A stretch of DNA of 64,000 nucleotides from Nitrospirota bacterium (GTDB lineage Bacteria > NPL-UPA2 > JAADIA01): the NCBI GenBank assembly GCA_013151555.1, contig JAADIA010000079.1:1699-65698 (forward strand), in the 5' to 3' direction. This document shows, piece after piece, positions 1 through 64,000 of this stretch. Within the stretch, counting starts at the first letter, position 1. Every line of letters starts with the position of its first letter. The notes beneath the pieces are model-generated. The model was not told where the DNA came from. It did not search any database and saw nothing but the letters and a program-made list of their open reading frames with translations. The translations under genes were made by a program, and so were the position numbers.

Positions 1-354
1 ATGAGCGATGGTACGTCAATATTACGTTTCTTGGATCCTGAGACTTTTGAGGAGACCCGCCGGGTTGAAGTATATGATAACAAGGGTCCGGTTACCAGCC
101 TTAATGAATTGGAATATGTCCAGGGGGAAATTTATGCTAATGTTTGGAGAAAGGACCGCATCGCAATAATTGCGCTTCAGACGGGACAGGTGATTGGATG
201 GGTAAATATGAAAGGAATTTTAAATTCGGGAGGTCGTGATAATCCTGCTCGTGTTATCAACGGCATTGCCTATGATGCAAAGAATAAGCGGTTGTTTGTA
301 ACCGGGAAATTGTGGCCTAAACTCTTTGAGATTGAGGTGATTTCTCCAGAGTAA
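1..354 (+). CDS. Glutaminyl-peptide cyclotransferase-like protein, C-terminal fragment (5' end outside window)
   Basis: ORF enters from the window edge; C-terminal motifs NELEYVQGEIYANVW, NGIAYD and FVTGKLWP resemble plant/bacterial-type glutamine cyclotransferase beta-propeller proteins. Confidence 0.5.
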   Translation: MSDGTSILRFLDPETFEETRRVEVYDNKGPVTSLNELEYVQGEIYANVWRKDRIAIIALQTGQVIGWVNMKGILNSGGRDNPARVINGIAYDAKNKRLFVTGKLWPKLFEIEVISPE

Positions 355-480
355 TTTAGGTTTTTGCAAGGATAACTCCTTCGGTATCTTTCTCTAACAT
401 CCTTAATTATAACCGGAAGGAGGATAGGGGATGATTCCCTAAAACCATCTTGAGAGAAATATCATTGAGGGAAATATCCT

Positions 481-508
481 TTGACTTTCATCTTAATTCT
501 GATAAAAT
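481..508 (+). promoter_or_regulatory. Sigma70-type promoter (TTGACT - 16 nt - TAAAAT) upstream of the PEPCK-like gene
   Basis: Near-consensus -35 and -10 hexamers with 16-nt spacer, about 50 nt upstream of the ATG at 559. Confidence 0.45.
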
Positions 509-558
509 GTCATTCAACACGCGGGGGATGAACGAAATAAAATAAGCTGGGGTTTGTT

Positions 559-2334
559 ATGCCTATTACTTTAAAAGATATTAATATTGAAAATTTCCGG
601 AAGATTTTCAAGCGAATAGTGCGCGATAAAGATAAAGCCGGGATTGCGGCTGTTCAGAATAACCCTGATGATCTCCTTGAGAGGGCTAAGAGTTACGGTA
701 CTCAATACAAGAACAAGAGTTGGGGGTGGAGTTCAAATATCTGGAGCCGGAGTGCTCCTAACAGCGTTCAGATTAACGGTGAAGGTGAACTCAAGCTTGA
801 GCATCGGCAACTGATGTTAAACGTTTTGGAACATATTCTCTGTCGTCCTCTAATCCAGGTGGATGCCAATCTGGGGAGTCCCGGTTCCAAGGCGGAAATG
901 AGATGCCGTCTCTACTGCGATCCGCAGTTCCCCGATATTGCTTACAGGTGGAGTCAACTGAATTTTCCCGGCGATCCTCAAGCCGATCCGGAGGTGGAGA
1001 TATTTTGTATTCCCCATTACCTGGAGAACCCCAATGTTCCCGGTAGCCGGGAGATGCTCCGGGTGATGAGGTTTCCGAACCATAATTATTCTATTATTAC
1101 GGTGAGTTCCTACCAGGGTGAGTGTAAGAAAGGGTTCCTCTCGCACTGGATACTCCATGCTTATAGAAAAGGGGGAACAGGAGAACACGCTTCGCTTAAA
1201 GAATTTACTGTCCGGAAGCGGGACGGGACTGAGAAGAGGATGGTGATGTGTGTCTGGGGCCTTTCGGGAAGCGGGAAATCGACCCATGGGATGTATGTGG
1301 TTAATGAATATACGGCGCCTCTTTTCCGGGAGAAGTTTGGAATTGATGTCTCCGAATTTATCTACGCCCAGGCAATTAAAAACGATGATATTGTTGCTAT
1401 ATTTGAGGACCAGGTAGTTAGTCCGGAGAAAGGTGCCTGGACAAAGACGGAGGATGTTGATAAGAGCCAGATCGGCATCTACCGGGCAGCGATGGCCTCC
1501 CGGGCGCTCCATGAGAATACCGAATGGGATGCCGAGGGCAATCTTAGCTTTGCCGGAAAGTTGTTTCAATACCGGGGAAGGCTTAACCAAAATGCCCGGA
1601 CTGTCCTCATGCTGGAAGATACCGGTTATTTCGATGGCAGTGTGGATTCCAGCGAGCCGCTGAATATGGCTGTTTTCATCAGCCCCGGCTACCTTACCGA
1701 TTTTGCCTGGCTGAAGATTAACGATGTGAATTTTGCCGCCAAAGTCCTGGCTGATGGAAGGACGGTTGGACATCCGGCCCAGGGTGCCAAGGGCGTAGGA
1801 GAAGAGAAGTACGCCAGCCGTTATTGTTCGCCTTTTACCATGGGAGTAAGTAGTGCAGCTCATGTACATCGGTTCCATGAGTTCCTCAAAAAAAGAGAAG
1901 GAACGGACAACCCCATCGATGTTTATCTCATTAATACCACCGGGAAGGTTGGTACTGAGTATCGGTGGGTGGAAATTGAACGGGATGGTGAGCCGGTGAA
2001 TATACCCCAACCGGTATTTGAAAATAAGAATGGAAAAAGAAAGCCGGTAGGAGGCACCGGTCCTTCAATAGAGGAGACCGAACTTTTTCTTTTTCAGGCG
2101 GCAAGAGGTGCGGTTGAGTACCGACCGCATCCTCTCTGGGGCAGCAAGGTTCTTGTCCCGGCAGGGGTCCCCGGTATCTCCGGGGAAAGACTCAATGCTC
2201 TTAATCCTTTCACCTATCATCCGGCTGAGGATATGAAACGGTTACTGAAAGCCCAGATTGAAACGAGCAAATATTATCTTAACAGACAATGTGCCGGGTT
2301 GGATAAACATATCTATGAAGCCATGGATTTTTAA
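559..2334 (+). CDS. Divergent phosphoenolpyruvate carboxykinase (ATP)-like P-loop kinase
   Basis: 591-aa ORF with a Walker-A-like GLSGSGKST resembling the ATP-PEPCK kinase-1a motif GLSGTGKTT, plus downstream blocks loosely matching PckA (NARTV, YCSPF, VYLINTTGKVG). Remainder divergent from canonical PckA. Confidence 0.45.
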   Translation: MPITLKDINIENFRKIFKRIVRDKDKAGIAAVQNNPDDLLERAKSYGTQYKNKSWGWSSNIWSRSAPNSVQINGEGELKLEHRQLMLNVLEHILCRPLIQVDANLGSPGSKAEMRCRLYCDPQFPDIAYRWSQLNFPGDPQADPEVEIFCIPHYLENPNVPGSREMLRVMRFPNHNYSIITVSSYQGECKKGFLSHWILHAYRKGGTGEHASLKEFTVRKRDGTEKRMVMCVWGLSGSGKSTHGMYVVNEYTAPLFREKFGIDVSEFIYAQAIKNDDIVAIFEDQVVSPEKGAWTKTEDVDKSQIGIYRAAMASRALHENTEWDAEGNLSFAGKLFQYRGRLNQNARTVLMLEDTGYFDGSVDSSEPLNMAVFISPGYLTDFAWLKINDVNFAAKVLADGRTVGHPAQGAKGVGEEKYASRYCSPFTMGVSSAAHVHRFHEFLKKREGTDNPIDVYLINTTGKVGTEYRWVEIERDGEPVNIPQPVFENKNGKRKPVGGTGPSIEETELFLFQAARGAVEYRPHPLWGSKVLVPAGVPGISGERLNALNPFTYHPAEDMKRLLKAQIETSKYYLNRQCAGLDKHIYEAMDF

Positions 2335-2437
2335 AAATGTTTAGGAAAGTATAAACCCCGGGTGAACATGGGGGAAATAACAATAGCCACGAATGAATGT
2401 TGATAAAGGTATGAAATTAAAAAACGAAAAACTTTAA

Positions 2438-2478
2438 CCACAGATTATCGCAAGATTAAATTTAATTCTTATCTGTGT
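2438..2478. repeat. Nested palindrome (cacagat...atctgtg outer, aagattaaa/tttaattctt inner) 3' of the PEPCK-like gene
   Basis: Read directly: ccacagattatcgcaagattaaatttaattcttatctgtg. Confidence 0.5.
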
Positions 2479-2584
2479 AAATCTGGTGTTAATCTCGGGG
2501 TTCATATCTTTTGATTTTTGGAGTTTTATTTTTGTATCTTTAATCCATGTCTATCAGGGGCTAAATATTTTTTGGAGATGAATC

Positions 2585-3778
2585 ATGTCTTTATCAGGGA
2601 GAGCTTCTTTAATCAGTCCTTCACCTACTTTGGCCATAACGGCTAAAGCGAAAGCGATGAAAGCACAGGGTATTGATATAATTGGATTTGGGGCGGGAGA
2701 ACCGGATTTTGATACGCCGGAGCACATTAAAGAAGAAGCCCGGAAAGCTCTTCAAGAGGGTTTTACTAAATATACCCCTGTCTCGGGGATTGAGCCGTTA
2801 AAGAAAGCAATTTGTAAGAAGCTTAAAAAGGATAACGGGTTGAACTACGATCCGGCACAGATAATCGTTTCCTGTGGAGCGAAACATTCTTTATACAATG
2901 CTATCCAAATTATTTGTGAAGAGGGAGATGAAGTTATCCTGCCTTCACCTTATTGGGTGAGTTATCCGGAACAGATAAAATTGTCGGGGGCAAGACCCGT
3001 GATAGTAGAAACCCGTGAGGCAGAGGGATTTAAACTCGGGCCGGAAAAGTTTTTAAAAGAGATAACTTCTCAAACGAAACTTTTGATCCTGAACAGTCCT
3101 AACAATCCTACGGGTGCTGTCTACTCCCGGGATGAGTTGCTGGCTCTTGCCGAGATTGCTATGGAGAAGAAGATTTACGTTATTTCCGATGAAATATATG
3201 AAAAGATAACTTACGATAAGGTAAAACATATCAGCATTGCTTCTTTAAGTCCCCGGATGCAGGATTTAACCGTGGTAGTAAATGGCGTATCCAAAGCATA
3301 TTCCATGACTGGTTGGAGGATAGGCTATGCTGCCGGAAATAAAGAGATTATCGCGGCTATGTCCCGGCTGCAAAGTCATAGCACTTCCAATCCTGATTCT
3401 ATCGCTCAGAGGGCGGCTGGGGAAGCTATTGAGGGAACTCAGGAGCCTCTTAAGGAAATGGTGGCTGAGTTCGAAAAGCGAAGGGATTATCTCGGGGAGA
3501 GACTGAATAACCTGAAAGGTTTTTCCTGTCAGCAACCTCAAGGTGCTTTTTATGCTTTTCCCAATATCTCGGGAGTGCTGGGAAAATTTTTCCGGGGTCG
3601 GAAGATAGAAGATTCTTCTTCTCTGACAGGTTTGCTCCTGGATGAGGCAAGGGTAGCTGTTATTCCCGGGTCGGCCTTTGGACAGGATAATTACCTCAGG
3701 TTTTCTTATGCAACTTCCATGGAGAATATTAGCAAAGGGCTTGACCGGATAGAAGACGTGGTGAACAAGATAAATTAG
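2585..3778 (+). CDS. Aspartate aminotransferase (class I PLP aminotransferase)
   Basis: 397 aa; N-terminal SPSPTLAITAKAKAMKAQGIDIIGFGAGEPDFDTP and PLP-lysine region SKAYSMTGWRIGY typical of AspAT. Confidence 0.85.
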   Translation: MSLSGRASLISPSPTLAITAKAKAMKAQGIDIIGFGAGEPDFDTPEHIKEEARKALQEGFTKYTPVSGIEPLKKAICKKLKKDNGLNYDPAQIIVSCGAKHSLYNAIQIICEEGDEVILPSPYWVSYPEQIKLSGARPVIVETREAEGFKLGPEKFLKEITSQTKLLILNSPNNPTGAVYSRDELLALAEIAMEKKIYVISDEIYEKITYDKVKHISIASLSPRMQDLTVVVNGVSKAYSMTGWRIGYAAGNKEIIAAMSRLQSHSTSNPDSIAQRAAGEAIEGTQEPLKEMVAEFEKRRDYLGERLNNLKGFSCQQPQGAFYAFPNISGVLGKFFRGRKIEDSSSLTGLLLDEARVAVIPGSAFGQDNYLRFSYATSMENISKGLDRIEDVVNKIN

Positions 3779-3812
3779 ACCAGGGACTGAAGAATAAGAA
3801 AAAAGCTGTATA

Positions 3813-4047
3813 GGACGCAGATAAACGCAGATTTAAAGGATTAAAAACACAAGACAACTTTATAATAGTTTCAGATTTTACTCCCTCCTGAGGCGGACAG
3901 GAATTATCAGCAGGGTGAGTTTTAAGAATTAGGAAAAATAAAAAGATTAAACCTTAATTCTTAGTTTATATAAATATTGTCCCGGTAATTTATACTTTGG
4001 GTTCCGGATTTTTAATTATCTGTATCTATCTGCGAATATCTGCGTCC
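3813..4047. repeat. Inverted tandem-unit repeat element (unit ACGCAGAT) with an inner nested palindrome (ttaagaattagg / ccttaattcttag)
   Basis: Forward arm ggacgcagataaacgcagat at 3813-3832; inverted arm atctgtatctatctgcgaatatctgcgtcc at 4018-4047; inner palindrome at 3922-3964. Confidence 0.6.
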
Positions 4048-4116
4048 AAAAAAGAAAGTTTTTATTGTGTTTTTTTGTGTCCTCTGTGGTAACGAAGTTT
4101 TCTTGGAGAAAGAACG

Positions 4117-5013
4117 GTGGAAAGCGAAGTTATATTAAGTACGGATTTAGCGGATGTAAAACTTTTTAAAAAAGGGAAGGTGCGGGATATCTATGACCTC
4201 GGGGATGAGTTTCTCATAGTAGCTACCGATAGGATATCCGCCTTTGATGTTATCCTACCCAACGGTATCCCTTGTAAAGGAAGAGTCTTGACCAAACTGT
4301 CGGAATTCTGGTTTGATTTCACCGGCAATATCGTCAGGAATCATTTAGTTACTACCGACTTCGCTCTTTTTCCGGAAGAACTGCAAAAGTATGTATCTAT
4401 CCTTGAGGGGCGGTCAATGTTGGTTAAGAAGGTGGAAACGGTGCCGGTTGAATGTGTAGTCCGGGGATACTTAGCCGGGTCCGGATGGAAGGAATATAGA
4501 GAGAAAGGTTCCATCTGCGGGATCAGTTTACCCCCCGGCCTCAGGGAGGCGGAGAAGTTACCTCAGCCGATATTTACTCCTTCTACCAAAGCCGACTCTG
4601 GGCATGACCTGAATATAACCGAGGAAGAGATGAGAGGATTAGTGGGAGCAAAAGTGGCGGAGGAGGTAAAGAAGAAAAGCCTGGAGATTTATAAAGTAGC
4701 CGATGAATATGCGGAATCTCGAGGCTTAATTATCTCCGACACCAAATTCGAGTTCGGATTTGTTCGCAATGAAGAGCTCATTCTTATAGATGAAATTCTT
4801 ACTCCGGATTCCTCGCGTTTTTGGGATAAAAACGATTACTGTTTGGGACAATCACCCAAAAATTTTGATAAGCAATTCGTGCGCGATTATTTAGAAACTG
4901 TGAATTGGGATAAGACTCCTCCCGCTCCTTCCCTTCCTCAGGATATTGTCTGGAAGACCAGCGAAAAATATAAGGAAGCCTATAAGAGGCTTACCGGCAA
5001 GATGATTGTATAG
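4117..5013 (+). CDS. purC: Phosphoribosylaminoimidazole-succinocarboxamide synthase (SAICAR synthetase)
   Basis: GTG start; GKVRDIYD...ATDRISAFD motif and length (298 aa) typical of PurC. Confidence 0.85.
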   Translation: MESEVILSTDLADVKLFKKGKVRDIYDLGDEFLIVATDRISAFDVILPNGIPCKGRVLTKLSEFWFDFTGNIVRNHLVTTDFALFPEELQKYVSILEGRSMLVKKVETVPVECVVRGYLAGSGWKEYREKGSICGISLPPGLREAEKLPQPIFTPSTKADSGHDLNITEEEMRGLVGAKVAEEVKKKSLEIYKVADEYAESRGLIISDTKFEFGFVRNEELILIDEILTPDSSRFWDKNDYCLGQSPKNFDKQFVRDYLETVNWDKTPPAPSLPQDIVWKTSEKYKEAYKRLTGKMIV

Positions 5014-5060
5014 CCGGCATTAAGAAGGTGTTCCAAACTGCTGCCAGGTAGGGTTGAAAA

Positions 5061-6386
5061 ATGCTGATGCGGCGGCCCGTGAGGGTTATTCTCTATATTA
5101 TCTTTGCCACCGTCTTGATTGCAGTTCTCTTCGTTAACCTCTCCCATAAAAGAGCAAATATCGAGAGAATTATTCAACAAGAAGGTTTATCTTTGGGAAG
5201 CATGTACGCCGTTGCCCGGGAAACCCGCAATGAAGCTATCATAACTGCGGTTATTATCTTTATCCTGGGGATAACCGCTCTCAGCTTACTGCTCATTTAT
5301 GAGCAATATCGTTCTGCCCGGAGGAGTTTGAGCGCGGTGGAAAGCCTTTCCTCAAATGTTCTCCGAAGCATAACCCGGGGGGTGATCGTCGTTGACTTAG
5401 AGGGAAAAATATCCAGCCTCAATAAGGCCGCTGAGACCATCCTTAATTTGAAAGGCCGGAATTTATCCGGTACCCCTTTCCGGGAAATCTGGAATAAGGA
5501 TGACCGGATAAGGGTTATCCTGGAGAAGGTTCTGGAGGATAAAGAGCTTTCCGGAGACCAGGATATTGATTATTATGTGGAGGGAAAAGGGAGACTATCG
5601 CTTCGTATTGATACTACCTTTCTCGAAGACGATGAAGGCAAGACGGTTGGAATAGTAATCCTTATCAAAGACCTTACTGAAGCTAAGCAACTGGAAACAC
5701 AGATGAGGAGAGCGGACAAGTTAGCTTCGCTGGGACGTTTGGCAGCCGGCATCGCTCACGAGATAAAGAATCCTTTAAGCGCTATGTCCATAAACCACCA
5801 ATTATTGGAGGAGGAAGTTTTTTCCTCATCTTCTCTTTCCCGGAAAAGATTATTGAACTACTTGAACATCGTCGGGACGGAAACCAAACGTTTAGAGGGT
5901 ATCGTCCAGAATTTTCTCCGCTTTGCTAAACCTCCTCCCCTGGAATTGAGTCAGGTGAATATTAACCGAGTTCTTGATGGAGTTCTGGCTCTGATAGGGC
6001 AGGAAGCTGTGGAAGAAGGGATTAAGATATCTAAGAATTATCATGAAGATTTGCCCCGGGTTCAGGGAGATAAGGAACAACTAAGCCAGGCTTTCTTGAA
6101 TATAGTTATTAATTCCCTTCAGGCGATGGCGGGGGGAGGGCAATTGACTATTAGAACAGCAAAGGGACCGCGACATATCGAATTAGAAATTTCCGATACG
6201 GGTCGAGGCATTGCTCTTCAGGACCAGGAGAAGATTTTTGAGCTTTACTTCACTACTAAGGAGGGGGGAACGGGACTGGGATTGCCCATAACCCAGCGTA
6301 TTATTCAAGAACATCGGGGATGGATAGGGATAGAAAGCAAACCGGGAGAAGGAACTAAGTTCAGGGTTAACCTTCCGCTGATATAG
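5061..6386 (+). CDS. Sensor histidine kinase (2 TM, PAS, HisKA, HATPase), NtrB/AtoS-like
   Basis: Two N-terminal hydrophobic segments, H-box HEIKNPLSAM, G-box GTGLGL; adjacent to a sigma54-type response regulator. Confidence 0.8.
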   Translation: MLMRRPVRVILYIIFATVLIAVLFVNLSHKRANIERIIQQEGLSLGSMYAVARETRNEAIITAVIIFILGITALSLLLIYEQYRSARRSLSAVESLSSNVLRSITRGVIVVDLEGKISSLNKAAETILNLKGRNLSGTPFREIWNKDDRIRVILEKVLEDKELSGDQDIDYYVEGKGRLSLRIDTTFLEDDEGKTVGIVILIKDLTEAKQLETQMRRADKLASLGRLAAGIAHEIKNPLSAMSINHQLLEEEVFSSSSLSRKRLLNYLNIVGTETKRLEGIVQNFLRFAKPPPLELSQVNINRVLDGVLALIGQEAVEEGIKISKNYHEDLPRVQGDKEQLSQAFLNIVINSLQAMAGGGQLTIRTAKGPRHIELEISDTGRGIALQDQEKIFELYFTTKEGGTGLGLPITQRIIQEHRGWIGIESKPGEGTKFRVNLPLI

Positions 6387-6396
6387 GCAAAAGATC

Positions 6397-7752
6397 ATGA
6401 AGACAGAGAAAATTCTGGTCGTTGATGACGAAATAAATATTGCCCGGGGAATTTGTGAAGCGCTGGGCAAAGAAGGTTATCGAACCTTATCAACATCCAA
6501 TGGGTTGAAGGCTTTGGAGGAAGTAAGAGAAGACTTTTTCCATCTCATCATTGCCGATGTAAAAATGCCGGGGATGAGCGGTTTGGAATTTCTCCGTCAG
6601 GTTAAGCGGGAGTGTCCGGAGACAATGGTGGTTATCCTTACTGCTTATGGGACCATCGAGACGGCTGTGGAGGCGATGCGGGAAGGAGCCTATGATTATC
6701 TTTCCAAGCCTATTGACATCAAAAGGCTGAGGGCTCTGGTGGAGAAAGCCCTGGAAAAACAAAGGTTAATCCTGGAGAATCAAATTCTCCGCCAGAAACT
6801 GGAAGGTCGAACCCGGTTCGATAAGATAGTGGGAAAAGGTGAGAAAATAAGGGAAATTTACCGGTTGGTCGAACGGGTGGCAGATACCAAATCTACTGTC
6901 CTCATCCAGGGGGAGAGTGGAACCGGGAAGGAATTGATTGCCCGGGCTATTCATGAGCATAGTTCCCGTTGCCGTAAGCCTTTCATCACCTTGAACTGTG
7001 CTGCCTTACCCGAAAACCTTCTGGAGTCGGAGCTCTTCGGTCACGAGAAAGGAGCCTTCACGGGAGCTCTAGCCAGGAAAACAGGCCGGTTTGAGGAGGC
7101 AGAAGGGGGGACCCTTTTTTTAGATGAAGTGGGAGGGATGAGCCCTAAGATGCAGATGGACCTGTTAAGAGTAGTAGAAGAGCGAAGGTTGCGAAGGGTA
7201 GGAGGCTCAGAGATGATTGAAGTAGATGCCCGTCTCATTGCAGCCACTAACACTGACCTAAAGAAAGCTGTGGAGAACGGTTCTTTCCGAAAAGACCTTT
7301 ATTACCGTTTAAACGTTATTCCTATCTTACTTCCTCCTTTACGGGAACGGAAAGAGGATATTCCCACCCTGGCAAAAGTTTTCTTAGCGGAGTTCAATAA
7401 GGAAAATAATAAAGATGTGAAAATAATCTCTCCCCAGGCGATGGAGGCCATGGTGAATTATCATTGGCCGGGGAATATCAGGGAGTTGAAGAACGTCATG
7501 GAGAGAGCGATCATCCTGGCTCCCGGAGATAATATACTGTCTGAATATCTACCCTCGGAAATCCAGGAGAAAATAGGTCAGCCGGGGCGGGTTTCTCTTG
7601 CCCTGGGCACGACTCTTAAAGAAGCAGAGAAAAAACTTATCGAACAAACCTTGAAGGAAATAACCTCTCATCGGGAGGAAGCCGCGAGGCTCTTGGGAAT
7701 TAGCGTTCGTTCTTTACACTATAAAATGAAGGAATACGGGATTGAATATTAG
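6397..7752 (+). CDS. Sigma-54-dependent response regulator (NtrC family: REC, AAA+, HTH)
   Basis: REC domain with conserved Asp region, Walker A GESGTGKE, GAFTGA motif, C-terminal HTH. Confidence 0.85.
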   Translation: MKTEKILVVDDEINIARGICEALGKEGYRTLSTSNGLKALEEVREDFFHLIIADVKMPGMSGLEFLRQVKRECPETMVVILTAYGTIETAVEAMREGAYDYLSKPIDIKRLRALVEKALEKQRLILENQILRQKLEGRTRFDKIVGKGEKIREIYRLVERVADTKSTVLIQGESGTGKELIARAIHEHSSRCRKPFITLNCAALPENLLESELFGHEKGAFTGALARKTGRFEEAEGGTLFLDEVGGMSPKMQMDLLRVVEERRLRRVGGSEMIEVDARLIAATNTDLKKAVENGSFRKDLYYRLNVIPILLPPLRERKEDIPTLAKVFLAEFNKENNKDVKIISPQAMEAMVNYHWPGNIRELKNVMERAIILAPGDNILSEYLPSEIQEKIGQPGRVSLALGTTLKEAEKKLIEQTLKEITSHREEAARLLGISVRSLHYKMKEYGIEY

Positions 7753-7918
7753 TTATATCAATTACTTAAAAGGCGAATGAGATTATAGTATTCCAAAGGT
7801 TAGGAGAGGCAAACTTATCTCTGCTCGTAAGAGTCTTGGTCGCTCCTAAAGCAAAAATGCCGGCATAACCAATTACGCTTTACAGCATAATAGCCTCCGA
7901 CACCTCCGAAAATTTTCT

Positions 7919-7946
7919 TTGACTTCCTTGCCAGTTCTGGTAAAAT
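7919..7946 (+). promoter_or_regulatory. Sigma70-type promoter (TTGACT - 16 nt - TAAAAT) giving a probably leaderless transcript of the GT28 gene
   Basis: -10 ends 6 nt before the ATG at 7953; no Shine-Dalgarno between. Confidence 0.4.
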
Positions 7947-7952
7947 GCTCAC

Positions 7953-9074
7953 ATGAAAAGGGTTCTTCTTCTCTATATTTTTGAAAGAACTGGTCACCAC
8001 CTGGCAGCTCAGGCTTTAGAAAAAGCTATAAGAGAACGGGAGAAGAATTGGAATCTTCTGACCGTTAACTTTCTTGGTTATGCTAATCCTCACCTTAACC
8101 AGGTTATTCAGAGTGGTTATTTATCGTTGCTTCATAATACGCCTGAGATATGGGACTATCTCTATGATAACCCCAAGGTGGCGCGGAGGATATCAGGAGT
8201 TAAGGAATTCATCAATAAATTAAAGTCCGGAAAGTTGGAAGAATTGCTTGATTCTTTCTCTCCCAAGACAGTTATTTGTACCCAGGCTTTCCCTTGTGGA
8301 GTAGTGGCCGCTTATAAAGAGAAGAGAAAAAAAAATCTCCCCTTGATTGGGGTGATCACGGACTATGTAGCTCACTGCTATTGGCTGTATGACCAAGTCG
8401 ATTATTATGCGGTTCCTCATGAGACTACTAAGAATGACCTGATAAAAAAAGGGATTGCCGCGAGGAAGATACGAGTTACGGGAATTTCCATTGATCCCAA
8501 GTTTGGAAAGAAGCAGGATAGAGAGAGAATTGTAAAAGGAATAAATTTAAGCCCGAATCTTCCTACCGTACTTATTATGGGAGGAGGGCAGGGATTGGGA
8601 CCGATAGAAGAAATTGTTGATAGCCTGGACGCTCTTCCCTTACCCTTGCAGATGGTCATTGTTACCGGCCTTAATAAAAGTTTAAGAGAGAACCTGGAAG
8701 AAAAAAAAGGTGAAATGACTAAACCGGTTCATATCACAGGATATGTGGATAATATTGAAGAATTTATGGAAATATCCGATATAATCGTTACCAAATCGGG
8801 GGGGTTGACTACTGCTGAAGCTTTGGCTAAAGGTTTAGCTATAGTCATAGCCGGTTGTCTACCGGGGCAGGAAGAAAGGAACAGTCGGTTTTTAGTGGAC
8901 GAAGGAGCGGCGATAAAAGCCGATGGGGGTAAGAAAGTAGCTGTTGTTGTTAGTGAACTACTGAGCAATCCCCGGCGTCTTTCTTCCCTTCAGGCTAAGG
9001 CCAGAGAGTTGTCGAGTCCTGACGCTTCTTTGGAAATAGCTGAGATGGTTATGGAGACAGTAAACTCAAGTTAA
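7953..9074 (+). CDS. GT28-family glycosyltransferase, MGDG synthase / UgtP-like (diacylglycerol glycosyltransferase)
   Basis: 373 aa; pattern of UgtP/MGDG-synthase-like blocks (N-terminal ...TGHH, TDY..H..W, MGGGQGLG, TKSGGLTTAEA, PGQEE.N..F). Confidence 0.65.
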   Translation: MKRVLLLYIFERTGHHLAAQALEKAIREREKNWNLLTVNFLGYANPHLNQVIQSGYLSLLHNTPEIWDYLYDNPKVARRISGVKEFINKLKSGKLEELLDSFSPKTVICTQAFPCGVVAAYKEKRKKNLPLIGVITDYVAHCYWLYDQVDYYAVPHETTKNDLIKKGIAARKIRVTGISIDPKFGKKQDRERIVKGINLSPNLPTVLIMGGGQGLGPIEEIVDSLDALPLPLQMVIVTGLNKSLRENLEEKKGEMTKPVHITGYVDNIEEFMEISDIIVTKSGGLTTAEALAKGLAIVIAGCLPGQEERNSRFLVDEGAAIKADGGKKVAVVVSELLSNPRRLSSLQAKARELSSPDASLEIAEMVMETVNSS

Positions 9075-9177
9075 CGAAGGCTCAAATGCTCCGGATAACA
9101 GCTCTCTTTTCTAAATATGAACCCGGGAGCATTGGAACTATGGAGCACTTTTCAAGTTACGACCGAAGGGAGTTGAT

Positions 9178-10065
9178 TTGAAATATCTCATCTATCAGTT
9201 AATTCATTTCATCTCTTTTTGGCTGCCTCTAAAGGTTGCTTACTGGTTGGGAGAGAGAATAGCCGATCTCCGTTATTTGTTCTGCAAGGAAAGCCGGGAA
9301 ACAATCGAGAGTAATCTGAAGCAGGTTCTGGGGGAAAAGGAAGAAAAGGAAATCAAACGCAAAACCCGCAAGGTCTTTCAGAACTTTGCTAAATATGTCG
9401 TTGACTTTTCTCGTTTTTGCCGTATTAATCAAAAGAACCTGGAAAAGTTTATTACCATAGAAGGGATGGAAAACCTCAAACGGGCATTTGCGGCTCGGAA
9501 GGGAGTTATTGCTCTCACCGCTCATCTGGGAAACTGGGAATTGGGAGGAGCAACCCTTGCTATCTCTGGCTATCCGATTAACGCTGTTGCCCTCGATCAC
9601 GAAGAGACTTCCGTTAACCGTCTCTTTGTTCGGCAGAGGACAAAAAAGGGAGTGAAAGTTATTCCTTTTGGGATGGCGGCCAGTAGATGTTACCGGGCCC
9701 TTCACCGTAATGAGATGGTCGCTCTTCTCGGAGACTGGGATATCAAAAGCCAGGGAATAGAGACTCGTTTTCTGGGAAGGTTGACTACCCTTCCCCGGGG
9801 TCCGGCTGTTCTTTCCTTAAAGACAGGGGCAGCTATTTTGCCCGGATTTACTATCAGACAAGAGGATGACCGTTTTAAACTTTTTCTGGAAAAACCTATT
9901 TTCCCGGAGTCTACCGGACGCAAGGAAGAGGACATAAATAAGTTGAGTGCTCAAGTAAACAAGGTTATGGAAAACTATATCCGGAGCTATCCGGAACAGT
10001 GGTTCCTCTTTCATAAAGTGTGGCCGGAGGAGGACAGGGAACAGATAATACCTAATAAAAGTTGA
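9178..10065 (+). CDS. Lipid A biosynthesis late acyltransferase (LpxL/HtrB family, LPLAT superfamily)
   Basis: TTG start; 295 aa; single N-terminal membrane helix; conserved HLGNWELGG block of LpxL-type acyltransferases. Confidence 0.6.
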
Positions 10066-10088
10066 AAGGATTTAGAGGAGAAGAGATA

Positions 10089-10517
10089 ATGTCTAAAGTC
10101 AAGGATTGCTTAAAAGAGTTGAAATTTGATGATAAGGGCCTGATTCCTGTTGTCATTCAGGAGGTAGAAACCAACGAGGTTCTCATGCTGGCTTATATGA
10201 ATGAAACCTCTCTTTCGGCTACGCTGGAAACGGGAAGGACGCATTTCTGGAGCCGGTCGAGGGGGAAGTTATGGAAAAAAGGAGAGGTTTCCGGTTGCGA
10301 ACAGATCGTTCACGAAATTTTTGTTGATTGCGATGAAGATAGTCTTCTAATCAAGGTCCATCAGAAGGGCGGAGCCTGTCATACCGGTTATAAATCCTGT
10401 TTCTATCGAAAGATTAATGTCAAGCAGGATATGATTGAGATCGTTAGCCGCAAGGTTTTTCATCCTCATGAGAAGTATGGCAAGAAGGAAAAGCAAGAAG
10501 AAAATTTGACAGGATGA
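10089..10517 (+). CDS. hisI: Phosphoribosyl-AMP cyclohydrolase
   Basis: ATG at 10089 preceded by GGAGGAG; GLIPVVIQ...LMLAYMN...[18 protein letters not shown]...[10 protein letters not shown] is canonical HisI. Stop codon lies inside an ACAGGAT repeat arm. Confidence 0.85.
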
Positions 10518-10528
10518 ACAGGATAGAC
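10506..10528. repeat. ACAGGAT-family repeat arm (ttgacaggatgaacaggatagac), single arm overlapping the hisI stop
   Basis: Same 9-mer units as the 12777, 20177 and 46589 loci. Confidence 0.6.
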
Positions 10529-10582
10529 CGGGCTGAATACTGAGCGCTGAATTCTGAATTATCAAAGAGAGGAGGAGATTCC

Positions 10583-11929
10583 ATGAATCCGCAAATTTTT
10601 CGGGAATATGACATTCGGGGGGTGGTTGATAAGGATTTGACTCCGAAAATAGTAGAAACTTTGGGAAAAGCTTTTGGGAGCTATATCCAGGATTTTCAGG
10701 GCAAAGAGATTGTCGTTGCCCGGGATAACCGTTTATCTTCGAAGCTGTACCGGGACGCTCTCATTTCCGGAATAGTTTCTACTGGATGTAGTGTCCTTGA
10801 CATTGGCGAGGTTCCCTCTCCGGTATTCTATTTTTCCTTGATTCATTATGAGAAAGATGGAGGAATGATGATTACTGCCAGCCATAATCCTCCGGAGTTC
10901 AATGGGTTCAAGATTAGTCGTGGCCATAGCAGTATTTATGGGGAGGAGATTCAGAAGTTAAGAAAAATAATCGAATCCGGGAAGTTCCGGGAAGGTAAAG
11001 GACAAATAAGCAGTAAAGATCCCCGGGCGGCTTATCTCAGTTGCCTTAAAGAGAGAGTAAATTTAAAACGAGAACTGAAGGTAGTTGTGGATGCCGGCAA
11101 TGGGACAACTTCCGATTTAGCCCCTTCCTTATTGGAAGAACTGGGTTGCCGGGTAATAAAACTTTACTGTGAGTCGGACGGGAGGTTTCCCAACCATCAT
11201 CCGGATCCGACTATCCCGGATAATTTAAAGGATTTAATTGCTACCGTGCAAAAAGAAAAAGCCGATCTGGGAATAGCTTACGATGGAGACGGGGATAGAA
11301 TTGGAGTAGTTGATGAAAAGGGCAAGATTATCTGGGGCGATAGGTTAATGATAATATTTGCCCGAAAAATCCTTAAAAAGCATCCGGGAGCCAAGGTCGT
11401 TTTTGAGGTCAAATGTTCTCAAAGTTTGATTGAAGAAATTGAGAAAGCCGGAGGTGTTCCTCTGATGTGGAAGACGGGACATTCCCTTATCGAAAGTAAG
11501 ATTCGGGAGGAAGGAGCTCTCCTGGCGGGAGAAATGAGCGGCCATATCTATTTTGCCGATAACTATTTTGGTTACGATGACGCTATCTTTGCTTCCTGCC
11601 GGTTAGTGGAGATTCTCTCCGGGACGGAGAAGAGATTATCTCAGCTTTTAGAAGGGGTCACCGAGTACCATTCTACTCCTGAAATAAGGATAGAGTGCCC
11701 GGATGAAAAGAAGTTTGAAGTGGTGGAGAAGGTCAAAAAATATTTCCGGGAAAAATATGAGATTATCGATATCGATGGGGTAAGAGTCCTCTTTGGAGAT
11801 GGATGGGGATTGGTTCGGGCCTCCAACACGCAGGCGGTTCTCGTTCTCAGGTTTGAAGCGCGAACGGAAAAGAGGATGGAGGAGATAAAGAGTCTGGTGA
11901 TGACCAAGTTAAAGGAAGTCATCGGATAA
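10583..11929 (+). CDS. Phosphomannomutase/phosphoglucomutase (alpha-D-phosphohexomutase)
   Basis: 448 aa; active-site TASHNPPEFNGFKI, metal loop DGDGDR, sugar loop GEMSGH. Confidence 0.8.
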   Translation: MNPQIFREYDIRGVVDKDLTPKIVETLGKAFGSYIQDFQGKEIVVARDNRLSSKLYRDALISGIVSTGCSVLDIGEVPSPVFYFSLIHYEKDGGMMITASHNPPEFNGFKISRGHSSIYGEEIQKLRKIIESGKFREGKGQISSKDPRAAYLSCLKERVNLKRELKVVVDAGNGTTSDLAPSLLEELGCRVIKLYCESDGRFPNHHPDPTIPDNLKDLIATVQKEKADLGIAYDGDGDRIGVVDEKGKIIWGDRLMIIFARKILKKHPGAKVVFEVKCSQSLIEEIEKAGGVPLMWKTGHSLIESKIREEGALLAGEMSGHIYFADNYFGYDDAIFASCRLVEILSGTEKRLSQLLEGVTEYHSTPEIRIECPDEKKFEVVEKVKKYFREKYEIIDIDGVRVLFGDGWGLVRASNTQAVLVLRFEARTEKRMEEIKSLVMTKLKEVIG

Positions 11930-12054
11930 GAAACGCTAAGTTAACAAGGTCTCCGGTTAATAACTCTCTTTTCTAACTAGCCTGGAGCACTTGGTCTTGC
12001 CTTTTTTTAAGGAAGCTGATATAGTTAACAATCCTGGGAGAAACAAAAAGAGAG

Positions 12055-12762
12055 ATGGAAGAGATAAGAGATAGACTAAAGCTGGTTAAAGAGAAAATTA
12101 ACCGGGCCGTGGAAAGTTCCAGGCGAAGCGCCGGGGAGATTGAACTGGTAGTAGTGACCAAGACGGTTGCGGTAGCTCGTATTCGAGAAGCAATCGAGGC
12201 CGGGGTGCGGAATATCGGAGAGAACCGGGTGCAGGAGGCCCTGGCCAAGCATGAGGAGCTTAGTTCTCGTCCTCCCGGAGCGGGTCTTCCCCGATGGCAT
12301 ATGATCGGGCACTTACAGCGGAATAAGGTGGAGAGAGCTTTGAGCATCTTTGACCTTATCCATTCAGTTGACTCCTTATCCTTAGCCGAGGAGATAGATA
12401 AACGGGCTGAGGCTCTGGGAAAAAGAGTGGATATCCTGGTGGAAGTGAATGTATCCGGGGAGGAATCGAAATTCGGCTTAGAGAGGAGTAAAGTAAACGA
12501 GTTTTTAGTGACAATTTCTAAGTTGAAGAATCTCAGAATACAGGGATTAATGACGATGACTCCTTTCACAAACGATCCGGAACAGTCGAGACCTTATTTT
12601 CGTAAGCTCAGGTGTCTTAGCGAGGAGATACAGTCCGGCCGGCTGAATAATATAGAGATGCGGTATCTATCTATGGGGATGAGCCAGGATTTTGAAGTGG
12701 CTATTGAGGAGGGAGCTAATATGGTGCGTATCGGTAGCGCCATCTTTGGTTCACGGTCTTAG
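12055..12762 (+). CDS. yggS: YggS-family pyridoxal phosphate homeostasis protein
   Basis: 235 aa; alanine-racemase-N-like fold signature VTKTV...GENRVQE typical of YggS/PLPBP. Confidence 0.75.
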   Translation: MEEIRDRLKLVKEKINRAVESSRRSAGEIELVVVTKTVAVARIREAIEAGVRNIGENRVQEALAKHEELSSRPPGAGLPRWHMIGHLQRNKVERALSIFDLIHSVDSLSLAEEIDKRAEALGKRVDILVEVNVSGEESKFGLERSKVNEFLVTISKLKNLRIQGLMTMTPFTNDPEQSRPYFRKLRCLSEEIQSGRLNNIEMRYLSMGMSQDFEVAIEEGANMVRIGSAIFGSRS

Positions 12763-12776
12763 AAGATGAGGAAAAT

Positions 12777-12912
12777 TTGACAGGATTAACAGGATAGACA
12801 GGATAAAATTATTACCTGAATAAGCAAATGAAACAAATTAAAATTAAATTATTACAGGTTTGTCTTTTAGTGGCTCTTTAAAAAATCTTGTTAATCCTGT
12901 TTATCCTGTCAA
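12777..12912. repeat. ACAGGAT-family inverted tandem-unit element (3 units - spacer - 3 inverted units)
   Basis: ttgacaggattaacaggatagacaggat at 12777-12804; atcttgttaatcctgtttatcctgtcaa at 12885-12912; spacer itself holds aattattacctg/aattattacagg. Confidence 0.7.
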
Positions 12913-12942
12913 AAGAAGTAAAGTAACTAAGTGAGGTATTTT

Positions 12943-13770
12943 TTGAATAAAAAGATTGGATTTATCGGAGGGGGTAATATGGGGCAAGCCCTGATAAAGG
13001 GAATCCTGAAAAGAGGAATAGCGAACCCCCGGGATATAATTGTCAGTGACCTTGACAGGAATAAATTACGAGTTGTAAGTTGTGAAATGCAGGTTGTGAT
13101 AGCTGAGGATAACCGGGAGGTTATTGAAAAGTCCGACATCATTATTCTTGCTGTTAAGCCAAAGGATATTGAAAGGGTATTGAAAGAGATTAGCGATTAT
13201 TTGCAAGGTCTATCTGCTTCCGGTTCTTCCCCTATGGTCCTATCCATTGCTGCCGGGATAACGACGAAGTATATTGAGGAACATCTGGGGGATGATGTCC
13301 CGGTAGTCAGGGTAATGCCTAATACTCCGGCCTTAATCGGAGCGGGGATAGCTGCCATCTCTCGAGGCCGGTTTGCTGGTGAAGAAGAGGAAAAAATAGC
13401 GGAAGAATTATTCCGGGGAGTTGGGGAAACAGTTAAAGTAAAAGAAGAACTGATGGATGCGGTTACCGGTCTCAGCGGTAGTGGTCCTGCTTATGTATTT
13501 GCCGTTATGGAAAGTTTGGTAGAAGCAGGGGTGAAAGAAGGGTTGCCTTACGGTTTGGCACAAAAACTCGTTATTCAGACTGTTCTGGGGGCAGTGAAGA
13601 TGGCCATGGAAACGGGAGAAAAACTTTCTACTTTAAGGGAAATGGTCACTTCTCCCGGGGGAACGACGGAAGCCGCCTTGGGTGTTTTTGAAGAAAGAAA
13701 CCTTAGAAATATTCTGGCTGAGGGGGTAAGTGCCGCTGTTAGAAGGTCAGAAGAAATGGGTAAAAGTTAG
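12943..13770 (+). CDS. proC: Pyrroline-5-carboxylate reductase
   Basis: Rossmann IGFIGGGNMGQAL; likely TTG start at 12943 after GAGG (the ORF track GTG at 12931 is also possible). Confidence 0.8.
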   Translation: MNKKIGFIGGGNMGQALIKGILKRGIANPRDIIVSDLDRNKLRVVSCEMQVVIAEDNREVIEKSDIIILAVKPKDIERVLKEISDYLQGLSASGSSPMVLSIAAGITTKYIEEHLGDDVPVVRVMPNTPALIGAGIAAISRGRFAGEEEEKIAEELFRGVGETVKVKEELMDAVTGLSGSGPAYVFAVMESLVEAGVKEGLPYGLAQKLVIQTVLGAVKMAMETGEKLSTLREMVTSPGGTTEAALGVFEERNLRNILAEGVSAAVRRSEEMGKS

Positions 13771-13831
13771 GTTCCCGGCTGATAGCGGTTCGGACGAGTT
13801 CTGCTTAAAGGGATAATAAAGGAGAAGAAAA

Positions 13832-15412
13832 ATGATGGGGATCAATATCGACGTCAAAAGGAGTCTCGGTGAGGTACACCCGCATATTTATGGACAGTTT
13901 ATCGAACATATGGGGCGGGCGATATATGGTGGGGTGTATGATCCCGGTTCGGAGTTTGCCGATGAGCAAGGTTTTCGTTTAGATGTGCTGGAAAAGATCG
14001 AGGAACTCGATGTTCCGATATTGCGCTGGCCGGGGGGGAACTTTGTCTCAGGTTATCATTGGGTGGATGGCATCGGTTCCAAGGAGAAACGTCCCCAGAA
14101 AAGAGAAATAGCCTGGGATACTATTGAGTCCAACCAATTTGGGACCCACGAGTTTATGGAGTTGATCCATCGCCTGGGTTCTGCCGATCCCTATATTTGT
14201 GTGAACCTTGGTTTAGGTACCCCGGAAGAGGCCGCTGCCTGGGTAGAGTACTGTAATTCCACCACGGATACTTACTGGGCTAAGTTGCGTCAGAAAAACG
14301 GAGCAGATAAACCCTTTAAAGTGAAGTACTGGGGGCTGGGTAATGAAATCTACGGGAAATGGCAGTTGGGGCACAAAAATGCAGAGGACTATGCTAAGAT
14401 AGCCTTTGAGGCAGCTAAGATGATGAGGTGTGTAGACCCGGATATCAAACTTGTTGCCTGTGGAGCCAATGATCCTGATTGGGACCGCACTGTATTGGAA
14501 ACCCTCTGGTTCCATGGCACCTATCAGGAGGATATTCTTGATTATATTTCCATCCATCGCTACGATGGAAATGATTCTTATTATGGTCTCTTAGCCGCTC
14601 CCCAACTTATGGATAGAGATTTGCATGCTTTGGAAGGGGTTATCATGTCCCTGCAGAAACAGTTTAATAGCCCGGAGAGGCCGGCTATTTCCTTTGATGA
14701 ATGGAATGTATGGTACAGGAAAGACGGTAACCGTCTCAAAGCAAGTCAGGATTTCCGGGAAGGAGAAGATTTGTTGGATGAGTTTTTTAACCTTCGAGAT
14801 TCTCTCTATGTCGGTTGTGTATTGAACCTTTTCCAACGTCATGCGGATTGGGTCAAAATGGCTAATATGGCTCAACTGGTTAATGTGATTGCGCCTATCT
14901 TTTCTACCTCGAAAGGAAGTTATTATCAGACCATTTACTGGCCCCTGAAATTATATCGCAAGTTGCATCATAATATTTCCCTGGATGTCCGCTGTGAGGT
15001 GGAAAGTTATAATGTTACTGATGTTCCTGAGATTGTTGATTCAGTAGCAGGAGTCCGTGGAGATAGACCGGAGTATGGAAAAGAACGCAATGTTCCTTAT
15101 CTGGACGTTTCCGCTACCTGTAATGAAGACGGAAGTTTAGTAACGGTCAGTGTAGTTAACCGCCATCATGCTGAGGTTATTGAAGCCTTAATTGATTTAG
15201 GCAACTATCAGCCGAAAGAAGGTAAAGCCTATACTATCAATGGGAGTGACCCTATGGCTTACTCTTTATCACCGGATGGCCGGAGCATCAATGATAATAA
15301 ATATAACCCCGATGCCTGCAAAGTGACGGAAAGCTTACTTAAGCAAGTTAAGGCGAAAATGACGTATTCTTTTCCCGCTCATTCCATTACTTTGCTTGCC
15401 CTGAAAGCATGA
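13832..15412 (+). CDS. Alpha-L-arabinofuranosidase (GH51 family)
   Basis: 526 aa; N-terminal HPHIYGQFIEHMGRAIYGG...LRWPGGNFVSGYHW and catalytic GLGNE block typical of GH51 AbfA. Confidence 0.7.
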   Translation: MMGINIDVKRSLGEVHPHIYGQFIEHMGRAIYGGVYDPGSEFADEQGFRLDVLEKIEELDVPILRWPGGNFVSGYHWVDGIGSKEKRPQKREIAWDTIESNQFGTHEFMELIHRLGSADPYICVNLGLGTPEEAAAWVEYCNSTTDTYWAKLRQKNGADKPFKVKYWGLGNEIYGKWQLGHKNAEDYAKIAFEAAKMMRCVDPDIKLVACGANDPDWDRTVLETLWFHGTYQEDILDYISIHRYDGNDSYYGLLAAPQLMDRDLHALEGVIMSLQKQFNSPERPAISFDEWNVWYRKDGNRLKASQDFREGEDLLDEFFNLRDSLYVGCVLNLFQRHADWVKMANMAQLVNVIAPIFSTSKGSYYQTIYWPLKLYRKLHHNISLDVRCEVESYNVTDVPEIVDSVAGVRGDRPEYGKERNVPYLDVSATCNEDGSLVTVSVVNRHHAEVIEALIDLGNYQPKEGKAYTINGSDPMAYSLSPDGRSINDNKYNPDACKVTESLLKQVKAKMTYSFPAHSITLLALKA

Positions 15413-15460
15413 TTGGATGAAGGGGCGAAGTGAATCAGATGCGAAGGGAGGTATGAAACG

Positions 15461-16282
15461 GTGACGGCTCTAAGGGAAAGGGTAGACAAGGCTGCGGATT
15501 TTATTAAATCGCGGACTAAGGTTAAGCCGGAGGTTGCAATAATTCTGGGTACGGGCCTGGGAGCTCTGGCCGATGAGATTAAGGATAAAGAGATTATTCC
15601 CTACCCTCAGATTCCGGCTTTTCCTACCTCTACCGTCATCGGCCATGCCGGACAGTTAGCGCTGGGAACTCTGGGGAGAAAATCAGTGGTAGCTATGCAG
15701 GGGAGGTTTCACCGTTATGAGGGCTATTCCCTTGAGGAAGTAGCTTTCCCGGTCCGGGTGATGAAAACTTTGGGAGCTAAGGCTCTTATTATCTCCAATG
15801 CCGCCGGGGGGATGAATCCACTTTTCAAGGCCGGAGATTTAATGATTATTAGTGATCATATAAACCTTATGGGCGATAATCCCCTTATTGGGGTTAATGA
15901 TGAGAAGCTGGGCCCTCGATTCCCGGATATGTCTCAACCCTATGACCGCAAATTAATTGCTCTTGCCGAGGAAGTGGCCGGAGAAGAAAAGATAAAAGTT
16001 CAGAAGGGGGTTTATGTAGCAGTCAGCGGACCTAATTTAGAGACGGCTGCGGAATATCGGTTCCTCCGTTTTATTGGAGCCGATGCTGTGGGCATGTCCA
16101 CGGTACCGGAGGTAATTGTAGCTGTCCAGTCGGGAATGAGAGTATTGGGGATATCATGTATAACCGATGAGTGTCTTCCCGATGCCCTGAAGCCTGCGGA
16201 TATAAAAACCATCTTTAAGATAGCGGCAAAAGCGGAACCGAAGCTGACCAAATTGATGAGTGAGGTTATTCAGAAATTGTAG
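15461..16282 (+). CDS. Purine nucleoside phosphorylase (PNP/MTAP family, trimeric type)
   Basis: GTG start; 273 aa; phosphate-binding GTGLG, ...SNAAGG..., C-terminal ISCITDE pattern of PunA/MTAP. Confidence 0.7.
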   Translation: MTALRERVDKAADFIKSRTKVKPEVAIILGTGLGALADEIKDKEIIPYPQIPAFPTSTVIGHAGQLALGTLGRKSVVAMQGRFHRYEGYSLEEVAFPVRVMKTLGAKALIISNAAGGMNPLFKAGDLMIISDHINLMGDNPLIGVNDEKLGPRFPDMSQPYDRKLIALAEEVAGEEKIKVQKGVYVAVSGPNLETAAEYRFLRFIGADAVGMSTVPEVIVAVQSGMRVLGISCITDECLPDALKPADIKTIFKIAAKAEPKLTKLMSEVIQKL

Positions 16283-16310
16283 AGGTAAGGTAAAAAAATA
16301 CTATGAAAAC

Positions 16311-16401
16311 CACAGAGACACGGAAGAGCGGAAACACGGAAAAAAGAATTCAGAATGGGAAGAAGTAAAGAGTTGTAAATTAAATTTCCGTGTTTCCGTG
16401 G
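16311..16401. repeat. Inverted tandem-unit element (unit ACGGAAA) between pnp and ileS
   Basis: cacagagacacggaagagcggaaacacggaaaa at 16311-16343; tttccgtgtttccgtgg at 16385-16401. Confidence 0.6.
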
Positions 16402-16443
16402 TTAATTTTTGTAGTATCGTTGTAGAAGGGGAGAGAAATAAGA

Positions 16444-19254
16444 ATGGATTATCGAGAAACCCTTAATTTACCGAAGACGAAATTTCCTATGCGGGCGGAT
16501 TTGGTTAAGAGAGAACCGGAAATCCTGAAGTCCTGGGAGGAAAACCGCGTCTATGAGGCTATCCGGGAAAAGTCCCGGGGGAAACCGAAATATATTTTGC
16601 ACGATGGTCCTCCCTATGCCAATGGGAATGTGCATATCGGCACGGCCCTGAATAAAATCCTCAAAGATATTATTATCAAATATAAATCCATGCGGGGCTA
16701 CGATAGTCCCTACCGGCCGGGCTGGGATTGTCATGGTTTACCTATTGAACATCAGGTGATGAAAGCGTTGAAAGAAGAGAAGAAAAATTTAAGCCAGCCG
16801 GAAATAAGGAAAAAGTGCCGTGCCTTTGCGGAGAAGTTCGTTGATATTCAGAGGAAACAGTTTAAGAGGTTAGGAGTGTTCGGTGCTTGGGACAAACCTT
16901 ATCTCACTATGAACCCGGAATATGAATCTGCTATCATTCAGGTTTTTGGCGAGTTAAGGAAGAAGGGTCTTATCTATAAGGCTCTTAAACCCGTTCACTG
17001 GTGTATCTGCTGTCAGACAGCTCTGGCGGAAGCCGAGGTGGAATATGCCGACCATAAGTCTCCCTCCGTCTATGTTAAATTTTTACTAACTCCGCAATCA
17101 ACTAACAAGGTGGGCAATCTATGTGCGGGATGGGATCGCGATGACAAGATTAGTATCCTTATCTGGACGACTACTCCCTGGACCTTGCCGGCCAACCGGG
17201 CCACAGCTCTGCATCCGGATTATGAATATGCTCTGGTAAAGGTTGGAAAAGATGAGATGCTTATTATAGTCAAGGATTTAGTGGATACTGTGATGCAGAA
17301 AGTGGGTATAGTAGACTATAAGATAGCTGGAACTGTGGAGGGAAGAAAGCTGGAGGGGATAAAGTATCTTCATCTGCTAAACAAGAATGAGTATCCGGTG
17401 ATTTTGGGGGAAATGGTAGCCAGAGATGAAGGCACCGGCTGTGTGCATACAGCTCCCGGCCATGGAGAGGCGGACTATGGATTGGGACTAAAATATGATT
17501 TGGACATTTTCGCTCCAGTTGATGAGAAAGGCTGTTTCACTTCTGAAGCGGATGACCTGGCCGGGCAAAATGTTTTTCAATCCAATAAGACTATAATGGA
17601 GAGGTTAAAGAAAAAAGGTTATCTCCTTCATGAAGATACTATTGTCCATTCTTATCCTCATTGCTGGCGTTGTAAAGACCCGGTGATTTTCCGGGCTACC
17701 GAGCAGTGGTTTATCTCTGTTGACCATGATGGTCTTCGGGATAAGTCCTTGAAGGAGGTGGAAAGAGTTAACTGGATCCCCGACTGGGGAGAGACAAGGA
17801 TGCGCAGCATGTTAACTACTCGTCCCGATTGGTGTATCTCCCGCCAGCGGGTCTGGGGAGTCCCTCTTCCTATCTTCTATTGCCGGGAATGCAATCGGGC
17901 CTTGAGGGATGAGAAAGCGATGAAGGCCGTGGAGAACCTCGTCCTTGAAGAGGGAAGCGATGCCTGGTTTCTGAAAAGTCCGGAGGAGATATTGCCCCCG
18001 AATATATGTTGCTCGTGTGGTAAGAGGAATTTCCGGAAGGAGACGGATATTCTCGATGTCTGGTTTGAATCGGGAGTGAGCCACCGGGCTGTCCTCAGGG
18101 GGAACGAGGGACTTTCCTATCCGGCCGACCTTTATCTGGAAGGGAGCGACCAGCACCGGGGTTGGTTTCAATCCTCCCTGCTCACTGCCGTGGGAGCGGA
18201 AGGAAAGGCTCCTTATAAAACGGTACTTACCCACGGTTTCATGGTTGATGGAGAAGGAAAGAAGATGTCCAAATCTCTGGGTAATCTTATCTCCTCGGAA
18301 GAGGCTGTAAAAAGGTTCGGAGCCGACATTATCCGGCTCTGGGTATCCTCGGAGGATTACCGGAACGATATCTCTTTCTCGGAAGAGATCCTCACTCGCA
18401 TGATGGAAGCTTACCGGCGCATTCGCAATAGCTGCCGTTTCATCCTGGGAAATATTCAGGACTTTGACTATGGTAAAGATGAAGTAGAATATGATAACTT
18501 ACCGGAGATTGACAGGTGGGTTCTTTCTCGCCTGGTCAACTTAGTCTCAAGAGCAACCAAAGCTTACGATAGTTTTGCTTTTCATCGCCTCTACCACGAC
18601 CTCCATAACTTCTGTGCATTAGATCTCAGTGCTTTCTATTTCGATATCCTCAAGGATAGGCTATATACCTTTGCTGCGGATTCCCGGGAACGCCGGTCAG
18701 CTCAGACGGTGCTTCATAAGATTCTGACAACTTTGGTCCGGCTGATGGCGCCCCTTCTTCCTTTTACCGCTGAAGAAGTTTGGGGGCATCTTACCCAGAA
18801 AGATGAGAGTGTGGACAGCATCCATTTATCCTCCTGGCCGAATCTTCCGGATTCTTATCTCGATGAAGAACTGGAAAGGAAATGGGAGCGGTTGTTCCGC
18901 GTTAGAGAAGAAGTATATCGGGCTTTGGAAAAAGCTCGGAACGAGAAAATAATTGGCAAGTCTTTAGAAGCAGAAGTAACCATTTTTTCCACTTCCTCAG
19001 AAATATTCCTTTTCTTAAAGGAATATCAGCCGGAGTTAGCTACCGTCTTTATCGTCTCCCGGGTAGAATTAAGAGAAGCAAAAGAACTGCCGGAAGGAAT
19101 CTCCCCGGGTGAAGAAATGAAGGAATTAAGTGTGGCGATAAAGAAAGCTCCGGGAAATAAATGCCGGCGATGTTGGGTTTACAGCGAGGCCGTGGGAAAT
19201 AGTGAAGAGCATCCTGATCTTTGCTCTCGTTGTATAAAGGTGGTGCATGATTGA
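16444..19254 (+). CDS. ileS: Isoleucyl-tRNA synthetase
   Basis: 936 aa; HIGH ([12 protein letters not shown]), KMSKS (KKMSKSLGN), C-terminal Zn-finger CRRCW...CSRC. Confidence 0.95.
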
Positions 19255-19305
19255 TAATCCATGTCGGGTCAACAGGATCTTTTAACTGTTGAGATAGGGG
19301 GGAAG

Positions 19306-19680
19306 CGGATGAAAAATAAGGAACAAGAAGAGTTCAAACGGCTTCTGGAGAAGGAGAAAGAGACCCTCCTTTCTCAGATTGAACATTTAGAAAACAACAG
19401 TTTGAATAAGTCGCAGCGGGAATTGTCCGGGGACCTTTCCGGTTATTCCTTCCATCTGGCCGATATGGGGACGGACAACTTCGACCGGGAGTTGGCTCTC
19501 AATCTGGTTAGCTCCGAGCAGAAATTGCTTTACGAGGTAAACGAAGCTTTACGCCGGCTGGAGAAAGGGAGTTTTGGTTGTTGTGAACAATGTGGAAAGT
19601 CAATTGGCCGGAAACGCCTTCAGGCTATTCCCTACGCTAGATTATGCATCAAGTGTGGGGAAAGGAAAGAGAAAGGCTAA
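19306..19680 (+). CDS. DksA/TraR-family C4 zinc-finger protein
   Basis: C-terminal CEQCGKSIGRKRLQAIPYARLCIKCGE; coiled-coil N-terminus; ATG 19306 preferred over 19261. Confidence 0.6.
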   Translation, partial: RMKNKEQEEFKRLLEKEKETLLSQIEHLENNSLNKSQRELSGDLSGYSFHLADMGTDNFDRELALNLVSSEQKLLYEVNEALRRLEKGSFGCCEQCGKSIGRKRLQAIPYARLCIKCGERKEKG

Positions 19681-19683
19681 CTG

Positions 19684-20139
19684 ATGGCCATAGTCCTGAC
19701 CGTAAGCAGCCTGCTCTTGCTTATGGACCAGCTTTCTAAATACTATATTGAAAAGTGGCTCTCCCCCGGAGAATCGGTTCCCATCATTAAAAACCTGTTT
19801 CAACTCACCCTCATTCACAATTCCGGAGGAGCCTTCGGTTTATTTCGCCGTTCAGGTTCTTTTCTCTTTATCATCGTTTCGGTTCTGGTTTTAACTTTAA
19901 TTCTCCTTTTTTGGAAAAAGTTTCTTCTGGGAGAGGGTCTGGGAGGAAAGTTAAGCCTTAGCCTTATTATAGGAGGGGCATCGGGAAATCTTGTTGACCG
20001 GTTGAGGTTCGGGCATGTAATTGATTTTTTAGATTTTAGCCTCCGTGGCCATCACTGGCCGGCCTTCAATTTCTCCGATATGGGTATCTCCATCGGGGTA
20101 ATAATTCTCTGTTATAAGATGCTGAAGAAGACCTCCTAA
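19684..20139 (+). CDS. lspA: Lipoprotein signal peptidase II
   Basis: 151 aa; LIHNSGGAFGL, VIDFLDF, NFSDMGISIG motifs; conserved ileS-lspA synteny. Confidence 0.85.
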   Translation: MAIVLTVSSLLLLMDQLSKYYIEKWLSPGESVPIIKNLFQLTLIHNSGGAFGLFRRSGSFLFIIVSVLVLTLILLFWKKFLLGEGLGGKLSLSLIIGGASGNLVDRLRFGHVIDFLDFSLRGHHWPAFNFSDMGISIGVIILCYKMLKKTS

Positions 20140-20176
20140 CCACAGAGGACGTAGAGAAACAAGACCTGAAACTATT

Positions 20177-20285
20177 CTGACAGGATTTACAGGATGAAAA
20201 CTCGATTGAGTCGACTCTGTTGACAGGATTAAAATTTAAGTATAGAAAAAACAAAAAATCTTGTTAATCCTGTTCATCCCGTCAA
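20177..20285. repeat. ACAGGAT-family inverted tandem-unit element with a central GAGTCGACTC palindrome
   Basis: ctgacaggatttacaggatg at 20177-20196; ttgacaggatt at 20220-20230; atcttgttaatcctgttcatcccgtcaa at 20258-20285. Confidence 0.7.
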
Positions 20286-20418
20286 AAATTTTGTAGGATT
20301 TTCTTCGCATCTTCATTCTTTTATATCTTCATGATTATCAGTTATCTTAAACTTCTGTGTTCATCATCAGTGTCTGATTAGTTTTTCCTTTCTCTGTAGT
20401 TGCCAAGGTGTTCTAATC

Positions 20419-21369
20419 ATGGAAAAACAGCAAAGATTTATGGTTGAGGATGAAGAAGATGGTCTGCGGCTGGATAAGTTTTTAGCCGGTAGGCACCTTC
20501 CTCTCTCTCGTTCCCGCATTCAAAATTTGATTAGAACCGGGAAAGTTTCCGTAAACAGTTCTTCTTCAAGATGCAGTCATCGGGTAGTTGCCGGGGCTGA
20601 AATAACCATTCTTATTCCTGACCTCAAACCAAGGGAAATCCTTCCCGAGGACATTCCTCTCCATATTCTCTATGAGGATAACGAGCTTTTAGTGATTAAC
20701 AAACCGGCAGGGATGGTAGTGCATCCGGCGGCGGGACATTACTCGGGAACTTTAGTCAATGCTCTTCTCTTTTATTCTCCTCGTCTTTCTACTATCAATA
20801 GTTCCCTGAGGCCGGGAATTGTTCACCGGTTGGACAAAGATACTTCGGGCATATTGGTGGTGGCTAAAACCGACGAGGCTCATCTCCATTTAGGCCGGGA
20901 AATAAAAGAACATAAATTTTCCCGAAAATACTTGGCTTTAGTTCGAGGAGATATGGAACTGGAAGAAGGGACCATTGAAGTTCCCCTGGGACGTCATGTT
21001 CTGGAGCGAAAGAAGATTGCTGTCCGTCATCAGGGAGGGAAGAAGGCGACAACTCATTATCGGGTTTTGGAAAGGTTTGGATTGGCCACTTTACTGGAAG
21101 TAACTTTAACTACCGGGAGAACTCATCAAATCAGGGTTCATCTTGCCCATCTTGGGCACCCGGTGATCGGAGATAAGACCTATGGACGAAAATCTTCTCT
21201 TTTCAACCTTCCCTTTGCCTATCTCATAAACCGTCAAGCTTTACATGCTTATACCCTGGGATTCGTTCATCCTTCCAAGAAGGAATATATGGAATTTACT
21301 GTTTCTCTTCCTGAGGACATGAAGAAACTGTTGCAGGAATTAAGAAAGCAGTTCAAAAAAGATGTTTGA
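20419..21369 (+). CDS. rluD: 23S rRNA pseudouridine synthase (RluA family, RluD-like) with S4 domain
   Basis: Catalytic HRLDKDTSGILVVAK motif; N-terminal S4-like domain. Confidence 0.8.
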   Translation: MEKQQRFMVEDEEDGLRLDKFLAGRHLPLSRSRIQNLIRTGKVSVNSSSSRCSHRVVAGAEITILIPDLKPREILPEDIPLHILYEDNELLVINKPAGMVVHPAAGHYSGTLVNALLFYSPRLSTINSSLRPGIVHRLDKDTSGILVVAKTDEAHLHLGREIKEHKFSRKYLALVRGDMELEEGTIEVPLGRHVLERKKIAVRHQGGKKATTHYRVLERFGLATLLEVTLTTGRTHQIRVHLAHLGHPVIGDKTYGRKSSLFNLPFAYLINRQALHAYTLGFVHPSKKEYMEFTVSLPEDMKKLLQELRKQFKKDV

Positions 21370-21417
21370 AGTTTTTTCTTATGCCAATACGGAAGTCCCG
21401 AAAAGTCCCAAAAAAGT

Positions 21418-21446
21418 TTGACATTATCTTAAGAATGTGTTAGAAT
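21418..21446 (+). promoter_or_regulatory. Sigma70 promoter of the pyr operon (TTGACA - 17 nt - TAGAAT)
   Basis: Consensus -35, 17-nt spacer, good -10; 240 nt upstream of pyrR. Confidence 0.55.
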
Positions 21447-21687
21447 AAACTAAAATTAGAATCCTTTTAAGCCAGCTCAGTGAAGCGGTAAAGGGAGGAC
21501 AGTGAAGCCATTAAAGAGAGAAGAAAAAGCCTTTTCTCCTACTATTGTGGTAAGGCTTGAGAACCGGACAGTAGGGTGGGAAGGCTATTTTTATACCCTG
21601 AATTTCATCTTAAAATTTTCCATCTTCGCTTACAGTTAAAGCAATTCCGAACGATGTAAGGGTTGGGAAGGAGAGGAGGAATGGGTA
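21447..21687 (+). promoter_or_regulatory. Putative pyr leader/attenuator region (possible PyrR-binding RNA)
   Basis: Long 5' leader with hairpins (aagcc...ggctt) and a T-run (gctattttta) before pyrR; no exact PyrR-box consensus recognised. Confidence 0.25.
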
Positions 21688-22239
21688 GTGTCAAAAGTTA
21701 AAGAAAAAGCTAAGATAATGCAGGGTAAAGAGATAGAGAAAGCTTTGTCCCGCCTTGCTCATGAGATATTAGAAAAAATTCCGGATGTGGGAAGATTGGC
21801 TATCATTGGGATCAGAAACCGGGGAGCTTATTTAGCCGAGAGAATAGCGGAGAAGATAGAGGAAATAGCCAGGATAAAGGTTCCTCTTGGGGTTATCGAT
21901 ATTACCCTCTATCGGGATGACCTATCGGCCATTGGTCCCCAGCCGGTTGTCCGCTCGACGGAAATTCCTTTTGATATAACAGGGAAGATGATTATCCTGG
22001 TGGATGATGTCCTTTATACCGGGAGGACGGTTCGGGCGGCTCTTGATGAGCTGACGGACTTTGGGCGTTCCGGGATCATCCAGCTGGCGGTCCTTGTTGA
22101 CCGGGGTCACCGGGAATTGCCCATCCGGGCCGATTATGTAGGAAAGAATATTCCTACATCTCAAGAGGAAATGGTCGAAGTGAGATTGAAGGAAGTTGAT
22201 GGACGGGAAGAGGTGATTGTTGTAAGTAAGGGGTTGTAA
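21688..22239 (+). CDS. pyrR: Bifunctional pyr operon regulator / uracil phosphoribosyltransferase
   Basis: GTG start after GGAGAGGAGGA; PRPP-binding ILVDDVLYTGRTVRAALDEL. Confidence 0.85.
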   Translation: MSKVKEKAKIMQGKEIEKALSRLAHEILEKIPDVGRLAIIGIRNRGAYLAERIAEKIEEIARIKVPLGVIDITLYRDDLSAIGPQPVVRSTEIPFDITGKMIILVDDVLYTGRTVRAALDELTDFGRSGIIQLAVLVDRGHRELPIRADYVGKNIPTSQEEMVEVRLKEVDGREEVIVVSKGL

Positions 22240-22294
22240 GGGGTTGCTCAAAATATAAGATTATTTTAAGGCAACCATTAGGGGAGAGTAAAAT

Positions 22295-23230
22295 ATGAAA
22301 TGGAAGAGAAAAGATCTTTTAGGGTTAGAAGAGCTTTCCGCTCAGGAGATTGAGTTTATCCTGGACACGGCTGAGTCGTTCAAGGAAGTATCTTTGCGGC
22401 CCATCAAGAAGGTTCCTGCCTTAAGAGGTAAGACCATCGTTAATCTTTTCTTCGAACCGAGTACACGCACGAGAACCTCGTTTGAATTAGCGGCCAAGAG
22501 ACTCTCTGCCGATATGGTTAATATCTCTGCCTCTACCAGCAGTGTGGTCAAAGGGGAGACTCTTAAAGATACAGCTAAGAATATCGAGGCTATGAAAGTA
22601 GATGTTATCATCATGCGTCATTCTCTGCCTGGTGCTCCTTACTTTTTAGCTAAAATAATCGGTCCTTCCCTTATTAACGCCGGAGATGGAGCGCACGAAC
22701 ATCCTACTCAGGGTTTGTTAGACCTCTTCACGATGAGAGAAAATAAAGGCCGGATAAAAGGGCTCAAGGTAGTCATTATCGGCGATATCGCTCATAGCCG
22801 GGTAGCCCGTTCCAATATCTGGGGATTGCTCAAGCTGGGAGCGGAAGTGGCGGTGGCCGGTCCTGCGACTCTCATTCCTCCCCAGATAGAAAGGATGGGG
22901 GTTAAGGTCTATTACCGGGTGGAGGAGGCGGTGAGGAAAGCGGATGTTATCAATGTTTTGAGAATTCAGCTTGAGCGTCAGAAGACGGGACTTTTCCCTT
23001 CTCTCCGGGAATACCGGCAGATCTTCGGCGTCAATCGGGAGAGGCTTAAAGACGCCCGTCCCGACCTTCTTATCATGCATCCGGGCCCGATAAACCGGGG
23101 GGTAGAGATAGACCCGGATGTGGCCGATGGGCCTCACTCGGTGATCCTGGATCAGGTAACTAACGGATTGGCCGTGCGGATGGCCGTCCTTTATTTATTA
23201 GCGGGAGGAAAAAGTGAAGCTATTGATTAA
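22295..23230 (+). CDS. pyrB: Aspartate carbamoyltransferase catalytic subunit
   Basis: STRTR ([13 protein letters not shown]) and HPTQ ([10 protein letters not shown]) motifs. Confidence 0.9.
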
Positions 23231-24500
23231 AGGTAGTCGGTTGATTGATCCGGATAGTGGATACGATGATATTTCTAATATTCTGATAGAGAGGGGCAAA
23301 ATAACCGCTATCGGGAGAAAAGTCTCCGCGAAAGGGGCAAAGGTAATTGAAGCGGAAGGGAAGATAGCTGTCCCGGGACTGATTGATATGCACGTCCATC
23401 TCCGGGAGCCGGGAAGGGAGGATGAAGAGACCATTCTCTCGGGGACGCGGGCTGCAGGGCGAGGCGGATTCACCGCTATTGCTTGTATGCCTAATACCGA
23501 TCCGGTTATTGATAATCAAGGAATAGTAAAGTTTATTTACTCCCAGACCGAAAAAGTGGGGATAGTTTCGGTCTTTCCCATTGGCAGTATAACCAAGGGG
23601 CTCCGCGGGGAGGAGTTAGCGGAGATCGGGGAACTTAAGGAAGCGGGAGTAGTGGGTATCTCCGATGACGGGAAACCAGTGGAAAATTCAGAAGTTATGC
23701 GGCGGGCTCTGGAATATGCAAAGATGTTTGATCTCGTGGTTATCTCTCACTGTGAAGATAAAGACCTGAAGGGGGAGGGAGTAATGCATGAGGGTTATTA
23801 CTCTACCCTTCTTGGCCTTCCCGGCATACCCGCGGCAGCTGAGGAAGTTATGGTAGCCAGGGACTTGGGGTTAGCGGAACTGAGTGGAGGATGGCTTCAT
23901 ATCGCCCATGTGAGCACGGCTGGGACCGTGGAGATGATCAGGCAGGCGAAATCGAGAGGTATCCGGGTAACTTGTGAGACAGCTCCTCATTATTTCAGTT
24001 TAACCGATGAAGCAGTTAAGGATTTTGATACCAATGCCAAGATGAATCCTCCCTTGCGGACGGAGGAAGATGTGGAGGCGATAAAAGAGGGGCTGAAGGA
24101 TGGGACTATCGATGTTATTGCTACCGATCATGCACCTCATACCAGCGTGGAGAAAGAAGTAGAATATACCATAGCCCCTTTCGGGGTGATCGGGTTGGAA
24201 ACGGCCTTATCTTTAATTATTACCAAGCTTGTTAAAGAAGATATCTTAACTTTAAGTCAGGCTATTGCCAAGGTCTCCCTGAATCCGGCTAAGATATTAA
24301 GGATTGATAAAGGTATCCTGAAAGTAGGAGCTGATGCCGACATTACCATTATTGACCCGGACAGAGAAATTATTGTAGAATCCGGCGCGTTTGAATCTAA
24401 GAGTAGTAATTCTCCTTTCCTGGACTGGAAACTCAAAGGTGCGGCTACTATGACGATAGTGGGGGGGAGAGTGGTTATGAAAGAAGGGAGAATACTGTAA
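23214..24500 (+). CDS. pyrC: Dihydroorotase
   Basis: [10 protein letters not shown] metal-binding motif; GTG start overlapping pyrB end. Confidence 0.85.
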
Positions 24501-24521
24501 GAGGCATAGGGATTAAGTGGT

Positions 24522-24648
24522 GAAATCCCAAACTAAAAATCCCAATACTACCAAATAAATCCCAATACCACCAATTTTTGGGGTTTGGTAATACTTGGAT
24601 TTTTGGTTTACGGCGCAAGACGTTTGGGTTTGGTAACTATTGGGATTT
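24522..24648. repeat. CCCAATAC/TTGGTA-family inverted tandem-unit element 3' of pyrC
   Basis: gaaatcccaaactaaaaatcccaatactaccaaataaatcccaataccaccaa at 24522-24574; inverted tttggtaatacttggatttttgg at 24584-24606 and gtttgggtttggtaactattgggattt at 24622-24648. Confidence 0.65.
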
Positions 24649-24659
24649 AGGATTTAACT

Positions 24660-25493
24660 ATGTGGCAGGGTAGAGTAAAAATTTCTGTTAATGAAGAGGT
24701 TGCTCCCGGGTACTTCAGGATGGTTTTAAATGCTCCTCAGGTAGCTGAAGATGCGGAAGCGGGACAATTTATTCATATTCGAGTCAATGATGAGTATGAT
24801 CCTTTACTGCGGCGGCCGCTTAGCATACATAGAATAATTAGTCGAAGGTTAAAGGTTAAAAGTTTAAAGTTGCCGGATATTGAAGTGCTTTATGAGGTCG
24901 TAGGGAAGGGGACGAAGATATTGGCGGGAAAGCGGCCGGGAGAAGATCTGGATATTCTGGGACCGCTGGGCAATGGTTTTAAACTCGGCTGTGTTTCCGG
25001 GACGGTTATCCTGATCGCCGGGGGAATGGGTGTCGCTCCTCTCCTGGCTCTGGCTGAGGAGATAAGGAGAGAGGAAAAGGTTAAGGATACCTACGTTATT
25101 ATTGGGGCGAGAACGAAGGCGCTGGTGTTATGCGAGGATGCTTTCCGGGATTTAGCGGCCAAGGAGGTGCAAGTGGCTACTGATGATGGAAGCAGAGGAT
25201 ACAAAGGATTAGCGACTGACCTTCTGCAAGAGTTGTTTTCAACTTTAAACCTTAAACTTTCAACCACAGTTTACGCCTGTGGTCCGGAAGGAATGCTTCG
25301 GGAGGTAGCTGCCCTTACGGTTGCCAAGGGGGTTCCCTGCCGGATGTCTTTGGAGAACCGAATGGGGTGTGGAGTAGGAGCATGTCTGGGGTGTGTTGTG
25401 AGAGTGAAAAGTTTGCAGTCGGGAGTTGAAAGTTACAAACGTGTATGTAAGGATGGACCTGTCTTTGAAGCCGGGGAGATAATCTGGGAGTGA
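24660..25493 (+). CDS. pyrK: Dihydroorotate dehydrogenase electron-transfer subunit (FAD/[2Fe-2S])
   Basis: LLRRPLSI, GPLGNGF, C-terminal Cys cluster CGVGACLGC. Contains an in-frame inverted pair of GGTTAAAG-family repeat arms (see repeats at 24844 and 25240). Confidence 0.85.
   Translation: MWQGRVKISVNEEVAPGYFRMVLNAPQVAEDAEAGQFIHIRVNDEYDPLLRRPLSIHRIISRRLKVKSLKLPDIEVLYEVVGKGTKILAGKRPGEDLDILGPLGNGFKLGCVSGTVILIAGGMGVAPLLALAEEIRREEKVKDTYVIIGARTKALVLCEDAFRDLAAKEVQVATDDGSRGYKGLATDLLQELFSTLNLKLSTTVYACGPEGMLREVAALTVAKGVPCRMSLENRMGCGVGACLGCVVRVKSLQSGVESYKRVCKDGPVFEAGEIIWE
24844..24872. repeat. GGTTGAAAGTTAAGG-family repeat arm inside pyrK coding sequence (encodes RRLKVKSLKL)
   Basis: gaaggttaaaggttaaaagtttaaagttg. 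Confidence 0.6.
25240..25265. repeat. Inverted GGTTGAAAGTTAAGG-family repeat arm inside pyrK coding sequence (encodes STLNLKLST)
   Basis: caactttaaaccttaaactttcaacc; its reverse complement ggttgaaagtttaaggtttaaagttg matches the arm at 24844. Confidence 0.6.
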
Positions 25494-26413
25494 AAAGCGA
25501 GCCAAATATTTCCGTAGATATAGCCGGGATAAAGATGCGTTGCCCCGTTATGGTAGCCTCCGGGACTTTCGGTTATGGGGAAGAGTATGCAGACCTGCTT
25601 GACCTTAGCCGGTTAGGAGCACTTGTTGCCAAAGGGATTACCCTTAATCCTCGTCAGGGAAATCCTCCGCCCAGAATAGTGGAAACCCCGGCGGGTATGC
25701 TCAATGCCATTGGATGGGAAAATGTCGGTTTGCAGGTTTTCCTTGAGGAGAAACTTCCTTTCCTGAAGAGATTTAACACCCCGCTTATCGTCAATGTTTG
25801 TGGCAAGAAAGAGGAAGAGTATGTACAGATAGCTGAACGTCTGGATGACCGGGAGGGAGTTGCCGGGTTAGAGCTGAATATTTCCTGTCCCAATGTTAGA
25901 AGCGGGGGGTTATCGTTTGGGAGGGAAGCGGGGGCTACCCAAAAGTTAGTGGCTGGGGTGAGAAGAGTGACGAAGCTCCCGCTTATTGTTAAATTAAGCC
26001 CCAATGTTACTGATATAGTATCTATCGGACGGGCAGCTCAGGATGCCGGCGCCGATGGGTTATCCTTGATAAATACTCTTGTGGGAATAGCCGTTGATAT
26101 AAAAACGAAAAGACCGAAGTTGACCAATATAACCGGGGGGCTCTCCGGTCCGGCTATTAAGCCGGTGGCTCTGCGCTCGGTCTGGGAGGTAGCCGGGAAG
26201 GTGGATTTGCCTATTATCGGGATGGGAGGAATTATGACCGGGGAAGACGCCGTTGAGTTTCTCCTGGCAGGCGCAACAGCAGTGGCGGTAGGGACGGCTA
26301 ACTTCGTTAATCCTCACGCGGCTTTAGATGTAGCTGAGGGGATAAGAGAATATCTGGAAGAGAACAAAATTCAGGACGTTAATAGTTTAAGAGAGTATGG
26401 GAAAAAATGGTGA
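25490..26413 (+). CDS. pyrD: Dihydroorotate dehydrogenase catalytic subunit (class 1B)
   Basis: GTG start overlapping pyrK stop; 307 aa TIM-barrel DHODH pattern (ASGTFGYG, NTPLIVNV, GGIMTGEDA). Confidence 0.85.
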   Translation: MKSEPNISVDIAGIKMRCPVMVASGTFGYGEEYADLLDLSRLGALVAKGITLNPRQGNPPPRIVETPAGMLNAIGWENVGLQVFLEEKLPFLKRFNTPLIVNVCGKKEEEYVQIAERLDDREGVAGLELNISCPNVRSGGLSFGREAGATQKLVAGVRRVTKLPLIVKLSPNVTDIVSIGRAAQDAGADGLSLINTLVGIAVDIKTKRPKLTNITGGLSGPAIKPVALRSVWEVAGKVDLPIIGMGGIMTGEDAVEFLLAGATAVAVGTANFVNPHAALDVAEGIREYLEENKIQDVNSLREYGKKW

Positions 26414-26424
26414 AACGATTGGAG

Positions 26425-26562
26425 AAGGCACAAAGTGACAAAGGCACATAGGCACAAAGGCACAGAGTAACAAAGGCACAAAGGAAAAACAAGAACCAAC
26501 ACTTTTGTACTTTTTTTGGTTTTTAAACTTAGTGCCTCTGTGCCTTAGTGCCTCTGTGCCTG
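26425..26562. repeat. AAGGCACA-family inverted tandem-unit element 3' of pyrD
   Basis: Five forward units (aaggcacaaag, gacaaaggcacat, aggcacaaagg, cacagag, acaaaggcacaaagg) at 26425-26484; inverted agtgcctctgtgccttagtgcctctgtgcctg at 26531-26562. Confidence 0.65.
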
Positions 26563-26576
26563 TTTAAGGTAAAAAA

Positions 26577-27314
26577 ATGACCTTGAAGGTTAAAGATAGG
26601 TTGGTTCTGGCGCTGGATGTTGACGATAAGGAAACGGCTCTCGGGTTAGTAGAACAATTAGAAGAATATGTAGGTGTCTTTAAAGTGGGGGTGCAGCTAT
26701 TTTCCGGGGAGGGGCCGGAGATTATCCGTTGCCTTCGGGGAAAGGGAAAAAAGGTATTCTATGATGCCAAATACCATGATATTCCTACCACTGTGGCCAA
26801 GGCTGGAAAGATGGCCGTTCGCTTAGGGGCTTATATTTATAATGTCCATACCCTGGGTGGTTACGAGATGATGAGAATGACGGTGGAGGAGACAGAGAAG
26901 GAAGCTGCGGCGTTGGAAGTGGAGAAACCGCTCGTTTTGGGAGTAACCGTTTTAACTCATCTGGATCAGGGGATGTTGAAGGAAGTGGGGATTGAGAAGA
27001 GTCTGAAAAAAGAAGTGGTCAGTCTGGCAAAACTGGCGCAGAGGGCAGGATTGGAAGGAGTCGTTAGTTCTCCCCGGGAAATAAGGTTGATTCGAGAGGC
27101 TTGTGGAGATGATTTTCTTATCCTGACGCCGGGGATAAGGCCTTGTTGGGCGGAGGGGAATGAGCAGAGACGTTCGATGACTCCCGGGGAAGCCCTGGAA
27201 GCCGGAGCGGATTTTATCGTTATCGGTCGTCCTATCCTTCAGGCGGATGACCCTGCAGGAGCTGCTCAAAGGGTGCTCAGGGAGATGGAGGAAGCAGTTG
27301 CGAAAGGAAAGTGA
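26577..27314 (+). CDS. pyrF: Orotidine 5'-phosphate decarboxylase
   Basis: LVLALDVDD, FKVG, K-containing active-site pattern. Confidence 0.85.
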   Translation: MTLKVKDRLVLALDVDDKETALGLVEQLEEYVGVFKVGVQLFSGEGPEIIRCLRGKGKKVFYDAKYHDIPTTVAKAGKMAVRLGAYIYNVHTLGGYEMMRMTVEETEKEAAALEVEKPLVLGVTVLTHLDQGMLKEVGIEKSLKKEVVSLAKLAQRAGLEGVVSSPREIRLIREACGDDFLILTPGIRPCWAEGNEQRRSMTPGEALEAGADFIVIGRPILQADDPAGAAQRVLREMEEAVAKGK

Positions 27315-27954
27315 GAGGAAAGAAAGCCGGGGGAATGAAAAGGAAGTTTTATCCCTTCTTCGGGAGACGGGGGCACTTCTTAAAGGACATTTTAAGTTAT
27401 CTTCAGGACTTCATAGTTCCGAATATGTGCAATGCGCTCTGGTTTTATCCTTCCCCGATTATGCTGAGAAGTTAGCTGAGTTCCTGGCTAAGCCGTTTAA
27501 AGAGGAGAAGATTGATATAGTTATCGGTCCGGCAATGGGGGGGATCGTCCTTTCCCAGGAGGTGGGCCGGGCATTGGGAGCGAGGGCTATTTTTGCCGAG
27601 AGGGAGGAAGGAATTCTCTCTTTGAGAAGAGGGTTTAAAATTCAGGAGGGAGAAAGGGTATTGGTAGTTGAGGATGTAGTTACTACCGGAGGGTCGGTCC
27701 GGGAAGTAATAAGAATGGCCAAAGAAGAAGGTGGTGCGGTGAAAGGAGTAGCTTCCCTCATTGACCGCAGCTCGGGGAAAGTTGATTTCGGGGTGAGATG
27801 GGAAAGTTTAGTGAGCCTCGATCTCAAGGTTTATCCTCCCGGCCGTTGTCTTCTCTGTAAAGAAAAAATTCCTCTGAAAAAGTTAGGGTCGAGGGAAATG
27901 ATTGAGGATGCAAAGGAACAAGTGGGCAAGAATGGTGCAAGTAAAAATTTTTAA
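27247..27954 (+). CDS. pyrE: Orotate phosphoribosyltransferase
   Basis: PRPP-binding VLVVEDVVTTGGS. The only in-frame ATG (27247) overlaps pyrF by 68 nt and adds about 30 aa; the true start is probably a non-ATG codon near 27320-27345. Confidence 0.75.
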   Translation: MTLQELLKGCSGRWRKQLRKESERKESRGNEKEVLSLLRETGALLKGHFKLSSGLHSSEYVQCALVLSFPDYAEKLAEFLAKPFKEEKIDIVIGPAMGGIVLSQEVGRALGARAIFAEREEGILSLRRGFKIQEGERVLVVEDVVTTGGSVREVIRMAKEEGGAVKGVASLIDRSSGKVDFGVRWESLVSLDLKVYPPGRCLLCKEKIPLKKLGSREMIEDAKEQVGKNGASKNF

Positions 27955-28005
27955 AAAAACAAACTCTTGCATCCTCGAACCCTTTTTAACAAAGGAGCAC
28001 TTGCT

Positions 28006-28869
28006 ATGCGAAGTATGACCGGGTATGGACAAGCAGAGATTAAGAGCCCTCAAGGGATTCTTTCCGTAGAGATAAGAGCAGTTAACCGCCGTTTCTTTGA
28101 GTTGAAAGCGAAACTCCCACCACAGTTTTTACCTTTGGAGCCCAGAATTAAGAGTTATATTAAAAAGAGGATAGAACGGGGCACCTTGAATCTTTTTGTT
28201 AATTGGAAGGCAGAGAGGAGGGGAGTAGTTAATATTGACCGGCGGCTGGCTAAGGAGTATTATAATAAGTTGGAATCCCTGCGCAAGGAACTTGGTTTGA
28301 AGGATAACTTTGATATTGGTTTCCTTACCCGGTTGCCGGAGGTGATTAAAGTTGAAGAATCAAAGAGTAAGATAGAGAAAATCTGGCCTGTCATGCAGCT
28401 GGCTCTAAAGAAGTCTATGGAAGGCCTGTTATCTATGAAGGAGAGGGAAGGAGGGGATCTTCAGGAGGATATTGAGAAAAGGTTGAGGATGATCGAAAAG
28501 GACCTCCGAGCCATTAAGGTCCGTTGCCCTCGAGTAGTAACCGATTGCCGGAAACGGCTGTCTATGAGAGTAAAAGAATTGTCCGGGAGAATTAATGAAG
28601 ACCGGCTTAGTTTGGAAGTGGCTCTCTTTGCCGACCGGGCTGATATCTCAGAAGAGTTAACTCGTTTTTGGAGTCTCCTCAATCAGTTTAAGGAAGGAGT
28701 AGGAGAGAATAAGCCTGTGGGGAGGAAACTGGAGTTTACTCTTCAAGAGATGAGCCGGGAGATTAATACCATCGGGGCTAAAGCATCCGATTCTCTTATT
28801 TCCCGGAGAGTGATTAAGATCAAAGGCGAATTGGAGAAGATAAGGGAGGAGATTCAGAATGTGGAATGA
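28006..28869 (+). CDS. yicC: YicC-family stress-induced protein (DUF1732)
   Basis: Canonical N-terminus MRSMTGYG starting at ATG 28006 (the ORF track ATG 27967 is likely upstream of the true start). Confidence 0.75.
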   Translation: MRSMTGYGQAEIKSPQGILSVEIRAVNRRFFELKAKLPPQFLPLEPRIKSYIKKRIERGTLNLFVNWKAERRGVVNIDRRLAKEYYNKLESLRKELGLKDNFDIGFLTRLPEVIKVEESKSKIEKIWPVMQLALKKSMEGLLSMKEREGGDLQEDIEKRLRMIEKDLRAIKVRCPRVVTDCRKRLSMRVKELSGRINEDRLSLEVALFADRADISEELTRFWSLLNQFKEGVGENKPVGRKLEFTLQEMSREINTIGAKASDSLISRRVIKIKGELEKIREEIQNVE

Positions 28870-28875
28870 GATACA

Positions 28876-29070
28876 ATGAATAGTGTGAGTATGGAAAAGT
28901 CAAAGGCTAATATTGATAATGTCTATAAGTTAGTAATCGTAGCTTCAAAGCGGGTCAGGCAACTTAATGAGGGGTCGCCTAAGCTGGTAGAGACGAATTC
29001 GGGGAAAGCGACAACGATAGCCCTGGAGGAAATCGCTGTAGGAAAGATTGGGTGTAAGGAAAAAAAATAA
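28876..29070 (+). CDS. rpoZ: DNA-directed RNA polymerase subunit omega
   Basis: YKLVIVASKRVRQL core motif; 64 aa; yicC-rpoZ-coaBC neighbourhood conserved in many bacteria. Confidence 0.7.
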   Translation: MNSVSMEKSKANIDNVYKLVIVASKRVRQLNEGSPKLVETNSGKATTIALEEIAVGKIGCKEKK

Positions 29071-29130
29071 CGAGTGCTTCCGGGGTTCCGGTTTTCAAGT
29101 TAAGTAAAAGAGAGTTGTTAATCGGAGCCC

Positions 29131-29748
29131 TTGAGCTCTCAAGTAGAGGAGCCCTTGTTTATGCTCAAAGGCAAGGAAATAATTATCGGAGTAACGGGGA
29201 GTATTGCGGCTTATAAATCGGCGGAAATCGTTAGGAGGTTGAAGAATGAAGGAGCCGAAGTGACCGTAATTATGACCGAAAAAGCTACCAAATTTATCAC
29301 TCCTCTCACTTTGGAAACTCTTTCTCGAAACCCGGTTTATTGTTCTCTGTTTTCTGAGGAGCGAGAATGGGACCCTGCTCACATTTCTCTGGCCGGGAGA
29401 GCGGATCTGATTTTGATAGCGCCGGCTACTGCCAATCTCATTGGCAAATTAGCTGCCGGGATAGCTGATGACCTTCTGACAACAACGGTGATGACGGTTA
29501 AGACAATGGTTATTCTTGCTCCGGCTATGAATACCCGGATGTATGAAAATCCTATTCTTCAGGAGAATCTGAACAGACTAAAAAGTTTCGGGTATGAAAT
29601 TATCGAACCCGAATACGGTTTTCTTGCCTGCGGCGAAAAAGGGAAAGGGCGGCTGGCTGATGTTGATACCATTCTTAAAATGGTGGAAGACAATTTTAAC
29701 AGAAGACAGAAGACAGAGAATGGAGAACAGAAAACAGAGAGAATTTGA
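29131..29748 (+). CDS. coaC: Phosphopantothenoylcysteine decarboxylase (flavoprotein)
   Basis: GVTGSIAAYKSAEIVRRL FMN-binding N-terminus; C-terminal tail RRQKTENGEQKTERI is encoded by a GACAGA repeat arm. Confidence 0.8.
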   Translation: MSSQVEEPLFMLKGKEIIIGVTGSIAAYKSAEIVRRLKNEGAEVTVIMTEKATKFITPLTLETLSRNPVYCSLFSEEREWDPAHISLAGRADLILIAPATANLIGKLAAGIADDLLTTTVMTVKTMVILAPAMNTRMYENPILQENLNRLKSFGYEIIEPEYGFLACGEKGKGRLADVDTILKMVEDNFNRRQKTENGEQKTERI

Positions 29749-29785
29749 CGCCTGTCTTCTGGTTTCTGGCAACTGTCCTCTCTGG
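29701..29785. repeat. GACAGA-family inverted tandem-unit element at the coaC/coaB junction
   Basis: agaagacagaagacagagaatggagaacagaaaacagagagaat at 29701-29743; inverted cctgtcttctggtttctggcaactgtcctctctgg at 29751-29785. Confidence 0.7.
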
Positions 29786-29798
29786 TTAGGAGATTGTC

Positions 29799-30503
29799 TT
29801 GAAGAGTAAGAAAGACGGGGTTGTGAGGACAAAGGACCTGGAAGGTAAAAAGGTTCTGGTTACCGCCGGCCCTACCCGGGAACCAATAGATGCAGTCCGC
29901 TTTCTCAGCAATCCTTCTACGGGAAGAATGGGTTTCGCTCTGGCTTCGGCCGCCGAGCGGAGGGGAGCGGAAGTTATTCTCATAAGCGGACCGACGGTTC
30001 TTGTTCCTCCGGAGGGAATAAACTTTATTCGGGTGGGAACGGCTCTGGAGATGTACCAGGCCGTCCTTAGAGAATTGCAAGGGGTAGATATTTTTATAGC
30101 TGCTGCAGCTGTTGCTGATTACCATCCGAAGAAATTTTTTCCGGGTAAGATTAAGAAGCAAGGAAGAAAAAATCTTTTACTCCAACTTCAGCCTAACCCT
30201 GATATTCTCAAGGAAGTGGGCCGGAAGAAAGGAGAGAAAATTCTGATAGGGTTTTCGGCGGAGACTGAGGGCCTGGTAAAGAATGCTTGCCTGAAACTTC
30301 GGGAGAAGAACTTAGACTTTATCGTAGCCAACGATCTGACTCAAGAAGGGTCCGGCTTCGCTTTGGAAACGAACCGGGTTAAAATAATAGATCGAGAAGG
30401 AAGGATAGAAAACCTTCCCTTGATGTCTAAAGCGAAAGTGGCGGAACATATTCTTGACCGGGTGGGGGAGGTAATGAAAAGTCGGAAAGCTCTGGGAGCT
30501 TGA
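29799..30503 (+). CDS. coaB: Phosphopantothenate-cysteine ligase
   Basis: GKKVLVTAGPTREPIDAVRFLSNPSTGRMGFALA matches the CoaB domain of Dfp; encoded separately from coaC. Confidence 0.8.
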   Translation: MKSKKDGVVRTKDLEGKKVLVTAGPTREPIDAVRFLSNPSTGRMGFALASAAERRGAEVILISGPTVLVPPEGINFIRVGTALEMYQAVLRELQGVDIFIAAAAVADYHPKKFFPGKIKKQGRKNLLLQLQPNPDILKEVGRKKGEKILIGFSAETEGLVKNACLKLREKNLDFIVANDLTQEGSGFALETNRVKIIDREGRIENLPLMSKAKVAEHILDRVGEVMKSRKALGA

Positions 30504-30617
30504 CAGGGTTTCAGGAATATGGTAAACTTTTATGAAAGATAAAAAGAGGGATATGAAATTAAATGGGAGTTTTAATTGGTGCCCCAGGAATTCTGAAGAG
30601 TTGTCGAGATTGAATAC

Positions 30618-30646
30618 TTGCAATCCTTCGAATTACAGGGTATAAT
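30618..30646 (+). promoter_or_regulatory. Sigma70 promoter (TTGCAA - 17 nt - TATAAT) upstream of the DUF1559 prepilin-like gene
   Basis: Consensus -10 TATAAT; GTG start 55 nt downstream with GGAGG RBS. Confidence 0.5.
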
Positions 30647-30702
30647 GAAGGGCAGCACTTTTGTGACGTCCTAAGGATTTTTTCAAGAAGGGAGGTGAAA
30701 GT

Positions 30703-31284
30703 GTGAAAGAAATAATGAAAAAGAAGATCGGAAAAGGGTTTACCCTAATTGAGTTGCTGGTAGTCATTGCTATTATTGCCATCTTGGCAGCTATGCTCTT
30801 ACCGGCACTGAATAAAGCCCGGGAGATGGCCAGGAGAGCAAACGGTGCCAGTAACCTCAAGCAGATTGGTTTGGCGGTCCACATGTATTCCACGGATTAC
30901 AGTGAGTGGTTGCCTCTCAAAGCCATTGGTGATGGTTCGGCTAGTTTAGAGCCTCTCTACCCGGAATATCTTGGCAATCTCAAGATATTTGCTTGTCCCA
31001 GTTCTAGTGAGGGTCCCCCGACCACCCAGGCAGAGATAGGTACTAAGAGTTCTTATGCCTATAAGTCTGTAGGACTGACTGAGATGGATGCTTCTGATAC
31101 ACCTATCGCAGCTGATGACACGGTAAACACATATGCAGATGCCGGTACTACTCTCACGAATAATGATAACCACGGTGTAGATGGGGTAAATATTCTCTAT
31201 ATGGATGGTAGCGTCAAGTTCCTGAAATCTAACAATAACGTCGTAGCGGCGCCAGGCTTGGCGGGATTAAAAGATGGTTTATAG
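30703..31284 (+). CDS. Prepilin-type N-terminal cleavage/methylation domain protein with DUF1559 (H-X9-DG) domain
   Basis: [25 protein letters not shown] class III signal; [11 protein letters not shown]... and terminal NILYMDGSV resemble the Planctomycetes/PVC DUF1559 family. Confidence 0.7.
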
Positions 31285-31302
31285 CCTGCTTGGTTCACAT
31301 AT

Positions 31303-31389
31303 GCTTTGTAATTGGAAGAAAGCGGGTTGCCCCGCAACCTTTAATTAAAACTTTAAGCGTTTTAATTATGCGGCCCTTTGGGGGGATTA
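31303..31389 (+). other. Conserved ~90-nt element, copy 1 (candidate structured RNA / dispersed repeat)
   Basis: Aligns along its length with 47316-47408 including a compensatory hairpin (gcggg-ttgc-cccgc versus caggg-tgggaaagctccc-ccctg); strand assumed. Confidence 0.4.
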
Positions 31390-31443
31390 TTTATCAGGAT
31401 GCAAATAATCCGGCGTGAAAAAGCGAAAATCTGAAAAAAGGAT

Positions 31444-31478
31444 GAGCACTTAAGTTTTCTTAAGTGCTCTTCTTTTTA
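31444..31478 (+). terminator. Rho-independent terminator (gagcacttaag-tttt-cttaagtgctc + TTCTTTTT)
   Basis: Perfect 11-bp stem, 4-nt loop, U-tract; the only canonical intrinsic terminator seen in the window. Confidence 0.65.
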
Positions 31479-31526
31479 GGCTGTCGCGAAATATATTTCA
31501 GCCTGTTCCAGAGAAGGGAGTTGTTT

Positions 31527-33365
31527 TTGGTAAAATTTGCCGGGCAAAAGAGAACGGCAGTGACCTTGCTCCTGGCTATCGCCTTTACTGTCCCTTTAGC
31601 TGTCTACAGAGGAACCTCTAACCAGGTTTTGCTGAAGATTTCCCTGACCCAGCTTTTTCTTCTTCTGGGCTTTATTGTCTGGTCCGGCCGGGTGATCATA
31701 AAAAGAAAAGATTTAATTCTGCGAAGAAGTCCTTTAGACGGGCCCCTGCTCCTCTTTTTTTCTTTATCTCTTCTCTCCCTGTTCAATTCCCGCTACCGCT
31801 GGGCGGGAGGACCGGAAATCTATCGTCTCATTACTTACCTTCTGCTTTACGGAGTTAGCGTAAATATTCTGTGGGATAGACGGAATTTGAGCCGGCTCGT
31901 CTTCATCTGGTTGTTATCAACGGGTCTTGTCTCCCTCATTGGTCTCTATGAACATTTTTTTAAGGGCATGTCTCCTCCCCGTTCCACTTTTGGAAATGCT
32001 AATTTCTTTGCTGCTTACTTAGTTCTTCTCTTCCCTTTAACTCTGACTCTCTTCATCAGCAGTATCTTTAGTGGTTCCCGGCTCTCATTTAATAAAGAGG
32101 GGAGGCCGGAGGGTTTGAGGAGGAATTGGTTAAGAATCTCCTTTCTGGCGACCCTGTTACTGGTGATGACTCTTTCTCTTTTCTTGGCTTCTTCCCGCGG
32201 GGCCTGGTTAGGATTAAGCATTGGCCTGGTCTTCCTGGGTTGGCTCTTTTCCTGCCTCGGGACCGGCCGGCGCCGGTTAGCTACCCGGGTTATTCCTATT
32301 TTCCTGCTCCTTCTTCTTATCTTAACAGCTTTCTTTCTTCCCCGTCTCTTAGAAAAGAAATTCGTCCGGGAAGAATTAGAGAAAGGAACCCTGGGCATTC
32401 GGGTGCTTATCTGGGAGGGGACGGCAAAGATGATTGCTGCCCATCCTTTGCAAGGTTCCGGGATAGGAAGTTTTCAGGCGGCCTATCCTCGCTACCGGCT
32501 TCCCGAATATTTTGCTAATCCTCATGCCGTGGACTCTACCGCCCATGCTCATAACGAGTTCCTGGAAATAGCTGCGGAAACGGGAATTTTGGGTCTGCTT
32601 GCTTTTCTCTGGGTTCTAAGCGTTTTCTTTATAAAAGGAATAGATATAGTTAAAAGGGAAGAGGATAGATACAAACAGATTGTGGTTATGGGACTTATCT
32701 CCGGGGCGGCCGGCCTTTTGGTGACAAATTTAGTGGGAGTTAATCTTCGTTTTCCTTCCTCGGCTATCTTTCTCTGGTTGACTATGGGGATAACCATGAG
32801 CCAAATTCCCCTTACGGACCCTTATGGCCCCAGGCGGGTTGCCGGTTGGATTATTAAAACATCTCTTGTCTTCAGGGGAGCTATCTTCGGGTTGGTTCTT
32901 TTGCTGGTGGGGTTGGTTGGCTGGCAGGTGGTGGCTAAACCTTTCCTGGCAGATATGTATTTCCAGAAGGGAATTAATTACCGGAAAGCGGGAGATTGGG
33001 AAAAAGCTATCTCCGAGTACCAGAAGGCGGTTGAACTTGTCCCTTCCTTTATTCGGGTCTATTATCGCCAGGGATTTGCTTATGCTGTTATCGGTGATAT
33101 AGATAAAGCCATCTCTGCTTATAAGAAGGTGATAGACCTGGCTCCCGACTTCGCTCGTGTTCAGGCTAATATTGCTTTTCTCTATAAAGAGAAAGGGGAA
33201 CGGGATAAAGCCATCCGGGCTTATCAACGGGCTCTGGAGCTCAACCCGCGGGATCAGAAGAGTATTTATTATCTGAAGGAGATCTATGGTAATACCGGCC
33301 CGGACTCATTTTCTGGTGTAGAAATCAACCAGGATACGACCGTTAAGCCCGGGAAACCCTTTTGA
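31527..33365 (+). CDS. O-antigen ligase-like (Wzy_C) polytopic membrane protein with C-terminal TPR repeats
   Basis: About 10 predicted TM helices then TPR repeats (YRKAGDWEKAISEYQKAVEL...). The track start (GTG 31464) sits inside the terminator hairpin, so TTG 31527 after AAGGGAG is preferred. Confidence 0.55.
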   Translation: MVKFAGQKRTAVTLLLAIAFTVPLAVYRGTSNQVLLKISLTQLFLLLGFIVWSGRVIIKRKDLILRRSPLDGPLLLFFSLSLLSLFNSRYRWAGGPEIYRLITYLLLYGVSVNILWDRRNLSRLVFIWLLSTGLVSLIGLYEHFFKGMSPPRSTFGNANFFAAYLVLLFPLTLTLFISSIFSGSRLSFNKEGRPEGLRRNWLRISFLATLLLVMTLSLFLASSRGAWLGLSIGLVFLGWLFSCLGTGRRRLATRVIPIFLLLLLILTAFFLPRLLEKKFVREELEKGTLGIRVLIWEGTAKMIAAHPLQGSGIGSFQAAYPRYRLPEYFANPHAVDSTAHAHNEFLEIAAETGILGLLAFLWVLSVFFIKGIDIVKREEDRYKQIVVMGLISGAAGLLVTNLVGVNLRFPSSAIFLWLTMGITMSQIPLTDPYGPRRVAGWIIKTSLVFRGAIFGLVLLLVGLVGWQVVAKPFLADMYFQKGINYRKAGDWEKAISEYQKAVELVPSFIRVYYRQGFAYAVIGDIDKAISAYKKVIDLAPDFARVQANIAFLYKEKGERDKAIRAYQRALELNPRDQKSIYYLKEIYGNTGPDSFSGVEINQDTTVKPGKPF

Positions 33366-34763
33366 GTTTTCCGGAAGATATTTCTCTTTCAGCCAGGCTT
33401 GAGCGGTTCCCGAGGGACGGGAGACGGGGCTGTAGTCCCGGATGAGCCAGATCCTGGCGTAGTTAGTGGTCTCCAGGGTGGAGATAGCCCGGGGAGAGGT
33501 ATTCCCGGGGACTCCGGTCCGGTCCAGGTTTCCCGAATAGTAATAGTCGAAGGCAAACCCTAAGTAGGGTGGGTCAAACAAAATCAAGTCTTTACTCCCG
33601 GCATTATCTTCCACATATTTGGCTGTTCCTCTCCAGTCTTCCTTGAGGAAATCTTTTGTGTAATAGAGATGGAGCGAGAATAAATTCAGGAGAATAAACA
33701 TTGTCAGGAGGGCTCCGCTCACTTTCCGGCTTTTTAATTTAATTAATCCTCCGGAGAGCAGTAAGTAGTAGGCCGGGGAGGAGAAGATAAGATATTTGGA
33801 CTGAAAGGTATGAATCCTCAAGGGGAAGAAAAAAACTATTAACAGGGGGAAGAGGAGCCAGAAAAGCAAGAGGAAAGATGCCTCTTTGTGACGATATGTT
33901 ATCCACCCGTAGATAGCCAGAGCAAGAAAGATGAGCAAGGTTAAGGAAGTCAGCTGGTTGGAGAAAGCAAACCGGGGGTAGCCGAAAGTGAAGTCCAGGA
34001 AGAAAAGGCGGGTGCTGAGAAGAGCTGTCCAGGGGGAAAAGTTTGGGGCGGCCGGGATGGATTGGGTGAGGGCAATCCTTTGCATGAGAACCGGAATCCA
34101 GGGAGAGAAAGCAAGGAGAATAACTAACTGGGAGATGATGAACACTCTCAGAGAGGAACGGTATCTTTTCAGATAGAGAAAGAAGAAAATATTTTCTGCC
34201 AGGAGGATGAAGAAACTATAAAAGAAGGTATACAGGCTGAGAGCGGTGAAGAGAATGAAGCCCAGCCAGAGGGACTTTTTTTCTTCCCGGAGGCTGCGAT
34301 AGAAAAAATACAGGGAGAGGATGATGAGCAGGGTAATTAAAGTTTGCAACCTGGCTTCTTGAGCATAGAAGACTTGATAGGAAGAAATAGCCATGAGGAA
34401 GGAAGCCAGTAAACCTGTCTTCTCTCCGAAGAAGAGGCGGCCGGTCTGATAAATAAGGAGAATAGTCAAAATTCCCAGAAGGGCGGAAAGGCTCCTGGTT
34501 CGGGTTTCCGTGATGACCTGCGGAGTGAAACTCCGGGGATAACTAACCTTCTTTCCTCCTCGAATCCAGAGGTAGAGAAGGGTATTGTAAAGAGGCGGAT
34601 GGGCATCATTCTCAATAATTTCTTTTATCATGGGGAGGAACTGTTTTTGAGCGCGATAGAGGCTGGCTGCTTCGTCCAGCCAGAGGCTTTTCTGACCGAT
34701 CTGGTAGAACCTGAGGAATGTTCCCAGGATAAGGATAAGAATAATCGGGATGAATTTTTTCAT
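33306..34763 (-). CDS. GT39/GT83-family glycosyltransferase (ArnT / PMT-like, undecaprenyl-phosphate-sugar dependent)
   Basis: 485 aa polytopic membrane protein; N-terminal LRFYQIGQKSLWLDEA motif typical of ArnT/PMT family. Confidence 0.6.
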   Translation of the reverse strand: MKKFIPIILILILGTFLRFYQIGQKSLWLDEAASLYRAQKQFLPMIKEIIENDAHPPLYNTLLYLWIRGGKKVSYPRSFTPQVITETRTRSLSALLGILTILLIYQTGRLFFGEKTGLLASFLMAISSYQVFYAQEARLQTLITLLIILSLYFFYRSLREEKKSLWLGFILFTALSLYTFFYSFFILLAENIFFFLYLKRYRSSLRVFIISQLVILLAFSPWIPVLMQRIALTQSIPAAPNFSPWTALLSTRLFFLDFTFGYPRFAFSNQLTSLTLLIFLALAIYGWITYRHKEASFLLLFWLLFPLLIVFFFPLRIHTFQSKYLIFSSPAYYLLLSGGLIKLKSRKVSGALLTMFILLNLFSLHLYYTKDFLKEDWRGTAKYVEDNAGSKDLILFDPPYLGFAFDYYYSGNLDRTGVPGNTSPRAISTLETTNYARIWLIRDYSPVSRPSGTAQAWLKEKYLPENSKGFPGLNGRILVDFYTRK

Positions 34764-34820
34764 AGCATAGGAAAATATAAACCGCTAAACTTTTTTTGAC
34801 CGGATGTGCGGGGTATCCTG

Positions 34821-36152
34821 TCACACATTTTTTTGAATCAACTTATGAATATCTCCAGGCTCAATTATCTTTAGGCATATATTGTCTTTACAGGCCGAGT
34901 CTCTGTTGTTCAGGGCAGATAAACAGGGGGAGCAAGGTAATTCCGAGCAGATTATCCATTTATCTTTTCCCAGAGGACCAAAAACTTTTGGAGTTTCCGG
35001 TCCGAAAATAACAAATTTTTTTATTGAAGCAAGGGAAGCCAGGTGGGCCAGACCGCAATCGTTACAGATTAAAGCATCCGCGAGGTTGAAAAGGGACAAG
35101 AGTTCAGGTAAACTCGTTTGTCCCACTAAGTTCAAGCATCTTCTCTTACGAATACCGGCACAAAGCAATTCAGCTTTTTTATGTCCGCTTTTGGTTCCTA
35201 CCAGGATTATCCGGTTGTTGGGATCTTCCAGGAGTCGTTTAGATAAAGTGATAAAATTCTCTAAAGGCCATTCCCGTAAAGGCAAGGTTCCTTCTCCGGG
35301 GTTGAGCAGAAAAAGTTTGTTTTCTTTGACAATCCCGAATTCTTTCAATTTGCCTTCTATCTGTTTTGCAACTTCAGATGCTACCTGAGCTTTAGGGAGG
35401 GTGATGTCTTTATCCTTGATTTTTTTACTCATCTCCGGACTGTTTTTTTTCTCCTGCTTAACAGTTTGCCATAAAGACAAATAACTTTTGCTTATGTGGA
35501 GCAAAGGGTTATATTGAATGCGATGAGTCAAAAAGTTTCCGCGATACAAACCTTCAAAAGTGTAGTTGTAAAACCCTGTTTTTTTATCGGCCCGGATGAG
35601 AAAGGTGAGGATAGCGGTAAAACGTGAAAAAAGTTCCAAATCAAAAATAATATCTACCCGTTCTTTCGCCATTTTTCTCACTACCCGGAACGTATCGGAT
35701 ACGAATACCCCTACAGAGTCTTCCCGTATGGTGAGGATGTTATCGGCTTCGATAATATTACCGAAAAGTGCGAAAATGTCTCTGTTCTTTTCAAAGGTAA
35801 CAAAAAATAGTTTGACCCCGGGGCATTCTTCCTGCGCGCGTTTTAAGAGCGGATAGGCTAAAACAAGCGCCCCTAATTCGGATAGCTTTATAAAGAGTAT
35901 TTTCTTTGGGGTACCTTTTCTCCCGGTCTTTTTAAGGCCGAAAATCTTCAAGGAGGCATTCACGCAACTGAGCAGAAAACAAAGGGGTTTCCCCAACCAG
36001 TAGTCTATATATCTCATCAGGTTAACAGTCATGGAGTTCCAGTACCTTGCATTTCTCAGAGATGCGCTCTTTCCGGTTCTATCAGGGTAACCATTATCAG
36101 CAATTAGTAACCCCAGGGGGAACTCGAGGGAAAAAATCTTCTTCCCCGGCAT
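34821..36152 (-). CDS. GT9-family glycosyltransferase (ADP-heptose:LPS heptosyltransferase-like) with N-terminal extension
   Basis: KILFIKLSELGALVLAYPLL...VKLFFVT and C-terminal ...GLAHLASL...FGPE blocks typical of RfaF/RfaC-type GT9. Confidence 0.65.
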   Translation of the reverse strand: MPGKKIFSLEFPLGLLIADNGYPDRTGKSASLRNARYWNSMTVNLMRYIDYWLGKPLCFLLSCVNASLKIFGLKKTGRKGTPKKILFIKLSELGALVLAYPLLKRAQEECPGVKLFFVTFEKNRDIFALFGNIIEADNILTIREDSVGVFVSDTFRVVRKMAKERVDIIFDLELFSRFTAILTFLIRADKKTGFYNYTFEGLYRGNFLTHRIQYNPLLHISKSYLSLWQTVKQEKKNSPEMSKKIKDKDITLPKAQVASEVAKQIEGKLKEFGIVKENKLFLLNPGEGTLPLREWPLENFITLSKRLLEDPNNRIILVGTKSGHKKAELLCAGIRKRRCLNLVGQTSLPELLSLFNLADALICNDCGLAHLASLASIKKFVIFGPETPKVFGPLGKDKWIICSELPCSPCLSALNNRDSACKDNICLKIIEPGDIHKLIQKNV

Positions 36153-36366
36153 TTTTTTAGATTATCCTCTTCAATAGGCGGGCAGGATAACCACTACTTT
36201 TGCTAAAATATTTACTTTAACCTACCATATAGAGGGGGGAAAATCAAGAAAAATGTTGAACAGAAAAATGTTGACAGTATCTTTGGGCTATGATAGGTTT
36301 ATTGTGGCGGCTGTCCGCTTGGGGCAGACGAAATAAGGTAGTAACAGTTAAATATTTATGATTAAG

Positions 36367-36438
36367 GCGACGTAGCCAAGTGGCTAAGGCAGCGGTCTGC
36401 AAAACCGCAATTCGTGAGTTCGAATCTCACCGTCGCCT
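36367..36438 (+). tRNA. tRNA-Cys (GCA)
   Basis: Cloverleaf readable: acceptor ggcgacg/cgtcgcc, anticodon loop ctGCAaa, T-arm gttcgaatc. Confidence 0.85.
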
Positions 36439-36442
36439 CTAT

Positions 36443-36532
36443 GCCGGGGTGGCGGAACAGGCAGACGCGACGGACTTAAAATCCGTTGGAGGTTTCCCCT
36501 TCGTGCCGGTTCGACTCCGGCCCTCGGCACCA
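36443..36532 (+). tRNA. tRNA-Leu (TAA) with long variable arm, encoded CCA
   Basis: Acceptor gccgggg/cctcggc, anticodon loop ctTAAaa, long extra arm, T-arm ggttcgactcc, 3' ACCA. Confidence 0.8.
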
Positions 36533-36544
36533 CAAACTCTATAT

Positions 36545-36576
36545 TTTGGGTTTGGTATTTATTGGGATTTGGGTTT
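36545..36576. repeat. TTGGTA-TTGGGATTT family arm between tRNA-Leu and tRNA-Val
   Basis: tttgggtttggtatttattgggatttgggttt; same family as 24584-24648. Confidence 0.55.
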
Positions 36577-36584
36577 TCCTTGTG

Positions 36585-36658
36585 GGGCGGTTAGCTCAGC
36601 TGGTTAGAGTGCCACGTTGACATCGTGGAAGTCACTGGTTCAAGTCCAGTACCGCCCA
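36585..36658 (+). tRNA. tRNA-Val (GAC)
   Basis: Acceptor gggcggt/accgccc, D-loop agctggttag, anticodon loop ttGACat, T-loop ggttcaagtcc. Confidence 0.8.
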
Positions 36659-36664
36659 TTATTT

Positions 36665-36753
36665 GACAGAAAACAGAGGACAGATATCAGAAGACAGATG
36701 GATAAAAACAGATGTTTAATATAAGGTTGTTTCTGTTATCTGTCTTCTGTTTA
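36665..36753. repeat. GACAGA-family inverted tandem-unit element between tRNA-Val and thrS
   Basis: gacagaaaacagaggacagatatcagaagacagatggataaaaacagatg at 36665-36714; inverted gtttctgttatctgtcttctgtttag at 36728-36753. Confidence 0.65.
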
Positions 36754-36763
36754 GGGAAAAAGC

Positions 36764-38530
36764 ATGATGAATTCTAAAGATAAGCATAAGGCTGATTCAA
36801 AAGATAACCTGGAAACTCTGAGGCATAGTGCCGCTCATATCCTGGCCCAGGCAGTGAAGGAGCTTTATCCGGAAACCAAGTTGGGTATTGGCCCTGCCAT
36901 TGCCGATGGTTTCTATTATGATTTTGAGAGAAAAACTCCTTTTACTCTTGAAGATTTGGCAAAGATTGAAGAGAGGATGCAGAGAATTGTGAAGGCTGCC
37001 CTTCCTTTTCTGAAAAGTGTTCTTTCTAAGCAAGATGCTCTGGAAATATTTTCTGAATTGGAGGAGCCATATAAGTTAGAACTTCTGGAAGATCTGGAGA
37101 ATGATGAAGTAACTATCTACCGGCAGGGAAATTTTACTGACCTCTGTAGGGGGCCGCATCTGGCGAATACCGGAGAGCTGAAATCTTTCAAGCTCCTTAG
37201 CATAGCCGGAGCCTACTGGCGGGGTAGCGAAAAGAATCCTATGCTCCAGCGAATATACGGGACGGCCTTTCCCGGGGAAGTGGAGTTAGCAGAATATCTG
37301 CAGAATCTTGAAGAAGCTAAGAAGAGGGACCATCGCAGGTTAGGGAAAGAATTGGATCTCTTTAGCCTGGAGGAGGATGTTGGTCCCGGCTTGGTCCTCT
37401 GGCACCCTCGCGGGGCGATGTTGCGGAAGGTCATCGAGGACTTCTGGCGGGATGAGCATTTGAAACGGGGGTACCAACTTGTCTATACTCCTCATATCGC
37501 CGGAGAGAATTTGTGGAAGGTAAGTGGACATCTTGACTATTTCAGGGAAATGATGTATCCTTCTATGAGAATGGACGAGCGGAACTATCTTCTCAAACCG
37601 ATGAATTGTCCCTTTCATATAAGAATTTATAAGCAGAAAGTTCGTAGTTATCGAGACCTCCCCATTCGTTATGCTGAGTTAGGAACAGTCTACCGCTATG
37701 AACGTTCCGGGGTCCTGCATGGGTTGTTGAGGGTGCGAGGTTTTACTCAAGATGATGCCCATATTTTTTGTACTCCGGAGCAATTGTCCAAAGAAATTCT
37801 GAGCATTATCGATTTGATCCAGTTCATGTTGGAGGCTTTTGGTTATAAGGAGTTTCAGGTCGAGTTGAGTGTTCGCCATCCGGATAGAAGCGGTGATTAT
37901 CTGGGAGATGATGAAGGCTGGGCTCGGGCGGAGGCAGCTTTAGTTGAATCTCTGGACAAGAGGAATCTCTCCTATACGGTAGGGGAAGGAGAAGCAACCT
38001 TCTATGGTCCTAAGATCGATATCAAGCTGGTTGATGCTCTGGGAAGAGGTTGGCAAGGTCCAACAATCCAGGTAGATTTCAACCTTCCGGGACGTCTTAA
38101 TATTACTTATGTGGGAGATGATGGAAAGAAACATCCGGTGATGATGCTCCATCGAACCGTACTGGGAACGATGGAACGGTTTGTCGGAGGTTTGATAGAG
38201 CATTATGTCGGAGCATTTCCTTCCTGGCTGGCTCCTCTTCAGATCAGGGTGGTGACGATCAACCAGGGGCAGGAAGCTTATGCAAAGAAGGTTCTGCAGG
38301 AACTGCAGGAAAAAGGATTGCGGGCTGATCTGGATGCGGGAAAGGAAACGATTAGTTATAAGATTGGGAAGGCTGAACGGGAAAAAATTCCTTATATTTT
38401 AGTAGCGGGAGATAGGGAAGTAGAAGCGGGCACTGTTTCGGTAAGAAAGAGAAAGGATCGTCATCAAAAAGTAATGAAGGTTGAGGAGTTTATTGACAGG
38501 ATTCAGGAAGAAATAAAAAACCGTGAATAG
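36764..38530 (+). CDS. thrS: Threonyl-tRNA synthetase (lacking the N-terminal TGS domain)
   Basis: 588 aa; begins at the editing-domain motif RHSAAHILAQA; class II core and anticodon-binding domain present. Confidence 0.9.
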   Translation: MMNSKDKHKADSKDNLETLRHSAAHILAQAVKELYPETKLGIGPAIADGFYYDFERKTPFTLEDLAKIEERMQRIVKAALPFLKSVLSKQDALEIFSELEEPYKLELLEDLENDEVTIYRQGNFTDLCRGPHLANTGELKSFKLLSIAGAYWRGSEKNPMLQRIYGTAFPGEVELAEYLQNLEEAKKRDHRRLGKELDLFSLEEDVGPGLVLWHPRGAMLRKVIEDFWRDEHLKRGYQLVYTPHIAGENLWKVSGHLDYFREMMYPSMRMDERNYLLKPMNCPFHIRIYKQKVRSYRDLPIRYAELGTVYRYERSGVLHGLLRVRGFTQDDAHIFCTPEQLSKEILSIIDLIQFMLEAFGYKEFQVELSVRHPDRSGDYLGDDEGWARAEAALVESLDKRNLSYTVGEGEATFYGPKIDIKLVDALGRGWQGPTIQVDFNLPGRLNITYVGDDGKKHPVMMLHRTVLGTMERFVGGLIEHYVGAFPSWLAPLQIRVVTINQGQEAYAKKVLQELQEKGLRADLDAGKETISYKIGKAEREKIPYILVAGDREVEAGTVSVRKRKDRHQKVMKVEEFIDRIQEEIKNRE

Positions 38531-38588
38531 GATTAAGAATTAAGAATTAAGAAGAAAAACTTAATACTTACAACTTACAACTTAATTC
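38531..38588. repeat. Inverted tandem-unit element (unit GAATTAAG) immediately 3' of thrS
   Basis: gattaagaattaagaattaagaag then cttaatacttacaacttacaacttaattc. Confidence 0.55.
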
Positions 38589-38631
38589 TGTTTTTTAGAG
38601 GAGGTGACGACTAATAGCTAAAGAAATTAGG

Positions 38632-39126
38632 ATGAATGCCCGGATTAAAGCAGTGGAAGTAAGAGTTATTGAACATGATGGTAGTCAGTCAGGCATAATG
38701 CCGGTGAAGGAAGCTCTAAAGTTGGCTGAAGAGAAAGGCCTGGATTTAGTTGAGGTTGCTCCTCAGGCAAGTCCACCGGTATGCCGTGTTATGGATTACG
38801 GCAAGTATAGGTATGAACAGCGCAAGCGGACTAAGGAAGCCAAGAAAAAGCAGAAGATTACGGAAATCAAAGAGATCAAGTTGCGTCCGAAGATTGAAGA
38901 GCATGACTATCAGGTAAAGCTGCGGCAGGCGCAAAGGTTCTTGAAAAGCGGAGATAAGACAAAAGTTACTATCGTGTTTAGGGGCAGGGAAATGGCTCAT
39001 CTGGATATCGGGAAGAAGCTTTTAGACCGATTCGCCGGCGACATGACCGATTTGGGGGTAGTGGAAGTGGCTGCCAGAATGGAAGGTAGGAGTATGGGGA
39101 TGATCCTTGCTCCTCATAAGCAATAG
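38632..39126 (+). CDS. infC: Translation initiation factor IF-3
   Basis: IKAVEVRVIEHDGSQSGIM...PPVCRVMDYGKY canonical IF3; an in-frame AUA at 38614 with ideal SD spacing may be the true (non-canonical) start. Confidence 0.85.
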   Translation: MNARIKAVEVRVIEHDGSQSGIMPVKEALKLAEEKGLDLVEVAPQASPPVCRVMDYGKYRYEQRKRTKEAKKKQKITEIKEIKLRPKIEEHDYQVKLRQAQRFLKSGDKTKVTIVFRGREMAHLDIGKKLLDRFAGDMTDLGVVEVAARMEGRSMGMILAPHKQ

Positions 39127-39187
39127 AAGATAGAAAATAGAAGACAGGGAGTAGAGGACCGAAGAGTTTGACTTCTATCATCTGTGG
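39125..39187. repeat. GACAGA/AGATAGA-like inverted element 3' of infC (arm overlaps infC stop)
   Basis: agaagatagaaaatagaagacaggg at 39125-39149; inverted cttctatcatctgtgg at 39172-39187. Confidence 0.5.
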
Positions 39188-39201
39188 TAAGGAGAACGAA
39201 A

Positions 39202-39399
39202 GTGCCTAAGTTGAAAACTAAGCGAGGAGCAGCCAAAAGGTTCAAGGTGACCAAATCGGGAAGGATTGGAAGAAAAAAAGCTTGTGCCAGTCATATTCTG
39301 ACGAAGAAGTCCTCTAAACGTAAACGGGGACTAAGGCAGGCAGACACTGTTAGCAAAGCGGATAGAAAAGCAATTAAACTTCTGCTACCTTATGCTTGA
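39202..39399 (+). CDS. rpmI: 50S ribosomal protein L35
   Basis: GTG 39202 with AAGGAG 7 nt upstream gives [22 protein letters not shown]. Confidence 0.85.
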
Positions 39400-39406
39400 A
39401 ACAGAT

Positions 39407-39577
39407 GGTTGAAAGTTAAGGTTGTAAAGTCTAAAGTAAAAAAACTTTTGGAAGAAGATATTTGTAAGTTTGAGATATAAGGTTTTTAAGTATAAGCCCC
39501 GGGTTGTCTAAGATTTAGGCAAGGTTTTTATTGTTTTCTTGCTTTTAACTTTCGACCTTCAATTTTAAACTATCAAC
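39407..39577. repeat. GGTTGAAAGTTAAGG-family inverted element between rpmI and rplT
   Basis: ggttgaaagttaaggttgtaaagtctaaagt at 39407-39437; inverted cttttaactttcgaccttcaattttaaactatcaac at 39542-39577. Confidence 0.6.
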
Positions 39578-39602
39578 TGTCTTTTGAGAAGGAGAATAAA
39601 AA

Positions 39603-39974
39603 ATGCCTCGAGTTAAGAGTAGTGTTACCTCCAGAAGACGGCACAAAAAATTTTTAAAGCAAGCCAAAGGTTACTGGGGAGGGAGAAGTAGGCTTTATCG
39701 GACAGCGCGGGAAGCAGTAGAGAGAAGTTGGAGCTATGCTTTTCGAGACAGAAAGGTAAAGAAGAGAGATTTTAGAGGTTTATGGATTTCCCGTATCAAT
39801 GCCGCGGCCCGTATCCATAACCTTAGTTATAGCAAGTTCATATATGGTCTTAATAAAGCTAATGTCGGCTTGAACAGGAAAGTACTGGCCGACCTGGCGG
39901 TGAGGGAACCCACTACTTTCAAAGAACTGGCCAAGGTAGCTAAAGATGGTTTAAAGTTAAAAACTGAAGGTTGA
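39603..39974 (+). CDS. rplT: 50S ribosomal protein L20
   Basis: [35 protein letters not shown] canonical L20; last residues (GLKLKTEG) and the stop are encoded by a repeat arm. Confidence 0.9.
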
Positions 39975-40000
39975 AATCAAATACTTTAAACCTTAAACTG
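39948..40000. repeat. GGTTGAAAGTTAAGG-family inverted element overlapping the rplT 3' end
   Basis: ggtttaaagttaaaaactgaaggttgaaatc at 39948-39978; inverted ctttaaaccttaaactg at 39984-40000. Confidence 0.55.
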
Positions 40001-40008
40001 AGGTAATC

Positions 40009-40656
40009 ATGTATGTGATCATCGTTGGTTGTGGAAGAGTGGGCTCAGTCCTGGCAGACCTTCTTTCTCAAGAAGGACACGATGTCGTAGTTATCGATTC
40101 CCAGGAGGTAAAGTTTAAGAATCTTAATCCCCGGTTTAGCGGCGTAACCATTCTGGGAGATGGGGCCGATATAAATACTCTTCGGGAAGCTAAGGTTGAA
40201 GGGGCTGATGTTTTAGTAGCAGCCACTGGCGATGACAACTCAAATCTTATGTCTGCTCAGATAGCTAAAAAGATTTTTAATGTCTCCCGGGCCCTGGTGA
40301 GAGTGAAAGACCCCAAAAAGATGGATGTTTATCAGGAGTATGACTTAGAGCCGGTATCCGCTACTACCCTGGCGGCCTATTATCTGGCAGAAATGGTGCG
40401 GGTTCCCCGGGAGATCAAGATCTTGACCAGTTTGGGTAATATCAAAATAGTGCAGTTCAAACTGCCTAACTGGAAAGCCGGCCAGAAACTTGCCAAGATG
40501 GTCGATGCGGGAGTATTCTCTCCCTGTTTAATCAAGACGGAAAATAAGGTAGCTTTGACTGAATTGGAGACGAAGTTCCTGCCGGGGGCGGAAGTGGTAG
40601 GAGCAATCGCTCTTAGTAAGATGAAGCATCTCCAACGAGTCGCCCGGGAGGAGTAG
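40009..40656 (+). CDS. TrkA/KtrA-family K+ transporter NAD-binding regulatory subunit
   Basis: Rossmann IIVGCGRVGSVLADLL; RCK_N then RCK_C. Confidence 0.7.
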   Translation: MYVIIVGCGRVGSVLADLLSQEGHDVVVIDSQEVKFKNLNPRFSGVTILGDGADINTLREAKVEGADVLVAATGDDNSNLMSAQIAKKIFNVSRALVRVKDPKKMDVYQEYDLEPVSATTLAAYYLAEMVRVPREIKILTSLGNIKIVQFKLPNWKAGQKLAKMVDAGVFSPCLIKTENKVALTELETKFLPGAEVVGAIALSKMKHLQRVAREE

Positions 40657-40839
40657 AAATATTCAAGAATGCTTTGTCTGCTGAGTAGGTGTTTCGGTTA
40701 TTCGAAAATTGTCCTTCGACTTTGCTCAGGGTGGTGAGCTTTTCGAAACCATTTCGAATTTCGTGCTTCGAGCTTCGGGATTCGGATTTTTTTAATAGTA
40801 TCTAAAGTTCAAGGATAATGAATATTAGCAGGAGATAAG

Positions 40840-41493
40840 ATGAAGGTTATTATTATTGGAGGGGGCAAGATCGGCGATTTCCTGTCGAAAGCTCTTCTTT
40901 ACAATAAACATCAAGTAACTATAATCGAGGAAGAGTCGGAAAGATGCAATTGCCTCGTCAAAAGTCTTAACACGGTAGTCATTAATGGAGATGGCACAAG
41001 TTTACAGACTCTAACTGATGCTGAGGCGCAGAATGCCGATGTCCTGGTGGCTCTTACCGGACGGGACCAGGATAATTTAGTTGCCTGTCAGTTAGCTCAT
41101 CATCACTTTAAGGTTCCCCGGACGATTGCCCGGGTGGGTAACCCCCAGAACAGAGAACTATTCCAGAAATTGGGGGGGGTAAATACTACTGTCTGCACTA
41201 CCGAAATAATTTCTTCTTTAGTAGAGGAAAAGGTCTCCTTGAAAGATATGATTACTCTTCTTACCTTTGAGGAAGGGGAGGTCGTTATTGTAGAGACGGA
41301 AGTGGGAGAAGATTCTCCGGCCCGGGGTCAGAAAATTATGGAACTGAATCTTCCCCAGGAATGTGTTATCATTTCTGTTTTCCGGGAGAGCCATATGATT
41401 TTCCCTCACGGTGAGACCATCCTGAAAATGAAAGATAAGGTATTAGCCTTAACTACAGCTCAGAAAAAATCCGTTCTCCAAGAAATGATTTAA
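40840..41493 (+). CDS. TrkA/KtrA-family K+ transporter regulatory subunit (second copy)
   Basis: IIIGGGKIGDFLSKAL Rossmann motif; RCK_N plus RCK_C. Confidence 0.7.
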   Translation: MKVIIIGGGKIGDFLSKALLYNKHQVTIIEEESERCNCLVKSLNTVVINGDGTSLQTLTDAEAQNADVLVALTGRDQDNLVACQLAHHHFKVPRTIARVGNPQNRELFQKLGGVNTTVCTTEIISSLVEEKVSLKDMITLLTFEEGEVVIVETEVGEDSPARGQKIMELNLPQECVIISVFRESHMIFPHGETILKMKDKVLALTTAQKKSVLQEMI

Positions 41494-41621
41494 AAAATTT
41501 CCTTCTCTCTCCTCTAAAGCAGGCAGATACCGATATTCGGATAAATTTAGGATTAATGGAATGATTCGGAGAATTAATTTGCGGTTTAAAATTTCCAATC
41601 TTCAATTTACTGTTCAGGTTT

Positions 41622-43127
41622 ATGACCGTAGGGAGCGGACTTGAAATGTCTCCCCTCCGCCAGCGATATTTCATCATAATTAGTTATGTGGGACTCCTGA
41701 TCTTAGGATTAGGAGGGATTCTCCTTATTCCTTTAGTCAGCCTTTTCTTTTCTCCGTCGGACATAAAGTACCTTAATAGCTTTCTCATCCCTTCCTTAGC
41801 TGCTATCGTCGGGGGATTTTTTCTCTGGAGGGGGTTCCGTTCGCGAGTAGAGGTTCCTCCTTTAACTGCTCCCGATGCAGCTCTCATCGTTACCTTTGTC
41901 TGGATAGCAGCCGTTATCCTGGGTGCGCTTCCCTTTATCCTCTCGCAGATATTAAGCCCTCTGGATGCTATCTTCGAGTCTATGAGCGGTTGGACAACTA
42001 CGGGTTTGACCATGGTTAATCCTGATAAGATTCCTTCCCTCTTCCTTTTCTGGAGGAGCCTCATGCAGTTTGTGGGAGGAGCGGGTCTAGCCGTAATTAT
42101 GCTCTCGGCCATCGTTGGCTCTTTAGGTCCCGGGGTCTATGAAGCAGAAGCCCGAAGTGACCATTTAGTTCCCCATGTGATGCATACGGCAAGAATGATC
42201 ATTAAAATCTATTTAGCTTATTATATCGTTGGAGTTGGCCTCTATTTTCTGGCGGGGATGAACTTTTTTGACTCTCTCAATCAGGCTATGTCCGGGTTAG
42301 CTACCGGCGGTTTTTCCACTCACTCGGAAAACATTGCTTACTGGAACAATCTCTCTATAGAGGCAGTAAGTCTGCTTCTCATGCTCTTGGGAACGACAAA
42401 TTTTGCTACTCACCATGTTCTCCTTTCCAGCCGGGGAAGGAAGGGTTTCAGAGATACGGAACTCAAACTAATGAGTTGGTTAATCATCGTAGTTACTCCC
42501 CTGATTGCCTTCAGTCTGTTCAAAACCATATTAGGAAACTTAGGAGATAGCTTCCGGAAAGGGTTGTTCCAGGTAGTCTCCGCCCTTTCGGGGACCGGTT
42601 ATTCAACGACTACTCTCAACAACTGGAGCGAATTTTCTCTTTTTCTCCTGATTATCTTGATGATTGTTGAGGGAGGAACCGGTTCTACTGCGGGGGGAAT
42701 AAAACTTTACCGGGCCGCTATTATTATTAAATCCATCTGGTGGTGGATCAAGAAACAGTTCTATCCTCCCTCTGTGGTTATACAAAGAGCTATCTGGAGA
42801 CGGGGGGAAAGACTGGAAGTTCAAGATAAGCATATTCAAGCGGTGACGGGTTTCATCGGACTTTATCTTCTTACCTATCTTGTAGGAGTGCTCATTTTTT
42901 TAGGGAGCGGTTTCTCCCTCCGTCAGTCCCTATTCGAGTTTGCTTCAGCTATAGGGACGGTAGGATTATCGTTGGGGATTACCCGCCCGGATATGCCTGT
43001 TACCGCCAAGGTGGCGGAGATCTTCGGGATGTGGTTGGGAAGACTGGAATTTATAGCTATCTTCCATGCTTTTATCCGAATTGGACGAGACCTGAAAGTA
43101 GGAAGAAATAGAAGAGGAAAAGAATGA
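41622..43127 (+). CDS. TrkH/KtrB-family K+ transporter membrane subunit
   Basis: 501 aa polytopic protein with repeated selectivity-filter-like GTTGLT / GLATGG / GGTGST / GLS motifs. Confidence 0.7.
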   Translation: MTVGSGLEMSPLRQRYFIIISYVGLLILGLGGILLIPLVSLFFSPSDIKYLNSFLIPSLAAIVGGFFLWRGFRSRVEVPPLTAPDAALIVTFVWIAAVILGALPFILSQILSPLDAIFESMSGWTTTGLTMVNPDKIPSLFLFWRSLMQFVGGAGLAVIMLSAIVGSLGPGVYEAEARSDHLVPHVMHTARMIIKIYLAYYIVGVGLYFLAGMNFFDSLNQAMSGLATGGFSTHSENIAYWNNLSIEAVSLLLMLLGTTNFATHHVLLSSRGRKGFRDTELKLMSWLIIVVTPLIAFSLFKTILGNLGDSFRKGLFQVVSALSGTGYSTTTLNNWSEFSLFLLIILMIVEGGTGSTAGGIKLYRAAIIIKSIWWWIKKQFYPPSVVIQRAIWRRGERLEVQDKHIQAVTGFIGLYLLTYLVGVLIFLGSGFSLRQSLFEFASAIGTVGLSLGITRPDMPVTAKVAEIFGMWLGRLEFIAIFHAFIRIGRDLKVGRNRRGKE

Positions 43128-44713
43128 ACGGTCCTAAGGAAGAACTCCGGACGGTAGTGGAACGGCTTAATCCTCAAACGAGATGCTTGCTGACGAGGAT
43201 GAAAGCCGGCGATGCTTATCTCCCTTCGCAGTTGCAAGAGCTGCTGGGGCAGGGAACTAAAGCCAGGGCTGTGGGGTCTGTGGGATGGTTGATTGCTAAT
43301 GGTTTAGCTGAGGAGACGGGTGAGGAGGACTCTAAAAGATATGTGTCGTTAGCCGATAAAGGACAGGCTTTTCAGGAAAAAGGAATTCCTGAAGGACGGA
43401 TAGTTAAGCTTTTGAAAGAAAAAGATAAGTTGACTATTCAAGAACTTGGAGAGAAGTTAGCTTTACCTAAAGAGGAATTGAATCCTATTCTTGGAACCAT
43501 GAAGAAGGAAAAAGTTATCTCATTTGAAAGCGGGGGGCGGGTGGCTTTGGGAGAAGAGGTAGCTATTAGGAAAGCAACCGAAAGGTACGGTAAGGTTAAT
43601 AATCTTTTAGACCGGGTGAAATCTGAAACAAGAGTGGATTTGCATGATATGCCTGAAGATGAAGAAGAAATTATTAAAGAGATGAGTCGGAAACGAGGTA
43701 AGGGTAAAGCTATCTTCCGCATAGTTCGAGCAGTAGAGATGAGATATAAACTAACCCCGAGAGGGAAAGAAGCTCAAGCCATATGTGGAGATATTAGGGA
43801 AGGCGAGGAGATAGGTTCTCTTACTCCCGAGATTCTGGAGAAAGGATTATGGCGGAACCGAACGTTCCGGAAATATGATATAGGCACCCGACCTCCCAAA
43901 TGGACTTACGGAAAGAAACATCCCTATGGACTCTTTCTGGATTTCGTGAGGAGAAAATTGGTAGCTATGGGTTTCGAAGAGATGAGAGGGCGGATGGTGG
44001 AGACTGAGTTTTGGAACAACGATGCCCTTTTTATGCCCCAGGACCATCCGGCCCGGGAAATACACGACGTCTATTTTGTTAAAGAACCTAAATACTCGCA
44101 AGAATTGCCTGAAGACTTAGTTGAGAAAGTAGCCAAGACCCATGAAACCGGCTGGAAGACCGGTTCTACCGGTTGGGGATATAAATTTGATAAAGAGAGA
44201 ACATCCCGTTTCGTTCTCAGGAGCCAGGGTACAGCTAACTCTGTTCGGATGTTGGCATCTCAACCCAAAATTCCGGGCAAATATTTTGCTATTGCCCGCT
44301 GCTTCCGTTACGATCAGGTAGATGCCACTCATGCTTCGGACTTTAATCAGATAGAGGGGATAGTTCTTTCCCGGGAGATGAATTTCCGGCACCTCTTGGG
44401 ACTTCTGAAACTTTTCGCTCTGGAGATAGCCGGCTCCAGTGAGGTTAGGTTTGTCCCTTCCTATTTCCCTTTTACGGAACCTTCCGTGGAGATCCAGTTC
44501 AAGCACAAAGAGCTTGGCTGGATGGAATTAGGAGGAGCAGGAATCTTCCGGAAAGAGGTTACTATTCCTTTAGGGATAGAAGTTCCGGTTATTGCCTGGG
44601 GGCTGGGTCTGGATAGGATGGCTATGGTAGCTCTCTCCCTTGACGACATCAGGGACCTCTTTACCTCTGACCTGGGGAAAGTGCAGGAGATGAAATTTAA
44701 GCAAAATATATAA
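43124..44713 (+). CDS. pheS: Phenylalanyl-tRNA synthetase alpha subunit, archaeal/eukaryotic type (long N-terminal winged-helix extension)
   Basis: 529 aa, against about 340 for bacterial-type PheS; class II motifs 2 and 3 in the C-terminal half (FRYDQVDATHASDFNQIEG, GWGLGLDRMAMV). Confidence 0.8.
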   Translation: MNGPKEELRTVVERLNPQTRCLLTRMKAGDAYLPSQLQELLGQGTKARAVGSVGWLIANGLAEETGEEDSKRYVSLADKGQAFQEKGIPEGRIVKLLKEKDKLTIQELGEKLALPKEELNPILGTMKKEKVISFESGGRVALGEEVAIRKATERYGKVNNLLDRVKSETRVDLHDMPEDEEEIIKEMSRKRGKGKAIFRIVRAVEMRYKLTPRGKEAQAICGDIREGEEIGSLTPEILEKGLWRNRTFRKYDIGTRPPKWTYGKKHPYGLFLDFVRRKLVAMGFEEMRGRMVETEFWNNDALFMPQDHPAREIHDVYFVKEPKYSQELPEDLVEKVAKTHETGWKTGSTGWGYKFDKERTSRFVLRSQGTANSVRMLASQPKIPGKYFAIARCFRYDQVDATHASDFNQIEGIVLSREMNFRHLLGLLKLFALEIAGSSEVRFVPSYFPFTEPSVEIQFKHKELGWMELGGAGIFRKEVTIPLGIEVPVIAWGLGLDRMAMVALSLDDIRDLFTSDLGKVQEMKFKQNI

Positions 44714-44738
44714 GTTTGCTACCTCCTTCGGAAGTTAA

Positions 44739-44824
44739 GACTATAGACTATAGACCATAGACTAAACGAGGGGAAAAGGGATGGTGAAAAGTCTAAAGTC
44801 TGATGTCTATGGTCTATTGTCTGA
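44739..44824. repeat. Inverted tandem-unit element (unit CTATAGA) between pheS and pheT
   Basis: gactatagactatagaccatagactaaa at 44739-44766; inverted agtctaaagtctgatgtctatggtctattgtctga at 44790-44824. Confidence 0.6.
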
Positions 44825-44849
44825 ATTGAGTTCTTGAAAAGAGGTAAGA

Positions 44850-46508
44850 ATGCCAACTATTGAAATAAGAAAAACGGATTTTGATAAGTTCCTGAAGCCC
44901 ATAATAGAAGAACAGGGAAGAGGACGGGAAGAGACTCTTTCTCGCATTAAGGGAGAGATAAAAGGCGAGGATAACGATTGCTATAAGATAGAAATAGCCG
45001 ATACCAACAGGCCGGATCTCTTCACTGTTGAAGGTATTGCCAGAGAACTTCTGGGGATTTTCAAAGAGGAAAAGTTTAAGGATGATTTTCTGAATGAAAG
45101 TCCGAAATATAAGATAGAGGTCCTGGAATCCGTGCGGGAGGTAAGACCTTTTGTAGGAGCTCTGGTTGTCAGGAACTTAACTGTTGATGAAGATACTCTG
45201 CATTCTTTAATAAGCATCCAGGAAAAACTGGGTGAGACCCTGGGGAAAAGGAGAAAGAGGGTTGCCATTGGTGTTTATGAAGCCGGTTCCATCGAATTCC
45301 CGGTACGATACGGAGCTTTTGATCCTCAATCTTATAAGTTTGTTCCCCTGGAGTTCTCCGAAGAGATGACTTTGGATGAGGTTTTGAGGAAACATCCTAA
45401 AGGTATTGAATATGGGCATTTGTTGAAAGGTTGCCAAGGTTATCCTCTTCTCCTCGATGCTAACCGGAGAGTTCTTTCCCTCCCTCCCATCGTCAATAGC
45501 CGGGAAATGGGAGAGGTAAGGCCGGGAGCGAACCATCTCTTCGTGGAAGCAACAGGGACAGACCAGAAGGCGGTTATTCTGGCCTTAAATATTATCTCTT
45601 CCGCTCTCTCTCTCCGGGGAGGGACCATAGAAAGATGTGAGACGGTTTATCCCTACGCGACTCCCCTGGGAGAAAATCAGGTGACTCCCAGGCAAATGAA
45701 CAAGGCGTTGAGGGTAGATATGGAGGAGCTGAAACAGCTACTGGGTATCGATATTAGTCGGCAAGAGGCAGCTGATTGTCTAAGGCGATTAGGATATGAA
45801 ATCCAGGGGCAAGGAGAGAAATTCCAGGCCCTCGCCCCCTATTACCGTAGCGATGGTATGCATGAACACGATATAATAGAAGATATAGCTATAGTGAAAG
45901 GTTATGAGAACTTCTCTCCTCTACCTTTAAGCGATTTCACTATAGGAGGGTTATCCAGGGAACAGGAGATAGTGGATAAAGTAAGGGAGATTCTCGTCGG
46001 GATGGGATTTCAGGAGATAATATCTAACGCCTTGGTGAATCGGAGGGAACTCTCTCAGCGGATGAGATGTGAGACCGAGGCCATCGAAGTAGATAACGTG
46101 ATGACTGAGACCTACTCTGTATTGAGAAGTTGGCTTATTCCCTGCCTGCTCAAAGTGGAGAGGGAAAGTTCTCAGGTGGAATATCCTCATAAGGTCTTTG
46201 AAGTGGGTGAGGTGGTTGTCAAGGAAAATGGGCCCAGGGAAGAGATAAGACTGGCCGTTCTCATCTCGAGCGGAGAATTCGGTTTCACCGATATCCACCG
46301 GATATTGGAAAGCCTGATGGAGGAATTATCCTATCCTTATCATCTGAAAGAAGCTTGTCATAGTTCATTTATAGAAGGCCGTTTCGGTGAAATAGAGAGT
46401 GGACATAAGTCTGTGGGAATCATTGGCGAAGTACATCCGGAGGTCTTATCTAACTGGGCTGTCAAAATGCCTGTTTCCGCATTTGAGCTTAGGATTTACC
46501 CCTATTAA
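44850..46508 (+). CDS. pheT: Phenylalanyl-tRNA synthetase beta subunit, archaeal/eukaryotic type (short form)
   Basis: 552 aa, against about 800 for bacterial PheT; B3/B4 and B5 regions recognisable; no tRNA-binding N-terminal OB domain. Confidence 0.75.
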   Translation: MPTIEIRKTDFDKFLKPIIEEQGRGREETLSRIKGEIKGEDNDCYKIEIADTNRPDLFTVEGIARELLGIFKEEKFKDDFLNESPKYKIEVLESVREVRPFVGALVVRNLTVDEDTLHSLISIQEKLGETLGKRRKRVAIGVYEAGSIEFPVRYGAFDPQSYKFVPLEFSEEMTLDEVLRKHPKGIEYGHLLKGCQGYPLLLDANRRVLSLPPIVNSREMGEVRPGANHLFVEATGTDQKAVILALNIISSALSLRGGTIERCETVYPYATPLGENQVTPRQMNKALRVDMEELKQLLGIDISRQEAADCLRRLGYEIQGQGEKFQALAPYYRSDGMHEHDIIEDIAIVKGYENFSPLPLSDFTIGGLSREQEIVDKVREILVGMGFQEIISNALVNRRELSQRMRCETEAIEVDNVMTETYSVLRSWLIPCLLKVERESSQVEYPHKVFEVGEVVVKENGPREEIRLAVLISSGEFGFTDIHRILESLMEELSYPYHLKEACHSSFIEGRFGEIESGHKSVGIIGEVHPEVLSNWAVKMPVSAFELRIYPY

Positions 46509-46588
46509 AAGGCGGGATTGCCCAGATTAGGACAAAGATTTCGCTCTGGTGATTGGCTATTAGTTTAATGCTAAGGAAAATCAAAAAC

Positions 46589-46739
46589 GGACAGGATTAA
46601 CAGGATGTACAGGATAATTTTCTTAAAGAATTTTAGTTGGGGAAACTTTACAAAACTTTTTGAATTTTGTAAAATCAGCTTTTATCCTTTGATTTAATTA
46701 AAAGAATAAAAATCCGGTAAATCCAGTAAATCCTGTCAA
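46589..46739. repeat. ACAGGAT-family inverted tandem-unit element 3' of pheT
   Basis: ggacaggattaacaggatgtacaggat at 46589-46615; inverted atccggtaaatccagtaaatcctgtcaa at 46712-46739; spacer contains tttacaaaa/ttttgtaaa palindrome. Confidence 0.7.
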
Positions 46740-46783
46740 TTTTAGAGTTGCCGCTGTAGACGGCCTAAGTTTGGAGAGAAGTC

Positions 46784-46960
46784 ATGCCGGAAGATAGCTT
46801 GAGTATTCTGGAAGAACGGGTGGGGAAGCTTGTTGAACTTACCATCAAATTGAAGGAAGAAAAGGAGAGATGGGAGAAGGAAAAAGCTGTCCTCAAATTG
46901 AAAGTAGAAGAGATATCAAACCAGGTGGAAAAGGTTATCGGGGAAGAAAATGAAAGATAA
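46784..46960 (+). CDS. Small coiled-coil protein (ZapB-like), not in the supplied ORF track
   Basis: 58-aa ORF MPEDSLSILEERVGKLVELTIKLKEEKERWEKEKAVLKLKVEEISNQVEKVIGEENER overlapping the zapA start by 11 nt. Confidence 0.4.
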   Translation: MPEDSLSILEERVGKLVELTIKLKEEKERWEKEKAVLKLKVEEISNQVEKVIGEENER

Positions 46961-47243
46961 ACTTACCCAGGTAACGATATTCGGAACGGAATATTCTCTC
47001 AAGGGGGACGAAGACCGGGAATATATGGAAGAATTGTCTAATTATGTAAACAAGAGGATGAAAGAAGTTTCTGAACATTCCGCTTTAGTATCCACAGCTA
47101 AAGTAGCAGTGCTGGCCGCTCTTCGTATTGCCGATGAATTATATCAATTGAGGAAAGAGAAAGATGGAATCAGAACAGATGGTTCTGCGGAAAAGAGGAT
47201 CAGGAAACTGATAGAGATGATTGACCACGAAGTTGAAGGTTGA
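46950..47243 (+). CDS. zapA: Cell division protein ZapA
   Basis: 97 aa; VTIFGTEYSLKGDEDREYMEELSNYVNKRM matches the ZapA fold signature. Confidence 0.7.
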   Translation: MKDKLTQVTIFGTEYSLKGDEDREYMEELSNYVNKRMKEVSEHSALVSTAKVAVLAALRIADELYQLRKEKDGIRTDGSAEKRIRKLIEMIDHEVEG

Positions 47244-47249
47244 TTTTTC

Positions 47250-47279
47250 TTGACTCTGCTCTCTGGACTGGGGTAATAT
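47250..47279 (+). promoter_or_regulatory. Possible sigma70 promoter (TTGACT - 18 nt - TAATAT) upstream of conserved element copy 2 / ffh
   Basis: Hexamers read directly; spacer slightly long. Confidence 0.3.
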
Positions 47280-47315
47280 ATAAGTGGCCTGTCTAAGTCA
47301 GCTTTACTCAGGCCT

Positions 47316-47408
47316 TGCTTGAAATTGGAACAGGGTGGGAAAGCTCCCCCCTGCAATTTTTAATTAAGATGCTAAGTGTTTTAGTTATATGGATTTTTGG
47401 GTGGATTA
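47316..47408 (+). other. Conserved ~90-nt element, copy 2 (candidate structured RNA / dispersed repeat)
   Basis: Aligns with 31303-31389 (gcttg.aattggaa...tttaattaa...taag.gtttta.ttat..gg...tttggg.ggatta) with a compensatory hairpin. Confidence 0.4.
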
Positions 47409-47459
47409 GGCGAGTTAAATTTATGAATTGCAAATTTTACGGTTACGAACGGAGCGAGT

Positions 47460-48782
47460 ATGTTTGAAGGTATATCTGTAAAGTTTGGAACTATCTTTAA
47501 GAAGCTCAGGGGGAGAGGGAAGCTCTCCGAGAAAAATATAGAGGAATCCCTGAAGGAAATTCGTTTGGCCTTACTGGAAGCCGACGTCAATTATAAGGTG
47601 GTTAAGAAATTTATTCATGAGGTCAAAGAGAGAGCAATTGGAGAAGCCGTCTTACGGAACATTACTCCCGGGCAGCAGGTAGTCAAGGTAATTCATGAAG
47701 AACTGACCAGAGTGATGGGTCCCGAGAATAATAAAATAAATATTTCTTCCCGTCCTCCGACCATAATTGTTTTAGTTGGTCTTCAAGGAAGCGGAAAGAC
47801 AACTACCTGTGCCAAGTTGGGCGGCTATCTTAAGGAGAAAGGATATCATCCTCTTCTGGTGGCTACAGATATTCAGCGTCCGGCGGCCAGGAAACAGTTG
47901 GAGATCCTGGGAAAAGAATTGGGTCTTCCTGTTTTCGGCGATGGTCGCGACCCTTTGGATATCTGCCGGGGAGCAAAAGACCTGGCAATTTCGGAAGGAA
48001 GAGAAGTGCTCTTAGTGGATACTGCCGGTCGGCTTCACATTGATGAGAAACTTATGAAAGAGCTCAAGCAACTGAAGAAGGTATTCCAACCGGAAGAGGT
48101 CTTGTTGGTAGCCGATGCGATGACGGGACAAGATGCTGTTAACATAGCTCAGGCTTTTGAAGGAACCCTGGGTATCTCCGGAGTGGTTTTAACTAAACTT
48201 GATGGTGATGCCCGGGGAGGGGCAGCTCTTTCTATAAAGGCGGTAACTAATAAGCCGATAAAATTTATCGGTGTGGGAGAAAAACTGGATGCTTTTCAGC
48301 CTTTCTGTCCGGATAGGATAGCTTCTCGTATTCTGGGTATGGGTGATGTTTTAACTCTGGTGGAGAAAGCGGAGAAATTAGCGAGCGAAGAAGATGCCAG
48401 GCAATTGGAGAAGAAGCTTTTAAAAGATGCTTTCACCTTTGAAGATTTTCTCTCTCAGCTTGAAAGAATTAAGAAAATGGGCTCTCTTCAGGACATATTA
48501 GGGTTGGTTCCCGGCCTTTCTTTACCTAACCAGGCGCTTTCCTTTGATGACCGTCAAGTAGTTAGAACTGAGGCCATGATACAGTCAATGACCAGGGAGG
48601 AAAGAAAGGTTCCTCATACTATCGATGGAAGTAGACGCCGGAGAATTGCTCAGGGAAGTGGAACGAGCGTTGAGGAAGTGAACCGCCTCCTGAAACAATT
48701 TACTCAGATGAAGAAGATGATGAAGAAGATGGGAAAAATGGGGAAGTTCGGCAAGGAACGATTTTTGAATTTTGGAACGTGA
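47460..48782 (+). CDS. ffh: Signal recognition particle protein Ffh
   Basis: N, G (GLQGSGKTTT, DTAGR) and Met-rich M domains; 440 aa. Confidence 0.95.
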   Translation: MFEGISVKFGTIFKKLRGRGKLSEKNIEESLKEIRLALLEADVNYKVVKKFIHEVKERAIGEAVLRNITPGQQVVKVIHEELTRVMGPENNKINISSRPPTIIVLVGLQGSGKTTTCAKLGGYLKEKGYHPLLVATDIQRPAARKQLEILGKELGLPVFGDGRDPLDICRGAKDLAISEGREVLLVDTAGRLHIDEKLMKELKQLKKVFQPEEVLLVADAMTGQDAVNIAQAFEGTLGISGVVLTKLDGDARGGAALSIKAVTNKPIKFIGVGEKLDAFQPFCPDRIASRILGMGDVLTLVEKAEKLASEEDARQLEKKLLKDAFTFEDFLSQLERIKKMGSLQDILGLVPGLSLPNQALSFDDRQVVRTEAMIQSMTREERKVPHTIDGSRRRRIAQGSGTSVEEVNRLLKQFTQMKKMMKKMGKMGKFGKERFLNFGT

Positions 48783-48862
48783 GATAAACAAAACATTTGA
48801 AACATCTTGGTATTTTCGGGGAAATGGTAACTGTAAATTTTAATAGCATAGGGAGGAAGGAG

Positions 48863-49198
48863 ATGAAATTGAGAAAGAGTTTTCTTTGTTTGGTCGTGGG
48901 AGGCTTGGCCGCAGTTATATTTGCAACCTTGGCACCGGAAGTTCAGGCAGCTAATCCTTTTAATAAAGTGGGACGAGGGTTGGGAAATATAGTCATTGCT
49001 CCTGTGGAGATACCTGTGTCCATGGTCAGCGAGGCTAAGAAGAATCCCTTATTGGGTTTGGTAATAGGACCGATAATCGGAGCAGTCAATTGTGTGACCA
49101 GGGCCACTGCCGGAATCGTTGAGCTGGTTACTTTTCCAGTCCCTCCTTACGATCAACCCCTTTATGAGAAAGATCTTGGGGAGACCGTCTGGGAGTGA
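48863..49198 (+). CDS. Small secreted hypothetical protein (signal peptide; resembles small exosortase-associated TIGR04073-like proteins)
   Basis: ATG 48863 after GGGAGGAAGGAG; signal peptide MKLRKSFLCLVVGGLAAVIFATLAPEVQA; motifs NKVGRGLGNIVIAPVEIP, TRATAGIVELVTFPVP. Confidence 0.4.
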   Translation: MKLRKSFLCLVVGGLAAVIFATLAPEVQAANPFNKVGRGLGNIVIAPVEIPVSMVSEAKKNPLLGLVIGPIIGAVNCVTRATAGIVELVTFPVPPYDQPLYEKDLGETVWE

Positions 49199-49227
49199 AT
49201 CTGCCTCGCCCTAAAGGGCAAGGCATC

Positions 49228-49350
49228 ATTGTAAATTGAAGATTGGAAATTGGAAATTTTAAAATGGAAGAGAAGAAATGAGATTCAATCTTTTTTGATT
49301 TATTTCAATAAGTTTAAAATTTACAATTCTCAATTTACAATTCGAGCGAA
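49228..49350. repeat. Inverted tandem-unit element (unit ATTGGAA / TTGTAAAT) upstream of rpsP
   Basis: attgtaaattgaagattggaaattggaaatttt at 49228-49260; inverted aaaatttacaattctcaatttacaattc at 49323-49350. Confidence 0.6.
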
Positions 49351-49377
49351 GCGAGTTAACTCAGAGGAGGTGAATCA

Positions 49378-49665
49378 GTGGCTGTAGTTATTAGATTGAA
49401 AAGAATGGGAGCGAAGAAAAGACCTTTTTATCGATTGATCGTAGCTGATTCCCGTATGCCCCGGGATGGCCGGTTTATCGAGACTATTGGTCTATATAAT
49501 CCTTTAGAAAATCCTTCTAAGATTTCTGTTAGTCAGGAAAAAGCTCTTTATTGGCTGAAACAGGGAGCGAAACCATCTCCGACAGCAAAACAGATTCTGA
49601 GGAAGAGCGGAGTTTGGGAGAAGTTTAAACCACAGAAAGTACAGAAGACAGAGAATAAAGAATAG
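49378..49665 (+). CDS. rpsP: 30S ribosomal protein S16
   Basis: GTG start; [43 protein letters not shown] canonical; C-terminal tail QKTENKE encoded by repeat arm. Confidence 0.9.
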
Positions 49666-49764
49666 AAGACAGAGAACAGATGACAGAAATAATCTTATAT
49701 TGAACGGCTGTTTTTATACGTCTGTCTCTTGATTTCTGACATCTGATGTCTGTTTCCTCTGTGG
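49664..49764. repeat. GACAGA-family inverted tandem-unit element 3' of rpsP
   Basis: agaagacagagaacagatgacagaaat at 49664-49690; inverted cgtctgtctcttgatttctgacatctgatgtctgtttcctctgtgg at 49719-49764. Confidence 0.7.
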
Positions 49765-49782
49765 TTAAGGAAATTTCTTGCT

Positions 49783-50541
49783 ATGAGGATTGATATCTTA
49801 ACTCTATTTCCCGGAATGTTTGCTGGGCCCTTTAAAGAATCTATAATCGGAAGAGCCGGGAGCAAGGGAATAGTCCGGATTGAGATTCATGACCTCCGGA
49901 ACTTTACCCGGGATCGGCATCGTAAAGCGGACGATCGCCCTTATGGCGGTGGTCCGGGTATGGTCATGAAACCGGAGCCGGTCTTTGAAGCTGTGGAACA
50001 TGTAATTGGCCGAACAACCTCTCTCTTGAGGGACCCTCAGGTGAAGGTTATCCTTATGTCTCCCCAGGGAAAGACTTTTACTCAGAAGAAAGCTGAAGAA
50101 CTAATTGGAAAAGAACATCTTGTTTTTATCTGCGGGCATTATGAAGGGATTGATGAACGAGTAGGAGAAAGGTTGGCTACCGATGAGATATCCATTGGCG
50201 ACTATGTTCTCACAGGAGGAGAATTAGCCGCTATGGTGGTCGTGGATGCAGTTGTTCGTCTTCTTCCCGGAGTTTTAGGAGCGAAAGAGTCAGCGGCGGA
50301 AGACTCTTTTTCAGAAGAACTTCTTGATTGTCCTCATTATACCCGGCCGGAAGTCTATCGGGAAATGAAAGTTCCGGAAGTTCTCCTTTCCGGCAACCAT
50401 GAGGAGATTAAGAAATGGCGTCGGCAAGAAGCTCTCTGGAAGACTTTTTTAAAAAGGCCGGATTTGATTGAGAAAGCCGAGCTTACAGAAAAGGATAGGG
50501 GAAATCTCAGGAAATTTAAAGAAAAACAAAAAAATGGGTGA
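49783..50541 (+). CDS. trmD: tRNA (guanine37-N1)-methyltransferase
   Basis: [13 protein letters not shown]..., [17 protein letters not shown] knot motifs. Confidence 0.9.
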
Positions 50542-50593
50542 TGGGTTCCTGTTTGCCGGTTACCAATCATCAGACCAGAAGTAGGGGATAGCA

Positions 50594-50968
50594 ATGGATA
50601 TTAAACAATATGTGGAGAAAGAGTGCCTGAAGGAAAAGCTGCCCCACGTTCAGGTAGGGGATACAGTTAAAGTTGAAATAGTAGTAGTGGAAGGAGAAAG
50701 GAAAAGGAATCAGATATTTGAAGGAGTTGTCATTCGGAAAAGAGGCCAGGGGATAAGTAAAACTTTTACCCTAAGACGCGTCTCATATGGGGAAGGAATA
50801 GAAAGAACCTTTCCCTTTCATTCCCCTTCCTTAGGAAAGATAGTAGTAATCGGACAAGGAAAAATTCGCCGGAGTAAACTCTATTACTTAAGGGAAAGGT
50901 CGGGGAAGGCCGCTCGTCTTGCTAAGAAGAAGAATAATAACAAAGGACAAAGAGAAAGAGAAGCTTAG
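50594..50968 (+). CDS. rplS: 50S ribosomal protein L19
   Basis: [33 protein letters not shown] canonical L19. Confidence 0.9.
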
Positions 50969-50978
50969 ACTCTCCCGG

Positions 50979-51614
50979 ATGGTCCGTTACGAAAGGGGGC
51001 TCTGGAGAAAGGGTTTATCTCGAGTCGCTGGTGTAGATGAAGCCGGTCGAGGTCCTTTAGCCGGTCCTGTAGTAGCTGCTGCTGTCATTCTCCCCCTAGA
51101 CATATTCCTGCCCGGCCTTGATGATTCCAAAAAACTTAGTCCGCAAAAGAGAGAAGAGATTTTTTTTAAAATTTGGAGGGAAGCCGGAGCGATAGGAGTA
51201 GGAATAGTCAGTGAGATTGTTATTGACCGGATCAACATTCTTCAAGCCACCTATTTAGCTATGCGCCAGGCAGTAACGAAACTTCCGGTTTCTCCTGATT
51301 GCCTTTTAGTTGATGGAATGACTACCATCCCGGACCTGAATACTTTTCAGGTAGCTATCGTGAAAGGAGACTCTCTAAGCATCTCCGTCGCGGCTGCTTC
51401 TATTGTGGCGAAAGTAACCAGGGATCGAATCATGGTAGAGAAAGACAAACACTTTCCTCAATATGGATTTGCTAAGCATAAAGGATATGGAACGAAAGTT
51501 CATCTGAAAGCTTTAGATAAATATGGAGCTTGTTCTTTACATCGCCGGTCCTTCAAGCCCGTGAAAGAGCGCTTGAATCATAAAGTTGAAAAAATCGCCG
51601 GTGAATACAGATAG
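50979..51614 (+). CDS. rnhB: Ribonuclease HII
   Basis: AGVDEAGRGPLAGPVVAAAVIL catalytic motif; start uncertain (50919 in the ORF track, ATG 50979 preferred). Confidence 0.85.
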   Translation: MVRYERGLWRKGLSRVAGVDEAGRGPLAGPVVAAAVILPLDIFLPGLDDSKKLSPQKREEIFFKIWREAGAIGVGIVSEIVIDRINILQATYLAMRQAVTKLPVSPDCLLVDGMTTIPDLNTFQVAIVKGDSLSISVAAASIVAKVTRDRIMVEKDKHFPQYGFAKHKGYGTKVHLKALDKYGACSLHRRSFKPVKERLNHKVEKIAGEYR

Positions 51615-51744
51615 ATACAAAAAAGCACAACCTTTAGCTAATTACCGCTGAGAACGCCGAGGTCGCCGAGATTACTTAATTTTAAAGATGATTTTCATTT
51701 TTTTATCTGCGCTCTCGGCGTTCTCAGCGGTGAAAATTAAAGGG

Positions 51745-52122
51745 ATGGTGTTTATCTGTGGAAACTCTATGAACTCGAAAGAATTAGGTGCGGAAGGCGA
51801 AAAATTGGCATGCCGATTCCTGAAGAGGAAAGGCTATCGGATAATGAAAAGGAATTATGATTCTTGCTGGGGAGAAATAGATATTGTTGCTCGAGATAAA
51901 GAAGCGATAATTTTTGTTGAAGTTAAAACACGGAGAACCAATGAATACGGTTATCCCCAGGATTCAGTAACGAAAAGTAAACAACATCGGATGAGGAAAG
52001 TTGCTTTGACTTATCTTAAGAAGAATGGATGGGAGGGAGACTGTCGTTTTGATGTTGTCGCCATTCTTATGGATTCTAAGGGTAAAGCAGCTAATATCGA
52101 ACTTATCAGAGATGCTTTTTAA
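51745..52122 (+). CDS. yraN: YraN-family (UPF0102) endonuclease-like protein
   Basis: LGAEGEKLACRFLKRKGYRIMKRNYDSCWGEIDIVARD...FVEVKTRR; conserved rplS-rnhB-yraN order; start ambiguous (51745 or 51769). Confidence 0.7.
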   Translation: MVFICGNSMNSKELGAEGEKLACRFLKRKGYRIMKRNYDSCWGEIDIVARDKEAIIFVEVKTRRTNEYGYPQDSVTKSKQHRMRKVALTYLKKNGWEGDCRFDVVAILMDSKGKAANIELIRDAF

Positions 52123-52195
52123 GCATGGTAACCAATTTAGATTTTTGTATACTTGATAAATAGAATCTTTACTATGAAAAGGAGGCTTCTATCTA

Positions 52196-52957
52196 ATGGG
52201 CGAAAATAATAAAGTGACAGATTTGCAGAAACAGAGGGGATGGGTTCGTTTAGAATGTCGAGTTCCTGTCCATTATCGAATTGATTCTGAGAAGACTCTT
52301 AAGGCAGGACTGGCCCGGGACATAGGCGAAGGAGGAGTAAAATTCGAAGCTGACAGGCGGGTTCCTCCTCAAACTATTTTGTGGTTAGCAATACAGTTGC
52401 CTGTATATATTAAGCCCCTTAAGACAAAAGCTGAAGTAGTTTCTGTTTGTGAAACAGGGACTGTCGGCAGTTATGAGATTGGAGTCCGGTTTTTAGATAT
52501 GGGGAAAACTGCCAGAAGTCGGATTGCCCGCTATATAGATGAGATAACGAGCGAGGTTGAAGGAGAAGAAGATATAGATGAAACAACCATAGAAGGACTT
52601 AAAGAAAGAGAGGTTTTAACTGTACCCGATATCCGGCAGGTGGAGGTGAAGGAAGAAAAAGAGCCGGATGTCTCTGCTTTAATCAAAGAGATAGAAGCTT
52701 TGGAAATGATTGTCGATGAAGAAGGTGGAACCTGTCAACTGGGGAAATTAGCTACTCTCTCTTGTCGTACTCTTAAAGGTTGCCCTCCTTTGATGCTGGG
52801 AATTAAGTTTCGGGAAGCAGTAGGCAAACCTCTTCTTAAGAAATATGGTTTAGATGAAAAAGAAGGGAAGAAGGTTATGGAAAGATGTAAGAAAAAATTC
52901 AGGGCTTTGGGGACTAAGTATTATATCCGTGCCCTGAGAAAATCTAATGAAGTTTAG
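52196..52957 (+). CDS. PilZ-domain protein with a Cys-containing C-terminal domain of unknown function
   Basis: N-terminal c-di-GMP-binding motifs (QRGWVRLECR = RxxxR; ARDIGEGGVKF = DxSxGG-like); acidic linker; C-terminal about 110 aa with CQLG...CRTLKGC... Confidence 0.55.
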   Translation: MGENNKVTDLQKQRGWVRLECRVPVHYRIDSEKTLKAGLARDIGEGGVKFEADRRVPPQTILWLAIQLPVYIKPLKTKAEVVSVCETGTVGSYEIGVRFLDMGKTARSRIARYIDEITSEVEGEEDIDETTIEGLKEREVLTVPDIRQVEVKEEKEPDVSALIKEIEALEMIVDEEGGTCQLGKLATLSCRTLKGCPPLMLGIKFREAVGKPLLKKYGLDEKEGKKVMERCKKKFRALGTKYYIRALRKSNEV

Positions 52958-53100
52958 AATATTTGATTTACAGCTCTCTTTTTTATCTTGATTGGACAGG
53001 GAATCCCTTTTTGAATTATGAACGTAAAAGAGTTGAGGATTAACGTCTTAAGAAAGACCAGGGAAATATGGAATAACTGCAAATACTGGAGAACTTATCA

Positions 53101-54633
53101 ATGTTATCTCAAACCTATTCGGCCTCCCTGCTGGGTCTGGAAGCTTATCCGGTTGAGATAGAGGTGGATGTAGCCGCCGGTCTTCCTGCCGTAATCGTAG
53201 TGGGGTTGCCTGATGCGACAGTAAGAGAAAGTAAAGACCGGATAAAATCCGCTATAAAGAATAGCCGTTTTAAGTATCCAACCAAAAGAATTACTGTAAA
53301 TCTTGCTCCTGCCGATGTGAAAAAGGAAGGTCCTTCTTTTGATTTACCTATTGCCCTGGGACTGTTAGCTGCTACGGGTCAACTTTCTCCTGAGCGTCTG
53401 AAAGATTACCTTATCCTGGGAGAACTGGCTCTGGATGGTCGGGTTCGCCCTATCAAGGGAGCCCTTCCCATCGCCCTCAGCCTGAGGAAAGAAACCCGGA
53501 GAGGAATAATTCTTCCCCGGGAGAACGCTGCCGAGGCCGCGGTCATTGAAGATATTGAGATTTATGGGGTAGGGAGCCTTGCGGAGGCGGTTAAATTCAT
53601 AAACGGAGAGGCGCGAATTACTCCCCATAAAGTAAATTTAGATGATATTTTCAGTGACTTATTATCTGATTGTGAAGTCGACTTTGCCGAGGTTAAAGGT
53701 CAATTTTCCGTAAAAAGAGCTCTGGAGATCGCTGCTGCCGGTTCTCATAATGTTTTGATGATCGGTCCTCCCGGGGCGGGAAAGACCATGTTGGCCAGAA
53801 GGCTTCCCACGATTATTCCGAATATGAGTCTGGAGGAGGCCTTGGAGACTACTCAAATTCATAGCGTGGCAGGACTTCTTCCCTCGAAACGGGCTTTGGT
53901 CACCCGGCGCCCTTTTCGCTCGCCTCATCATACCTCTTCCGATATCGCTCTCGTGGGAGGGGGGACAATTCCTAAACCCGGAGAGGTAAGCTTGGCTCAT
54001 AATGGAGTACTTTTTTTAGATGAATTGCCGGAATTTCACCGGCAAGCTCTCGAGGTTCTCCGGCAGCCTCTTGAAGATGGATCCGTTACCATATCCCGGG
54101 TGAACAGAACATTAACCTTTCCTTCCCGGATATTGCTTATCTCTACTATGAATCCCTGCCCCTGTGGTCATCTTGGTGATGAAGTAGAATGTCATTGCAC
54201 CTCTTATCAAATTCAGCGTTATCGTTCCCGTATCTCCGGTCCTCTTCTGGACAGGATAGATATTCATATTGAAACTCCTGCTTTGAAATATAAGGAGCTT
54301 GCCGGTGAGCAACTTGGTGAGTCTTCGGAAAAGGTGAGGAAGAGAGTGACGGGTGCTCGGGATATCCAGGAAAAAAGGTTTAAGGGGGAGAAAATATACG
54401 GTAACGCTTACATGAATCAGAAACAGATGAGGAGATATTGCCGTCTGGACGATGAGGGAAAAGAGCTTCTCAAAATGGCCATGAGTGAATTGGGAATATC
54501 CGCCCGGGCTTACGATAAAATACTCAAAGTAGCCAGAACGATTGCCGATTTAGCAGCCTCGGAGGATATCCAAGCTGAGCACCTCTCCGAAGCTATCCAG
54601 TACAGGAGCTTGGATAGGAATTTGTTAGCTTAA
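53101..54633 (+). CDS. YifB/ComM-family Mg-chelatase-like AAA+ ATPase
   Basis: 510 aa; N-terminal Lon-like domain, Walker [10 protein letters not shown]-terminal Zn-ribbon-like [14 protein letters not shown] typical of YifB. Confidence 0.85.
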
Positions 54634-54676
54634 CTCCCTGGTGGTGTAGGATTAGTAATTAAGAAGCTGGAGAAAC

Positions 54677-55435
54677 TTAACCCGAAACTCCTTCTTCTAA
54701 GAGAAGCGAGAAGGGGATTTCCAAACCATGGGCTTCCAACAACTTTTTATCCCTCATAATTTCATCAACCTGACCTTCAGCCACTACCGCACCTCCATCG
54801 AAGAGGAAAATCTTTTGACAAACTTCCCTGACTAACTCCAGGTCATGACTGGCGACTATTCGGGTTTGTCTTAAGCTCTTAAGTAAATCTATCAAATGTT
54901 TTCTGGTCCGAGGGTCGAGGCTGCTTGAGGGCTCATCAAGGACGAGAATATCGGGTTCCATGGATAAAACCGTAGCTATGGATATCCTTTTCTTTTCTCC
55001 CAGACTTAAATGGTGAGAGCATCTTTCCTCATAACCTTCCATACTTACCTCTTTAAGAGCATCCCTTACCTTTTCTCTAATCTCTATCTTGGTATAGCCG
55101 GCATTCAGAGGCCCAAAGGCAGTATCGTCAAAGACCGTAGGCATAAAGAGCTGGTCATCAGGGTCCTGGAAGACTATTCCTATTTTCTTTCTGATTTCCT
55201 TCAAGCTTTTCTGTTCAATCTTCATCCCCAGTACTTCTACAGCTTCCTTCTTATCTTCCAAAACCCCATTCAAGTGGAGAAGGAGCGTGGTCTTCCCTGC
55301 TCCATTGGGCCCAATGATTCCTACAGATTCGCCCTCAGAGATGCTCAAATTCACATTTTGAAGAGCTACCCTGCCATCAGGGTAGGCGTAAGAAAGGTCT
55401 TTGATATTTATTATCTTCCTTTCCGAGCTTTTCAT
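54677..55435 (-). CDS. cbiO: ECF/cobalt transporter ATP-binding subunit (CbiO-like)
   Basis: Walker A GPNGAGKTT, ABC signature LSLGEKKR, Walker B ILVLDEP. Confidence 0.75.
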   Translation of the reverse strand: MKSSERKIINIKDLSYAYPDGRVALQNVNLSISEGESVGIIGPNGAGKTTLLLHLNGVLEDKKEAVEVLGMKIEQKSLKEIRKKIGIVFQDPDDQLFMPTVFDDTAFGPLNAGYTKIEIREKVRDALKEVSMEGYEERCSHHLSLGEKKRISIATVLSMEPDILVLDEPSSSLDPRTRKHLIDLLKSLRQTRIVASHDLELVREVCQKIFLFDGGAVVAEGQVDEIMRDKKLLEAHGLEIPFSLLLEEGVSG

Positions 55436-55436
55436 A

Positions 55437-56231
55437 TTATCCTCCTCCGAATCTTATCAGTCCGAGCAAAGCAATTACTATAAAGGAGTAACCTATATCT
55501 CTTTTCCTCAGATGAAATTGGCCAAGAGTTCTTGCTTCTCCGTCAAAACCACGGGAAACCATGGCGGTATAGACACGTTCTCCCCGTTCGTAACTCCTCA
55601 GGAAAAGCATTCCCACTATATTAGCCAATATCTTAATATGGAAAAGTCTGCTTCCTCCCACTGTCCGGGAATCTTTAGCCCGTTTCATTCTCATGAGTTC
55701 ATCTACCAGAACAAAGATGTATCGATACATAAAAGAAATAATCATGGTGATTATCTGAGGAAATTTTAAAGATTCCAGGGCCTTGAGGAGATGGGAAAAT
55801 TTAGTGGTCGTGGAAAGAAGGATGAGGCAGAGGATGGAAAGGTAAGACTTTATAAAAACGTTCCAGAAAACAGTGAGTCCGTCATAGGTCACGGTAAGTT
55901 GAAAAGTCCCGAAAGAGTAACCTCCGGCGATTTCCCCTTTCTTCAGGAAAGGAATAAAAATAGCAATCATGAGAACAAAAGGGATAATTACCAGTGACCT
56001 TTTGAAGATAGATCCTACCGGAACCTGGGAAAATAAAATCAAGATGAAGATGAGAAGGGCATAGAAACTAAAAGAAACGAAGTGGGTGGGTGGGGTAAAA
56101 ATTATGAATAGAATGAAGAGGGTAAGAGTAATGCTCTTTATCCGGGGATCAACCCGGTGGATGGGGCTTTGCAGATGGCTGTATTTGTCTATAAATGAAT
56201 GTTTCATAATTAATAAAAGGTTCAGAAGCAA
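55437..56231 (-). CDS. cbiQ: ECF/cobalt transporter transmembrane T component (CbiQ-like)
   Basis: 264-aa polytopic membrane protein immediately upstream of cbiO in the operon. Confidence 0.65.
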   Translation of the reverse strand: MLLNLLLIMKHSFIDKYSHLQSPIHRVDPRIKSITLTLFILFIIFTPPTHFVSFSFYALLIFILILFSQVPVGSIFKRSLVIIPFVLMIAIFIPFLKKGEIAGGYSFGTFQLTVTYDGLTVFWNVFIKSYLSILCLILLSTTTKFSHLLKALESLKFPQIITMIISFMYRYIFVLVDELMRMKRAKDSRTVGGSRLFHIKILANIVGMLFLRSYERGERVYTAMVSRGFDGEARTLGQFHLRKRDIGYSFIVIALLGLIRFGGG

Positions 56232-56264
56232 TTTGTCTCATCGCTTCCTCGCTTGTTTCCTTCC

Positions 56265-56549
56265 TCATTTCTTTTTAATTAACGCTGCTATCCCATAGCT
56301 GATTCCAAAGACGATTAATGTTCCTGCCATGCCGGCGAAAGAAGTAGCCAACTTTTCGTTCTTCAATCCCGGCCAGGAATAATCCGGTATGGGAGAGGGA
56401 ATAATTGGCTTGACCTCTCCCTTTTCCAGGAAGCCTTTATCCTCCGCCACTCTTTCCAGGCCATCGGGAAGCCGGGAGGCAAAGGGAGAAAGAATCAGAG
56501 CTAATAAAAGAGAAGCCAATAAACCAAAGAGCAAATGTTTCTTTTTCAT
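56265..56549 (-). CDS. PDGLE-domain small membrane protein (CbiN-like accessory component)
   Basis: Signal/TM segment then PDGLE motif (ASRLPDGLERVAEDKGF), C-terminal TM. Confidence 0.6.
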   Translation of the reverse strand: MKKKHLLFGLLASLLLALILSPFASRLPDGLERVAEDKGFLEKGEVKPIIPSPIPDYSWPGLKNEKLATSFAGMAGTLIVFGISYGIAALIKKK

Positions 56550-56552
56550 CCT

Positions 56553-57212
56553 CTATTCCTCCTCTTGCCCTGCCTCAGGCAGGGGTGGTTGGTAGATGAG
56601 GTCTGGCCGGACTTTAAGGACGAAACCTATGATTGAGCAAGTGATTATCGCTTCTCCCAAGCCCAGAAGCATGTGTACTCCCGCCATGGCGGGAAGAGCA
56701 ACTCTGAGTGGGGAAGTGCCGGAGATAGCCAGTTCTACAGCTACGCCGGAGGCTGCCAGGACTTCTGAGGCCCAGGCAGCTACAGCTACGCCGGCGATGA
56801 TTCCTCTGTTTCCGCCAATGACTTTTCTCAAACCGAGATAAATTAAATATCCGCCCATAGTTCCCACGATGGACATGTTGAGGATGTTGGCTCCCAGGGC
56901 AGTAAGACCACCGTCCTGAAAGACAACGCATTGGACGGTGAGGACAGTGGTGATGACAATGGCCCCGGCAAAGGGTCCCAGGAGAACGGCAGCTAAGACT
57001 CCTCCTATGAGATGGCCGGAAGTTCCTCCAGCTATGGGAAAGTTAAGCATCTGGGCGGCAAAAATAAAGGCGGACGTTACTCCCATCAGGGGAACCATCT
57101 TCTCCTTCAAGATTCGGGCTACTCTTCTCAGGCAATAACTCATTCCCCCAATGGAAAGCAGCCAGGCGGGAACCCAGGTACTCGGTGATAAAAACCCATC
57201 CGGTATATGCAT
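56553..57212 (-). CDS. cbiM: Cobalt/nickel ECF transporter substrate-capture subunit CbiM
   Basis: N-terminal MHIPDGFLS signature; 219 aa polytopic. Confidence 0.8.
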   Translation of the reverse strand: MHIPDGFLSPSTWVPAWLLSIGGMSYCLRRVARILKEKMVPLMGVTSAFIFAAQMLNFPIAGGTSGHLIGGVLAAVLLGPFAGAIVITTVLTVQCVVFQDGGLTALGANILNMSIVGTMGGYLIYLGLRKVIGGNRGIIAGVAVAAWASEVLAASGVAVELAISGTSPLRVALPAMAGVHMLLGLGEAIITCSIIGFVLKVRPDLIYQPPLPEAGQEEE

Positions 57213-57524
57213 CTTTTATTCTCCTTTCATTTACTCAGAAACTACTAACCTGATATCTTCATCCCCAAAGAATTTACCTCCTCACCTGTCAGATTAACAA
57301 AGCGTTCAGCTTTCATGCTATGTTTATCAGATTCGTGCTACTTCAAGAGAAAAAAATATCGCTTACATTATACTCTTTCCTATTATATACCAGCTCTCTC
57401 TGGCGATACTCCGAAGCGAACTATCCGCGACATGAACATTCTCCTGTGTTACGATTTTAAGAATAATAACACGACAGTTAAATCCTGTCAAGTTTTTTTG
57501 AAATACAAATAGGAATTTGTTAGC

Positions 57525-58826
57525 TTAATCCTCATTCTTCCTTCTTTCCATCATCTTCTCTCCTTCCTTTGTTACCGTCTCGATATTTCCTTCCGTCAGG
57601 ATGCGCGGAGTGATAAAGATGAGCAGTTCTATCTTCTCGTTGGTCTTCTTGGTGTGACGAAAAGCAAATCCCAAGATAGGAATATCTCCCAGGAAAGGAA
57701 CCTTCTTCGCTGTATTTTTATTATTATCTGTTAGCAGTCCTCCGAGAATAATTGTCTGACCGTTTTTAACCCGAACCTGAGTCTCCGCTTCCCGGGTATC
57801 AATTATCGGTTGAGGGTCAGTGGTCTCCGTCCATCCGGTAAGCTGGTCTATTTTAGGGTGTATCTTCATTTTGATGAAACCCGTAGGGGTAATCTGGGGA
57901 GTGACTTCCAGGGTAATCCCGGCTTTTCTAAACTCCACCTCCTCGGTGACAATGGGAATGCCGGATTCGTAAGAGGTTACTGTCTTTACATAAGGTATCT
58001 GTTTGAGTACTTTTATAGTGGCCTGTTCGCCATCCATCGTGGCTACCCGGGGGGCGGAAAGCAAGTTGGCCTTTCCCTCGTTTATCATAGCCTGTAGTCC
58101 GGCGGTGATATGGTTGTTGCCGGCCGTAAGGTTAAAAACATTCGTGGATGCCGACAGGGACTGGCTCACCGTGCCCGTAAGGCCTGACCAGCCGGAGAAG
58201 TCGGGATCTGCCCAGGTCCAGTTTATACCTAACTCTTGTTCTCTATCCAGGTTAATCTCCACTATCTTGGCTTCGATCATTACCTGCCGCTGACCAAGGT
58301 CGATCATCTGCACATATTGGCTGATTCTATCTACATTCTCGGGGAAGTCAACTACCATCAGGGAATTTTGTTCCTTGTTGACTACTATTTTCCCTTCCCC
58401 GGAAAGGAATTTGGTTAGCTGTGCTTCCAGTCCTTCCCCGGAAGCAGATTCCAGGATGAAAGTTCGACTAACCAGTTGAGGTTTGCTAACTATTCGAATA
58501 ATATTATCTTCCTTAATATAAGAATACCCCAGATTTTTTAGAATCGCATCGAGAGCATCCCAGACGGTAACATTGGTAAAACTAACACTAACCGTTCCTT
58601 TCACATCTTCACCGGGAATAATATTTAGTTTTTCCTCTTTGGCTAACAACCTGAGCAGGTCTTGGATGTCCGCATTTCGGAATTCCATGGAGAATCGCTT
58701 CGGCGAGGACCCCATTTCCTTTTCTTTGCCGGGGTCAGCAAGGGAAACCCTTATAGTAGCAGAAAGAAATAATCCTAAAATAAGCAAAAAGAAGAGAAGG
58801 TAACTCTTTCCTTTTAATGTGAACAT
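57525..58826 (-). CDS. pilQ: Type IV pilus / T2SS-family secretin (PilQ-like, short form)
   Basis: Signal peptide, N-domains, C-terminal secretin domain (GGLLTDNNKNTAKKVPFLGDIPILGFAFRH). Confidence 0.75.
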   Translation of the reverse strand: MFTLKGKSYLLFFLLILGLFLSATIRVSLADPGKEKEMGSSPKRFSMEFRNADIQDLLRLLAKEEKLNIIPGEDVKGTVSVSFTNVTVWDALDAILKNLGYSYIKEDNIIRIVSKPQLVSRTFILESASGEGLEAQLTKFLSGEGKIVVNKEQNSLMVVDFPENVDRISQYVQMIDLGQRQVMIEAKIVEINLDREQELGINWTWADPDFSGWSGLTGTVSQSLSASTNVFNLTAGNNHITAGLQAMINEGKANLLSAPRVATMDGEQATIKVLKQIPYVKTVTSYESGIPIVTEEVEFRKAGITLEVTPQITPTGFIKMKIHPKIDQLTGWTETTDPQPIIDTREAETQVRVKNGQTIILGGLLTDNNKNTAKKVPFLGDIPILGFAFRHTKKTNEKIELLIFITPRILTEGNIETVTKEGEKMMERRKNED

Positions 58827-58835
58827 TTTTTTACC

Positions 58836-59390
58836 TCACTTTTTCTCTTCCTCGTTAAGGTTTGTTTCCTGGGGGACTATTATTCCTAACTGAAGAATAA
58901 AAGTCTCTTTTTCTTTGCCCAGGATAACTTTCTCAGGCATAATCTTTATTACTTTTACTTTCCCCCCTGCCAGGGTATCTCCTTCCTTAACAATCTCATG
59001 ATTAATAATGGCAAGGGAACTCGTATCGCTGAAGAGAATAGCGGTTAGAGACCATTCATTTTCTTTCTGCTTATTCTCTGGAGTCTCAATTGTGGGAGTC
59101 TTCTCTTCGGAAGGAGATGTCAGGAAGAAACTTTTCCCCAACTTCTCTTCGCCGGAGAGGAGAAAAGGATTTCTTCCCCAGAAGGGACTCAAAGGTTCTT
59201 TCTTCGCCGGGAGAGAATCTTTTCCTATCCGGGGCCGGGGTTTAACGAGATTAAGTGTTTCTTCTGCTGCTTTTGTCGCCGGGGAGAGGTTTTTCATCCT
59301 CTTCCTTTGAGAGAAGAATCTTATGTTATAAATGACTATAAGGCTTAAAACTATAGCCATAATGATGATAAAAATCTTATTTTTTAACAA
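58836..59390 (-). CDS. pilP: PilP-like pilus assembly lipoprotein/periplasmic protein
   Basis: N-terminal TM, RNPF motif (resembling the K/RDPF motif that binds PilN/O), C-terminal beta domain. Confidence 0.55.
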   Translation of the reverse strand: MLKNKIFIIIMAIVLSLIVIYNIRFFSQRKRMKNLSPATKAAEETLNLVKPRPRIGKDSLPAKKEPLSPFWGRNPFLLSGEEKLGKSFFLTSPSEEKTPTIETPENKQKENEWSLTAILFSDTSSLAIINHEIVKEGDTLAGGKVKVIKIMPEKVILGKEKETFILQLGIIVPQETNLNEEEKK

Positions 59391-59394
59391 GATT

Positions 59395-60117
59395 CTATCT
59401 CCTCAAACTTTCTTTTGTCTTTTCCTGGCTCTGAGGCCGGAGATAATAAGCATTAACATGGATTATTGCTTTTATCAAAGGAATGGTTTCTTCTACCCTT
59501 TGAAGGTTAAGGCTATTTACCGTAAAGAGACGATTGCTGCGAGGAATCTCTTCCAGGAATTTAGCTAAAGATTGGTATTTTCCCTTTGCTTTTACTGTGA
59601 TAGGTATCCGATAACAATTGAAGGAAGTTTTCCTCTTGACTTCTGACTTATTTAAGGCACTTCCTTCTTTTGAAAGTTCTCCCGGTGAGGCGGGCGGACT
59701 TGCTCTGTCCGGGGCAGGTGGATTCATGTCGGGTGGAGCAGATTCTGTTTTTTCATCTTGGAAGGAGATTAACTGTTCTTTTTCCGTGGAGAGCGAAAGT
59801 TCATCTATTTTTGCTTCCTTAGCCAACCGGCGCAGTTCATCTAATAACTGGGGAATTTGTTGTTCCCGGGGAATTCTTGCTCTTATAGCAACCATCTTCA
59901 GTTCGATGACGGAGCTTTCTTTTTCATATTTATCCACTTTTGGTATTGCCAGAGAAGCTTTTTCTAAACGAGCCTGGATATTCTGTAGAGCTTGCTTCGT
60001 TTTAGAAATTTCTTTTATCCGGGGGCGAAATGCCAGGAAATAGAAAAAGGAGAGAGAGAGAAGAATGATACTAACGGTGATAAATAATTCTTTTCGCTCC
60101 CAATTGCCTGCTTTCAT
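59395..60117 (-). CDS. pilO: PilO-like bitopic pilus assembly protein
   Basis: Single TM, coiled coil, C-terminal ferredoxin-like region; positioned between pilN and pilP. Confidence 0.55.
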   Translation of the reverse strand: MKAGNWERKELFITVSIILLSLSFFYFLAFRPRIKEISKTKQALQNIQARLEKASLAIPKVDKYEKESSVIELKMVAIRARIPREQQIPQLLDELRRLAKEAKIDELSLSTEKEQLISFQDEKTESAPPDMNPPAPDRASPPASPGELSKEGSALNKSEVKRKTSFNCYRIPITVKAKGKYQSLAKFLEEIPRSNRLFTVNSLNLQRVEETIPLIKAIIHVNAYYLRPQSQEKTKESLRR

Positions 60118-60168
60118 TATAATTATCCCCTCTCGTCAAATCATAACTTGTAATTGATAACTCGTGAC

Positions 60169-61914
60169 TTATAAATTAAGTAAACATCTTATCGTAAAGG
60201 ACATTGTCTTCTTCGGCTCTTCTGTTTCTAAAACCGAGGGACCTTCCTCCTGAAGGGGTTCAAGGACGACTTCCTTCAAGAAAGCCGATTTCTTTAAATT
60301 GCTTAGTAAAACTGCCAGAGGTCCTCGCCATCCTGAGGTTCCTTCTTTAAGGATTTCTCCCCGAATTGTTAGTTGCCAATTCCGGCCGGTTCTTGAATCT
60401 TCTTCTATAATGGATACTTCTCTTAAGAAAATTTTCTTTGGAACAGTATTGCTCAGGTCTTGTAAAATAAGAGACCAGGGAGGACTTCCCTTTGTAATCC
60501 TTTCTATTAGCCCAACTTCTTTCTGGCGAATCCGTTCTTTCTTTTCAAAAACTTCATATTTTGTTATTAGCGGTTTCATCTGAAGTAATCGTTCCTCTTG
60601 ATTAGCTAAAAGCTGATGATAAGATCTGGAAGTGGTGTCCAATCCCCAGTAAGTAAGGAAAAGAAGAGTAACCAGGGCCAGACCGGATATTCCCAAAGAT
60701 ATTCTCTTAGCAATTCTTTGAGCTCTTTCCTGAATTTCCTCCGGCAGGAGATTTACCCGTTTTCTTTTTCTCGGATTTTTTTCGATAGCTAAACCAATCG
60801 CTGTTGTTAAGACTGACGGAGAGGAGGGAAGGTCGTCAAGAAGCTCTTTTCGCACAGAGACTAATTGGAGAGGGTCGAATTCTTCTACTTCCATCCTCAG
60901 ATTATCTGAAAGAACTTCAGCGATAGTCTTAATATCCTCACTATCTTCACTAAGGAGTATTTTCTCTACCGTTTCTCCCCGGAACTGCTGTTTGTAGTAA
61001 AGAAACGATCGGTCAAGTTCGACCCTTACCCGGCTCAGGAAAATTTCCAGGTTCTCTCTGCCGGGGATCTGGATTGTCCGGGACACATAAAGTTGGTCGT
61101 CTTTACAGATATTTACGGTAACGGTAGAGCCCTTTATCTCTACTAAGGCAATAGCTTTATCTTTCCTTGCCAAACTTGTCTTTTGCCACAAGTTATAGAA
61201 AGCAATCTGGCTAGTGCTGATGGCTGTGGGGAAAATTCCGCATTCTTTCATTAAAGCAAGATAATGCCTCATTCCCGTCTTGGAAGTCATTATTAAAAGA
61301 ATATTCTGTTTGGGGATTCCTTTCTGGGAAATTTCTCCCAGGGAAAGATAGCTCACTATCGTATCTTCGTAAGGGACGGTTGAATGTTGTTTAACTTCCC
61401 GTTGCAGGGCATTGTGGAGCTCTTTCTTAGGCATAAGGGGAAAAGTAAGCAAGGCATGGTTTATTAAGTTTCCCGGGATGGTCACGATAACATTCTTAGG
61501 ATTTATCCCGCTGGTTTGAAGGACCTTTTTAATAGTTTTGATTACCTCTTTTTCTCTTTCCCCTTCCTTCTGGCGGGAGAGGGAAGCCATCCCGAATTTA
61601 TCTAATCTTGCTCCGGTGGGGGTATATACCAGTTCAACCATAACTACTTTATCGGCAGTGATATCCAGAGCGGTGACTCTTCGGGATATTCCCAGTATTT
61701 TCCCAACGCTTATGCCGGAAAGAGTGATAAAGGAAGCAACGTCAGGCACTTTCTCTTTTACTGCTTTGGGAGATACGACTTTTTTTTGCTCTTTATCCGG
61801 TTCCGGGGAGGCTGTTTCCGGGGCAGGAGTCGGTTCTTCCGGTTTTACCGGTTTGGGCACGGTGGTACTTTTAAATATGGGACTATCTTTCAGAGAAAAT
61901 TTTTTCGCGGCCAT
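60169..61914 (-). CDS. pilMN: Fused PilM (actin-like ATPase fold) - PilN protein with about 100-aa Pro/Lys-rich N-terminal extension
   Basis: Central PilM-like domain; C-terminal third starts with the PilN signature VNLLPEE followed by a TM helix. Confidence 0.65.
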   Translation of the reverse strand: MAAKKFSLKDSPIFKSTTVPKPVKPEEPTPAPETASPEPDKEQKKVVSPKAVKEKVPDVASFITLSGISVGKILGISRRVTALDITADKVVMVELVYTPTGARLDKFGMASLSRQKEGEREKEVIKTIKKVLQTSGINPKNVIVTIPGNLINHALLTFPLMPKKELHNALQREVKQHSTVPYEDTIVSYLSLGEISQKGIPKQNILLIMTSKTGMRHYLALMKECGIFPTAISTSQIAFYNLWQKTSLARKDKAIALVEIKGSTVTVNICKDDQLYVSRTIQIPGRENLEIFLSRVRVELDRSFLYYKQQFRGETVEKILLSEDSEDIKTIAEVLSDNLRMEVEEFDPLQLVSVRKELLDDLPSSPSVLTTAIGLAIEKNPRKRKRVNLLPEEIQERAQRIAKRISLGISGLALVTLLFLTYWGLDTTSRSYHQLLANQEERLLQMKPLITKYEVFEKKERIRQKEVGLIERITKGSPPWSLILQDLSNTVPKKIFLREVSIIEEDSRTGRNWQLTIRGEILKEGTSGWRGPLAVLLSNLKKSAFLKEVVLEPLQEEGPSVLETEEPKKTMSFTIRCLLNL

Positions 61915-61936
61915 CTTTTTAAATTCCTTACCTTGC

Positions 61937-62707
61937 TTATCTTATTTTATTGAGAAACTCGTTAGCTAATGCTAAATAGTTCCTTGCTCCTACACAAACG
62001 GGATCGTACTGGAATATTGTCTGTCTCTTTGCCGGAGATTCCTTAAGGCGAACATTTGTCCGGATCATCGTTTCGTAAAGTAACCCTCCGAAGTTTATTT
62101 TCAAAAGGTTAATTGCTTCCTCCGAGATGTTTTCCCGGGAATCGTATTTGGTGATTACCAGCCCGAGCACTTCTACCTTACTGCCCAGGTTTTCCTGAGA
62201 AATTTTTATGGTATCGAACAAGAGATTAAGTCCAACCAGGGAAAGGAAATCGGAGAAAACAGGTATCAATACGTAATCAGCAGCAACAAAAGAATTTACA
62301 GTGAGTAAGCTCAGAGAGGGAGCCGTATCTATAAAAATATAATCATACTGTTCCATGATTTCAGGCGTAAAACTTCGTTTTAAAGCGAACTCTCTGCCAT
62401 ATTCCTGAATTAATTGAATTTCTGCTCCTGCCAGATGCAGGTTACTGGGAGCCAGGTCTAAATTCTCGGTAGAGGTATGTTCAATAATAGCAGATATCTT
62501 TTCATCCTTATTTACCAGGACCTTATACATCGAAGGATTTTCCTCGGAGATATTCTTCGATAGCATGTAGGAAGCATTTCCCTGAGGGTCCATATCGATA
62601 ACCAGTACCCGCTGACCGCGGATGGAAAGGGCCGCTCCCAGGTTTACCGTTAAAATGGTCTTTCCTACCCCGCCTTTCTCATTAGCTACAGTAATTATCT
62701 TTCCCAT
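61937..62707 (-). CDS. ParA/MinD-family P-loop ATPase
   Basis: Deviant Walker A KGGVGKT; DMDPQGNAS; 256 aa. Confidence 0.8.
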   Translation of the reverse strand: MGKIITVANEKGGVGKTILTVNLGAALSIRGQRVLVIDMDPQGNASYMLSKNISEENPSMYKVLVNKDEKISAIIEHTSTENLDLAPSNLHLAGAEIQLIQEYGREFALKRSFTPEIMEQYDYIFIDTAPSLSLLTVNSFVAADYVLIPVFSDFLSLVGLNLLFDTIKISQENLGSKVEVLGLVITKYDSRENISEEAINLLKINFGGLLYETMIRTNVRLKESPAKRQTIFQYDPVCVGARNYLALANEFLNKIR

Positions 62708-62828
62708 CTTATCACCTCCCCTTAAGGATGATTATTTGCCTCGAAAATCTAAACTACAGAGCTTGTAAAGGAAAAAATCTCGAATCTGGAAATCTTCAAA
62801 TTCTAAGAAAAGCCGCATCCTCTTGAGA

Positions 62829-63059
62829 TTAGTTTTTTTTCTTGTGAGCAGTTGCATAGTTCTTTTTATCTAAGAAATAGTTGGTTTTCCTGACGATAGC
62901 TATTATCTGGTTGATTTCCTTAGCGGTATAAATTCTCCAACCTCTTGAATCTCTCTTTACGGAGGGAATGTATCCTTTTTTCTCCCAGCGTTTAATAGTT
63001 AAGGGGCTCCTATCAATACGAAGGGCCAGATCGCTGATCCTATAGGTTGGTCCAGCCAT
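62829..63059 (-). CDS. Small MerR-superfamily HTH DNA-binding protein (excisionase/HTH_17-like)
   Basis: 76 aa; YRISDLALRIDRSPLTIKRWEKKGYIP...GWRIY pattern. Confidence 0.55.
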   Translation of the reverse strand: MAGPTYRISDLALRIDRSPLTIKRWEKKGYIPSVKRDSRGWRIYTAKEINQIIAIVRKTNYFLDKKNYATAHKKKN

Positions 63060-63311
63060 AACAAGCTCCTTTTCTAATATGGTTTGATATAGGTGATATA
63101 TATGACATATTGAATTTTACCCAAAACGGGATTATTTGTCAAGTAAAAAAATAAAAAATATTATGGGATTGGAAAAATTGATAGAATTGAAAAAGAAAAC
63201 AAAGTGCGATATGAATGAAAGAAAGCTATAGGGCTTGCAGTATGTTTTGAGAAGACTTTATAGGCAATGAAGAATTTGTCAATAAGATTGCCCCCGAATT
63301 TTTCCTTAGGA

Positions 63312-64000
63312 TCAATGGGGGCCGATGTCGTCGGCTGTATCTTGAGTGCCATCCGGACCAATACTGATAAACTGATTAGCGCCGGTTTTCTTTACATAAT
63401 TATTTCCCCACTCGTCACTCTGGTAAGTTACTCCGATGTAAGCGGGAACTAAATCGCTAATCTGGGTAGGATAACTGTTTCCCGGTACATTATCATATTC
63501 TTCAGCAGCGGCATTAACTTTATCCAGCTCATCCCGGACCCGTTCTTTTCGTTCCCTGATCATATTGTAGCTGATAACCCGGATAAGGTCGTTGTTGTAA
63601 TCCAGACTGGTCCCGGAGTTGCTATCATCCTGACCATTGTGTCCGTAACTATAAAGCAAGATACTATTTGGAGTTGAGCCCCCGGTAGTGTCATAGGAAG
63701 GATCGTAATAATAGCTTTTTTGCCAGGCATCTTTTGTATAATCGTCGTTAGGTTGAGTAGTCATGTAAGGACCGTCCCACCCGCTCACGCCCGGATCAGT
63801 GTTAAGATCAGCCAGGGTAGAAGGAAGTTCTGTAGTATCCTGGTAGTACATATTTATAGCCGTTTCTATATTTCCCATCTCTTCCCGGGTGGCTTCCTTT
63901 CCCTTTATTCGCAATGAGGTCCCAATAAGAGGAATAGCAATGCCTGCCATCAGGGCAAGGATAGCAACCATAACAACAACTTCGATTAAGCTGAAGCCTC
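63312..64000 (-). CDS. GspG-like major pseudopilin / type IV pilin with large internal insertion (N-terminus beyond window end)
   Basis: Upstream in-frame sequence reads GFSLIEVVVMVAILALMAGIAIP (class III signal). WDGPY and C-terminal DEWGNNY...GPDGTQDTADDI resemble GspG; the remaining positions are not GspG-like. Confidence 0.65.
   Translation of the reverse strand, partial: GFSLIEVVVMVAILALMAGIAIPLIGTSLRIKGKEATREEMGNIETAINMYYQDTTELPSTLADLNTDPGVSGWDGPYMTTQPNDDYTKDAWQKSYYYDPSYDTTGGSTPNSILLYSYGHNGQDDSNSGTSLDYNNDLIRVISYNMIRERKERVRDELDKVNAAAEEYDNVPGNSYPTQISDLVPAYIGVTYQSDEWGNNYVKKTGANQFISIGPDGTQDTADDIGPH

Follow-up and report, generated by a model that had tools for sequence, protein, structure and literature searches.

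How does a conserved metabolic gene come to hold, in frame, two repetitive stretches of DNA that are complementary to each other? The pyrK gene of an NPL-UPA2-like MAG raises this question. The gene lies in a 64-kb stretch of DNA that we analysed as a whole and refer to as the window. An original prediction, made from the sequence alone, placed an inverted pair of repeat arms inside pyrK and suggested that the arms had colonised the gene as tolerated surface-loop insertions, that they might pair in the mRNA, and that they might mediate inversion of the segment between them. We examined the arms, their relatives elsewhere in the window and the corresponding positions in other PyrK sequences.

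Heptanucleotide arrays within the pyrK coding sequence

The gene product is the electron-transfer subunit of dihydroorotate dehydrogenase B, is 100% identical to NCBI NOX97654.1, and matches the Lactococcus lactis PyrK structure 5ksw_B with E = 5e-34. Both arms are where they had been predicted, in frame within one open reading frame and 367 nt apart, and a repeat search delimits them as 24847-24872 and 25240-25265 (26 nt, 85% complementary; 22/26 in an ungapped alignment). Extended to their full arrays, the features in the gene are as follows.

24660-25493, + strand: pyrK coding sequence, a single long open reading frame of 277 aa, host of the arrays
24845-24872, + strand: arm 1 (site 1), AAGGTTA AAGGTTA AAAGTTT AAAGTTG, encoding RLKVKSLKL
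25237-25267, − strand: arm 2 (site 2), TCAACTT TAAACCT TAAACTT TCAACC on the + strand, encoding STLNLKLST
25404-25431, + strand: site 3, a degenerate third array in the orientation of arm 1, AAAGTTT GCAGTCG GGAGTTG AAAGTTA

Each arm is built from about four 7-nt units in tandem, with the pattern (AARGTTD)n in arm 1 and the complement of this pattern in arm 2. TRF reported period 7 with 3.4 copies at 24845-24869, and period-7 autocorrelation was 18/21 in arm 1 and 17/21 in arm 2. Across the window, 8 matches reached an autocorrelation of at least 17/21, corresponding to approximately seven arrays, compared to none in shuffled sequence; of these arrays in 64 kb, only the two pyrK arms sit deep within a coding sequence. 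Both arms qualify as long simple-sequence repeats (SSRs), that is, head-to-tail units of 5-11 nt beyond chance, and their GC content is 30%, compared to 50% for the whole gene. The best inverted repeat of pyrK scored 16, a value reached by 6 of 300 dinucleotide shuffles (mean 10.7) and by 7 of 300 codon-order shuffles. A crude comparison of consensus units gave only 5/7 for the arm pair because the arrays are imperfect, and alignment and IUPAC pattern searches are the better measures. The internal 7-nt periodicity of the arms had not been noted in the original prediction.

Site 3 lies in the Cys3-Cys4 loop of the 2Fe-2S domain, where it forms a direct repeat with arm 1 (81%) and an inverted, weakly complementary repeat with arm 2 (71%). 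The description of the arms as an inverted pair is correct as far as their complementarity goes, but they do not make up a unitary inverted-repeat element; the gene holds at least three heptamer arrays, including these two. We set aside the possibilities that the arms are CRISPR-like, tRNA-related or terminators: both are translated loop sequence, they are without spacers, and no U-tract follows arm 2.

The coding context is visible in the units themselves. The third unit of arm 1 is read as AGT TTA, and a perfect unit at this position would create an in-frame stop codon; a perfect AAAGTTG or AAGGTTA array contains a stop in every frame per 21 nt. All real site-1 arrays carry an AGT TTR variant instead, and a similar stop-avoiding change is present in the relative L012.

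An AlphaFold (AF2) model of the protein (pLDDT 88; TM 0.84 to 5ksw_B) places both arms in loops, as the surface-loop proposal had anticipated. Site 1 forms a loop that joins two strands and is modelled with low confidence (residues 61-72, with pLDDT <50 at 64-69), and site 2 is a loop after helix 185-195. In alignment with L. lactis PyrK (5ksw_B, 1ep3_B) the loops are longer by 9 residues at site 1 and 5 at site 2, close to the +8 and +5 that had been estimated against Bacillus subtilis in the original prediction. The 367 nt separating the arms are conserved PyrK coding sequence that can be aligned to the L. lactis protein, and an alignment of relatives shows the array-bearing loops to be non-conserved.

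The unit family and other arrays in the window

Searching the window for three consecutive AARGTTD units with up to three mismatches returned 14 matches, compared to 0.43 expected, and none of 100 shuffles reached this number. All 14 fall in arm 1 (+, with 0 mismatches), arm 2 (−), 39539-39580 (−), 39946-39973 (+) and 39981-40001 (−). The family is present in the window as three inverted pairs only: the one in pyrK, one in the rpmI-rplT gap and one at the rplT 3′ end, with spacings of 367 nt, about 100 nt and 7 nt, respectively. The latter two pairs consist of the following arms.

39407-39436, + strand: upstream arm of the rpmI-rplT intergenic hairpin (GGTTGAAAGTTAAGGTTGTAAAGTCTAAAG), 80% complementary to 25237-25266
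39539-39580, − strand: downstream arm of the rpmI-rplT hairpin, with four overlapping pattern matches
39946-39973, + strand: arm over the rplT 3′ end, with pattern matches, encoding the C-terminal tail DGLKLKTEG
39981-40001, − strand: inverted partner just past the rplT stop codon, forming a hairpin and sharing the exact 16-mer GTTTAAGGTTTAAAGT with pyrK arm 2

In the minimum-energy fold, 39407-39436 pairs with 39545-39580. The proposed kinship of the pyrK arms with those around rplT was evaluated by shuffling, and it holds for the unit (14 matches vs 0.43 expected) and for arm 2, which scored 18 and 17 against 39406-39435 and 39983-40000 (shuffle maximum 14). It does not hold for arm 1 taken alone, which scored 12.5 against the other family members, not above chance (shuffle mean 11.9).

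Many co-directional intergenic gaps in the window also hold a two-arm array of 7-9-nt units. Several of these units recur at 2-5 loci, forming families dispersed across the window, and the units vary both by locus and among close relatives at one locus. The gap between pyrC and pyrK illustrates this variation. In L161, whose pyrK is 95% identical, the orthologous gap contains an element of a different family, similar to the ACAGAAGACAGAG family of the window (score 22, shuffle maximum 15.5), and the same gap in L165 and L169 contains yet other units. Because whole two-arm elements differ at an orthologous gap between genomes with 95% identical pyrK, "colonised" is a fair word for these repeats. 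Arrays in this genome are mostly paired as hairpins; this usual pairing could reflect selection for structure.

Arrays in the loops of related PyrK proteins

We compared PyrK loops at two depths. An outgroup survey of genome and metagenome contigs provided relatives with at most 52% identity among the matches listed, which were not used for covariation; close relatives, used for unit reading and covariation, were collected individually. Members of the window's clade with available DNA number only about 10, all on short metagenome contigs. Relatives vary in the presence, length and unit of repeats exactly at the arm positions, and in-frame repeat-family sequence occurs in the loops. The loops at sites 1 and 2 vary between lineages.

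Omnitrophota-like PyrKs contain in-frame heptamer arrays at five loop hot spots, and pyrK appears to be enriched in arrays about 6-fold over neighbouring ORFs. At site 2, a +7-residue signature was present in 57 of the 100 relatives listed; periods of 5, 6 and 8-10 residues gave at most 9, and the 33 obtained for period 4 are attributed to conserved LL..LL spacing just upstream. Perfect four-unit heptamers at this site in Omnitrophota genomes include CTCAACT, GTCAACT, ATCGACT and GAAACCC. Some differences in length may reflect changes in copy number by whole units, as slippage would produce: L007 is shorter than L025 by exactly 21 nt, or three units and seven residues, and the number of units at site 1 differs among L162, L163 and L167.

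Within the window's clade, the (TTTCAAC)n array at site 2 is accompanied by complementary (GTTGAAA)n at sites 1, 3 and/or 5, and in L167 the complementarity is exact at the unit level (GAAAGTT vs TTTCAAC). The site that is degenerate in the window is a clean array in the 95% identical gene of L161 (site 3: AAAGGTT AAAAGTT TAAAGTC TAAAGTT GAAAGTT), and in L163 it is occupied by another perfect heptamer, AAAAATC x5. Some relatives carry one arm without the other. The site-2 heptamer array of L167 and L171 encloses a small stem-loop whose stem shows compensatory changes; the motif of this stem-loop, GGGGTACCC...GGGTCGC, is absent from the window.

Array pairs sharing at least 6/7 unit bases made up 7 of 29 pairs within genes and 41 of 599 between loci. 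In L001, L002 and L168 the same array occurs twice in one pyrK in direct orientation, an arrangement for which RNA pairing is no explanation but which copying can explain. The proposal that repeat arms colonised a coding region as tolerated loops is consistent with the repeat-family sequence, the lineage-variable loops and the element turnover at the orthologous gap, with the amendment that what entered the gene was not one unitary element. The arrays are probably not a device specific to pyrK, but products of the repeat-spreading seen across the window genome and related bacteria.

Possible alternatives: pairing, inversion, chance and protein binding

A different view is that the arms pair in untranslated pyrK mRNA, where an imperfect duplex of about 26 bp would govern how the mRNA decays (RNase III could cleave it, for example), how ribosomes pass along it or how pyrK and pyrD are coupled, and that the intergenic two-arm arrays likewise act as processing or stability hairpins. 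We consider this unlikely. The predicted duplex of arms 1 and 2 has an energy of −21.3 kcal/mol that none of 1000 shuffled arm pairs reached, no segment of pyrK is a better partner for arm 1 than arm 2, and ViennaRNA pairs 13 bp of the arms in the whole-gene minimum-energy fold (approximately 10 expected base pairs in the ensemble); the 521-nt region, however, folds no better than shuffles (z = −0.31). Duplexes between sites 1 and 2 were similar within and across species (−22.7 vs −21.7 kcal/mol), and those between sites 3 and 2 were no better within than across species; because the segments included flanks that add noise, this comparison is weak negative evidence, and direct reading of the units is clearer. 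In L163, L165 and L169 the site-2 unit has changed without a matching change at site 1, and complementarity is lost, so that a conserved mRNA stem finds no support; L171 is without site 1 altogether. The hairpin pairing of most arrays in the window genome would fit a role in RNA, but the eight Omnitrophota-like site-2 loci checked as DNA had no inverted partner within 3 kb, and the direct duplicates described above equally speak against such a role. Translating ribosomes would moreover melt a stem closing a 367-nt coding loop. Rfam returned only three sub-threshold matches over 24300-26700 (E ≥0.07), all to intergenic hairpins and none on the arms. The long-range stem of the original prediction is therefore not supported as a conserved structure, although the exact unit complementarity in L167, together with the shared polarity of the three AARGTTD pairs, all of which have the purine-rich arm upstream, leaves room for a structural role in the window's clade.

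Inverted repeats can mediate inversion, which here would switch pyrK off, and a unit length that is not a multiple of 3 could in principle allow heptamer slippage to toggle the frame. That the arms serve such phase variation, or recombine to invert the 367-nt segment, is extremely unlikely. Inverting 24873-25239 in silico yields a reading frame with many stops, and an inversion switch was rejected because it would destroy the frame; the segment has the same orientation in the window and in L161, the only close relative. L161 does carry a frameshifting deletion at arm 2, but its 17 nt are not a whole number of units and it is found on one 2.7-kb metagenome contig; the 10 clade genes with DNA are otherwise all in frame. 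The tracts are short (about four units) and imperfect, and although a unit of non-multiple-of-3 length does lie in frame, close relatives do not differ by frame-switching changes in unit number. Further, pyrK is a housekeeping gene, and known contingency loci mostly have surface or restriction functions (PMC4679880).

Chance is another alternative. Independent arrays could have grown from local codons (TCA ACN Ser-Thr before IYACGP at site 2; Lys/Val/Glu at site 1) and happen to be complementary, which we regard as quite improbable. The TCAAC core at site 2 is common across Omnitrophota-like PyrKs, which suggests that it is older than the site-1 array, restricted as this is to the window's clade; the per-gene shuffle probability is only about 0.02 in a window of approximately 60 genes, and arm 1 alone resembles other family members no more than expected. 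Against this, we estimate, rather than compute, that random heptamers match at 6/7 or better in some register with a probability of about 0.01, and the L167 units match at 7/7; the same unit appears at clade sites 1, 3 and 5, the AARGTTD family is also found at rplT, and copying demonstrably happens, since L001 and L002 each have one array in identical form at two sites. Comparably doubtful is the idea that the arrays are binding sites of a predicted protein recognising tandem 7-nt repeats in DNA or RNA, in which case the pyrK copies would be intragenic members of a regulon or nucleoid-organising system. The recurring size of about four units and the dispersal of unit families across the window are compatible with this, as are the opposite-strand pairs at variable distance, which resemble the class 1-3 sites of Geobacter metallireducens (PMC2700814). 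However, the units vary between loci and among close relatives at the same locus, which implies that one protein could not read all of them, and the assignment in G. metallireducens is itself only a prediction.

A proposed model: local copying filtered by reading frame

On balance, we find it likely, if not by a wide measure, that the arms are tolerated, frame-filtered, in-frame heptanucleotide arrays of the (AARGTTD)n family that spread by local copying. Under this model, a process at the DNA level would both generate short arrays of 7-9-nt units, perhaps by polymerase slippage or reiteration, and copy them to near or far sites in either orientation, perhaps by template switching or by events resembling gene conversion. 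Copies in coding sequence would survive only in permissive loops, of which PyrK appears to have about five, where the frame is kept and no stop codon arises, with net changes in multiples of 3 nt, typically one native unit plus three added. This pattern is what the PyrK loops display; selection is its presumed cause. In the window's clade, the (TTTCAAC)n array at site 2 and complementary (GTTGAAA)n at other sites would in this way have come to form an inverted pair. The predicted 26-bp mRNA stem would then be a by-product of common origin rather than a conserved function, and the extra residues tolerated loop filler.

Slippage by one unit at a time would pass through frameshifted intermediates, which weighs against it as an explanation of the jump from one to four units. 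A bias toward four units is also known in intergenic heptamers elsewhere (PMC4692102, PMC2700814), which points tentatively to a function or mechanism in addition to frame filtering. A bolder version of the model, conceivable but rather unlikely, credits Omnitrophota-like bacteria, among them this NPL-UPA2-like MAG, with an active, previously undescribed process that writes blocks of about four 7-nt units and copies them in either orientation, nearby within genes and to distant sites. The blocks would be "nano-elements" lacking a transposase: at intergenic sites they would displace one another over the time that separates genomes with 95%-identical pyrK genes, and in PyrK they would repeatedly remodel the same five surface loops. 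The pyrK pair would be a footprint of this process and might, in this clade, also be a selected RNA structure.

These observations show that simple-sequence repeats with a unit length that is not a multiple of 3 can persist inside a conserved metabolic gene, the frame being kept by three-unit addition and the units edited to avoid stop codons, and that the same loops are re-used across a phylum. The arrays thereby provide a natural map of insertion-tolerant PyrK loops. They also carry a warning for annotation and phylogeny, as 7-residue periodic peptides of this kind are driven by DNA and are not protein motifs. Heptamer arrays are reported to be the commonest class of long SSRs in prokaryotes, and pyrK offers a tractable case for how they arise and spread. 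If the arrays are actively written or mobile, they would represent a new kind of very small genetic element.

Comparison with known repeat systems

REP and REPIN sequences are imperfect palindromes that lie outside genes and are moved by RAYT transposases; a MITE is bounded by terminal inverted repeats and has target duplications. Like REP, BIME, REPIN and MITE sequences, the arrays described here are short, hairpin-forming, dispersed multicopy repeats with rapid gain and loss between strains; unlike REPs and MITEs, their arms are internally periodic, differ in sequence by locus and, in pyrK, lie 367 nt apart in a coding sequence. The last two properties separate the pyrK arms from REP and REPIN elements; they were not assigned to MITEs either, as their interior is conserved PyrK coding sequence and there are relatives with single arms. 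Elhai and colleagues are said to have described, in 2008, small dispersed repeats (SDRs) nested in Nostoc heptamer arrays, and the stem-loop nested in the site-2 array of L167 and L171 is similar in this respect.

The heptamers GGGAATC and GGGGAYT of Xanthomonas and Nostoc show a strong four-unit bias, lie between co-directional ORFs and vary in close relatives (Rehm et al. 2015, PMC4692102), and the arrays in the window share these three properties. Those repeats are, however, G-rich, quadruplex-forming and under-represented in coding regions (PMC4692102), whereas the pyrK arrays are AT-rich, lie in coding sequence and allow no G4. The TAACTGA heptamers of Beggiatoaceae and Cyanobacteria occur in 2-6 copies, mostly intergenic, with arrays that overlap upstream stop codons; the few within ORFs encode a 7-residue periodic peptide, LSVISYQ, at the protein periphery (MacGregor 2015, PMC4679880). 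As with TAACTGA and the cyanobacterial STRR heptamers, the arrays in the window are short, with some in ORFs and some over stop codons. TAACTGA is a single unit used genome-wide; it is mostly found in direct repeats immediately before start codons, and a role in translation has been proposed for it (PMC4679880). The window, by contrast, has a variety of units and inverted pairs, and some of its arrays occupy loops inside a conserved enzyme.

For Geobacter metallireducens, Aklujkar et al. (2009, PMC2700814) described Gmet_H4, a multicopy repeat of four tandem GGACCGG heptanucleotides, as well as "global regulator binding sites", which are paired, comprise 3-5 tandem 7-9-nt units on opposite strands and have a function that is only predicted. 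Such repeats can fall inside genes, and repeatedly in the same one. The arrays in the window resemble these families in having about four units of 7-9 nt, many copies per genome and opposite-strand pairs at variable distance, and in pyrK each arm has four units, the arms are on opposite strands, and one gene holds 2-3 arrays. The organisms belong to different phyla and differ in GC content, the loci or small families of the window each have a unit of their own, and the units GGACCGG, GTTGCTYN, TCTCCGTS and MTYCTGA are unrelated to AARGTTD; the pyrK arrays are thus an analogue of the G. metallireducens families and not a member. PMC2700814 does not describe a case in which equivalent loops of a single enzyme are occupied in frame throughout a phylum.

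Prokaryotic long SSRs with units of 5-11 nt form the broadest comparison. Heptanucleotides are their commonest class, most are intergenic, slippage has been proposed as their origin, and units that are multiples of 3 are the likeliest to occur inside genes (Mrazek et al. 2007, as summarised in PMC4679880 and PMC4692102). The pyrK arrays agree with these summaries in being head-to-tail 7-nt units far beyond chance. They depart from the picture given there in that 7-nt units lie within a gene of an essential pathway, with the frame kept by adding three units at once, and in that the arrays in the window form inverted pairs and dispersed families.

An inverted pair of heptamer arrays within pyrK

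The pyrK open reading frame (24660-25493, a single frame of 277 amino acids) encodes a protein 100% identical to NCBI NOX97654.1, 'dihydroorotate dehydrogenase electron transfer subunit [Nitrospirae/Nitrospirota bacterium]'. In a protein database search, its closest named relative (70% identity) belonged to candidate division NPL-UPA2, and remoter relatives were mainly Omnitrophota. The gene row can be read as pyrB-pyrC-pyrK-pyrD-pyrF-pyrE, with the names besides pyrK taken from the ORFs of the window and from Pfam matches at the orthologous locus L163.

A repeat search recovered the same inverted arms that the original prediction had placed in pyrK (24847-24872 / 25240-25265; 26 nt, 85% complementary, 367 nt between). 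Both are internally periodic: arm 1 consists of AAGGTTA AAGGTTA AAAGTTT AAAGTTG (TRF: period 7, 3.4 copies), and arm 2 reads TCAACTT TAAACCT TAAACTT TCAACC. With GC contents of 30% and 29% versus 50% in the remainder of the gene, they form AT-rich islands.

Taken alone, the inverted-repeat score is not compelling. The top inverted repeat within pyrK scores 16 against a dinucleotide-shuffle mean of 10.7, a score reached in 6/300 of these shuffles and in 7/300 codon-order shuffles, and the resulting p of ~0.02 per gene is unconvincing because the window contains ~60 genes. The arm 1-arm 2 RNA duplex reaches -21.3 kcal/mol, as low as none of 1000 shuffled arm pairs, and arm 2 is arm 1's strongest pairing partner within pyrK. 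Period-7 autocorrelation of at least 17/21 yielded 8 hits (~7 arrays) in the window versus 0 in shuffles, and only the two pyrK arms among these arrays lie deep within coding sequence. The pattern (AARGTTD)x3, allowing up to 3 mismatches, gave 14 window hits versus 0.43 expected (0/100 shuffles reached 14), confined to five places:

Places in the window matching (AARGTTD)x3
24845-24872, +, pyrK arm 1
25237-25267, -, pyrK arm 2
39539-39580, -, array near rplT
39946-39973, +, array near rplT
39981-40001, -, array near rplT

An additional arm at 39407-39436 (+) has 8-nt spacing and is missed by this pattern; it shows 80% complementarity to 25237-25266, and its local alignment with arm 2 scores 18 (shuffle maximum 14), while arm 2 against 39983-40000 scores 17. 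Arm 1 alone showed no excess over chance in local alignment to the rest of the window (12.5 versus 11.9). The proposed membership of both arms in the family around rplT is therefore upheld by arm 2 and by the shared unit pattern, which beat shuffles, but not by arm 1 alone. The family comprises three inverted pairs, one inside pyrK, one forming the rpmI-rplT hairpin and one across the rplT stop codon, the first arm of which encodes the rplT tail DGLKLKTEG; in all three, the purine-rich arm lies upstream on the coding strand.

Arrays occupy variable loops and keep the frame open

We built an AlphaFold model of the window PyrK from 30 relatives (mean pLDDT 88), which matched the Lactococcus lactis PyrK structure 5ksw_B with TM scores of 0.84/0.88.

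Array sites in the PyrK model, with length gains relative to L. lactis PyrK
Site 1, 24845-24872 (+), arm 1: loop at residues 61-72, joining strands 54-60 and 73-79; +9 residues (5ksw_B, 1ep3_B); pLDDT <50 at 64-69
Site 2, 25237-25267 (-), arm 2: loop 196-201, after helix 185-195; +5 residues
Site 3, 25404-25431 (+), degenerate third array: loop 251-256, joining strands 246-250 and 257-261; +3 residues

The original prediction had expected roughly 8 and 5 extra loop residues at the two arms relative to B. subtilis PyrK, close to the +9 and +5 found against L. lactis PyrK; both arms fall in loops of the model, and loop lengths at sites 1, 2 and 3 differ across the alignment of 30 relatives. Site 3 lies in the Cys-rich C-terminal region, between cluster cysteines three and four. 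By their positions in the model, the arms encode loop residues. In short, the two pyrK arms are heptamer arrays from a single dispersed family, in frame and situated in variable loops.

A perfect array of AAAGTTG, AAGGTTA or AAGTTTA carries a stop in every frame, one per 21 nt. All site-1 arrays of the window's clade have ...GAA AGT TTR... in place of ...AGT TGA..., and arm 1 likewise includes the AAAGTTT variant. These stop-avoiding variants suggest that the arrays are filtered for an open frame.

Arrays in the pyrK genes of relatives

In relatives' PyrK proteins, the site-2 peptides are heptamer units translated with a period of 7 residues, and all three frames are used (e.g., STFNFQLST, STVNCQLST, STIDYRLST, TTNHEPRTT); the DNA of their loci shows the underlying perfect arrays:

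Site-2 units in the DNA of relatives' pyrK loci
L001: CTCAACT x4
L004: GTCAACT x4
L005: CACAACT x3 plus CACGACT
L025: ATCGACT x4
L018: GAAACCC x4
L052 (Elusimicrobia): octamer TATCAACT x3

At L012, which has GCGATTA units, a single GCAATAA variant abolishes an in-frame TAG, and L007 has one unit only and a protein exactly 7 residues shorter. Among the best 100 relatives with a parsable site 2, a dipeptide recurred at +7 in 57; periods of 5, 6 and 8-10 gave at most 9, and period 4 gave 33, which we attribute to conserved LL..LL spacing just upstream. Tripeptide recurrences at +7 formed five clusters, at relative protein positions 0.2, 0.4, 0.5, 0.7 and 0.9, which mark five array hot spots. Across 109 loci with pyrK (L001-L160), period-7 array density was ~6x higher in pyrK (0.141/kb) than in neighbouring long ORFs (0.022/kb); PyrKs of Desulfobacterota and other phyla had no arrays in the same scans.

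Several genes carry related arrays at two sites. L001 has an identical 34-nt array twice in direct orientation (3294-3334, 3547-3588), giving LSTLNSQLSTI at both; L002 has an array duplicated directly within pyrK (2258-2288, 2424-2459; RTPYAVRRT and RTPYAVHRT); and in L168 AAAGTGA is common to two directly oriented pyrK sites (1329-1363, 1671-1699). These duplicates indicate copying between loops of one gene. Units agreed at 6 or more of 7 bases in 7/29 within-gene array pairs, versus 41/599 between loci. Arrays of the (GTTGAAA)n type fill sites 1, 3 and 5 in the clade of the window, where site 2 carries the complement (TTTCAAC)n; in L167 the two units are exactly complementary, and L171 lacks site 1, but its site-5 array includes 16 nt perfectly complementary to site 2. 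Such arrays are common in these lineages, copied between sites, quick to turn over and kept stop-free by unit editing, and four units is their preferred size.

Turnover of intergenic elements

Many co-directional intergenic gaps in the window contain a long hairpin with arms of tandem 7-9-nt units (arrays of period 7, 8 and 9 gave 8, 3 and 2 hits versus ~0 in shuffles).

Two-arm hairpin gaps in the window
3806-4054
12776-12913
16310-16400
20180-20290
24520-24660
26425-26561
36661-36750
38532-38600
39125-39183
44735-44820
46590-46740
49228-49341
49640-49760

Their units include AAGGCACA, GACAGGAT, ACAGAAG, AGACTAT, ATTGGAA, AAATCCCAAT and ACACGGAA, and some recur at 2-5 window loci (e.g., ACAGAAGACAGAG, GACAGGAT, TGTCCTCTGTGGTWA).

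First arms often extend into the upstream gene's 3' end and supply its last codons, sometimes including the stop (39946-39974, rplT tail DGLKLKTEG*; 29699-29748; 49632-49665; 10480-10517; 38526-38530). In a cluster of tRNA-Cys, tRNA-Leu(taa) and tRNA-Val(gac) at 36366-36658, the repeat of the pyrC-pyrK gap, TTTGGGTTTGGTATTTATTGGGATTT, recurs between tRNA-Leu and tRNA-Val (36545-36576), and an ACAGAAG-type two-arm hairpin directly follows tRNA-Val.

The pyrK of L161 is 95% identical in DNA to that of the window, yet its pyrC-pyrK gap (1050-1138) holds a ACAGAWGACAGA-type two-arm element matching the window's ACAGAAGACAGAG family at 49663-49695 (28/32 bases, score 22, shuffle maximum 15.5), whereas the window's own gap (24501-24659) holds a AAATCCCAAT-type element; the gaps of L165 (1134-1252) and L169 (25-110) have yet other units. 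Judged from these orthologous gaps, whole two-arm elements replace one another within a very short span of evolution. Unlike the gap, the coding arrays of L161 are barely altered: arm 1 has 1 substitution, and arm 2 is identical save for a 17-nt deletion, TTTCAACCACAGTTTAC (about 1736, window 25257-25273), that frameshifts pyrK and could be a true inactivation or an assembly error in this one 2.7-kb contig. At L161 site 3, ~10/40 positions differ, versus 5% elsewhere.

Between pyrC and pyrK, L167 has a DUF2442-family ORF (1101-1418) where the window has the repeat hairpin alone. L167 (2167-2186) and L171 (676-698) also carry a small in-frame GGGGTACCC-stem-loop-GGGTCGC nested in the site-2 heptamer array, as the peptides of two relatives' proteins (P0008, P0017) suggest for these too. 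The nested stems show compensatory changes (ACCCAC AGA GTGGGT versus ACCCGCC GCAA GGCGGGT); the motif was not found in the window. Cyanobacterial heptamer arrays contain nested small dispersed repeats, which this stem-loop resembles.

Origin of the arrays

The best explanation of the whole, which we hold to be somewhat probable, is that these are tolerated arrays produced by a mutational process, with the stem a by-product. The arrays would arise by slippage or reiteration, together with template-switch or conversion-like copying, and may persist in pyrK since its loops tolerate them. Copying between sites explains direct and inverted arrays alike, and selection for RNA pairing cannot explain direct duplicates within one gene.

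The proposed long-range mRNA stem does form in silico, where the minimum-energy fold of the window pyrK pairs 13 bp of the arms (~10 expected bp in the ensemble), yet it lacks evolutionary support. The 521-nt region does not fold more stably than its shuffles (z = -0.31), Rfam gave no family match, and same-species site duplexes (-22.7 kcal/mol) are no better than cross-species ones (-21.7). Where the site-2 unit is altered (L163 ATCAAYY, L165 CGACCCT, L169 ATCGACY), sites 1 and 3 retain AAAGYTG or other units; complementarity between sites 1 and 2 is lost once one side changes, with no compensation. At eight outgroup loci, site-2 arrays had no inverted partner within 3 kb. We thus regard a functional stem in the window's clade as unlikely. 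A coincidental match between two independent arrays, to which the per-gene inverted-repeat score and the chance-level alignment of arm 1 would lend themselves, is more doubtful still beside the unit-pattern test, and equally doubtful is a role of these arrays, whose units differ between loci, as protein-binding repeat sites. Phase variation or inversion switching is very improbable; inverting 24873-25239 in silico, with or without the arms, fills the segment with stop codons.

Comparison with known repeats

According to Mrazek (2007), as summarised in PMC4679880 and PMC4692102, the long simple sequence repeats of prokaryotes most often have heptanucleotide units, and their proposed origin is slippage. 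In-frame occupation of the same housekeeping-enzyme loops across a phylum, and an intragenic inverted pair whose arms stand 367 nt of coding sequence apart, both appear to be without a description in the literature searched. TAACTGA repeats of Beggiatoaceae and Cyanobacteria occasionally occur in ORFs, where their translation, LSVISYQ, is mostly found at the ends of proteins (PMC4679880), and Xanthomonas GGGAATC repeats, located between co-directional ORFs, are biased towards four units (PMC4692102). The closest precedent is Geobacter metallireducens, with classes of paired opposite-strand sites that lie at varying distances from each other and are each built from 3-5 tandem units of 7-9 nt (PMC2700814). 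The pyrK arrays are alike in architecture to these repeats but differ from them in unit sequence.

Follow-up and report, generated by a model that had tools for sequence, protein, structure and literature searches.

A probable decayed copy of a dispersed intergenic hairpin repeat at the junction of separate coaC and coaB genes

The window, by which we mean the whole 64-kb stretch of DNA analyzed here, contains stand-alone genes for phosphopantothenoylcysteine decarboxylase (coaC) and phosphopantothenate-cysteine ligase (coaB), with co-directional neighbouring genes (Table 1). As described in a sequence-only reading that preceded this work, the two are separate open reading frames (ORFs) in different frames (frame 1 for coaC, frame 0 for coaB), and the gap between them is 50 nt. 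The public annotation starts coaC at ATG 29161 and the mechanical ORF at TTG 29131; the product translated from the ATG is identical to P0121 (195 aa). Residues 15–187 of the 205-aa ORF constitute a full-length Flavoprotein domain (PF02441; model positions 1–160 of 162; 5.3e-36; 124 bits against a Pfam cutoff of 22.7). The coaB product is identical to P0001 (234 aa) and carries a full-length DFP domain (PF04127) at residues 14–197 (model positions 1–186 of 186; 1.8e-70; 237 bits against a Pfam cutoff of 22). Both enzymes look intact, and their domains do not lie on a single polypeptide as in a bifunctional CoaBC (Dfp). Three-frame translation finds each frame interrupted by a stop between 29746 and 29809, so that no CoaC–CoaB fusion product is possible, whether by read-through or by a single frameshift.

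Table 1. Features of the coaC/coaB junction and related repeat copies, in window positions
Feature	Position	Strand	Basis or remark
coaC (phosphopantothenoylcysteine decarboxylase), stand-alone	29161..29748	+	Pfam Flavoprotein; public annotation
CoaC C-terminal tail NFNRRQKTENGEQKTERI, beyond the Pfam domain	29692..29745	+	Translation
Left arm, six tandem purine-rich heptamers: AGAAGAC (x2), AGAGAAT, GGAGAAC, AGAAAAC, AGAGAGA	29701..29742	+	TRF
Loop ATTTGACGC, holding the coaC stop TGA (29746-29748)	29743..29751	+	
14-codon mini-ORF in frame 0, TTG ACG ... GGT TAG	29745..29789	+	Frame-0 translation
Right arm, five pyrimidine-rich heptamers: CTGTCTT, CTGGTTT, CTGGCAA, CTGTCCT, CTCTGGT	29752..29786	+	Loosely complementary to left arm
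Right terminus CTCTCTGGTTAGGAGATTGTCTTG: terminal motif, SD AGGAG (29788-29792), coaB start TTG (29799-29801)	29778..29801	+	
coaB (phosphopantothenate-cysteine ligase), stand-alone, TTG start	29799..30503	+	Pfam DFP
Second ACAGA-family copy, tRNA-Val/thrS gap, strong hairpin	36664..36752	+	Fold z -5.7
Third ACAGA-family copy, rpsP/trmD	49628..49770	+	Fold z -3.3

The junction is occupied by two facing arrays of heptamers that span the end of coaC and the intergenic gap, which agrees with the location given in the sequence-only reading. TRF describes the left arm as 5.9 copies with a period of 7. The GACAGA-family inverted tandem repeat described there is present, but its arms are only loosely complementary, the best pair covering 17 nt at 88%. 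The claim that the CoaC tail is repeat-encoded holds as well: the last 15 codons (29701–29745) read RRQKTENGEQKTERI and consist entirely of left-arm heptamers, and the predicted C-terminal peptide ends …QKTENGEQKTER. Among the 120 best CoaC homologues, none carries the RRQKTENGEQKTERI tail except that of the near-identical contig L001. On the other side, the coaB TTG is located 6 nt past AGGAG at the right end of the element, and the right terminus, including the SD and the TTG, is probably element-borne. A 14-codon mini-ORF bridges the two genes, beginning at a TTG that shares bases with the coaC TGA and ending at a TAG that runs into the coaB SD. It might, speculatively, serve as a MIRU-like coupling ORF; an equivalent is absent from the rpsP/trmD copy.

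The junction copy folds no better than shuffled sequences (z -0.94 and -1.16), and its ends are degenerate, TTAACAGAAG / CTCTCTGGTTA compared with the AACCACAGAG / CTCTGTGGTT-like ends of the family. No terminator-like site, that is, a G+C-rich stem followed by a U tract, occurs in 29690–29800, where GGTTAGGAG follows the right arm, and an Rfam search of the whole window returned three tRNAs only, with the best local matches at or below 15 bits. With no match of either kind, we rejected a terminator and a known RNA family as identities of the element. The junction is built alike in the independent contig L001 (96% CoaB identity), which differs inside the element by two substitutions, T29721C and A29772T, one of which converts a G-U pair to G-C. 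The two positions are unpaired with each other in the minimum free energy fold, and this single comparison gives no information on compensatory change.

Related copies occur elsewhere in the window. A scan of the 64 kb with the family motif AGACAGAAGACAGA, allowing up to 2 mismatches, gave 8 matches at three loci against 0.68 expected, a number reached by none of 100 shuffles. The copies in the tRNA-Val/thrS gap and at rpsP/trmD, both proposed in the sequence-only reading, are real; its coordinates for the rpsP tail (49664–49690) are wrong, as the rpsP stop TAG lies at 49663–49665 and the 11 residues of the S16 tail encoded by the left arm hence occupy 49628–49662. The rpsP/trmD copy is the closest paralogue of the junction copy (alignment z 8.8 for the left arms and 11.4 for the right arms), and the alignment extends across the SD and the TTG. 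Donation of an SD by the element is not general, because at the thrS copy both the SD and the ATG are native and conserved in the relative L002, whose orthologous tRNA-Val/thrS gap holds a different hairpin.

The elements share an architecture of tandem-unit arms, 60–300 nt overall, and the unit, 7–9 nt in period, differs in sequence from one repeat locus of the window to the next. The genes on either side of every element are co-directional, and several elements belong to conserved operons (thrS-infC-rpmI-rplT and rpsP-trmD). The 64 kb of the window contain 5 pairs of inverted tandem arrays, compared with 4 in a set of unrelated loci totalling 835 kb. The terminal motif, whose family consensus is CTCTGTGGTTA and whose AACCACAGAG / CTCTGTGGTT ends are candidate terminal inverted repeats of the MITE type, has 8 matches in the window against 1.3 expected and is enriched about 12-fold relative to the same 835 kb. 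One such right end, at window positions 4076–4105, is also found upstream of coaB in L002 and L173, and the junction elements of these two relatives align over 190–300 nt to window positions 3796–4108, another locus (z 30 and 21). This architecture also turns up in the unrelated high-GC viral contigs L190 and L253, and the end motif is present in many viral contigs of 45–69% G+C. No transposase or other mobilizing gene was identified in the 64 kb of the window. An rve-type integrase was seen in the relative L170, with no established link to the elements.

To place the junction in its lineage, we compared relatives, the informative ones being obtained through exact-protein look-ups; genome and metagenome scans with CoaB retrieved almost exclusively distant fused relatives. 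CoaB homologues of at least 69% identity are all 203–235 aa long and contain the DFP domain only, and those of 61% identity or less are fusions of about 400 aa. P0014, which at 59% identity looked like a split CoaB, was set aside because it is a fused gene in truncated form. Of the 120 best CoaC homologues, 104 stand alone, making this the usual arrangement, and such forms extend down to about 55% identity. In four relatives (L004, L169, L166 and L168; 73–78% CoaB identity) coaC and coaB are split and overlap by 29–56 nt, and no inverted repeat is present at the junction. These four share the frame offset and the stop position; coaB is read in the +1 frame, and coaC terminates within the conserved L-K-G-K codons of coaB (GGTAAG). 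A neighbor-joining tree of concatenated CoaC and CoaB (384 columns, small taxon sample) groups L004 and L169 with the element-bearing L173 at 100% support, adds the window lineage at 100%, and unites L166 and L168 with the element-bearing L167, again at 100%, so that overlap types lie on both sides of the window lineage. Since element-bearing relatives are nested among overlap types, the overlap is ancestral. The junction elements of the window, of L002/L173, of L167 and of L170 belong to different families; at least three different hairpin elements, and probably four when the outgroup is counted, entered the coaC/coaB junction independently. With every replacement of the overlap CoaC acquired a different C-terminus, and in three cases coaB acquired a new TTG start.

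Based on these observations, we think it likely that the junction feature derives from a dispersed intergenic repeat able to form a hairpin, of which it is a decayed copy, and that this repeat entered the short overlap of already separate coaC and coaB genes. Such an element has two inverted arrays, each of tandem units of ~7 nt, with AACCACAGAG / CTCTGTGGTT-like sequences at its ends. In the window lineage it has taken the place of about 45 nt of the ancestral linker, so that coaC now reads through the left arm to the TGA in the loop, acquiring a hydrophilic tail, and coaB starts at the TTG. The SD and TTG of coaB would have been brought in by the element. The insertion would have uncoupled coaB translation from that of coaC, the overlapping pair becoming two cistrons that share an mRNA but initiate independently. 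The present copy may be nearly neutral, with the hairpin degraded and the coding and initiation parts kept. The family could have spread by transposition in trans, or by recombination and template switching.

An origin in place, without any mobile element, is an unlikely alternative. The ancestral linker contains AAGACAGAGAAAGG, which resembles the left arm, and a linker of the overlap type has AAGACAGAGAAAGGGAAGG, close to the left-arm units; part of the left arm could therefore be native and expanded in place. The native purine-rich linker would have grown by replication slippage and the inverted arm would have arisen by template switching at a quasi-palindrome, the likeness to other loci reflecting convergence on a slippage-prone unit. 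A separate unit and a 7–9 nt period at each locus are what local slippage predicts, and heptamer tandem repeats are, according to Mrazek 2007 (cited in PMC4679880), the commonest long simple repeats in bacteria. Alignments of filled and empty sites yielded no defensible direct repeat that could represent a target-site duplication; whether the purine-rich linker belongs to the left or to the right of the element is ambiguous in the alignment, and there is no clean insertion boundary, because the entire linker between ...VED and LKGK... has been remodelled. Against this origin, the right arm and terminus match the rpsP/trmD copy outside the heptamer periodicity as well (GGTTTCTGGCAACTG compared with GATTTCTGACATCTG, the SD and the TTG; z 11.4), a 300-nt composite element is common to the L002 junction and another window locus (z 30), and the architecture recurs in unrelated high-GC viral contigs.

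Less probable still is a cis-regulatory RNA maintained by selection. As a stem-loop between the two cistrons, it could fix the ratio of coaC to coaB expression, block exonucleases, mark a processing site, or couple translation of coaB to that of coaC. The placement of all elements between co-directional genes, several in conserved operons, the position of the coaC stop in the loop, the bridging mini-ORF and the folding of 13 of the 16 similar intergenic elements in the window at z -2.4 or below are consistent with such a role. The junction copy, in contrast, is the weakest folder (z -1.2), the closest relatives have no element or unrelated ones, and there is neither an Rfam match nor a terminator-like site. 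Nor does the hairpin lower the predicted accessibility of the coaB SD, which is 0.58 unpaired with the left arm and 0.21 without it; a model in which translation of coaC melts the hairpin and frees the SD is thus unsupported. For intact family members, a REP-like intercistronic stem-loop is our best guess at an RNA-level role; for the junction copy such a role is doubtful, given a fold no better than that of shuffles.

The sequence-only reading had offered two possibilities: that the element split a once fused coaBC by inserting into the linker between its domains, or that it is tolerated at a pre-existing junction. The former is highly improbable, and the observation named in that reading as its refutation, split relatives whose junction lacks a repeat, has been made here. 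Fused CoaBC is the norm in prokaryotes (PMC7794376), the more distant CoaB homologues are fusions and the element sits exactly at the domain boundary, but the four relatives that are split without an element, the persistence of stand-alone CoaC to about 55% identity and the overlap types on both sides of the window lineage in the tree all argue against it. The latter is supported by the comparison, which adds that the ancestral 29–56 nt overlap has been replaced by the element together with remodelling of the linker. Streptococci and enterococci have naturally split coaB and coaC. So does Mycoplasma iowae, a case of separate PPCS and PPCDC genes in bacteria with fused relatives (PMC8721197); that split belongs to another lineage, whereas the one described here derives from an out-of-frame overlap with the coaC stop inside the coaB LKGK codons. 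Finally, an assembly or sequencing artefact, in which a frameshift error in a low-complexity stretch mimics a split gene, is scarcely credible: tandem repeats are error-prone and the L002 contig breaks within its junction element, but L001, an independent sample and contig, has the same structure, stops are present in all three frames, and the split is lineage-wide.

The junction repeat is REP/MIRU/MITE-like, ordinary in kind and unusual in build, with its inverted arrays of short tandem units. REP sequences occur in hundreds of copies and have a conserved 5' tetranucleotide, GTAG. Like REPs and BIMEs, the present elements are abundant intergenic imperfect palindromes between co-directional genes in operons, where REPs are transcribed into mRNA, and they form families common to related genomes at different loci; REPs, however, are single palindromes of 20–40 nt with an associated Y1 transposase, RAYT (PMC3333891). 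Here the arms are tandem arrays of a variable unit. MIRUs are short (40–100 bp) repeats between genes of polycistronic operons, as outlined in the summary of Supply et al. 1997 given by PMC3184786. According to the same summary, their ends overlap the upstream stop and the downstream start, relatives have empty orthologous sites, and both terminal and internal inverted repeats are imperfect; all of this has its counterpart here, with the coaC stop in the loop and the coaB TTG at the right end within one operon. MIRUs, as summarised there, differ in being G+C-rich direct units, often in tandem and each with a defined mini-ORF, whereas we find inverted 7-nt arrays, a bridging mini-ORF in the junction copy only, and unrelated sequences.

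With MITEs (Correia/NEMIS, Nezha and ERIC, among others; PMC3184786) the elements, whose ends are putative terminal inverted repeats, share a long RNA stem-loop, filled and empty sites between relatives, and fusion to the 3' ends of neighbouring ORFs. They differ in having no identifiable target-site duplication and no known parent IS, and in internal short tandem units that vary between copies. Among heptamer repeats, the intergenic STRR tandem repeats of cyanobacteria are a comparable class. The TAACTGA repeats of Beggiatoaceae also consist of 7-nt tandem units a few nucleotides from start codons, including those in ribosomal-protein operons, with a patchy phylogenetic distribution, but they are direct arrays of one fixed heptamer, with one indirect repeat only among 170 sets (PMC4679880); here almost all arrays are paired with an inverted one and the unit varies by locus. 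Neisseria REP2 resembles the junction copy as a dispersed repeat that is fused to the ORF downstream and contributes its ribosome-binding site and translational start; it is a promoter/5'-UTR module of ~120–150 bp upstream of virulence genes, not a hairpin between overlapping housekeeping genes (PMC3184786).

For coenzyme-A biology the finding has little consequence, as the split is old. The process is of a known kind, gene-boundary tinkering, in which the end of one protein is lengthened and the start signals of the next gene are apparently supplied. Two cautions arise: C-terminal tails and TTG starts that adjoin such arrays derive from repeats, which matters for annotation, and contigs break at such elements, as in L002, which matters for assembly. 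The value of the locus is that of a natural experiment in gene-boundary evolution, where an ancestral overlap can be seen beside at least three, probably four, independent hairpin replacements in an essential gene pair. Many intergenic gaps of this genome hold inverted arrays whose short tandem units vary and whose ends are shared, and our literature search found no description of the motif or of such arrays.

More tentatively, and on balance doubtfully, the junction copy may belong to an undescribed, widespread class of mobile 'junction cassettes' that sit between cistrons. Each would be a hairpin of inverted arrays of 7–9 nt tandem units with a copy-specific unit sequence; the conserved ends would abut or supply a stop on the left (TAA-CCACAGAG) and an SD with a TTG on the right (CTCTGTGGTTAAGGAG-N6-TTG). 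If this is true, cassettes could enter between or into overlapping genes with neither inactivated, repeatedly rewiring operon junctions. The end motif in viral contigs hints at horizontal spread, and this wider class is a more interesting lead than the junction itself.

We compared the coaC/coaB junction in the DNA of nine relatives. In four of these (L004 and L169, 76-78% CoaB identity; L166 and L168, 73-74%) the genes overlap by 29-56 nt with no inverted repeat at the overlap. Relative to coaC, all four have coaB in the +1 frame; the ATG that may serve as its start lies across the coaC codons GAT-GTC, and the coaC stop TAA falls within the conserved L-K-G-K codons of coaB (GGTAAG). Hairpins do occur at other junctions of overlap-type relatives (e.g. 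L166 654-736), and the empty coaC/coaB junction is thus not due to absence of the class from those genomes. The sequence-only reading had proposed that the element inserted into the linker of a fused gene and split it, or was tolerated at a pre-existing junction; split relatives free of the repeat, named there as evidence against the first idea, contradict it. Fused CoaBC is the norm in prokaryotes (PMC7794376), and split genes are documented, e.g. in Mycoplasma iowae (PMC8721197). CoaB homologues of at least 69% identity are all DFP-only proteins of 203-235 aa, fusions of ~400 aa appearing at 61% identity or below, and stand-alone CoaC accounts for 104 of the 120 best matches, reaching down to ~55% identity.

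The remaining junctions carry elements. L001 (96% identity), from another sample, shares the window's element, differing from it by two substitutions; L002/L003 and L173 (77%) have a 170-300 nt composite of CACAGAG and AC(G/A)CAGA units; L167 (71%) has a 111-nt hairpin of GGTTCAAGG units; and the outgroup L170 has a GCAACCTTTAGGTTGC hairpin, found again at another L166 locus. In a neighbor-joining tree of concatenated CoaC and CoaB (384 ungapped columns, bipartition bootstrap), L004, L169 and L173 group at 100%, as does this group plus the window, and as do L166, L168 and L167; L170 falls outside these groups. In both subclades, therefore, genomes with an element branch from among overlap-type ones; homology links the overlap junctions but not the elements, which argues that the overlap is the ancestral state and that the junction appears to have been colonised independently at least three times, four with L170 counted. 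Tolerance at a pre-existing junction is thereby supported and sharpened. Several more distant CoaC proteins end in ...KR, the coaC-frame reading of the GGTAAG region, which suggests that the overlap may be older than the four overlap-type relatives. The overlap contains A7 runs in L004, L169 and L168 (none in L166) and ends AAA-AGG-TAA; a canonical fused CoaBC would arise in these relatives by a +1 slip on A-AAA-A or by slippage in transcription, and conservation of the run and end could equally be explained by the L-K-G-K coding constraint alone.

Coordinates of features in the window and, where a locus is named, in relatives and a viral contig
Feature	Position	Strand	Description
Left arm	from 29701	+	six purine-rich heptamers: AGAAGAC, AGAAGAC, AGAGAAT, GGAGAAC, AGAAAAC, AGAGAGA
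Loop	between arms, 9 nt	+	holds coaC stop
Right arm	29752-29786	+	five pyrimidine-rich heptamers: CTGTCTT, CTGGTTT, CTGGCAA, CTGTCCT, CTCTGGT
Mini-ORF	29745-29789	+	frame 0, 14 codons; begins on coaC stop, terminates in coaB SD
coaC	to TGA 29746-29748	+	public start ATG 29161, 195 aa, identical to protein record P0121; mechanical ORF start TTG 29131
coaB	29799-30503	+	TTG start, 6 nt beyond AGGAG (29788-29792)
300-nt composite element	3796-4108		between aminotransferase gene and purC (purC-upstream gap)
Composite element, elsewhere	L002 1-300; L173 619-810; L190 1400-1590		coaC/coaB junctions (L002, L173); viral contig (L190)
coaC/coaB overlaps	L004 2470-2530; L169 1385-1441; L168 2040-2094; L166 2501-2556
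GG(T/A)TAGCCG hairpin	L170 10556-10644; L166 1805-1971		coaC/coaB junction; rpoZ-coaC gap
ACAGGATAA unit	12780/12884; 20180-20290; 46591/46710
AAGGCACA unit	26425/26532
AGACTAT unit	44738/44788
ATTGGAA unit	49228/49313
ACACGGA unit	16310/16385
TTAAGAA unit	38531		units of other sequence occur at still other loci
Hairpin gaps	2435-2500; 3796-4108; 12780-12909; 16303-16410; 20137-20410; 24520-24655; 26425-26561; 36533-36584; 38531-38590; 39127-39192; 39395-39590; 40680-40800; 44738-44830; 46591-46740; 49228-49342

In the window, the coaC ORF (frame 1) carries a full-length Flavoprotein domain (residues 15-187) and the coaB ORF (frame 0) a full-length DFP domain (residues 14-197), as judged by Pfam, with a 50-nt gap between them. 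Three-frame translation finds stops in all three frames across 29746-29809, so no fusion can form by read-through or a single frameshift. Frame 2 is open throughout the element, giving a 71-aa ORF (29594-29809) that ends 8 nt past the coaB start and probably just reflects the scarcity of stops in the purine/pyrimidine arrays. The placement of the element by the earlier reading is right, with the caveats that the arms are only loosely complementary and that the repeat-encoded rpsP tail, put at 49664-49690, in fact occupies 49628-49662, before the stop at 49663-49665. The last 15 CoaC codons (RRQKTENGEQKTERI) lie wholly within the left arm. The ACAGA motif has eight matches at three loci in the window against 0.68 expected, so the family is not due to chance. 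In two predictions the fold of the junction copy does not outperform that of dinucleotide-shuffled sequence (z -0.94 and -1.16), and neither a terminator-like site nor an Rfam family matched the element.

Both arms of the junction copy align locally with the rpsP/trmD copy (z 8.8 left, 11.4 right), and the match exceeds the periodic unit, extending through GGTTAGGAGATTGTCTTG versus GGTTAAGGAAATTTCTTG and so including the SD and TTG. Since the alignment covers arms, SD and TTG, the two copies are best read as paralogues, and the coaB initiation signals were probably borne by the element; at trmD the equivalent TTG does not match the reading frame and is not used. The thrS copy uses an SD and ATG conserved in L002, whose same 105-nt gap has an unrelated hairpin, so SD donation is not universal. 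Both genomes keep this tRNA-Val/thrS gap at exactly 105 nt (window 36659-36763, L002 2139-2243), with conserved edges (ATTATTT... / ...GGRRAAAGCATG) and wholly different internal hairpins: length is fixed and content turns over. The peptide QKTEN occurs in both the CoaC tail and the S16 tail (29709-29723, 49644-49658) because CAGAAGACAGAGAAT is read in one frame in both copies.

The end GTGTCCTCTGTGGT(R)A(.)GRAGTTTTCTTG also closes the L002/L173 junction element and the 300-nt composite, which align over their full length (z 30 and 21) at different loci in different genomes. This whole-length alignment is the strongest evidence that the elements are dispersed, apparently in a copy-and-paste manner. 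For the outer motif CTCTGTGGTWA, counted with its complement, the window has eight occurrences where 1.3 would be expected, a density ~12 times that of unrelated bacterial loci totalling 835 kb. The composite layout, in which CACAGAGG units on the outside and ACGCAGA units on the inside enclose an AT-rich loop, recurs in L190, a viral contig of 60% G+C. Another dispersed family in the lineage is the hairpin GG(T/A)TAGCCG(C/T)AACCTT(T/C)AGGTTGCGTGAAA of L170 and L166.

In the window's lineage the ancestral linker, ~45 nt between ...V-E-D and L-K-G-K..., has been replaced: the old coaC stop is lost, with termination now in the loop, and the old embedded coaB ATG is gone (GAAGACAATTTT), with initiation now at TTG. 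Two cistrons that each initiate on their own would thereby have taken the place of an overlap coupled in translation; the hydrophilic CoaC tail of 18 residues past the Pfam domain is probably tolerated rather than functional, and the junction hairpin has probably decayed since. That the element partly arose in place by slippage stays live as a minor alternative, since no target-site duplication is definable around it and the ancestral linker already contains AAGACAGAGAAAGG. The idea that coaC translation melts the stem to free the coaB SD is not supported, the predicted SD accessibility being 0.58 with the left arm and 0.21 without it.

A survey of 40 intergenic gaps of at least 45 nt, combined with TRF, shows that the architecture is pervasive in the window: a short tandem array, a loop and an inverted array, with units of 7-9 nt that vary by locus. 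Every such hairpin separates genes that run in the same direction, and some lie within thrS-infC-rpmI-rplT or on either side of rpsP. Thirteen of 16 folded elements reach z <= -2.4 (lowest -7.4), the coaC/coaB copy being among the three weakest. By a strict TRF criterion, the window's 64 kb hold five inverted array pairs versus four in 835 kb of unrelated loci. The L004 pyrE/yicC gap has six tandem TAAACTGT-like 8-mers (785-856) without an inverted partner, and the orthologous L166 gap (654-736) has AGTCCAT units in an almost perfect inverted array. These repeats interrupt assemblies: in GCA_021129635.1 the coaB contig begins within the junction element (L002 1-20) and coaC is cut at another contig's end (protein records P0140 / P0242). 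ACAGGAT(N)(N) arrays (12780-12807, 20180-20235, 46591-46615) resemble CAGGAUG repeats, a feature of CsrB-type CsrA-sponge RNAs, but here they are paired in a stem with their own complement. MacGregor proposed CsrA-like binders for heptamer arrays (PMC4679880).

A review of small dispersed repeats (PMC3184786) covers those that lengthen the 3' ends of ORFs, MIRUs, which overlap the codons at which one operon gene stops and its neighbour starts, and Neisseria REP2, which supplies a ribosome-binding site together with a start; REP/BIME and RAYT elements have been described separately (PMC3333891), and TAACTGA repeats form intergenic heptamer arrays adjoining start codons (PMC4679880). The junction element works in the manner of MIRU, REP2, REP/BIME and the heptamer arrays but does not fully match any of them. 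Its mini-ORF bridging the coaC stop and coaB SD is MIRU-like, but the rpsP/trmD paralogue has no equivalent. It differs from these systems in having no target-site duplication or known transposase, in arms of tandem units rather than a single palindrome, and in arrays that are inverted, not direct; our literature searches turned up no account of inverted arrays whose units vary.

The 14-mer GTGTCCTCTGTGGT from the common right end matches at least 120 viral contigs (L174-L293, IMG/VR), many of them related to one another, so that the count is of contigs, not independent lineages. Among the matches listed, a longer tandem consensus, CTC(C/T)GTG-YYCTCT-GTGTCCTCTGTGGT-(T/C)A, is common to 67 of 131 sites; several contigs have two or three copies. 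Most of these are single arrays and not hairpins; the full hairpin is present in a few contigs (L190, L253, L229). In some contigs the complement of the array would encode an N-terminal MTTEDTEDTE. That the junction copy belongs to a widespread class of 'junction cassettes' is a speculative reading that we consider rather unlikely. A repeat fused to its neighbours' ends is ordinary in kind; this one is of moderate interest because the overlap of an essential gene pair was colonised repeatedly, apparently independently, and because its repeat architecture is unusual.

Follow-up and report, generated by a model that had tools for sequence, protein, structure and literature searches.

A small hairpin-rich repeat beside the pilin-like and ffh genes of a Nitrospirota bacterium, probably a MITE

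The window analysed here is a stretch of 64,000 nucleotides, one strand, from a Nitrospirota bacterium (GCA_013151555.1 JAADIA010000079.1:1699-65698). It carries two copies of a conserved repeat, copy 1 between a pilin-like gene and its terminator and copy 2 in the 5' UTR of ffh. The features of the pilin locus are as follows.

30703-31284, + strand: DUF1559/N_methyl pilin-like gene, with its TAG stop codon at 31282-31284
31281-31284, + strand: left flank of copy 1, ATAG, whose last three bases are the stop codon of the pilin-like gene
31285-31413, + strand: copy 1, 129 nt (covariance-model match at 31280-31410, 116 bits)
31283-31328, + strand: stem P1 of copy 1, AGCCUGCUU (31283-31291, 5' end) pairing with AAGCGGGUU (31320-31328)
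31342-31368, + strand: core of stem P2 of copy 1, TAATTAAAAC / GTTTTAATTA, a perfect 10-bp inverted repeat
31384-31411, + strand: stem P3 of copy 1, GGATTATTT / AAATAATCC
31444-31478, + strand: intrinsic terminator of the pilin transcript, a perfect 11-bp stem GAGCACTTAAG with a T tract; host sequence outside the element

The ffh locus contains the following.

47250-47279, + strand: ffh promoter TTGACT-N18-TAATAT; host sequence, in a block conserved in L001, L002, L004, L006 and L025
47294-47297, + strand: left flanking repeat of copy 2, TAAG, the loop of a conserved 5' hairpin of the ffh leader
47298-47405, + strand: copy 2, 108 nt (covariance-model match at 47293-47426, 93 bits)
47331-47353, + strand: hairpin specific to copy 2, CAGGGTGGGA-AAGC-TCCCCCCTG
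47361-47387, + strand: core of stem P2 of copy 2, TAATTAAGATGC / GTGTTTTAGTTA, with four G-U wobble positions, which pair on the + strand only
47406-47409, + strand: right flanking repeat of copy 2, TTAG, followed by host GCGAGTTAAATTT, the counterpart of GCGAGTCGAATTT in L025

The first-pass annotation of this DNA had described two conserved copies at 31303-31389 and 47316-47408. Both are real, although each is longer than was proposed. They are 77% identical by column in an alignment of the two, both on the + strand. A 25-nt core pattern has two exact matches in the 64-kb window against 0.01 expected, and a profile built from the two copies matches only these sites (E values of 1e-27 and 1e-29). 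With its filters off, the covariance model likewise retrieved only copies 1 and 2, so that neither search gave a third copy in the window.

Copy 1 does not lie within the 3' region of the pilin-like gene, as had been thought, but begins at the first base past its TAG stop codon. Its terminal repeats are degenerate, its flanking duplication is gone and its right flank reads CGTG, and it is an older, partly decayed copy. Within the family, conservation is highest in the P2 core. Stem P1 competes with a local GCGGG/CCCGC hairpin (31322-31335) that had been flagged at first pass, and the 3' arm of P3 is a remnant of the right terminal inverted repeat when compared with that of the metagenome contig L024. 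The terminator downstream had been called the only strong one in the window; with its stem and T tract at 31444-31469, it is by far the strongest terminator-like site in the 53.5 kb scanned, which comprise the window outside 20001-30499. The genome seems to use unusual intergenic hairpins in place of terminators. An orthologous pilin gene with the same terminator, conserved almost base for base, occurs without copy 1 in L035, the one relative compared at this site. The spacer from stop codon to terminator measures 159 nt in the window versus 50 nt in L035, and deletion of 31285-31413 in silico makes the two collinear.

The promoter-like TTGACT/TAATAT noted upstream of ffh is present and conserved. 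Seven relatives (L001, L002, L004, L006, L007, L025, and L026) keep it and lack copy 2; the ffh RBS block is also kept in L002 and L004, the two in which it was read. When 47298-47409 (the 108-nt element plus one 4-nt repeat) is deleted, the leader can be aligned with those of L025 and L004 over the junction, ...C-TAAG-GCGAGT..AATTT, without a gap. This collinearity with the empty sites places the insertion in the TAAG loop of the conserved leader hairpin, with TAAG/TTAG as flanks. The empty sites hold a single 4-mer, TAAG in L025, TTAG in L004, and TGAG in L002. Copy 2 is without about the last 19 nt of full-length copies, i.e., the 3' arm of P3, which is the right terminal repeat. Both window copies are old and partly decayed. 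A conserved cis-regulatory leader of ffh, one of the options first raised, was rejected on the seven empty orthologous leaders with a conserved promoter, and the empty pilin 3' spacer likewise speaks against such a role.

A search beyond the window, proposed at first pass, found six more copies at non-orthologous sites, five in the NPL-UPA2 assembly MAG-914 and one in L024, bringing the family to eight copies at eight different loci in three assemblies. The additional copies lie between pheS and pheT, 3' of a deoxyhypusine-synthase-like gene, 3' of comM, near acpP, and 5' of a 7TM-HD gene. Three of the five MAG-914 copies are at contig ends. The element is dispersed, and the orthologous sites are empty at ffh (seven relatives), at the pilin gene (one relative) and, in the window itself, at pheS-pheT and comM. 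The insertion is lineage-specific and precise. The MAG-914 copies are nearly identical to each other, whereas the two window copies share 77% identity, consistent with bursts that differ in age. Between the window and MAG-914 the element is 78-87% identical, compared with 72-76% for housekeeping genes.

Some otherwise intact copies are interrupted by a second repeat, module B, which is 63 nt long and forms two hairpins. In near-identical copies it is inserted either in P1 or at the P2/P3 junction, in two places at G^GG(Y)GG, without target duplication. As it interrupts intact copies at two positions, structural integrity is not required at each locus. A third level of nesting is seen in L015.

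Copies measure 108-152 nt, and a full copy is an AT-rich, gene-free unit of about 130-150 bp with three consecutive hairpins. It is bounded by imperfect terminal inverted repeats with the core CCYGGATTATTCAC. The best-preserved copy, that of L024, has 18-nt terminal inverted repeats, 16/18 matching, at its exact ends; the ends of the MAG-914 copies are homologous to these and degenerate (8/14 matching). Clear terminal repeats are seen in only one copy of eight, having decayed in copy 1 and lost their right half by deletion in copy 2. The flanking 4-mers are TTAG/TTAG in four of the five MAG-914 copies, CTAA/CTAG in L024, and TAAG/TTAG in copy 2. These are direct repeats, and since they are nearly invariant, a target duplication is not fully separable from a fixed element terminus beside a preferred target.

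These features agree with prokaryotic MITEs as defined in the literature (PMC10969869, section 2.1). The element is shorter than 500 bp and carries no transposase gene, its only open frame being about 43 codons without a conserved start, and its terminal inverted repeats fall within the usual range (about 4-30 bp). It most probably represents a MITE of the TIR/DDE type, and copies 1 and 2 are probably copies of such a small hairpin-rich mobile element, inserted beside unrelated genes in this uncultured bacterium and in two related assemblies. Among the options first offered, the MITE is the one supported, by the empty sites, by the dispersed copies at non-orthologous loci, and by the nested interruptions. 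Prokaryotic MITEs such as Correia/NEMIS in Neisseria, ERIC/IRU in enterobacteria, and QMITE in Coxiella (PMC10969869) are likewise non-coding, AT-rich, intergenic or in UTRs, and co-transcribed with neighbouring genes. In size and dispersal they are like the element, and like it they have terminal inverted repeats and are flanked by short direct repeats that become less distinct in older copies; their transcripts, too, are predicted to fold into very stable stem-loops. Unlike them, it resembles no annotated element (with no match in Rfam, plasmids or phages), it resides in an uncultured candidate phylum at an apparently low copy number, and it has a three-hairpin interior whose right terminal repeat is itself half of a hairpin.

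The flanks may also be compared with those of the IS5 group and its MITE derivatives. IS5 is documented to duplicate YTAR (PMC5009759), and the direct repeats TTAG, CTAA, and CTAG fit this consensus, while TAAG (left of copy 2) and ATAG (left of copy 1) do not fit exactly. Judged from the flanks, an IS630-type TA duplication within NTAN would fit almost as well as the IS5-type YTAR. Unlike in the IS5 group, no IS5-family transposase is linked to the element. The terminal repeats do not appear to resemble the IS5 ends. No transposase turned up in the 40 window ORFs scanned, the others being largely syntenic with annotated housekeeping loci, and a scan of viral contigs for the terminal repeats gave chance matches only; no parent autonomous IS with matching ends emerged from either. 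Searches of plasmids, phages, and metagenomes for similarity to an annotated element returned nothing.

A DDE transposase encoded elsewhere in the genome would bind the terminal repeats, cut the element out or copy it, and insert it at T(T/A)AG-type sites, presumably with a 4-bp duplication in the manner of the IS5 group. TAA/TAG stop codons and AT-rich loops are among such sites, so that copies would land just 3' of genes or in leaders. Once there, they would be transcribed within host mRNAs, copy 1 in the 3' UTR of the pilin transcript, ahead of its terminator, and copy 2 in the leader of ffh; copy 2 would later have lost its right end. Any present effect of the copies on pilin or ffh expression, as added UTR RNA structure, is probably incidental.

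A different mode of mobility, on a single strand, has also been considered. The element could be a REP/REPIN mobilised by RAYT, or a PATE derived from IS200/IS605, in which case a Y1 transposase would recognise the hairpins on one DNA strand and insert the element 3' of a TTAG-like tetranucleotide without duplication, and the terminal TTAG would belong to the element as its right end. In essence the element is a row of hairpins, its diverged copies retain pairing in a strand-specific way, and its flanking or terminal 4-mers are alike in all copies, as for a fixed target and a fixed right end. Module B, with its two hairpins and G^GG site lacking a duplication, is typical of this class. However, the exact-end terminal inverted repeats of L024 are absent from IS200/IS605 elements and PATEs, a REP doublet is much shorter and simpler, and no Y1 transposase or RAYT gene is seen in the window. 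Membership in either group was rejected on the terminal inverted repeats and the lack of a Y1/RAYT gene in the window, and a hairpin-type origin is considered unlikely. The modular, nested arrangement with module B at different positions, reaching a third level in L015, recalls the BIMEs of E. coli and the BOX elements of S. pneumoniae. Unlike in these, the mosaic arises from discrete module B insertions rather than from combinatorial fixed boxes, and the sequence is unrelated.

The first-pass annotation had read a covarying hairpin (gcggg/cccgc versus caggg/ccctg) as a sign of selection on RNA structure. In the eight-copy alignment these positions are not homologous. The CAGGG of copy 2 aligns with a CAGGG that is unpaired in other copies, and the copy 2 hairpin was rebuilt in a longer form through a 6-nt insertion, with no pair-for-pair homology to that of copy 1. 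Compensatory changes are few, comprising a G-C to U-A double change in P1 of L024, which backs the P1 register, and one C-G to U-A change in P3; most stem changes are one-sided G-U wobbles. A palindromic mobile element would be just as likely to keep its hairpins. The decay of the retained hairpins is asymmetric and favours the + strand, whose fold is the more stable one by 6-8 kcal/mol in each of the three diverged copies. All copies between co-directional genes (n = 3-4) are co-oriented with transcription. Together with the high identity, this pairing and orientation hint at a single-strand (RNA or ssDNA) constraint beyond neutral decay.

Alternatively, the element could be a structured RNA with a function of its own, spread by transposition and now kept by selection on the + strand RNA. 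It would be either an sRNA or a UTR element acting in cis, for example by stabilising the mRNA, by offering a binding platform to an RNase or another protein, or as a regulator. Young copies fold well below shuffled controls (z about -5), most substitutions are compatible with wobble pairing on the + strand, all informative copies run in the direction of the surrounding transcription units, and identity between genomes exceeds that of housekeeping genes. Paired cells reach 94% versus 35-51% with partners slid, but this alignment had been fitted to the model, and with only about three independent lineages the covariation statistics are of little weight. Against an RNA module, every orthologous site examined lacks the element, the neighbouring genes are functionally unrelated, near-identical copies are interrupted by module B in P1 or at the P2/P3 junction, P3 is lost from copy 2, and there is no conserved internal promoter or terminator. 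The comparison with Rfam that had been proposed matched the element to no family. Only tRNAs matched Rfam 15 at gathering thresholds, and E-value scans of both intergenic regions and five MAG-914 loci gave nothing relevant. Known RNA families, including 6S RNA downstream of zapA, riboswitches, and leaders, were rejected in the absence of any matching curated covariance model. The empty sites, unrelated neighbours, interrupted copies, and lack of an Rfam match count equally against the sRNA first suggested, and the RNA module is regarded as very improbable.

A variant compatible with the MITE is that the element, once spread, was retained as a sense-strand RNA module within host mRNAs, where it may act, for example, as a stabiliser in the 3'/5' UTR or as a docking platform for a protein or RNase. 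This would explain the higher identity of the element, the + strand-only pairing in decaying copies, and the co-orientation; it is considered unlikely. The lineage concerned has almost no classical terminators. If such an exapted UTR module proved true, it would be a modest case of MITE domestication.

The MITE itself is an ordinary kind of selfish repeat, of which only the particular family appears to be undescribed. The main value of the analysis is that a "covarying hairpin" at two loci is kept from being catalogued as a candidate sRNA or regulator of ffh or the pilin gene. It also yields the first transposable repeat family to be described for NPL-UPA2, a poorly known candidate phylum associated with serpentinising environments (PMC6305446), along with two clean pairs of filled and empty sites and a covariance model. 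These may be used in repeat masking, in explaining contig breaks in MAGs, and in tracking insertion polymorphism at the strain level.

That the element encodes a small protein of about 40 aa with the core ...LIKTLSVLIMRPFGW..., e.g., a small membrane peptide or toxin, is scarcely credible. One + frame is open through all copies (the other five have 1-6 stops), module B leaves it open and in phase at each of its two insertion sites, 60 nt apart, and all three core differences between L013 and L015 fall at third codon positions; but at 40% GC roughly one of six frames is estimated to stay open for about 43 codons by chance in about 30% of cases, and substitutions between copies 1 and 2 are distributed 5:3:6 over the codon positions, hence without a third-position excess. 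The copies share neither a start codon nor a Shine-Dalgarno sequence (ATG is confined to L014 and L015, and TTG to the two window copies), a module B variant in L015 breaks the frame, and the sole match of a profile search among 5.8 billion proteins was a 52-aa ORF called on another copy. A small protein gene was rejected on these grounds. As a palindromic repeat with one readable open frame, the element resembles the Rickettsia palindromic elements (RPE), and its frame adds nine codons to PheS in L012 and lengthens a small membrane ORF in L024. Unlike RPE, all eight copies lie outside conserved gene bodies, none being inserted in frame within a gene. In L024, the stop codon (TAA) of the upstream gene likewise lies at the element boundary, as it does for copy 1.

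The element that occurs twice in the window is an ordinary MITE-type repeat; it makes up a new family from an obscure phylum and is no new kind of thing. The first-pass annotation had correctly spotted a real repeat, and of the three explanations that it offered the MITE is the one supported. Copy 1 (31285-31413, plus strand, 129 nt) and copy 2 (47298-47405, plus strand, 108 nt) share 77% of their alignment columns, far above chance, and a degenerate core of 25 nt has two exact matches in the window against 0.01 expected. A profile built from the pair (E values of 1e-27 and 1e-29) and an unfiltered covariance model (116 and 93 bits) both recover just these two copies in the window, whose G+C content is 44.8%. 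The next-best profile matches there are the palindromic core in reverse reading.

The family is not confined to two copies, as six more lie outside the window. A core-motif scan of one genome per species gave five of them, all in NPL-UPA2 MAG-914, assembly JAJOKU01, and three of the five at contig ends, plus three chance matches. The sixth came from a search of the translated element against 5.8 billion predicted proteins, which returned one 52-aa ORF, itself called on the copy carried by a 376-nt metagenome contig (L024). DNA patterns matched JGI metagenomes and IMG/VR 13 times, all by chance and none with a covariance model score, and plasmid and phage collections contained no match to the element. 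The neighbours of the eight copies are functionally unrelated.

Gene neighbourhoods of the eight copies
Window copy 1: adjoins the pilin gene
Window copy 2: adjoins ffh
MAG-914 locus L012: pheS-pheT
MAG-914 locus L014: deoxyhypusine-synthase-like gene, convergent with gpsA
MAG-914 locus L009: comM
MAG-914 locus L013: acpP
MAG-914 locus L015: 7TM-HD gene
Metagenome contig L024: between two small convergent ORFs

The window has the pheS-pheT and comM sites too, both without the element. In L012, the PheS frame reads into the element (MKF/SPLYSYLS and stop, versus MKF/RQNKE and stop in a relative), and the MAG-914 PheS has gained a 9-residue tail after MKF (L012 395-440). A 57-aa hydrophobic ORF in L024 (202-375, minus strand) ends within the TTAATTAA core of the element, whose single open frame may make such fusions with host ORFs tolerable. 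The TAA stop of the upstream gene in L024 is part of the border CTAA, placing a stop codon at the boundary as in copy 1.

Insertion is seen when occupied and empty sites are compared. As had been annotated, copy 2 lies between a promoter-like TTGACT-N18-TAATAT and ffh, with the ZapA gene on the other side. By Ffh, the source is a MAG contig that bears the label "Nitrospirae bacterium". The nearest named relatives by Ffh belong to candidate division NPL-UPA2 (79-85% Ffh identity), and neither the profile nor the covariance model detects the element at the ffh loci of the seven compared (L001, L002/L003, L004/L005, L006, L007, L025, and L026). The ffh promoter is kept in L001, L002, L004, L006, and L025, and the start-codon block TTACGAGCGGAGCGAGTATG in L002 and L004. 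A hairpin just past the transcription start is common to L025, L004, and L002 (e.g., GGCGATTCGCC-TAAG-GCGAGTCGAATTT). Copy 2 is bordered in the window by ...GTC-TAAG on the left and TTAG-GCGAGTTAAATTT on the right, and removal of 47298-47409 leaves a window leader whose alignment to L025 and L004 has no gap in its first 73 columns, right across the junction. Copy 2 thus inserted precisely, as 108 nt, within the loop of the conserved hairpin of the leader, with TAAG and TTAG as flanks. The hairpin itself (window 47286-47314; L025 575-600; also L004 and L002) shows compensatory changes between genomes, its arms being CGATTCGCC/GGCGAGTCG, CGACCCGCC/GGTGGATCG, or CGACTCG/CGAGTCG. It is split by the insertion in the window, where the old 5' arm pairs with the mutated 5' end of copy 2 as GGCCTG...CAGGCC, a new hairpin that may have restored a 5'-terminal stem-loop.

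Copy 1 has the neighbours originally described. It had been placed in the 3' region of the DUF1559/N_methyl pilin-like gene; it is outside this gene, beginning with the first base past the stop codon.

Features around copy 1 in the window
31282-31284: TAG stop of the pilin-like gene; copy 1 starts at the next base
31444-31469: terminator downstream of copy 1, with an 11-bp perfect stem

This terminator had been called the only strong one in the window; no terminator-like site within the 53.5 kb scanned is as strong. A relative (L035), whose downstream Wzy_C-TPR protein is 67% identical to that of the window, carries the pilin orthologue (ending ...GLAGLQDGS and stop) and nearly the same terminator, without the element at the orthologous site. 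The window becomes collinear with L035 once 31285-31413 is taken out, and the distance between stop codon and terminator is 159 nt in the window versus 50 nt in L035. MAFFT alignments of filled and empty sites put the gap in the wrong place, so element-deleted alignments were used instead. The alignment was drawn by a likeness, probably due to chance, between the end of the pilin gene at 31256-31276 (CTTGGCGGGATTAAAAGATGG), which lies 25 nt before the point of insertion, and the element's CTTTGGGGGGATTATTTATC at 31375-31395. The terminator (window 31444-31478; L035 663-700) reads GAGCACTTAAG-TTTT-CTTAAGTGCTC followed by a T tract, and is potentially bidirectional because of an A tract upstream. 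It is conserved nearly base for base in L035, though the adjoining proteins are no more than about 67% identical.

The best-preserved copies define a full element that starts as TTAG/CCCGCTTTATTCAT..., continues through ...GGAACAGGGCGGGCTACCCCGCA..TTTAATTAAAACGCTAAGCGTTTTAATTATGCGGCCCTTCGGGTGGATTAC-TTTAA-, and ends as GTAATCCAGG/TTAG. In L024 the terminal inverted repeats are 18 nt long, match at 16 of 18 positions, and lie at the very ends of the copy (CTAACCCGGATTATTCAC and GTGAATAATCCAGGCTAG); the MAG-914 ends are homologous and degenerate. Four of the five MAG-914 copies have TTAG/TTAG as direct-repeat flanks, L024 has CTAA/CTAG, and copy 2 has TAAG/TTAG; these flanks resemble the YTAR that IS5 duplicates at its target (PMC5009759). 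The element shares its size, terminal repeats, fading direct repeats, AT-richness, intergenic location, and stable predicted stem-loops with prokaryotic MITEs, of which these are hallmarks (PMC10969869, section 2.1).

Some copies contain a second repeat, module B, which has 63 nt and two hairpins (CCCCGAGAAATCC...GATTCCTAGGGA). It sits at G^GG(Y)GG without target duplication, at two different positions in otherwise intact copies, and in the DNA examined it was found only inside copies of the main element.

Module B in MAG-914 copies
L014 3997-4059, minus strand: site ACAG^GGCGGG
L012 515-577: site TTCG^GGTGG
L015 100-248: 149-nt variant containing one more nested hairpin, same site as in L012

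The start of L009 probably also carries module B, at the ACAG^GGCGGG site as in L014. The two positions and the nesting in L015 show that the family belongs to a mosaic of small mobile repeats.

Mobility would depend on a transposase encoded elsewhere, which would recognise the CCYGGATTATTCAC ends and duplicate 4 bp of a T(T/A)AG-like target as it inserts the element. Stop codons and the AT-rich loops of hairpins are among such targets, and copies would accordingly gather right after genes and in leaders, where they would be passively transcribed. The enzyme may be IS5-like or IS630-like, or of the Y1 type and work on hairpins. Pfam scans of 40 of the 59 window ORFs found no transposase, integrase, or RAYT; most of the other ORFs keep synteny with annotated housekeeping loci in relatives. 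A terminal-repeat pattern scan of viral contigs for a parent IS gave chance matches only. The window copies are old, given their 77% identity, the lost duplication of copy 1, and the lost right end of copy 2, and are probably immobile now.

A functional structured RNA is an unlikely alternative. RNAalifold and single-sequence folds concur on three hairpins.

Predicted hairpins of the element
P1: 5' end of the element, paired with GAACAGGGCGGGCTA
P2: CCGCA/TGCGG, closing a 12-bp TTAATTAAAACGC stem
P3: GGATTAC/GTAATCC, its 3' arm being the right terminal repeat

Paired cells reach 94%, versus 35-51% with slid partners, in an alignment fitted to the model. This alignment took a module B hairpin as P3 in L012 and L015, and pair counts therefore overstate the double changes of P3. 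True double changes are few, namely a G-C pair that is U-A in P1 of L024 and a C-G pair that is U-A in P3, and most stem changes are one-sided wobbles. The covarying hairpin initially proposed does not stand, since its two versions are not homologous position by position: CAGGG of copy 2 aligns with a CAGGG that is unpaired in other copies, and the longer hairpin of copy 2 follows a 6-nt insertion. Young copies fold equally on both strands; in the three diverged copies the plus strand is more stable by 6-8 kcal/mol. Element identity between the window and MAG-914 is 78-87%, versus 72-76% for comM, pheT, and pheS. We read this asymmetry and this excess as selection for transposition competence in the active lineage, or as recent exchange between lineages; an RNA-level role is a less probable cause.

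A small protein was considered, as one plus-strand frame is open in every copy and module B adds neither a stop nor a shift of phase at its two sites. It was rejected: the copies share no conserved start codon or Shine-Dalgarno sequence, substitutions between the window copies fall 5:3:6 on the codon positions, the frame is broken by the L015 variant of module B, and no family of such proteins exists. Rfam 15 at gathering thresholds found only three tRNAs in the window and no family matching the element, and permissive scans of both intergenic regions added weak terminator matches only, none around copy 2. Copy 2 follows zapA, as does ssrS in E. coli, and the idea of a 6S RNA was removed by the lack of any Rfam match there even at E<=10. 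A sigma-54 promoter or attC site, judged by eye, fits neither in spacing nor in consensus.

The MITE-type element may be less unusual than other hairpins of the window. At least 14 intergenic regions form long hairpins with arms of 2-5 tandem units of 7-8 nt, which differ per spacer (ACAGGAT, CACAGATTA, AAGGCACA, TAGACTA, AATTGAAG, CACGGAA, and others).

Spacers with tandem-unit hairpins in the window
2335-2584, 3779-4116, 12763-12930, 16283-16443, 20140-20418
24501-24659, 26414-26576, 36660-36763, 38531-38631, 40657-40839
44714-44849, 46509-46949, 49199-49377, 49666-49782

Orthologous spacers of relatives (L001, L002, and L007) are built in the same way from other units. Classical terminator-like sites show no excess relative to shuffles, which suggests that these hairpins may serve this lineage in place of terminators or as intercistronic stabilisers. 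The window also has a cluster of three tRNA genes at 36366-36658, of which the second and third are separated by a spacer (36541-36576) with a TTTGGGTTTGGTA..TATTGGGATTT repeat that also forms the 24501-24659 hairpin, where it is seen at 24574-24654.
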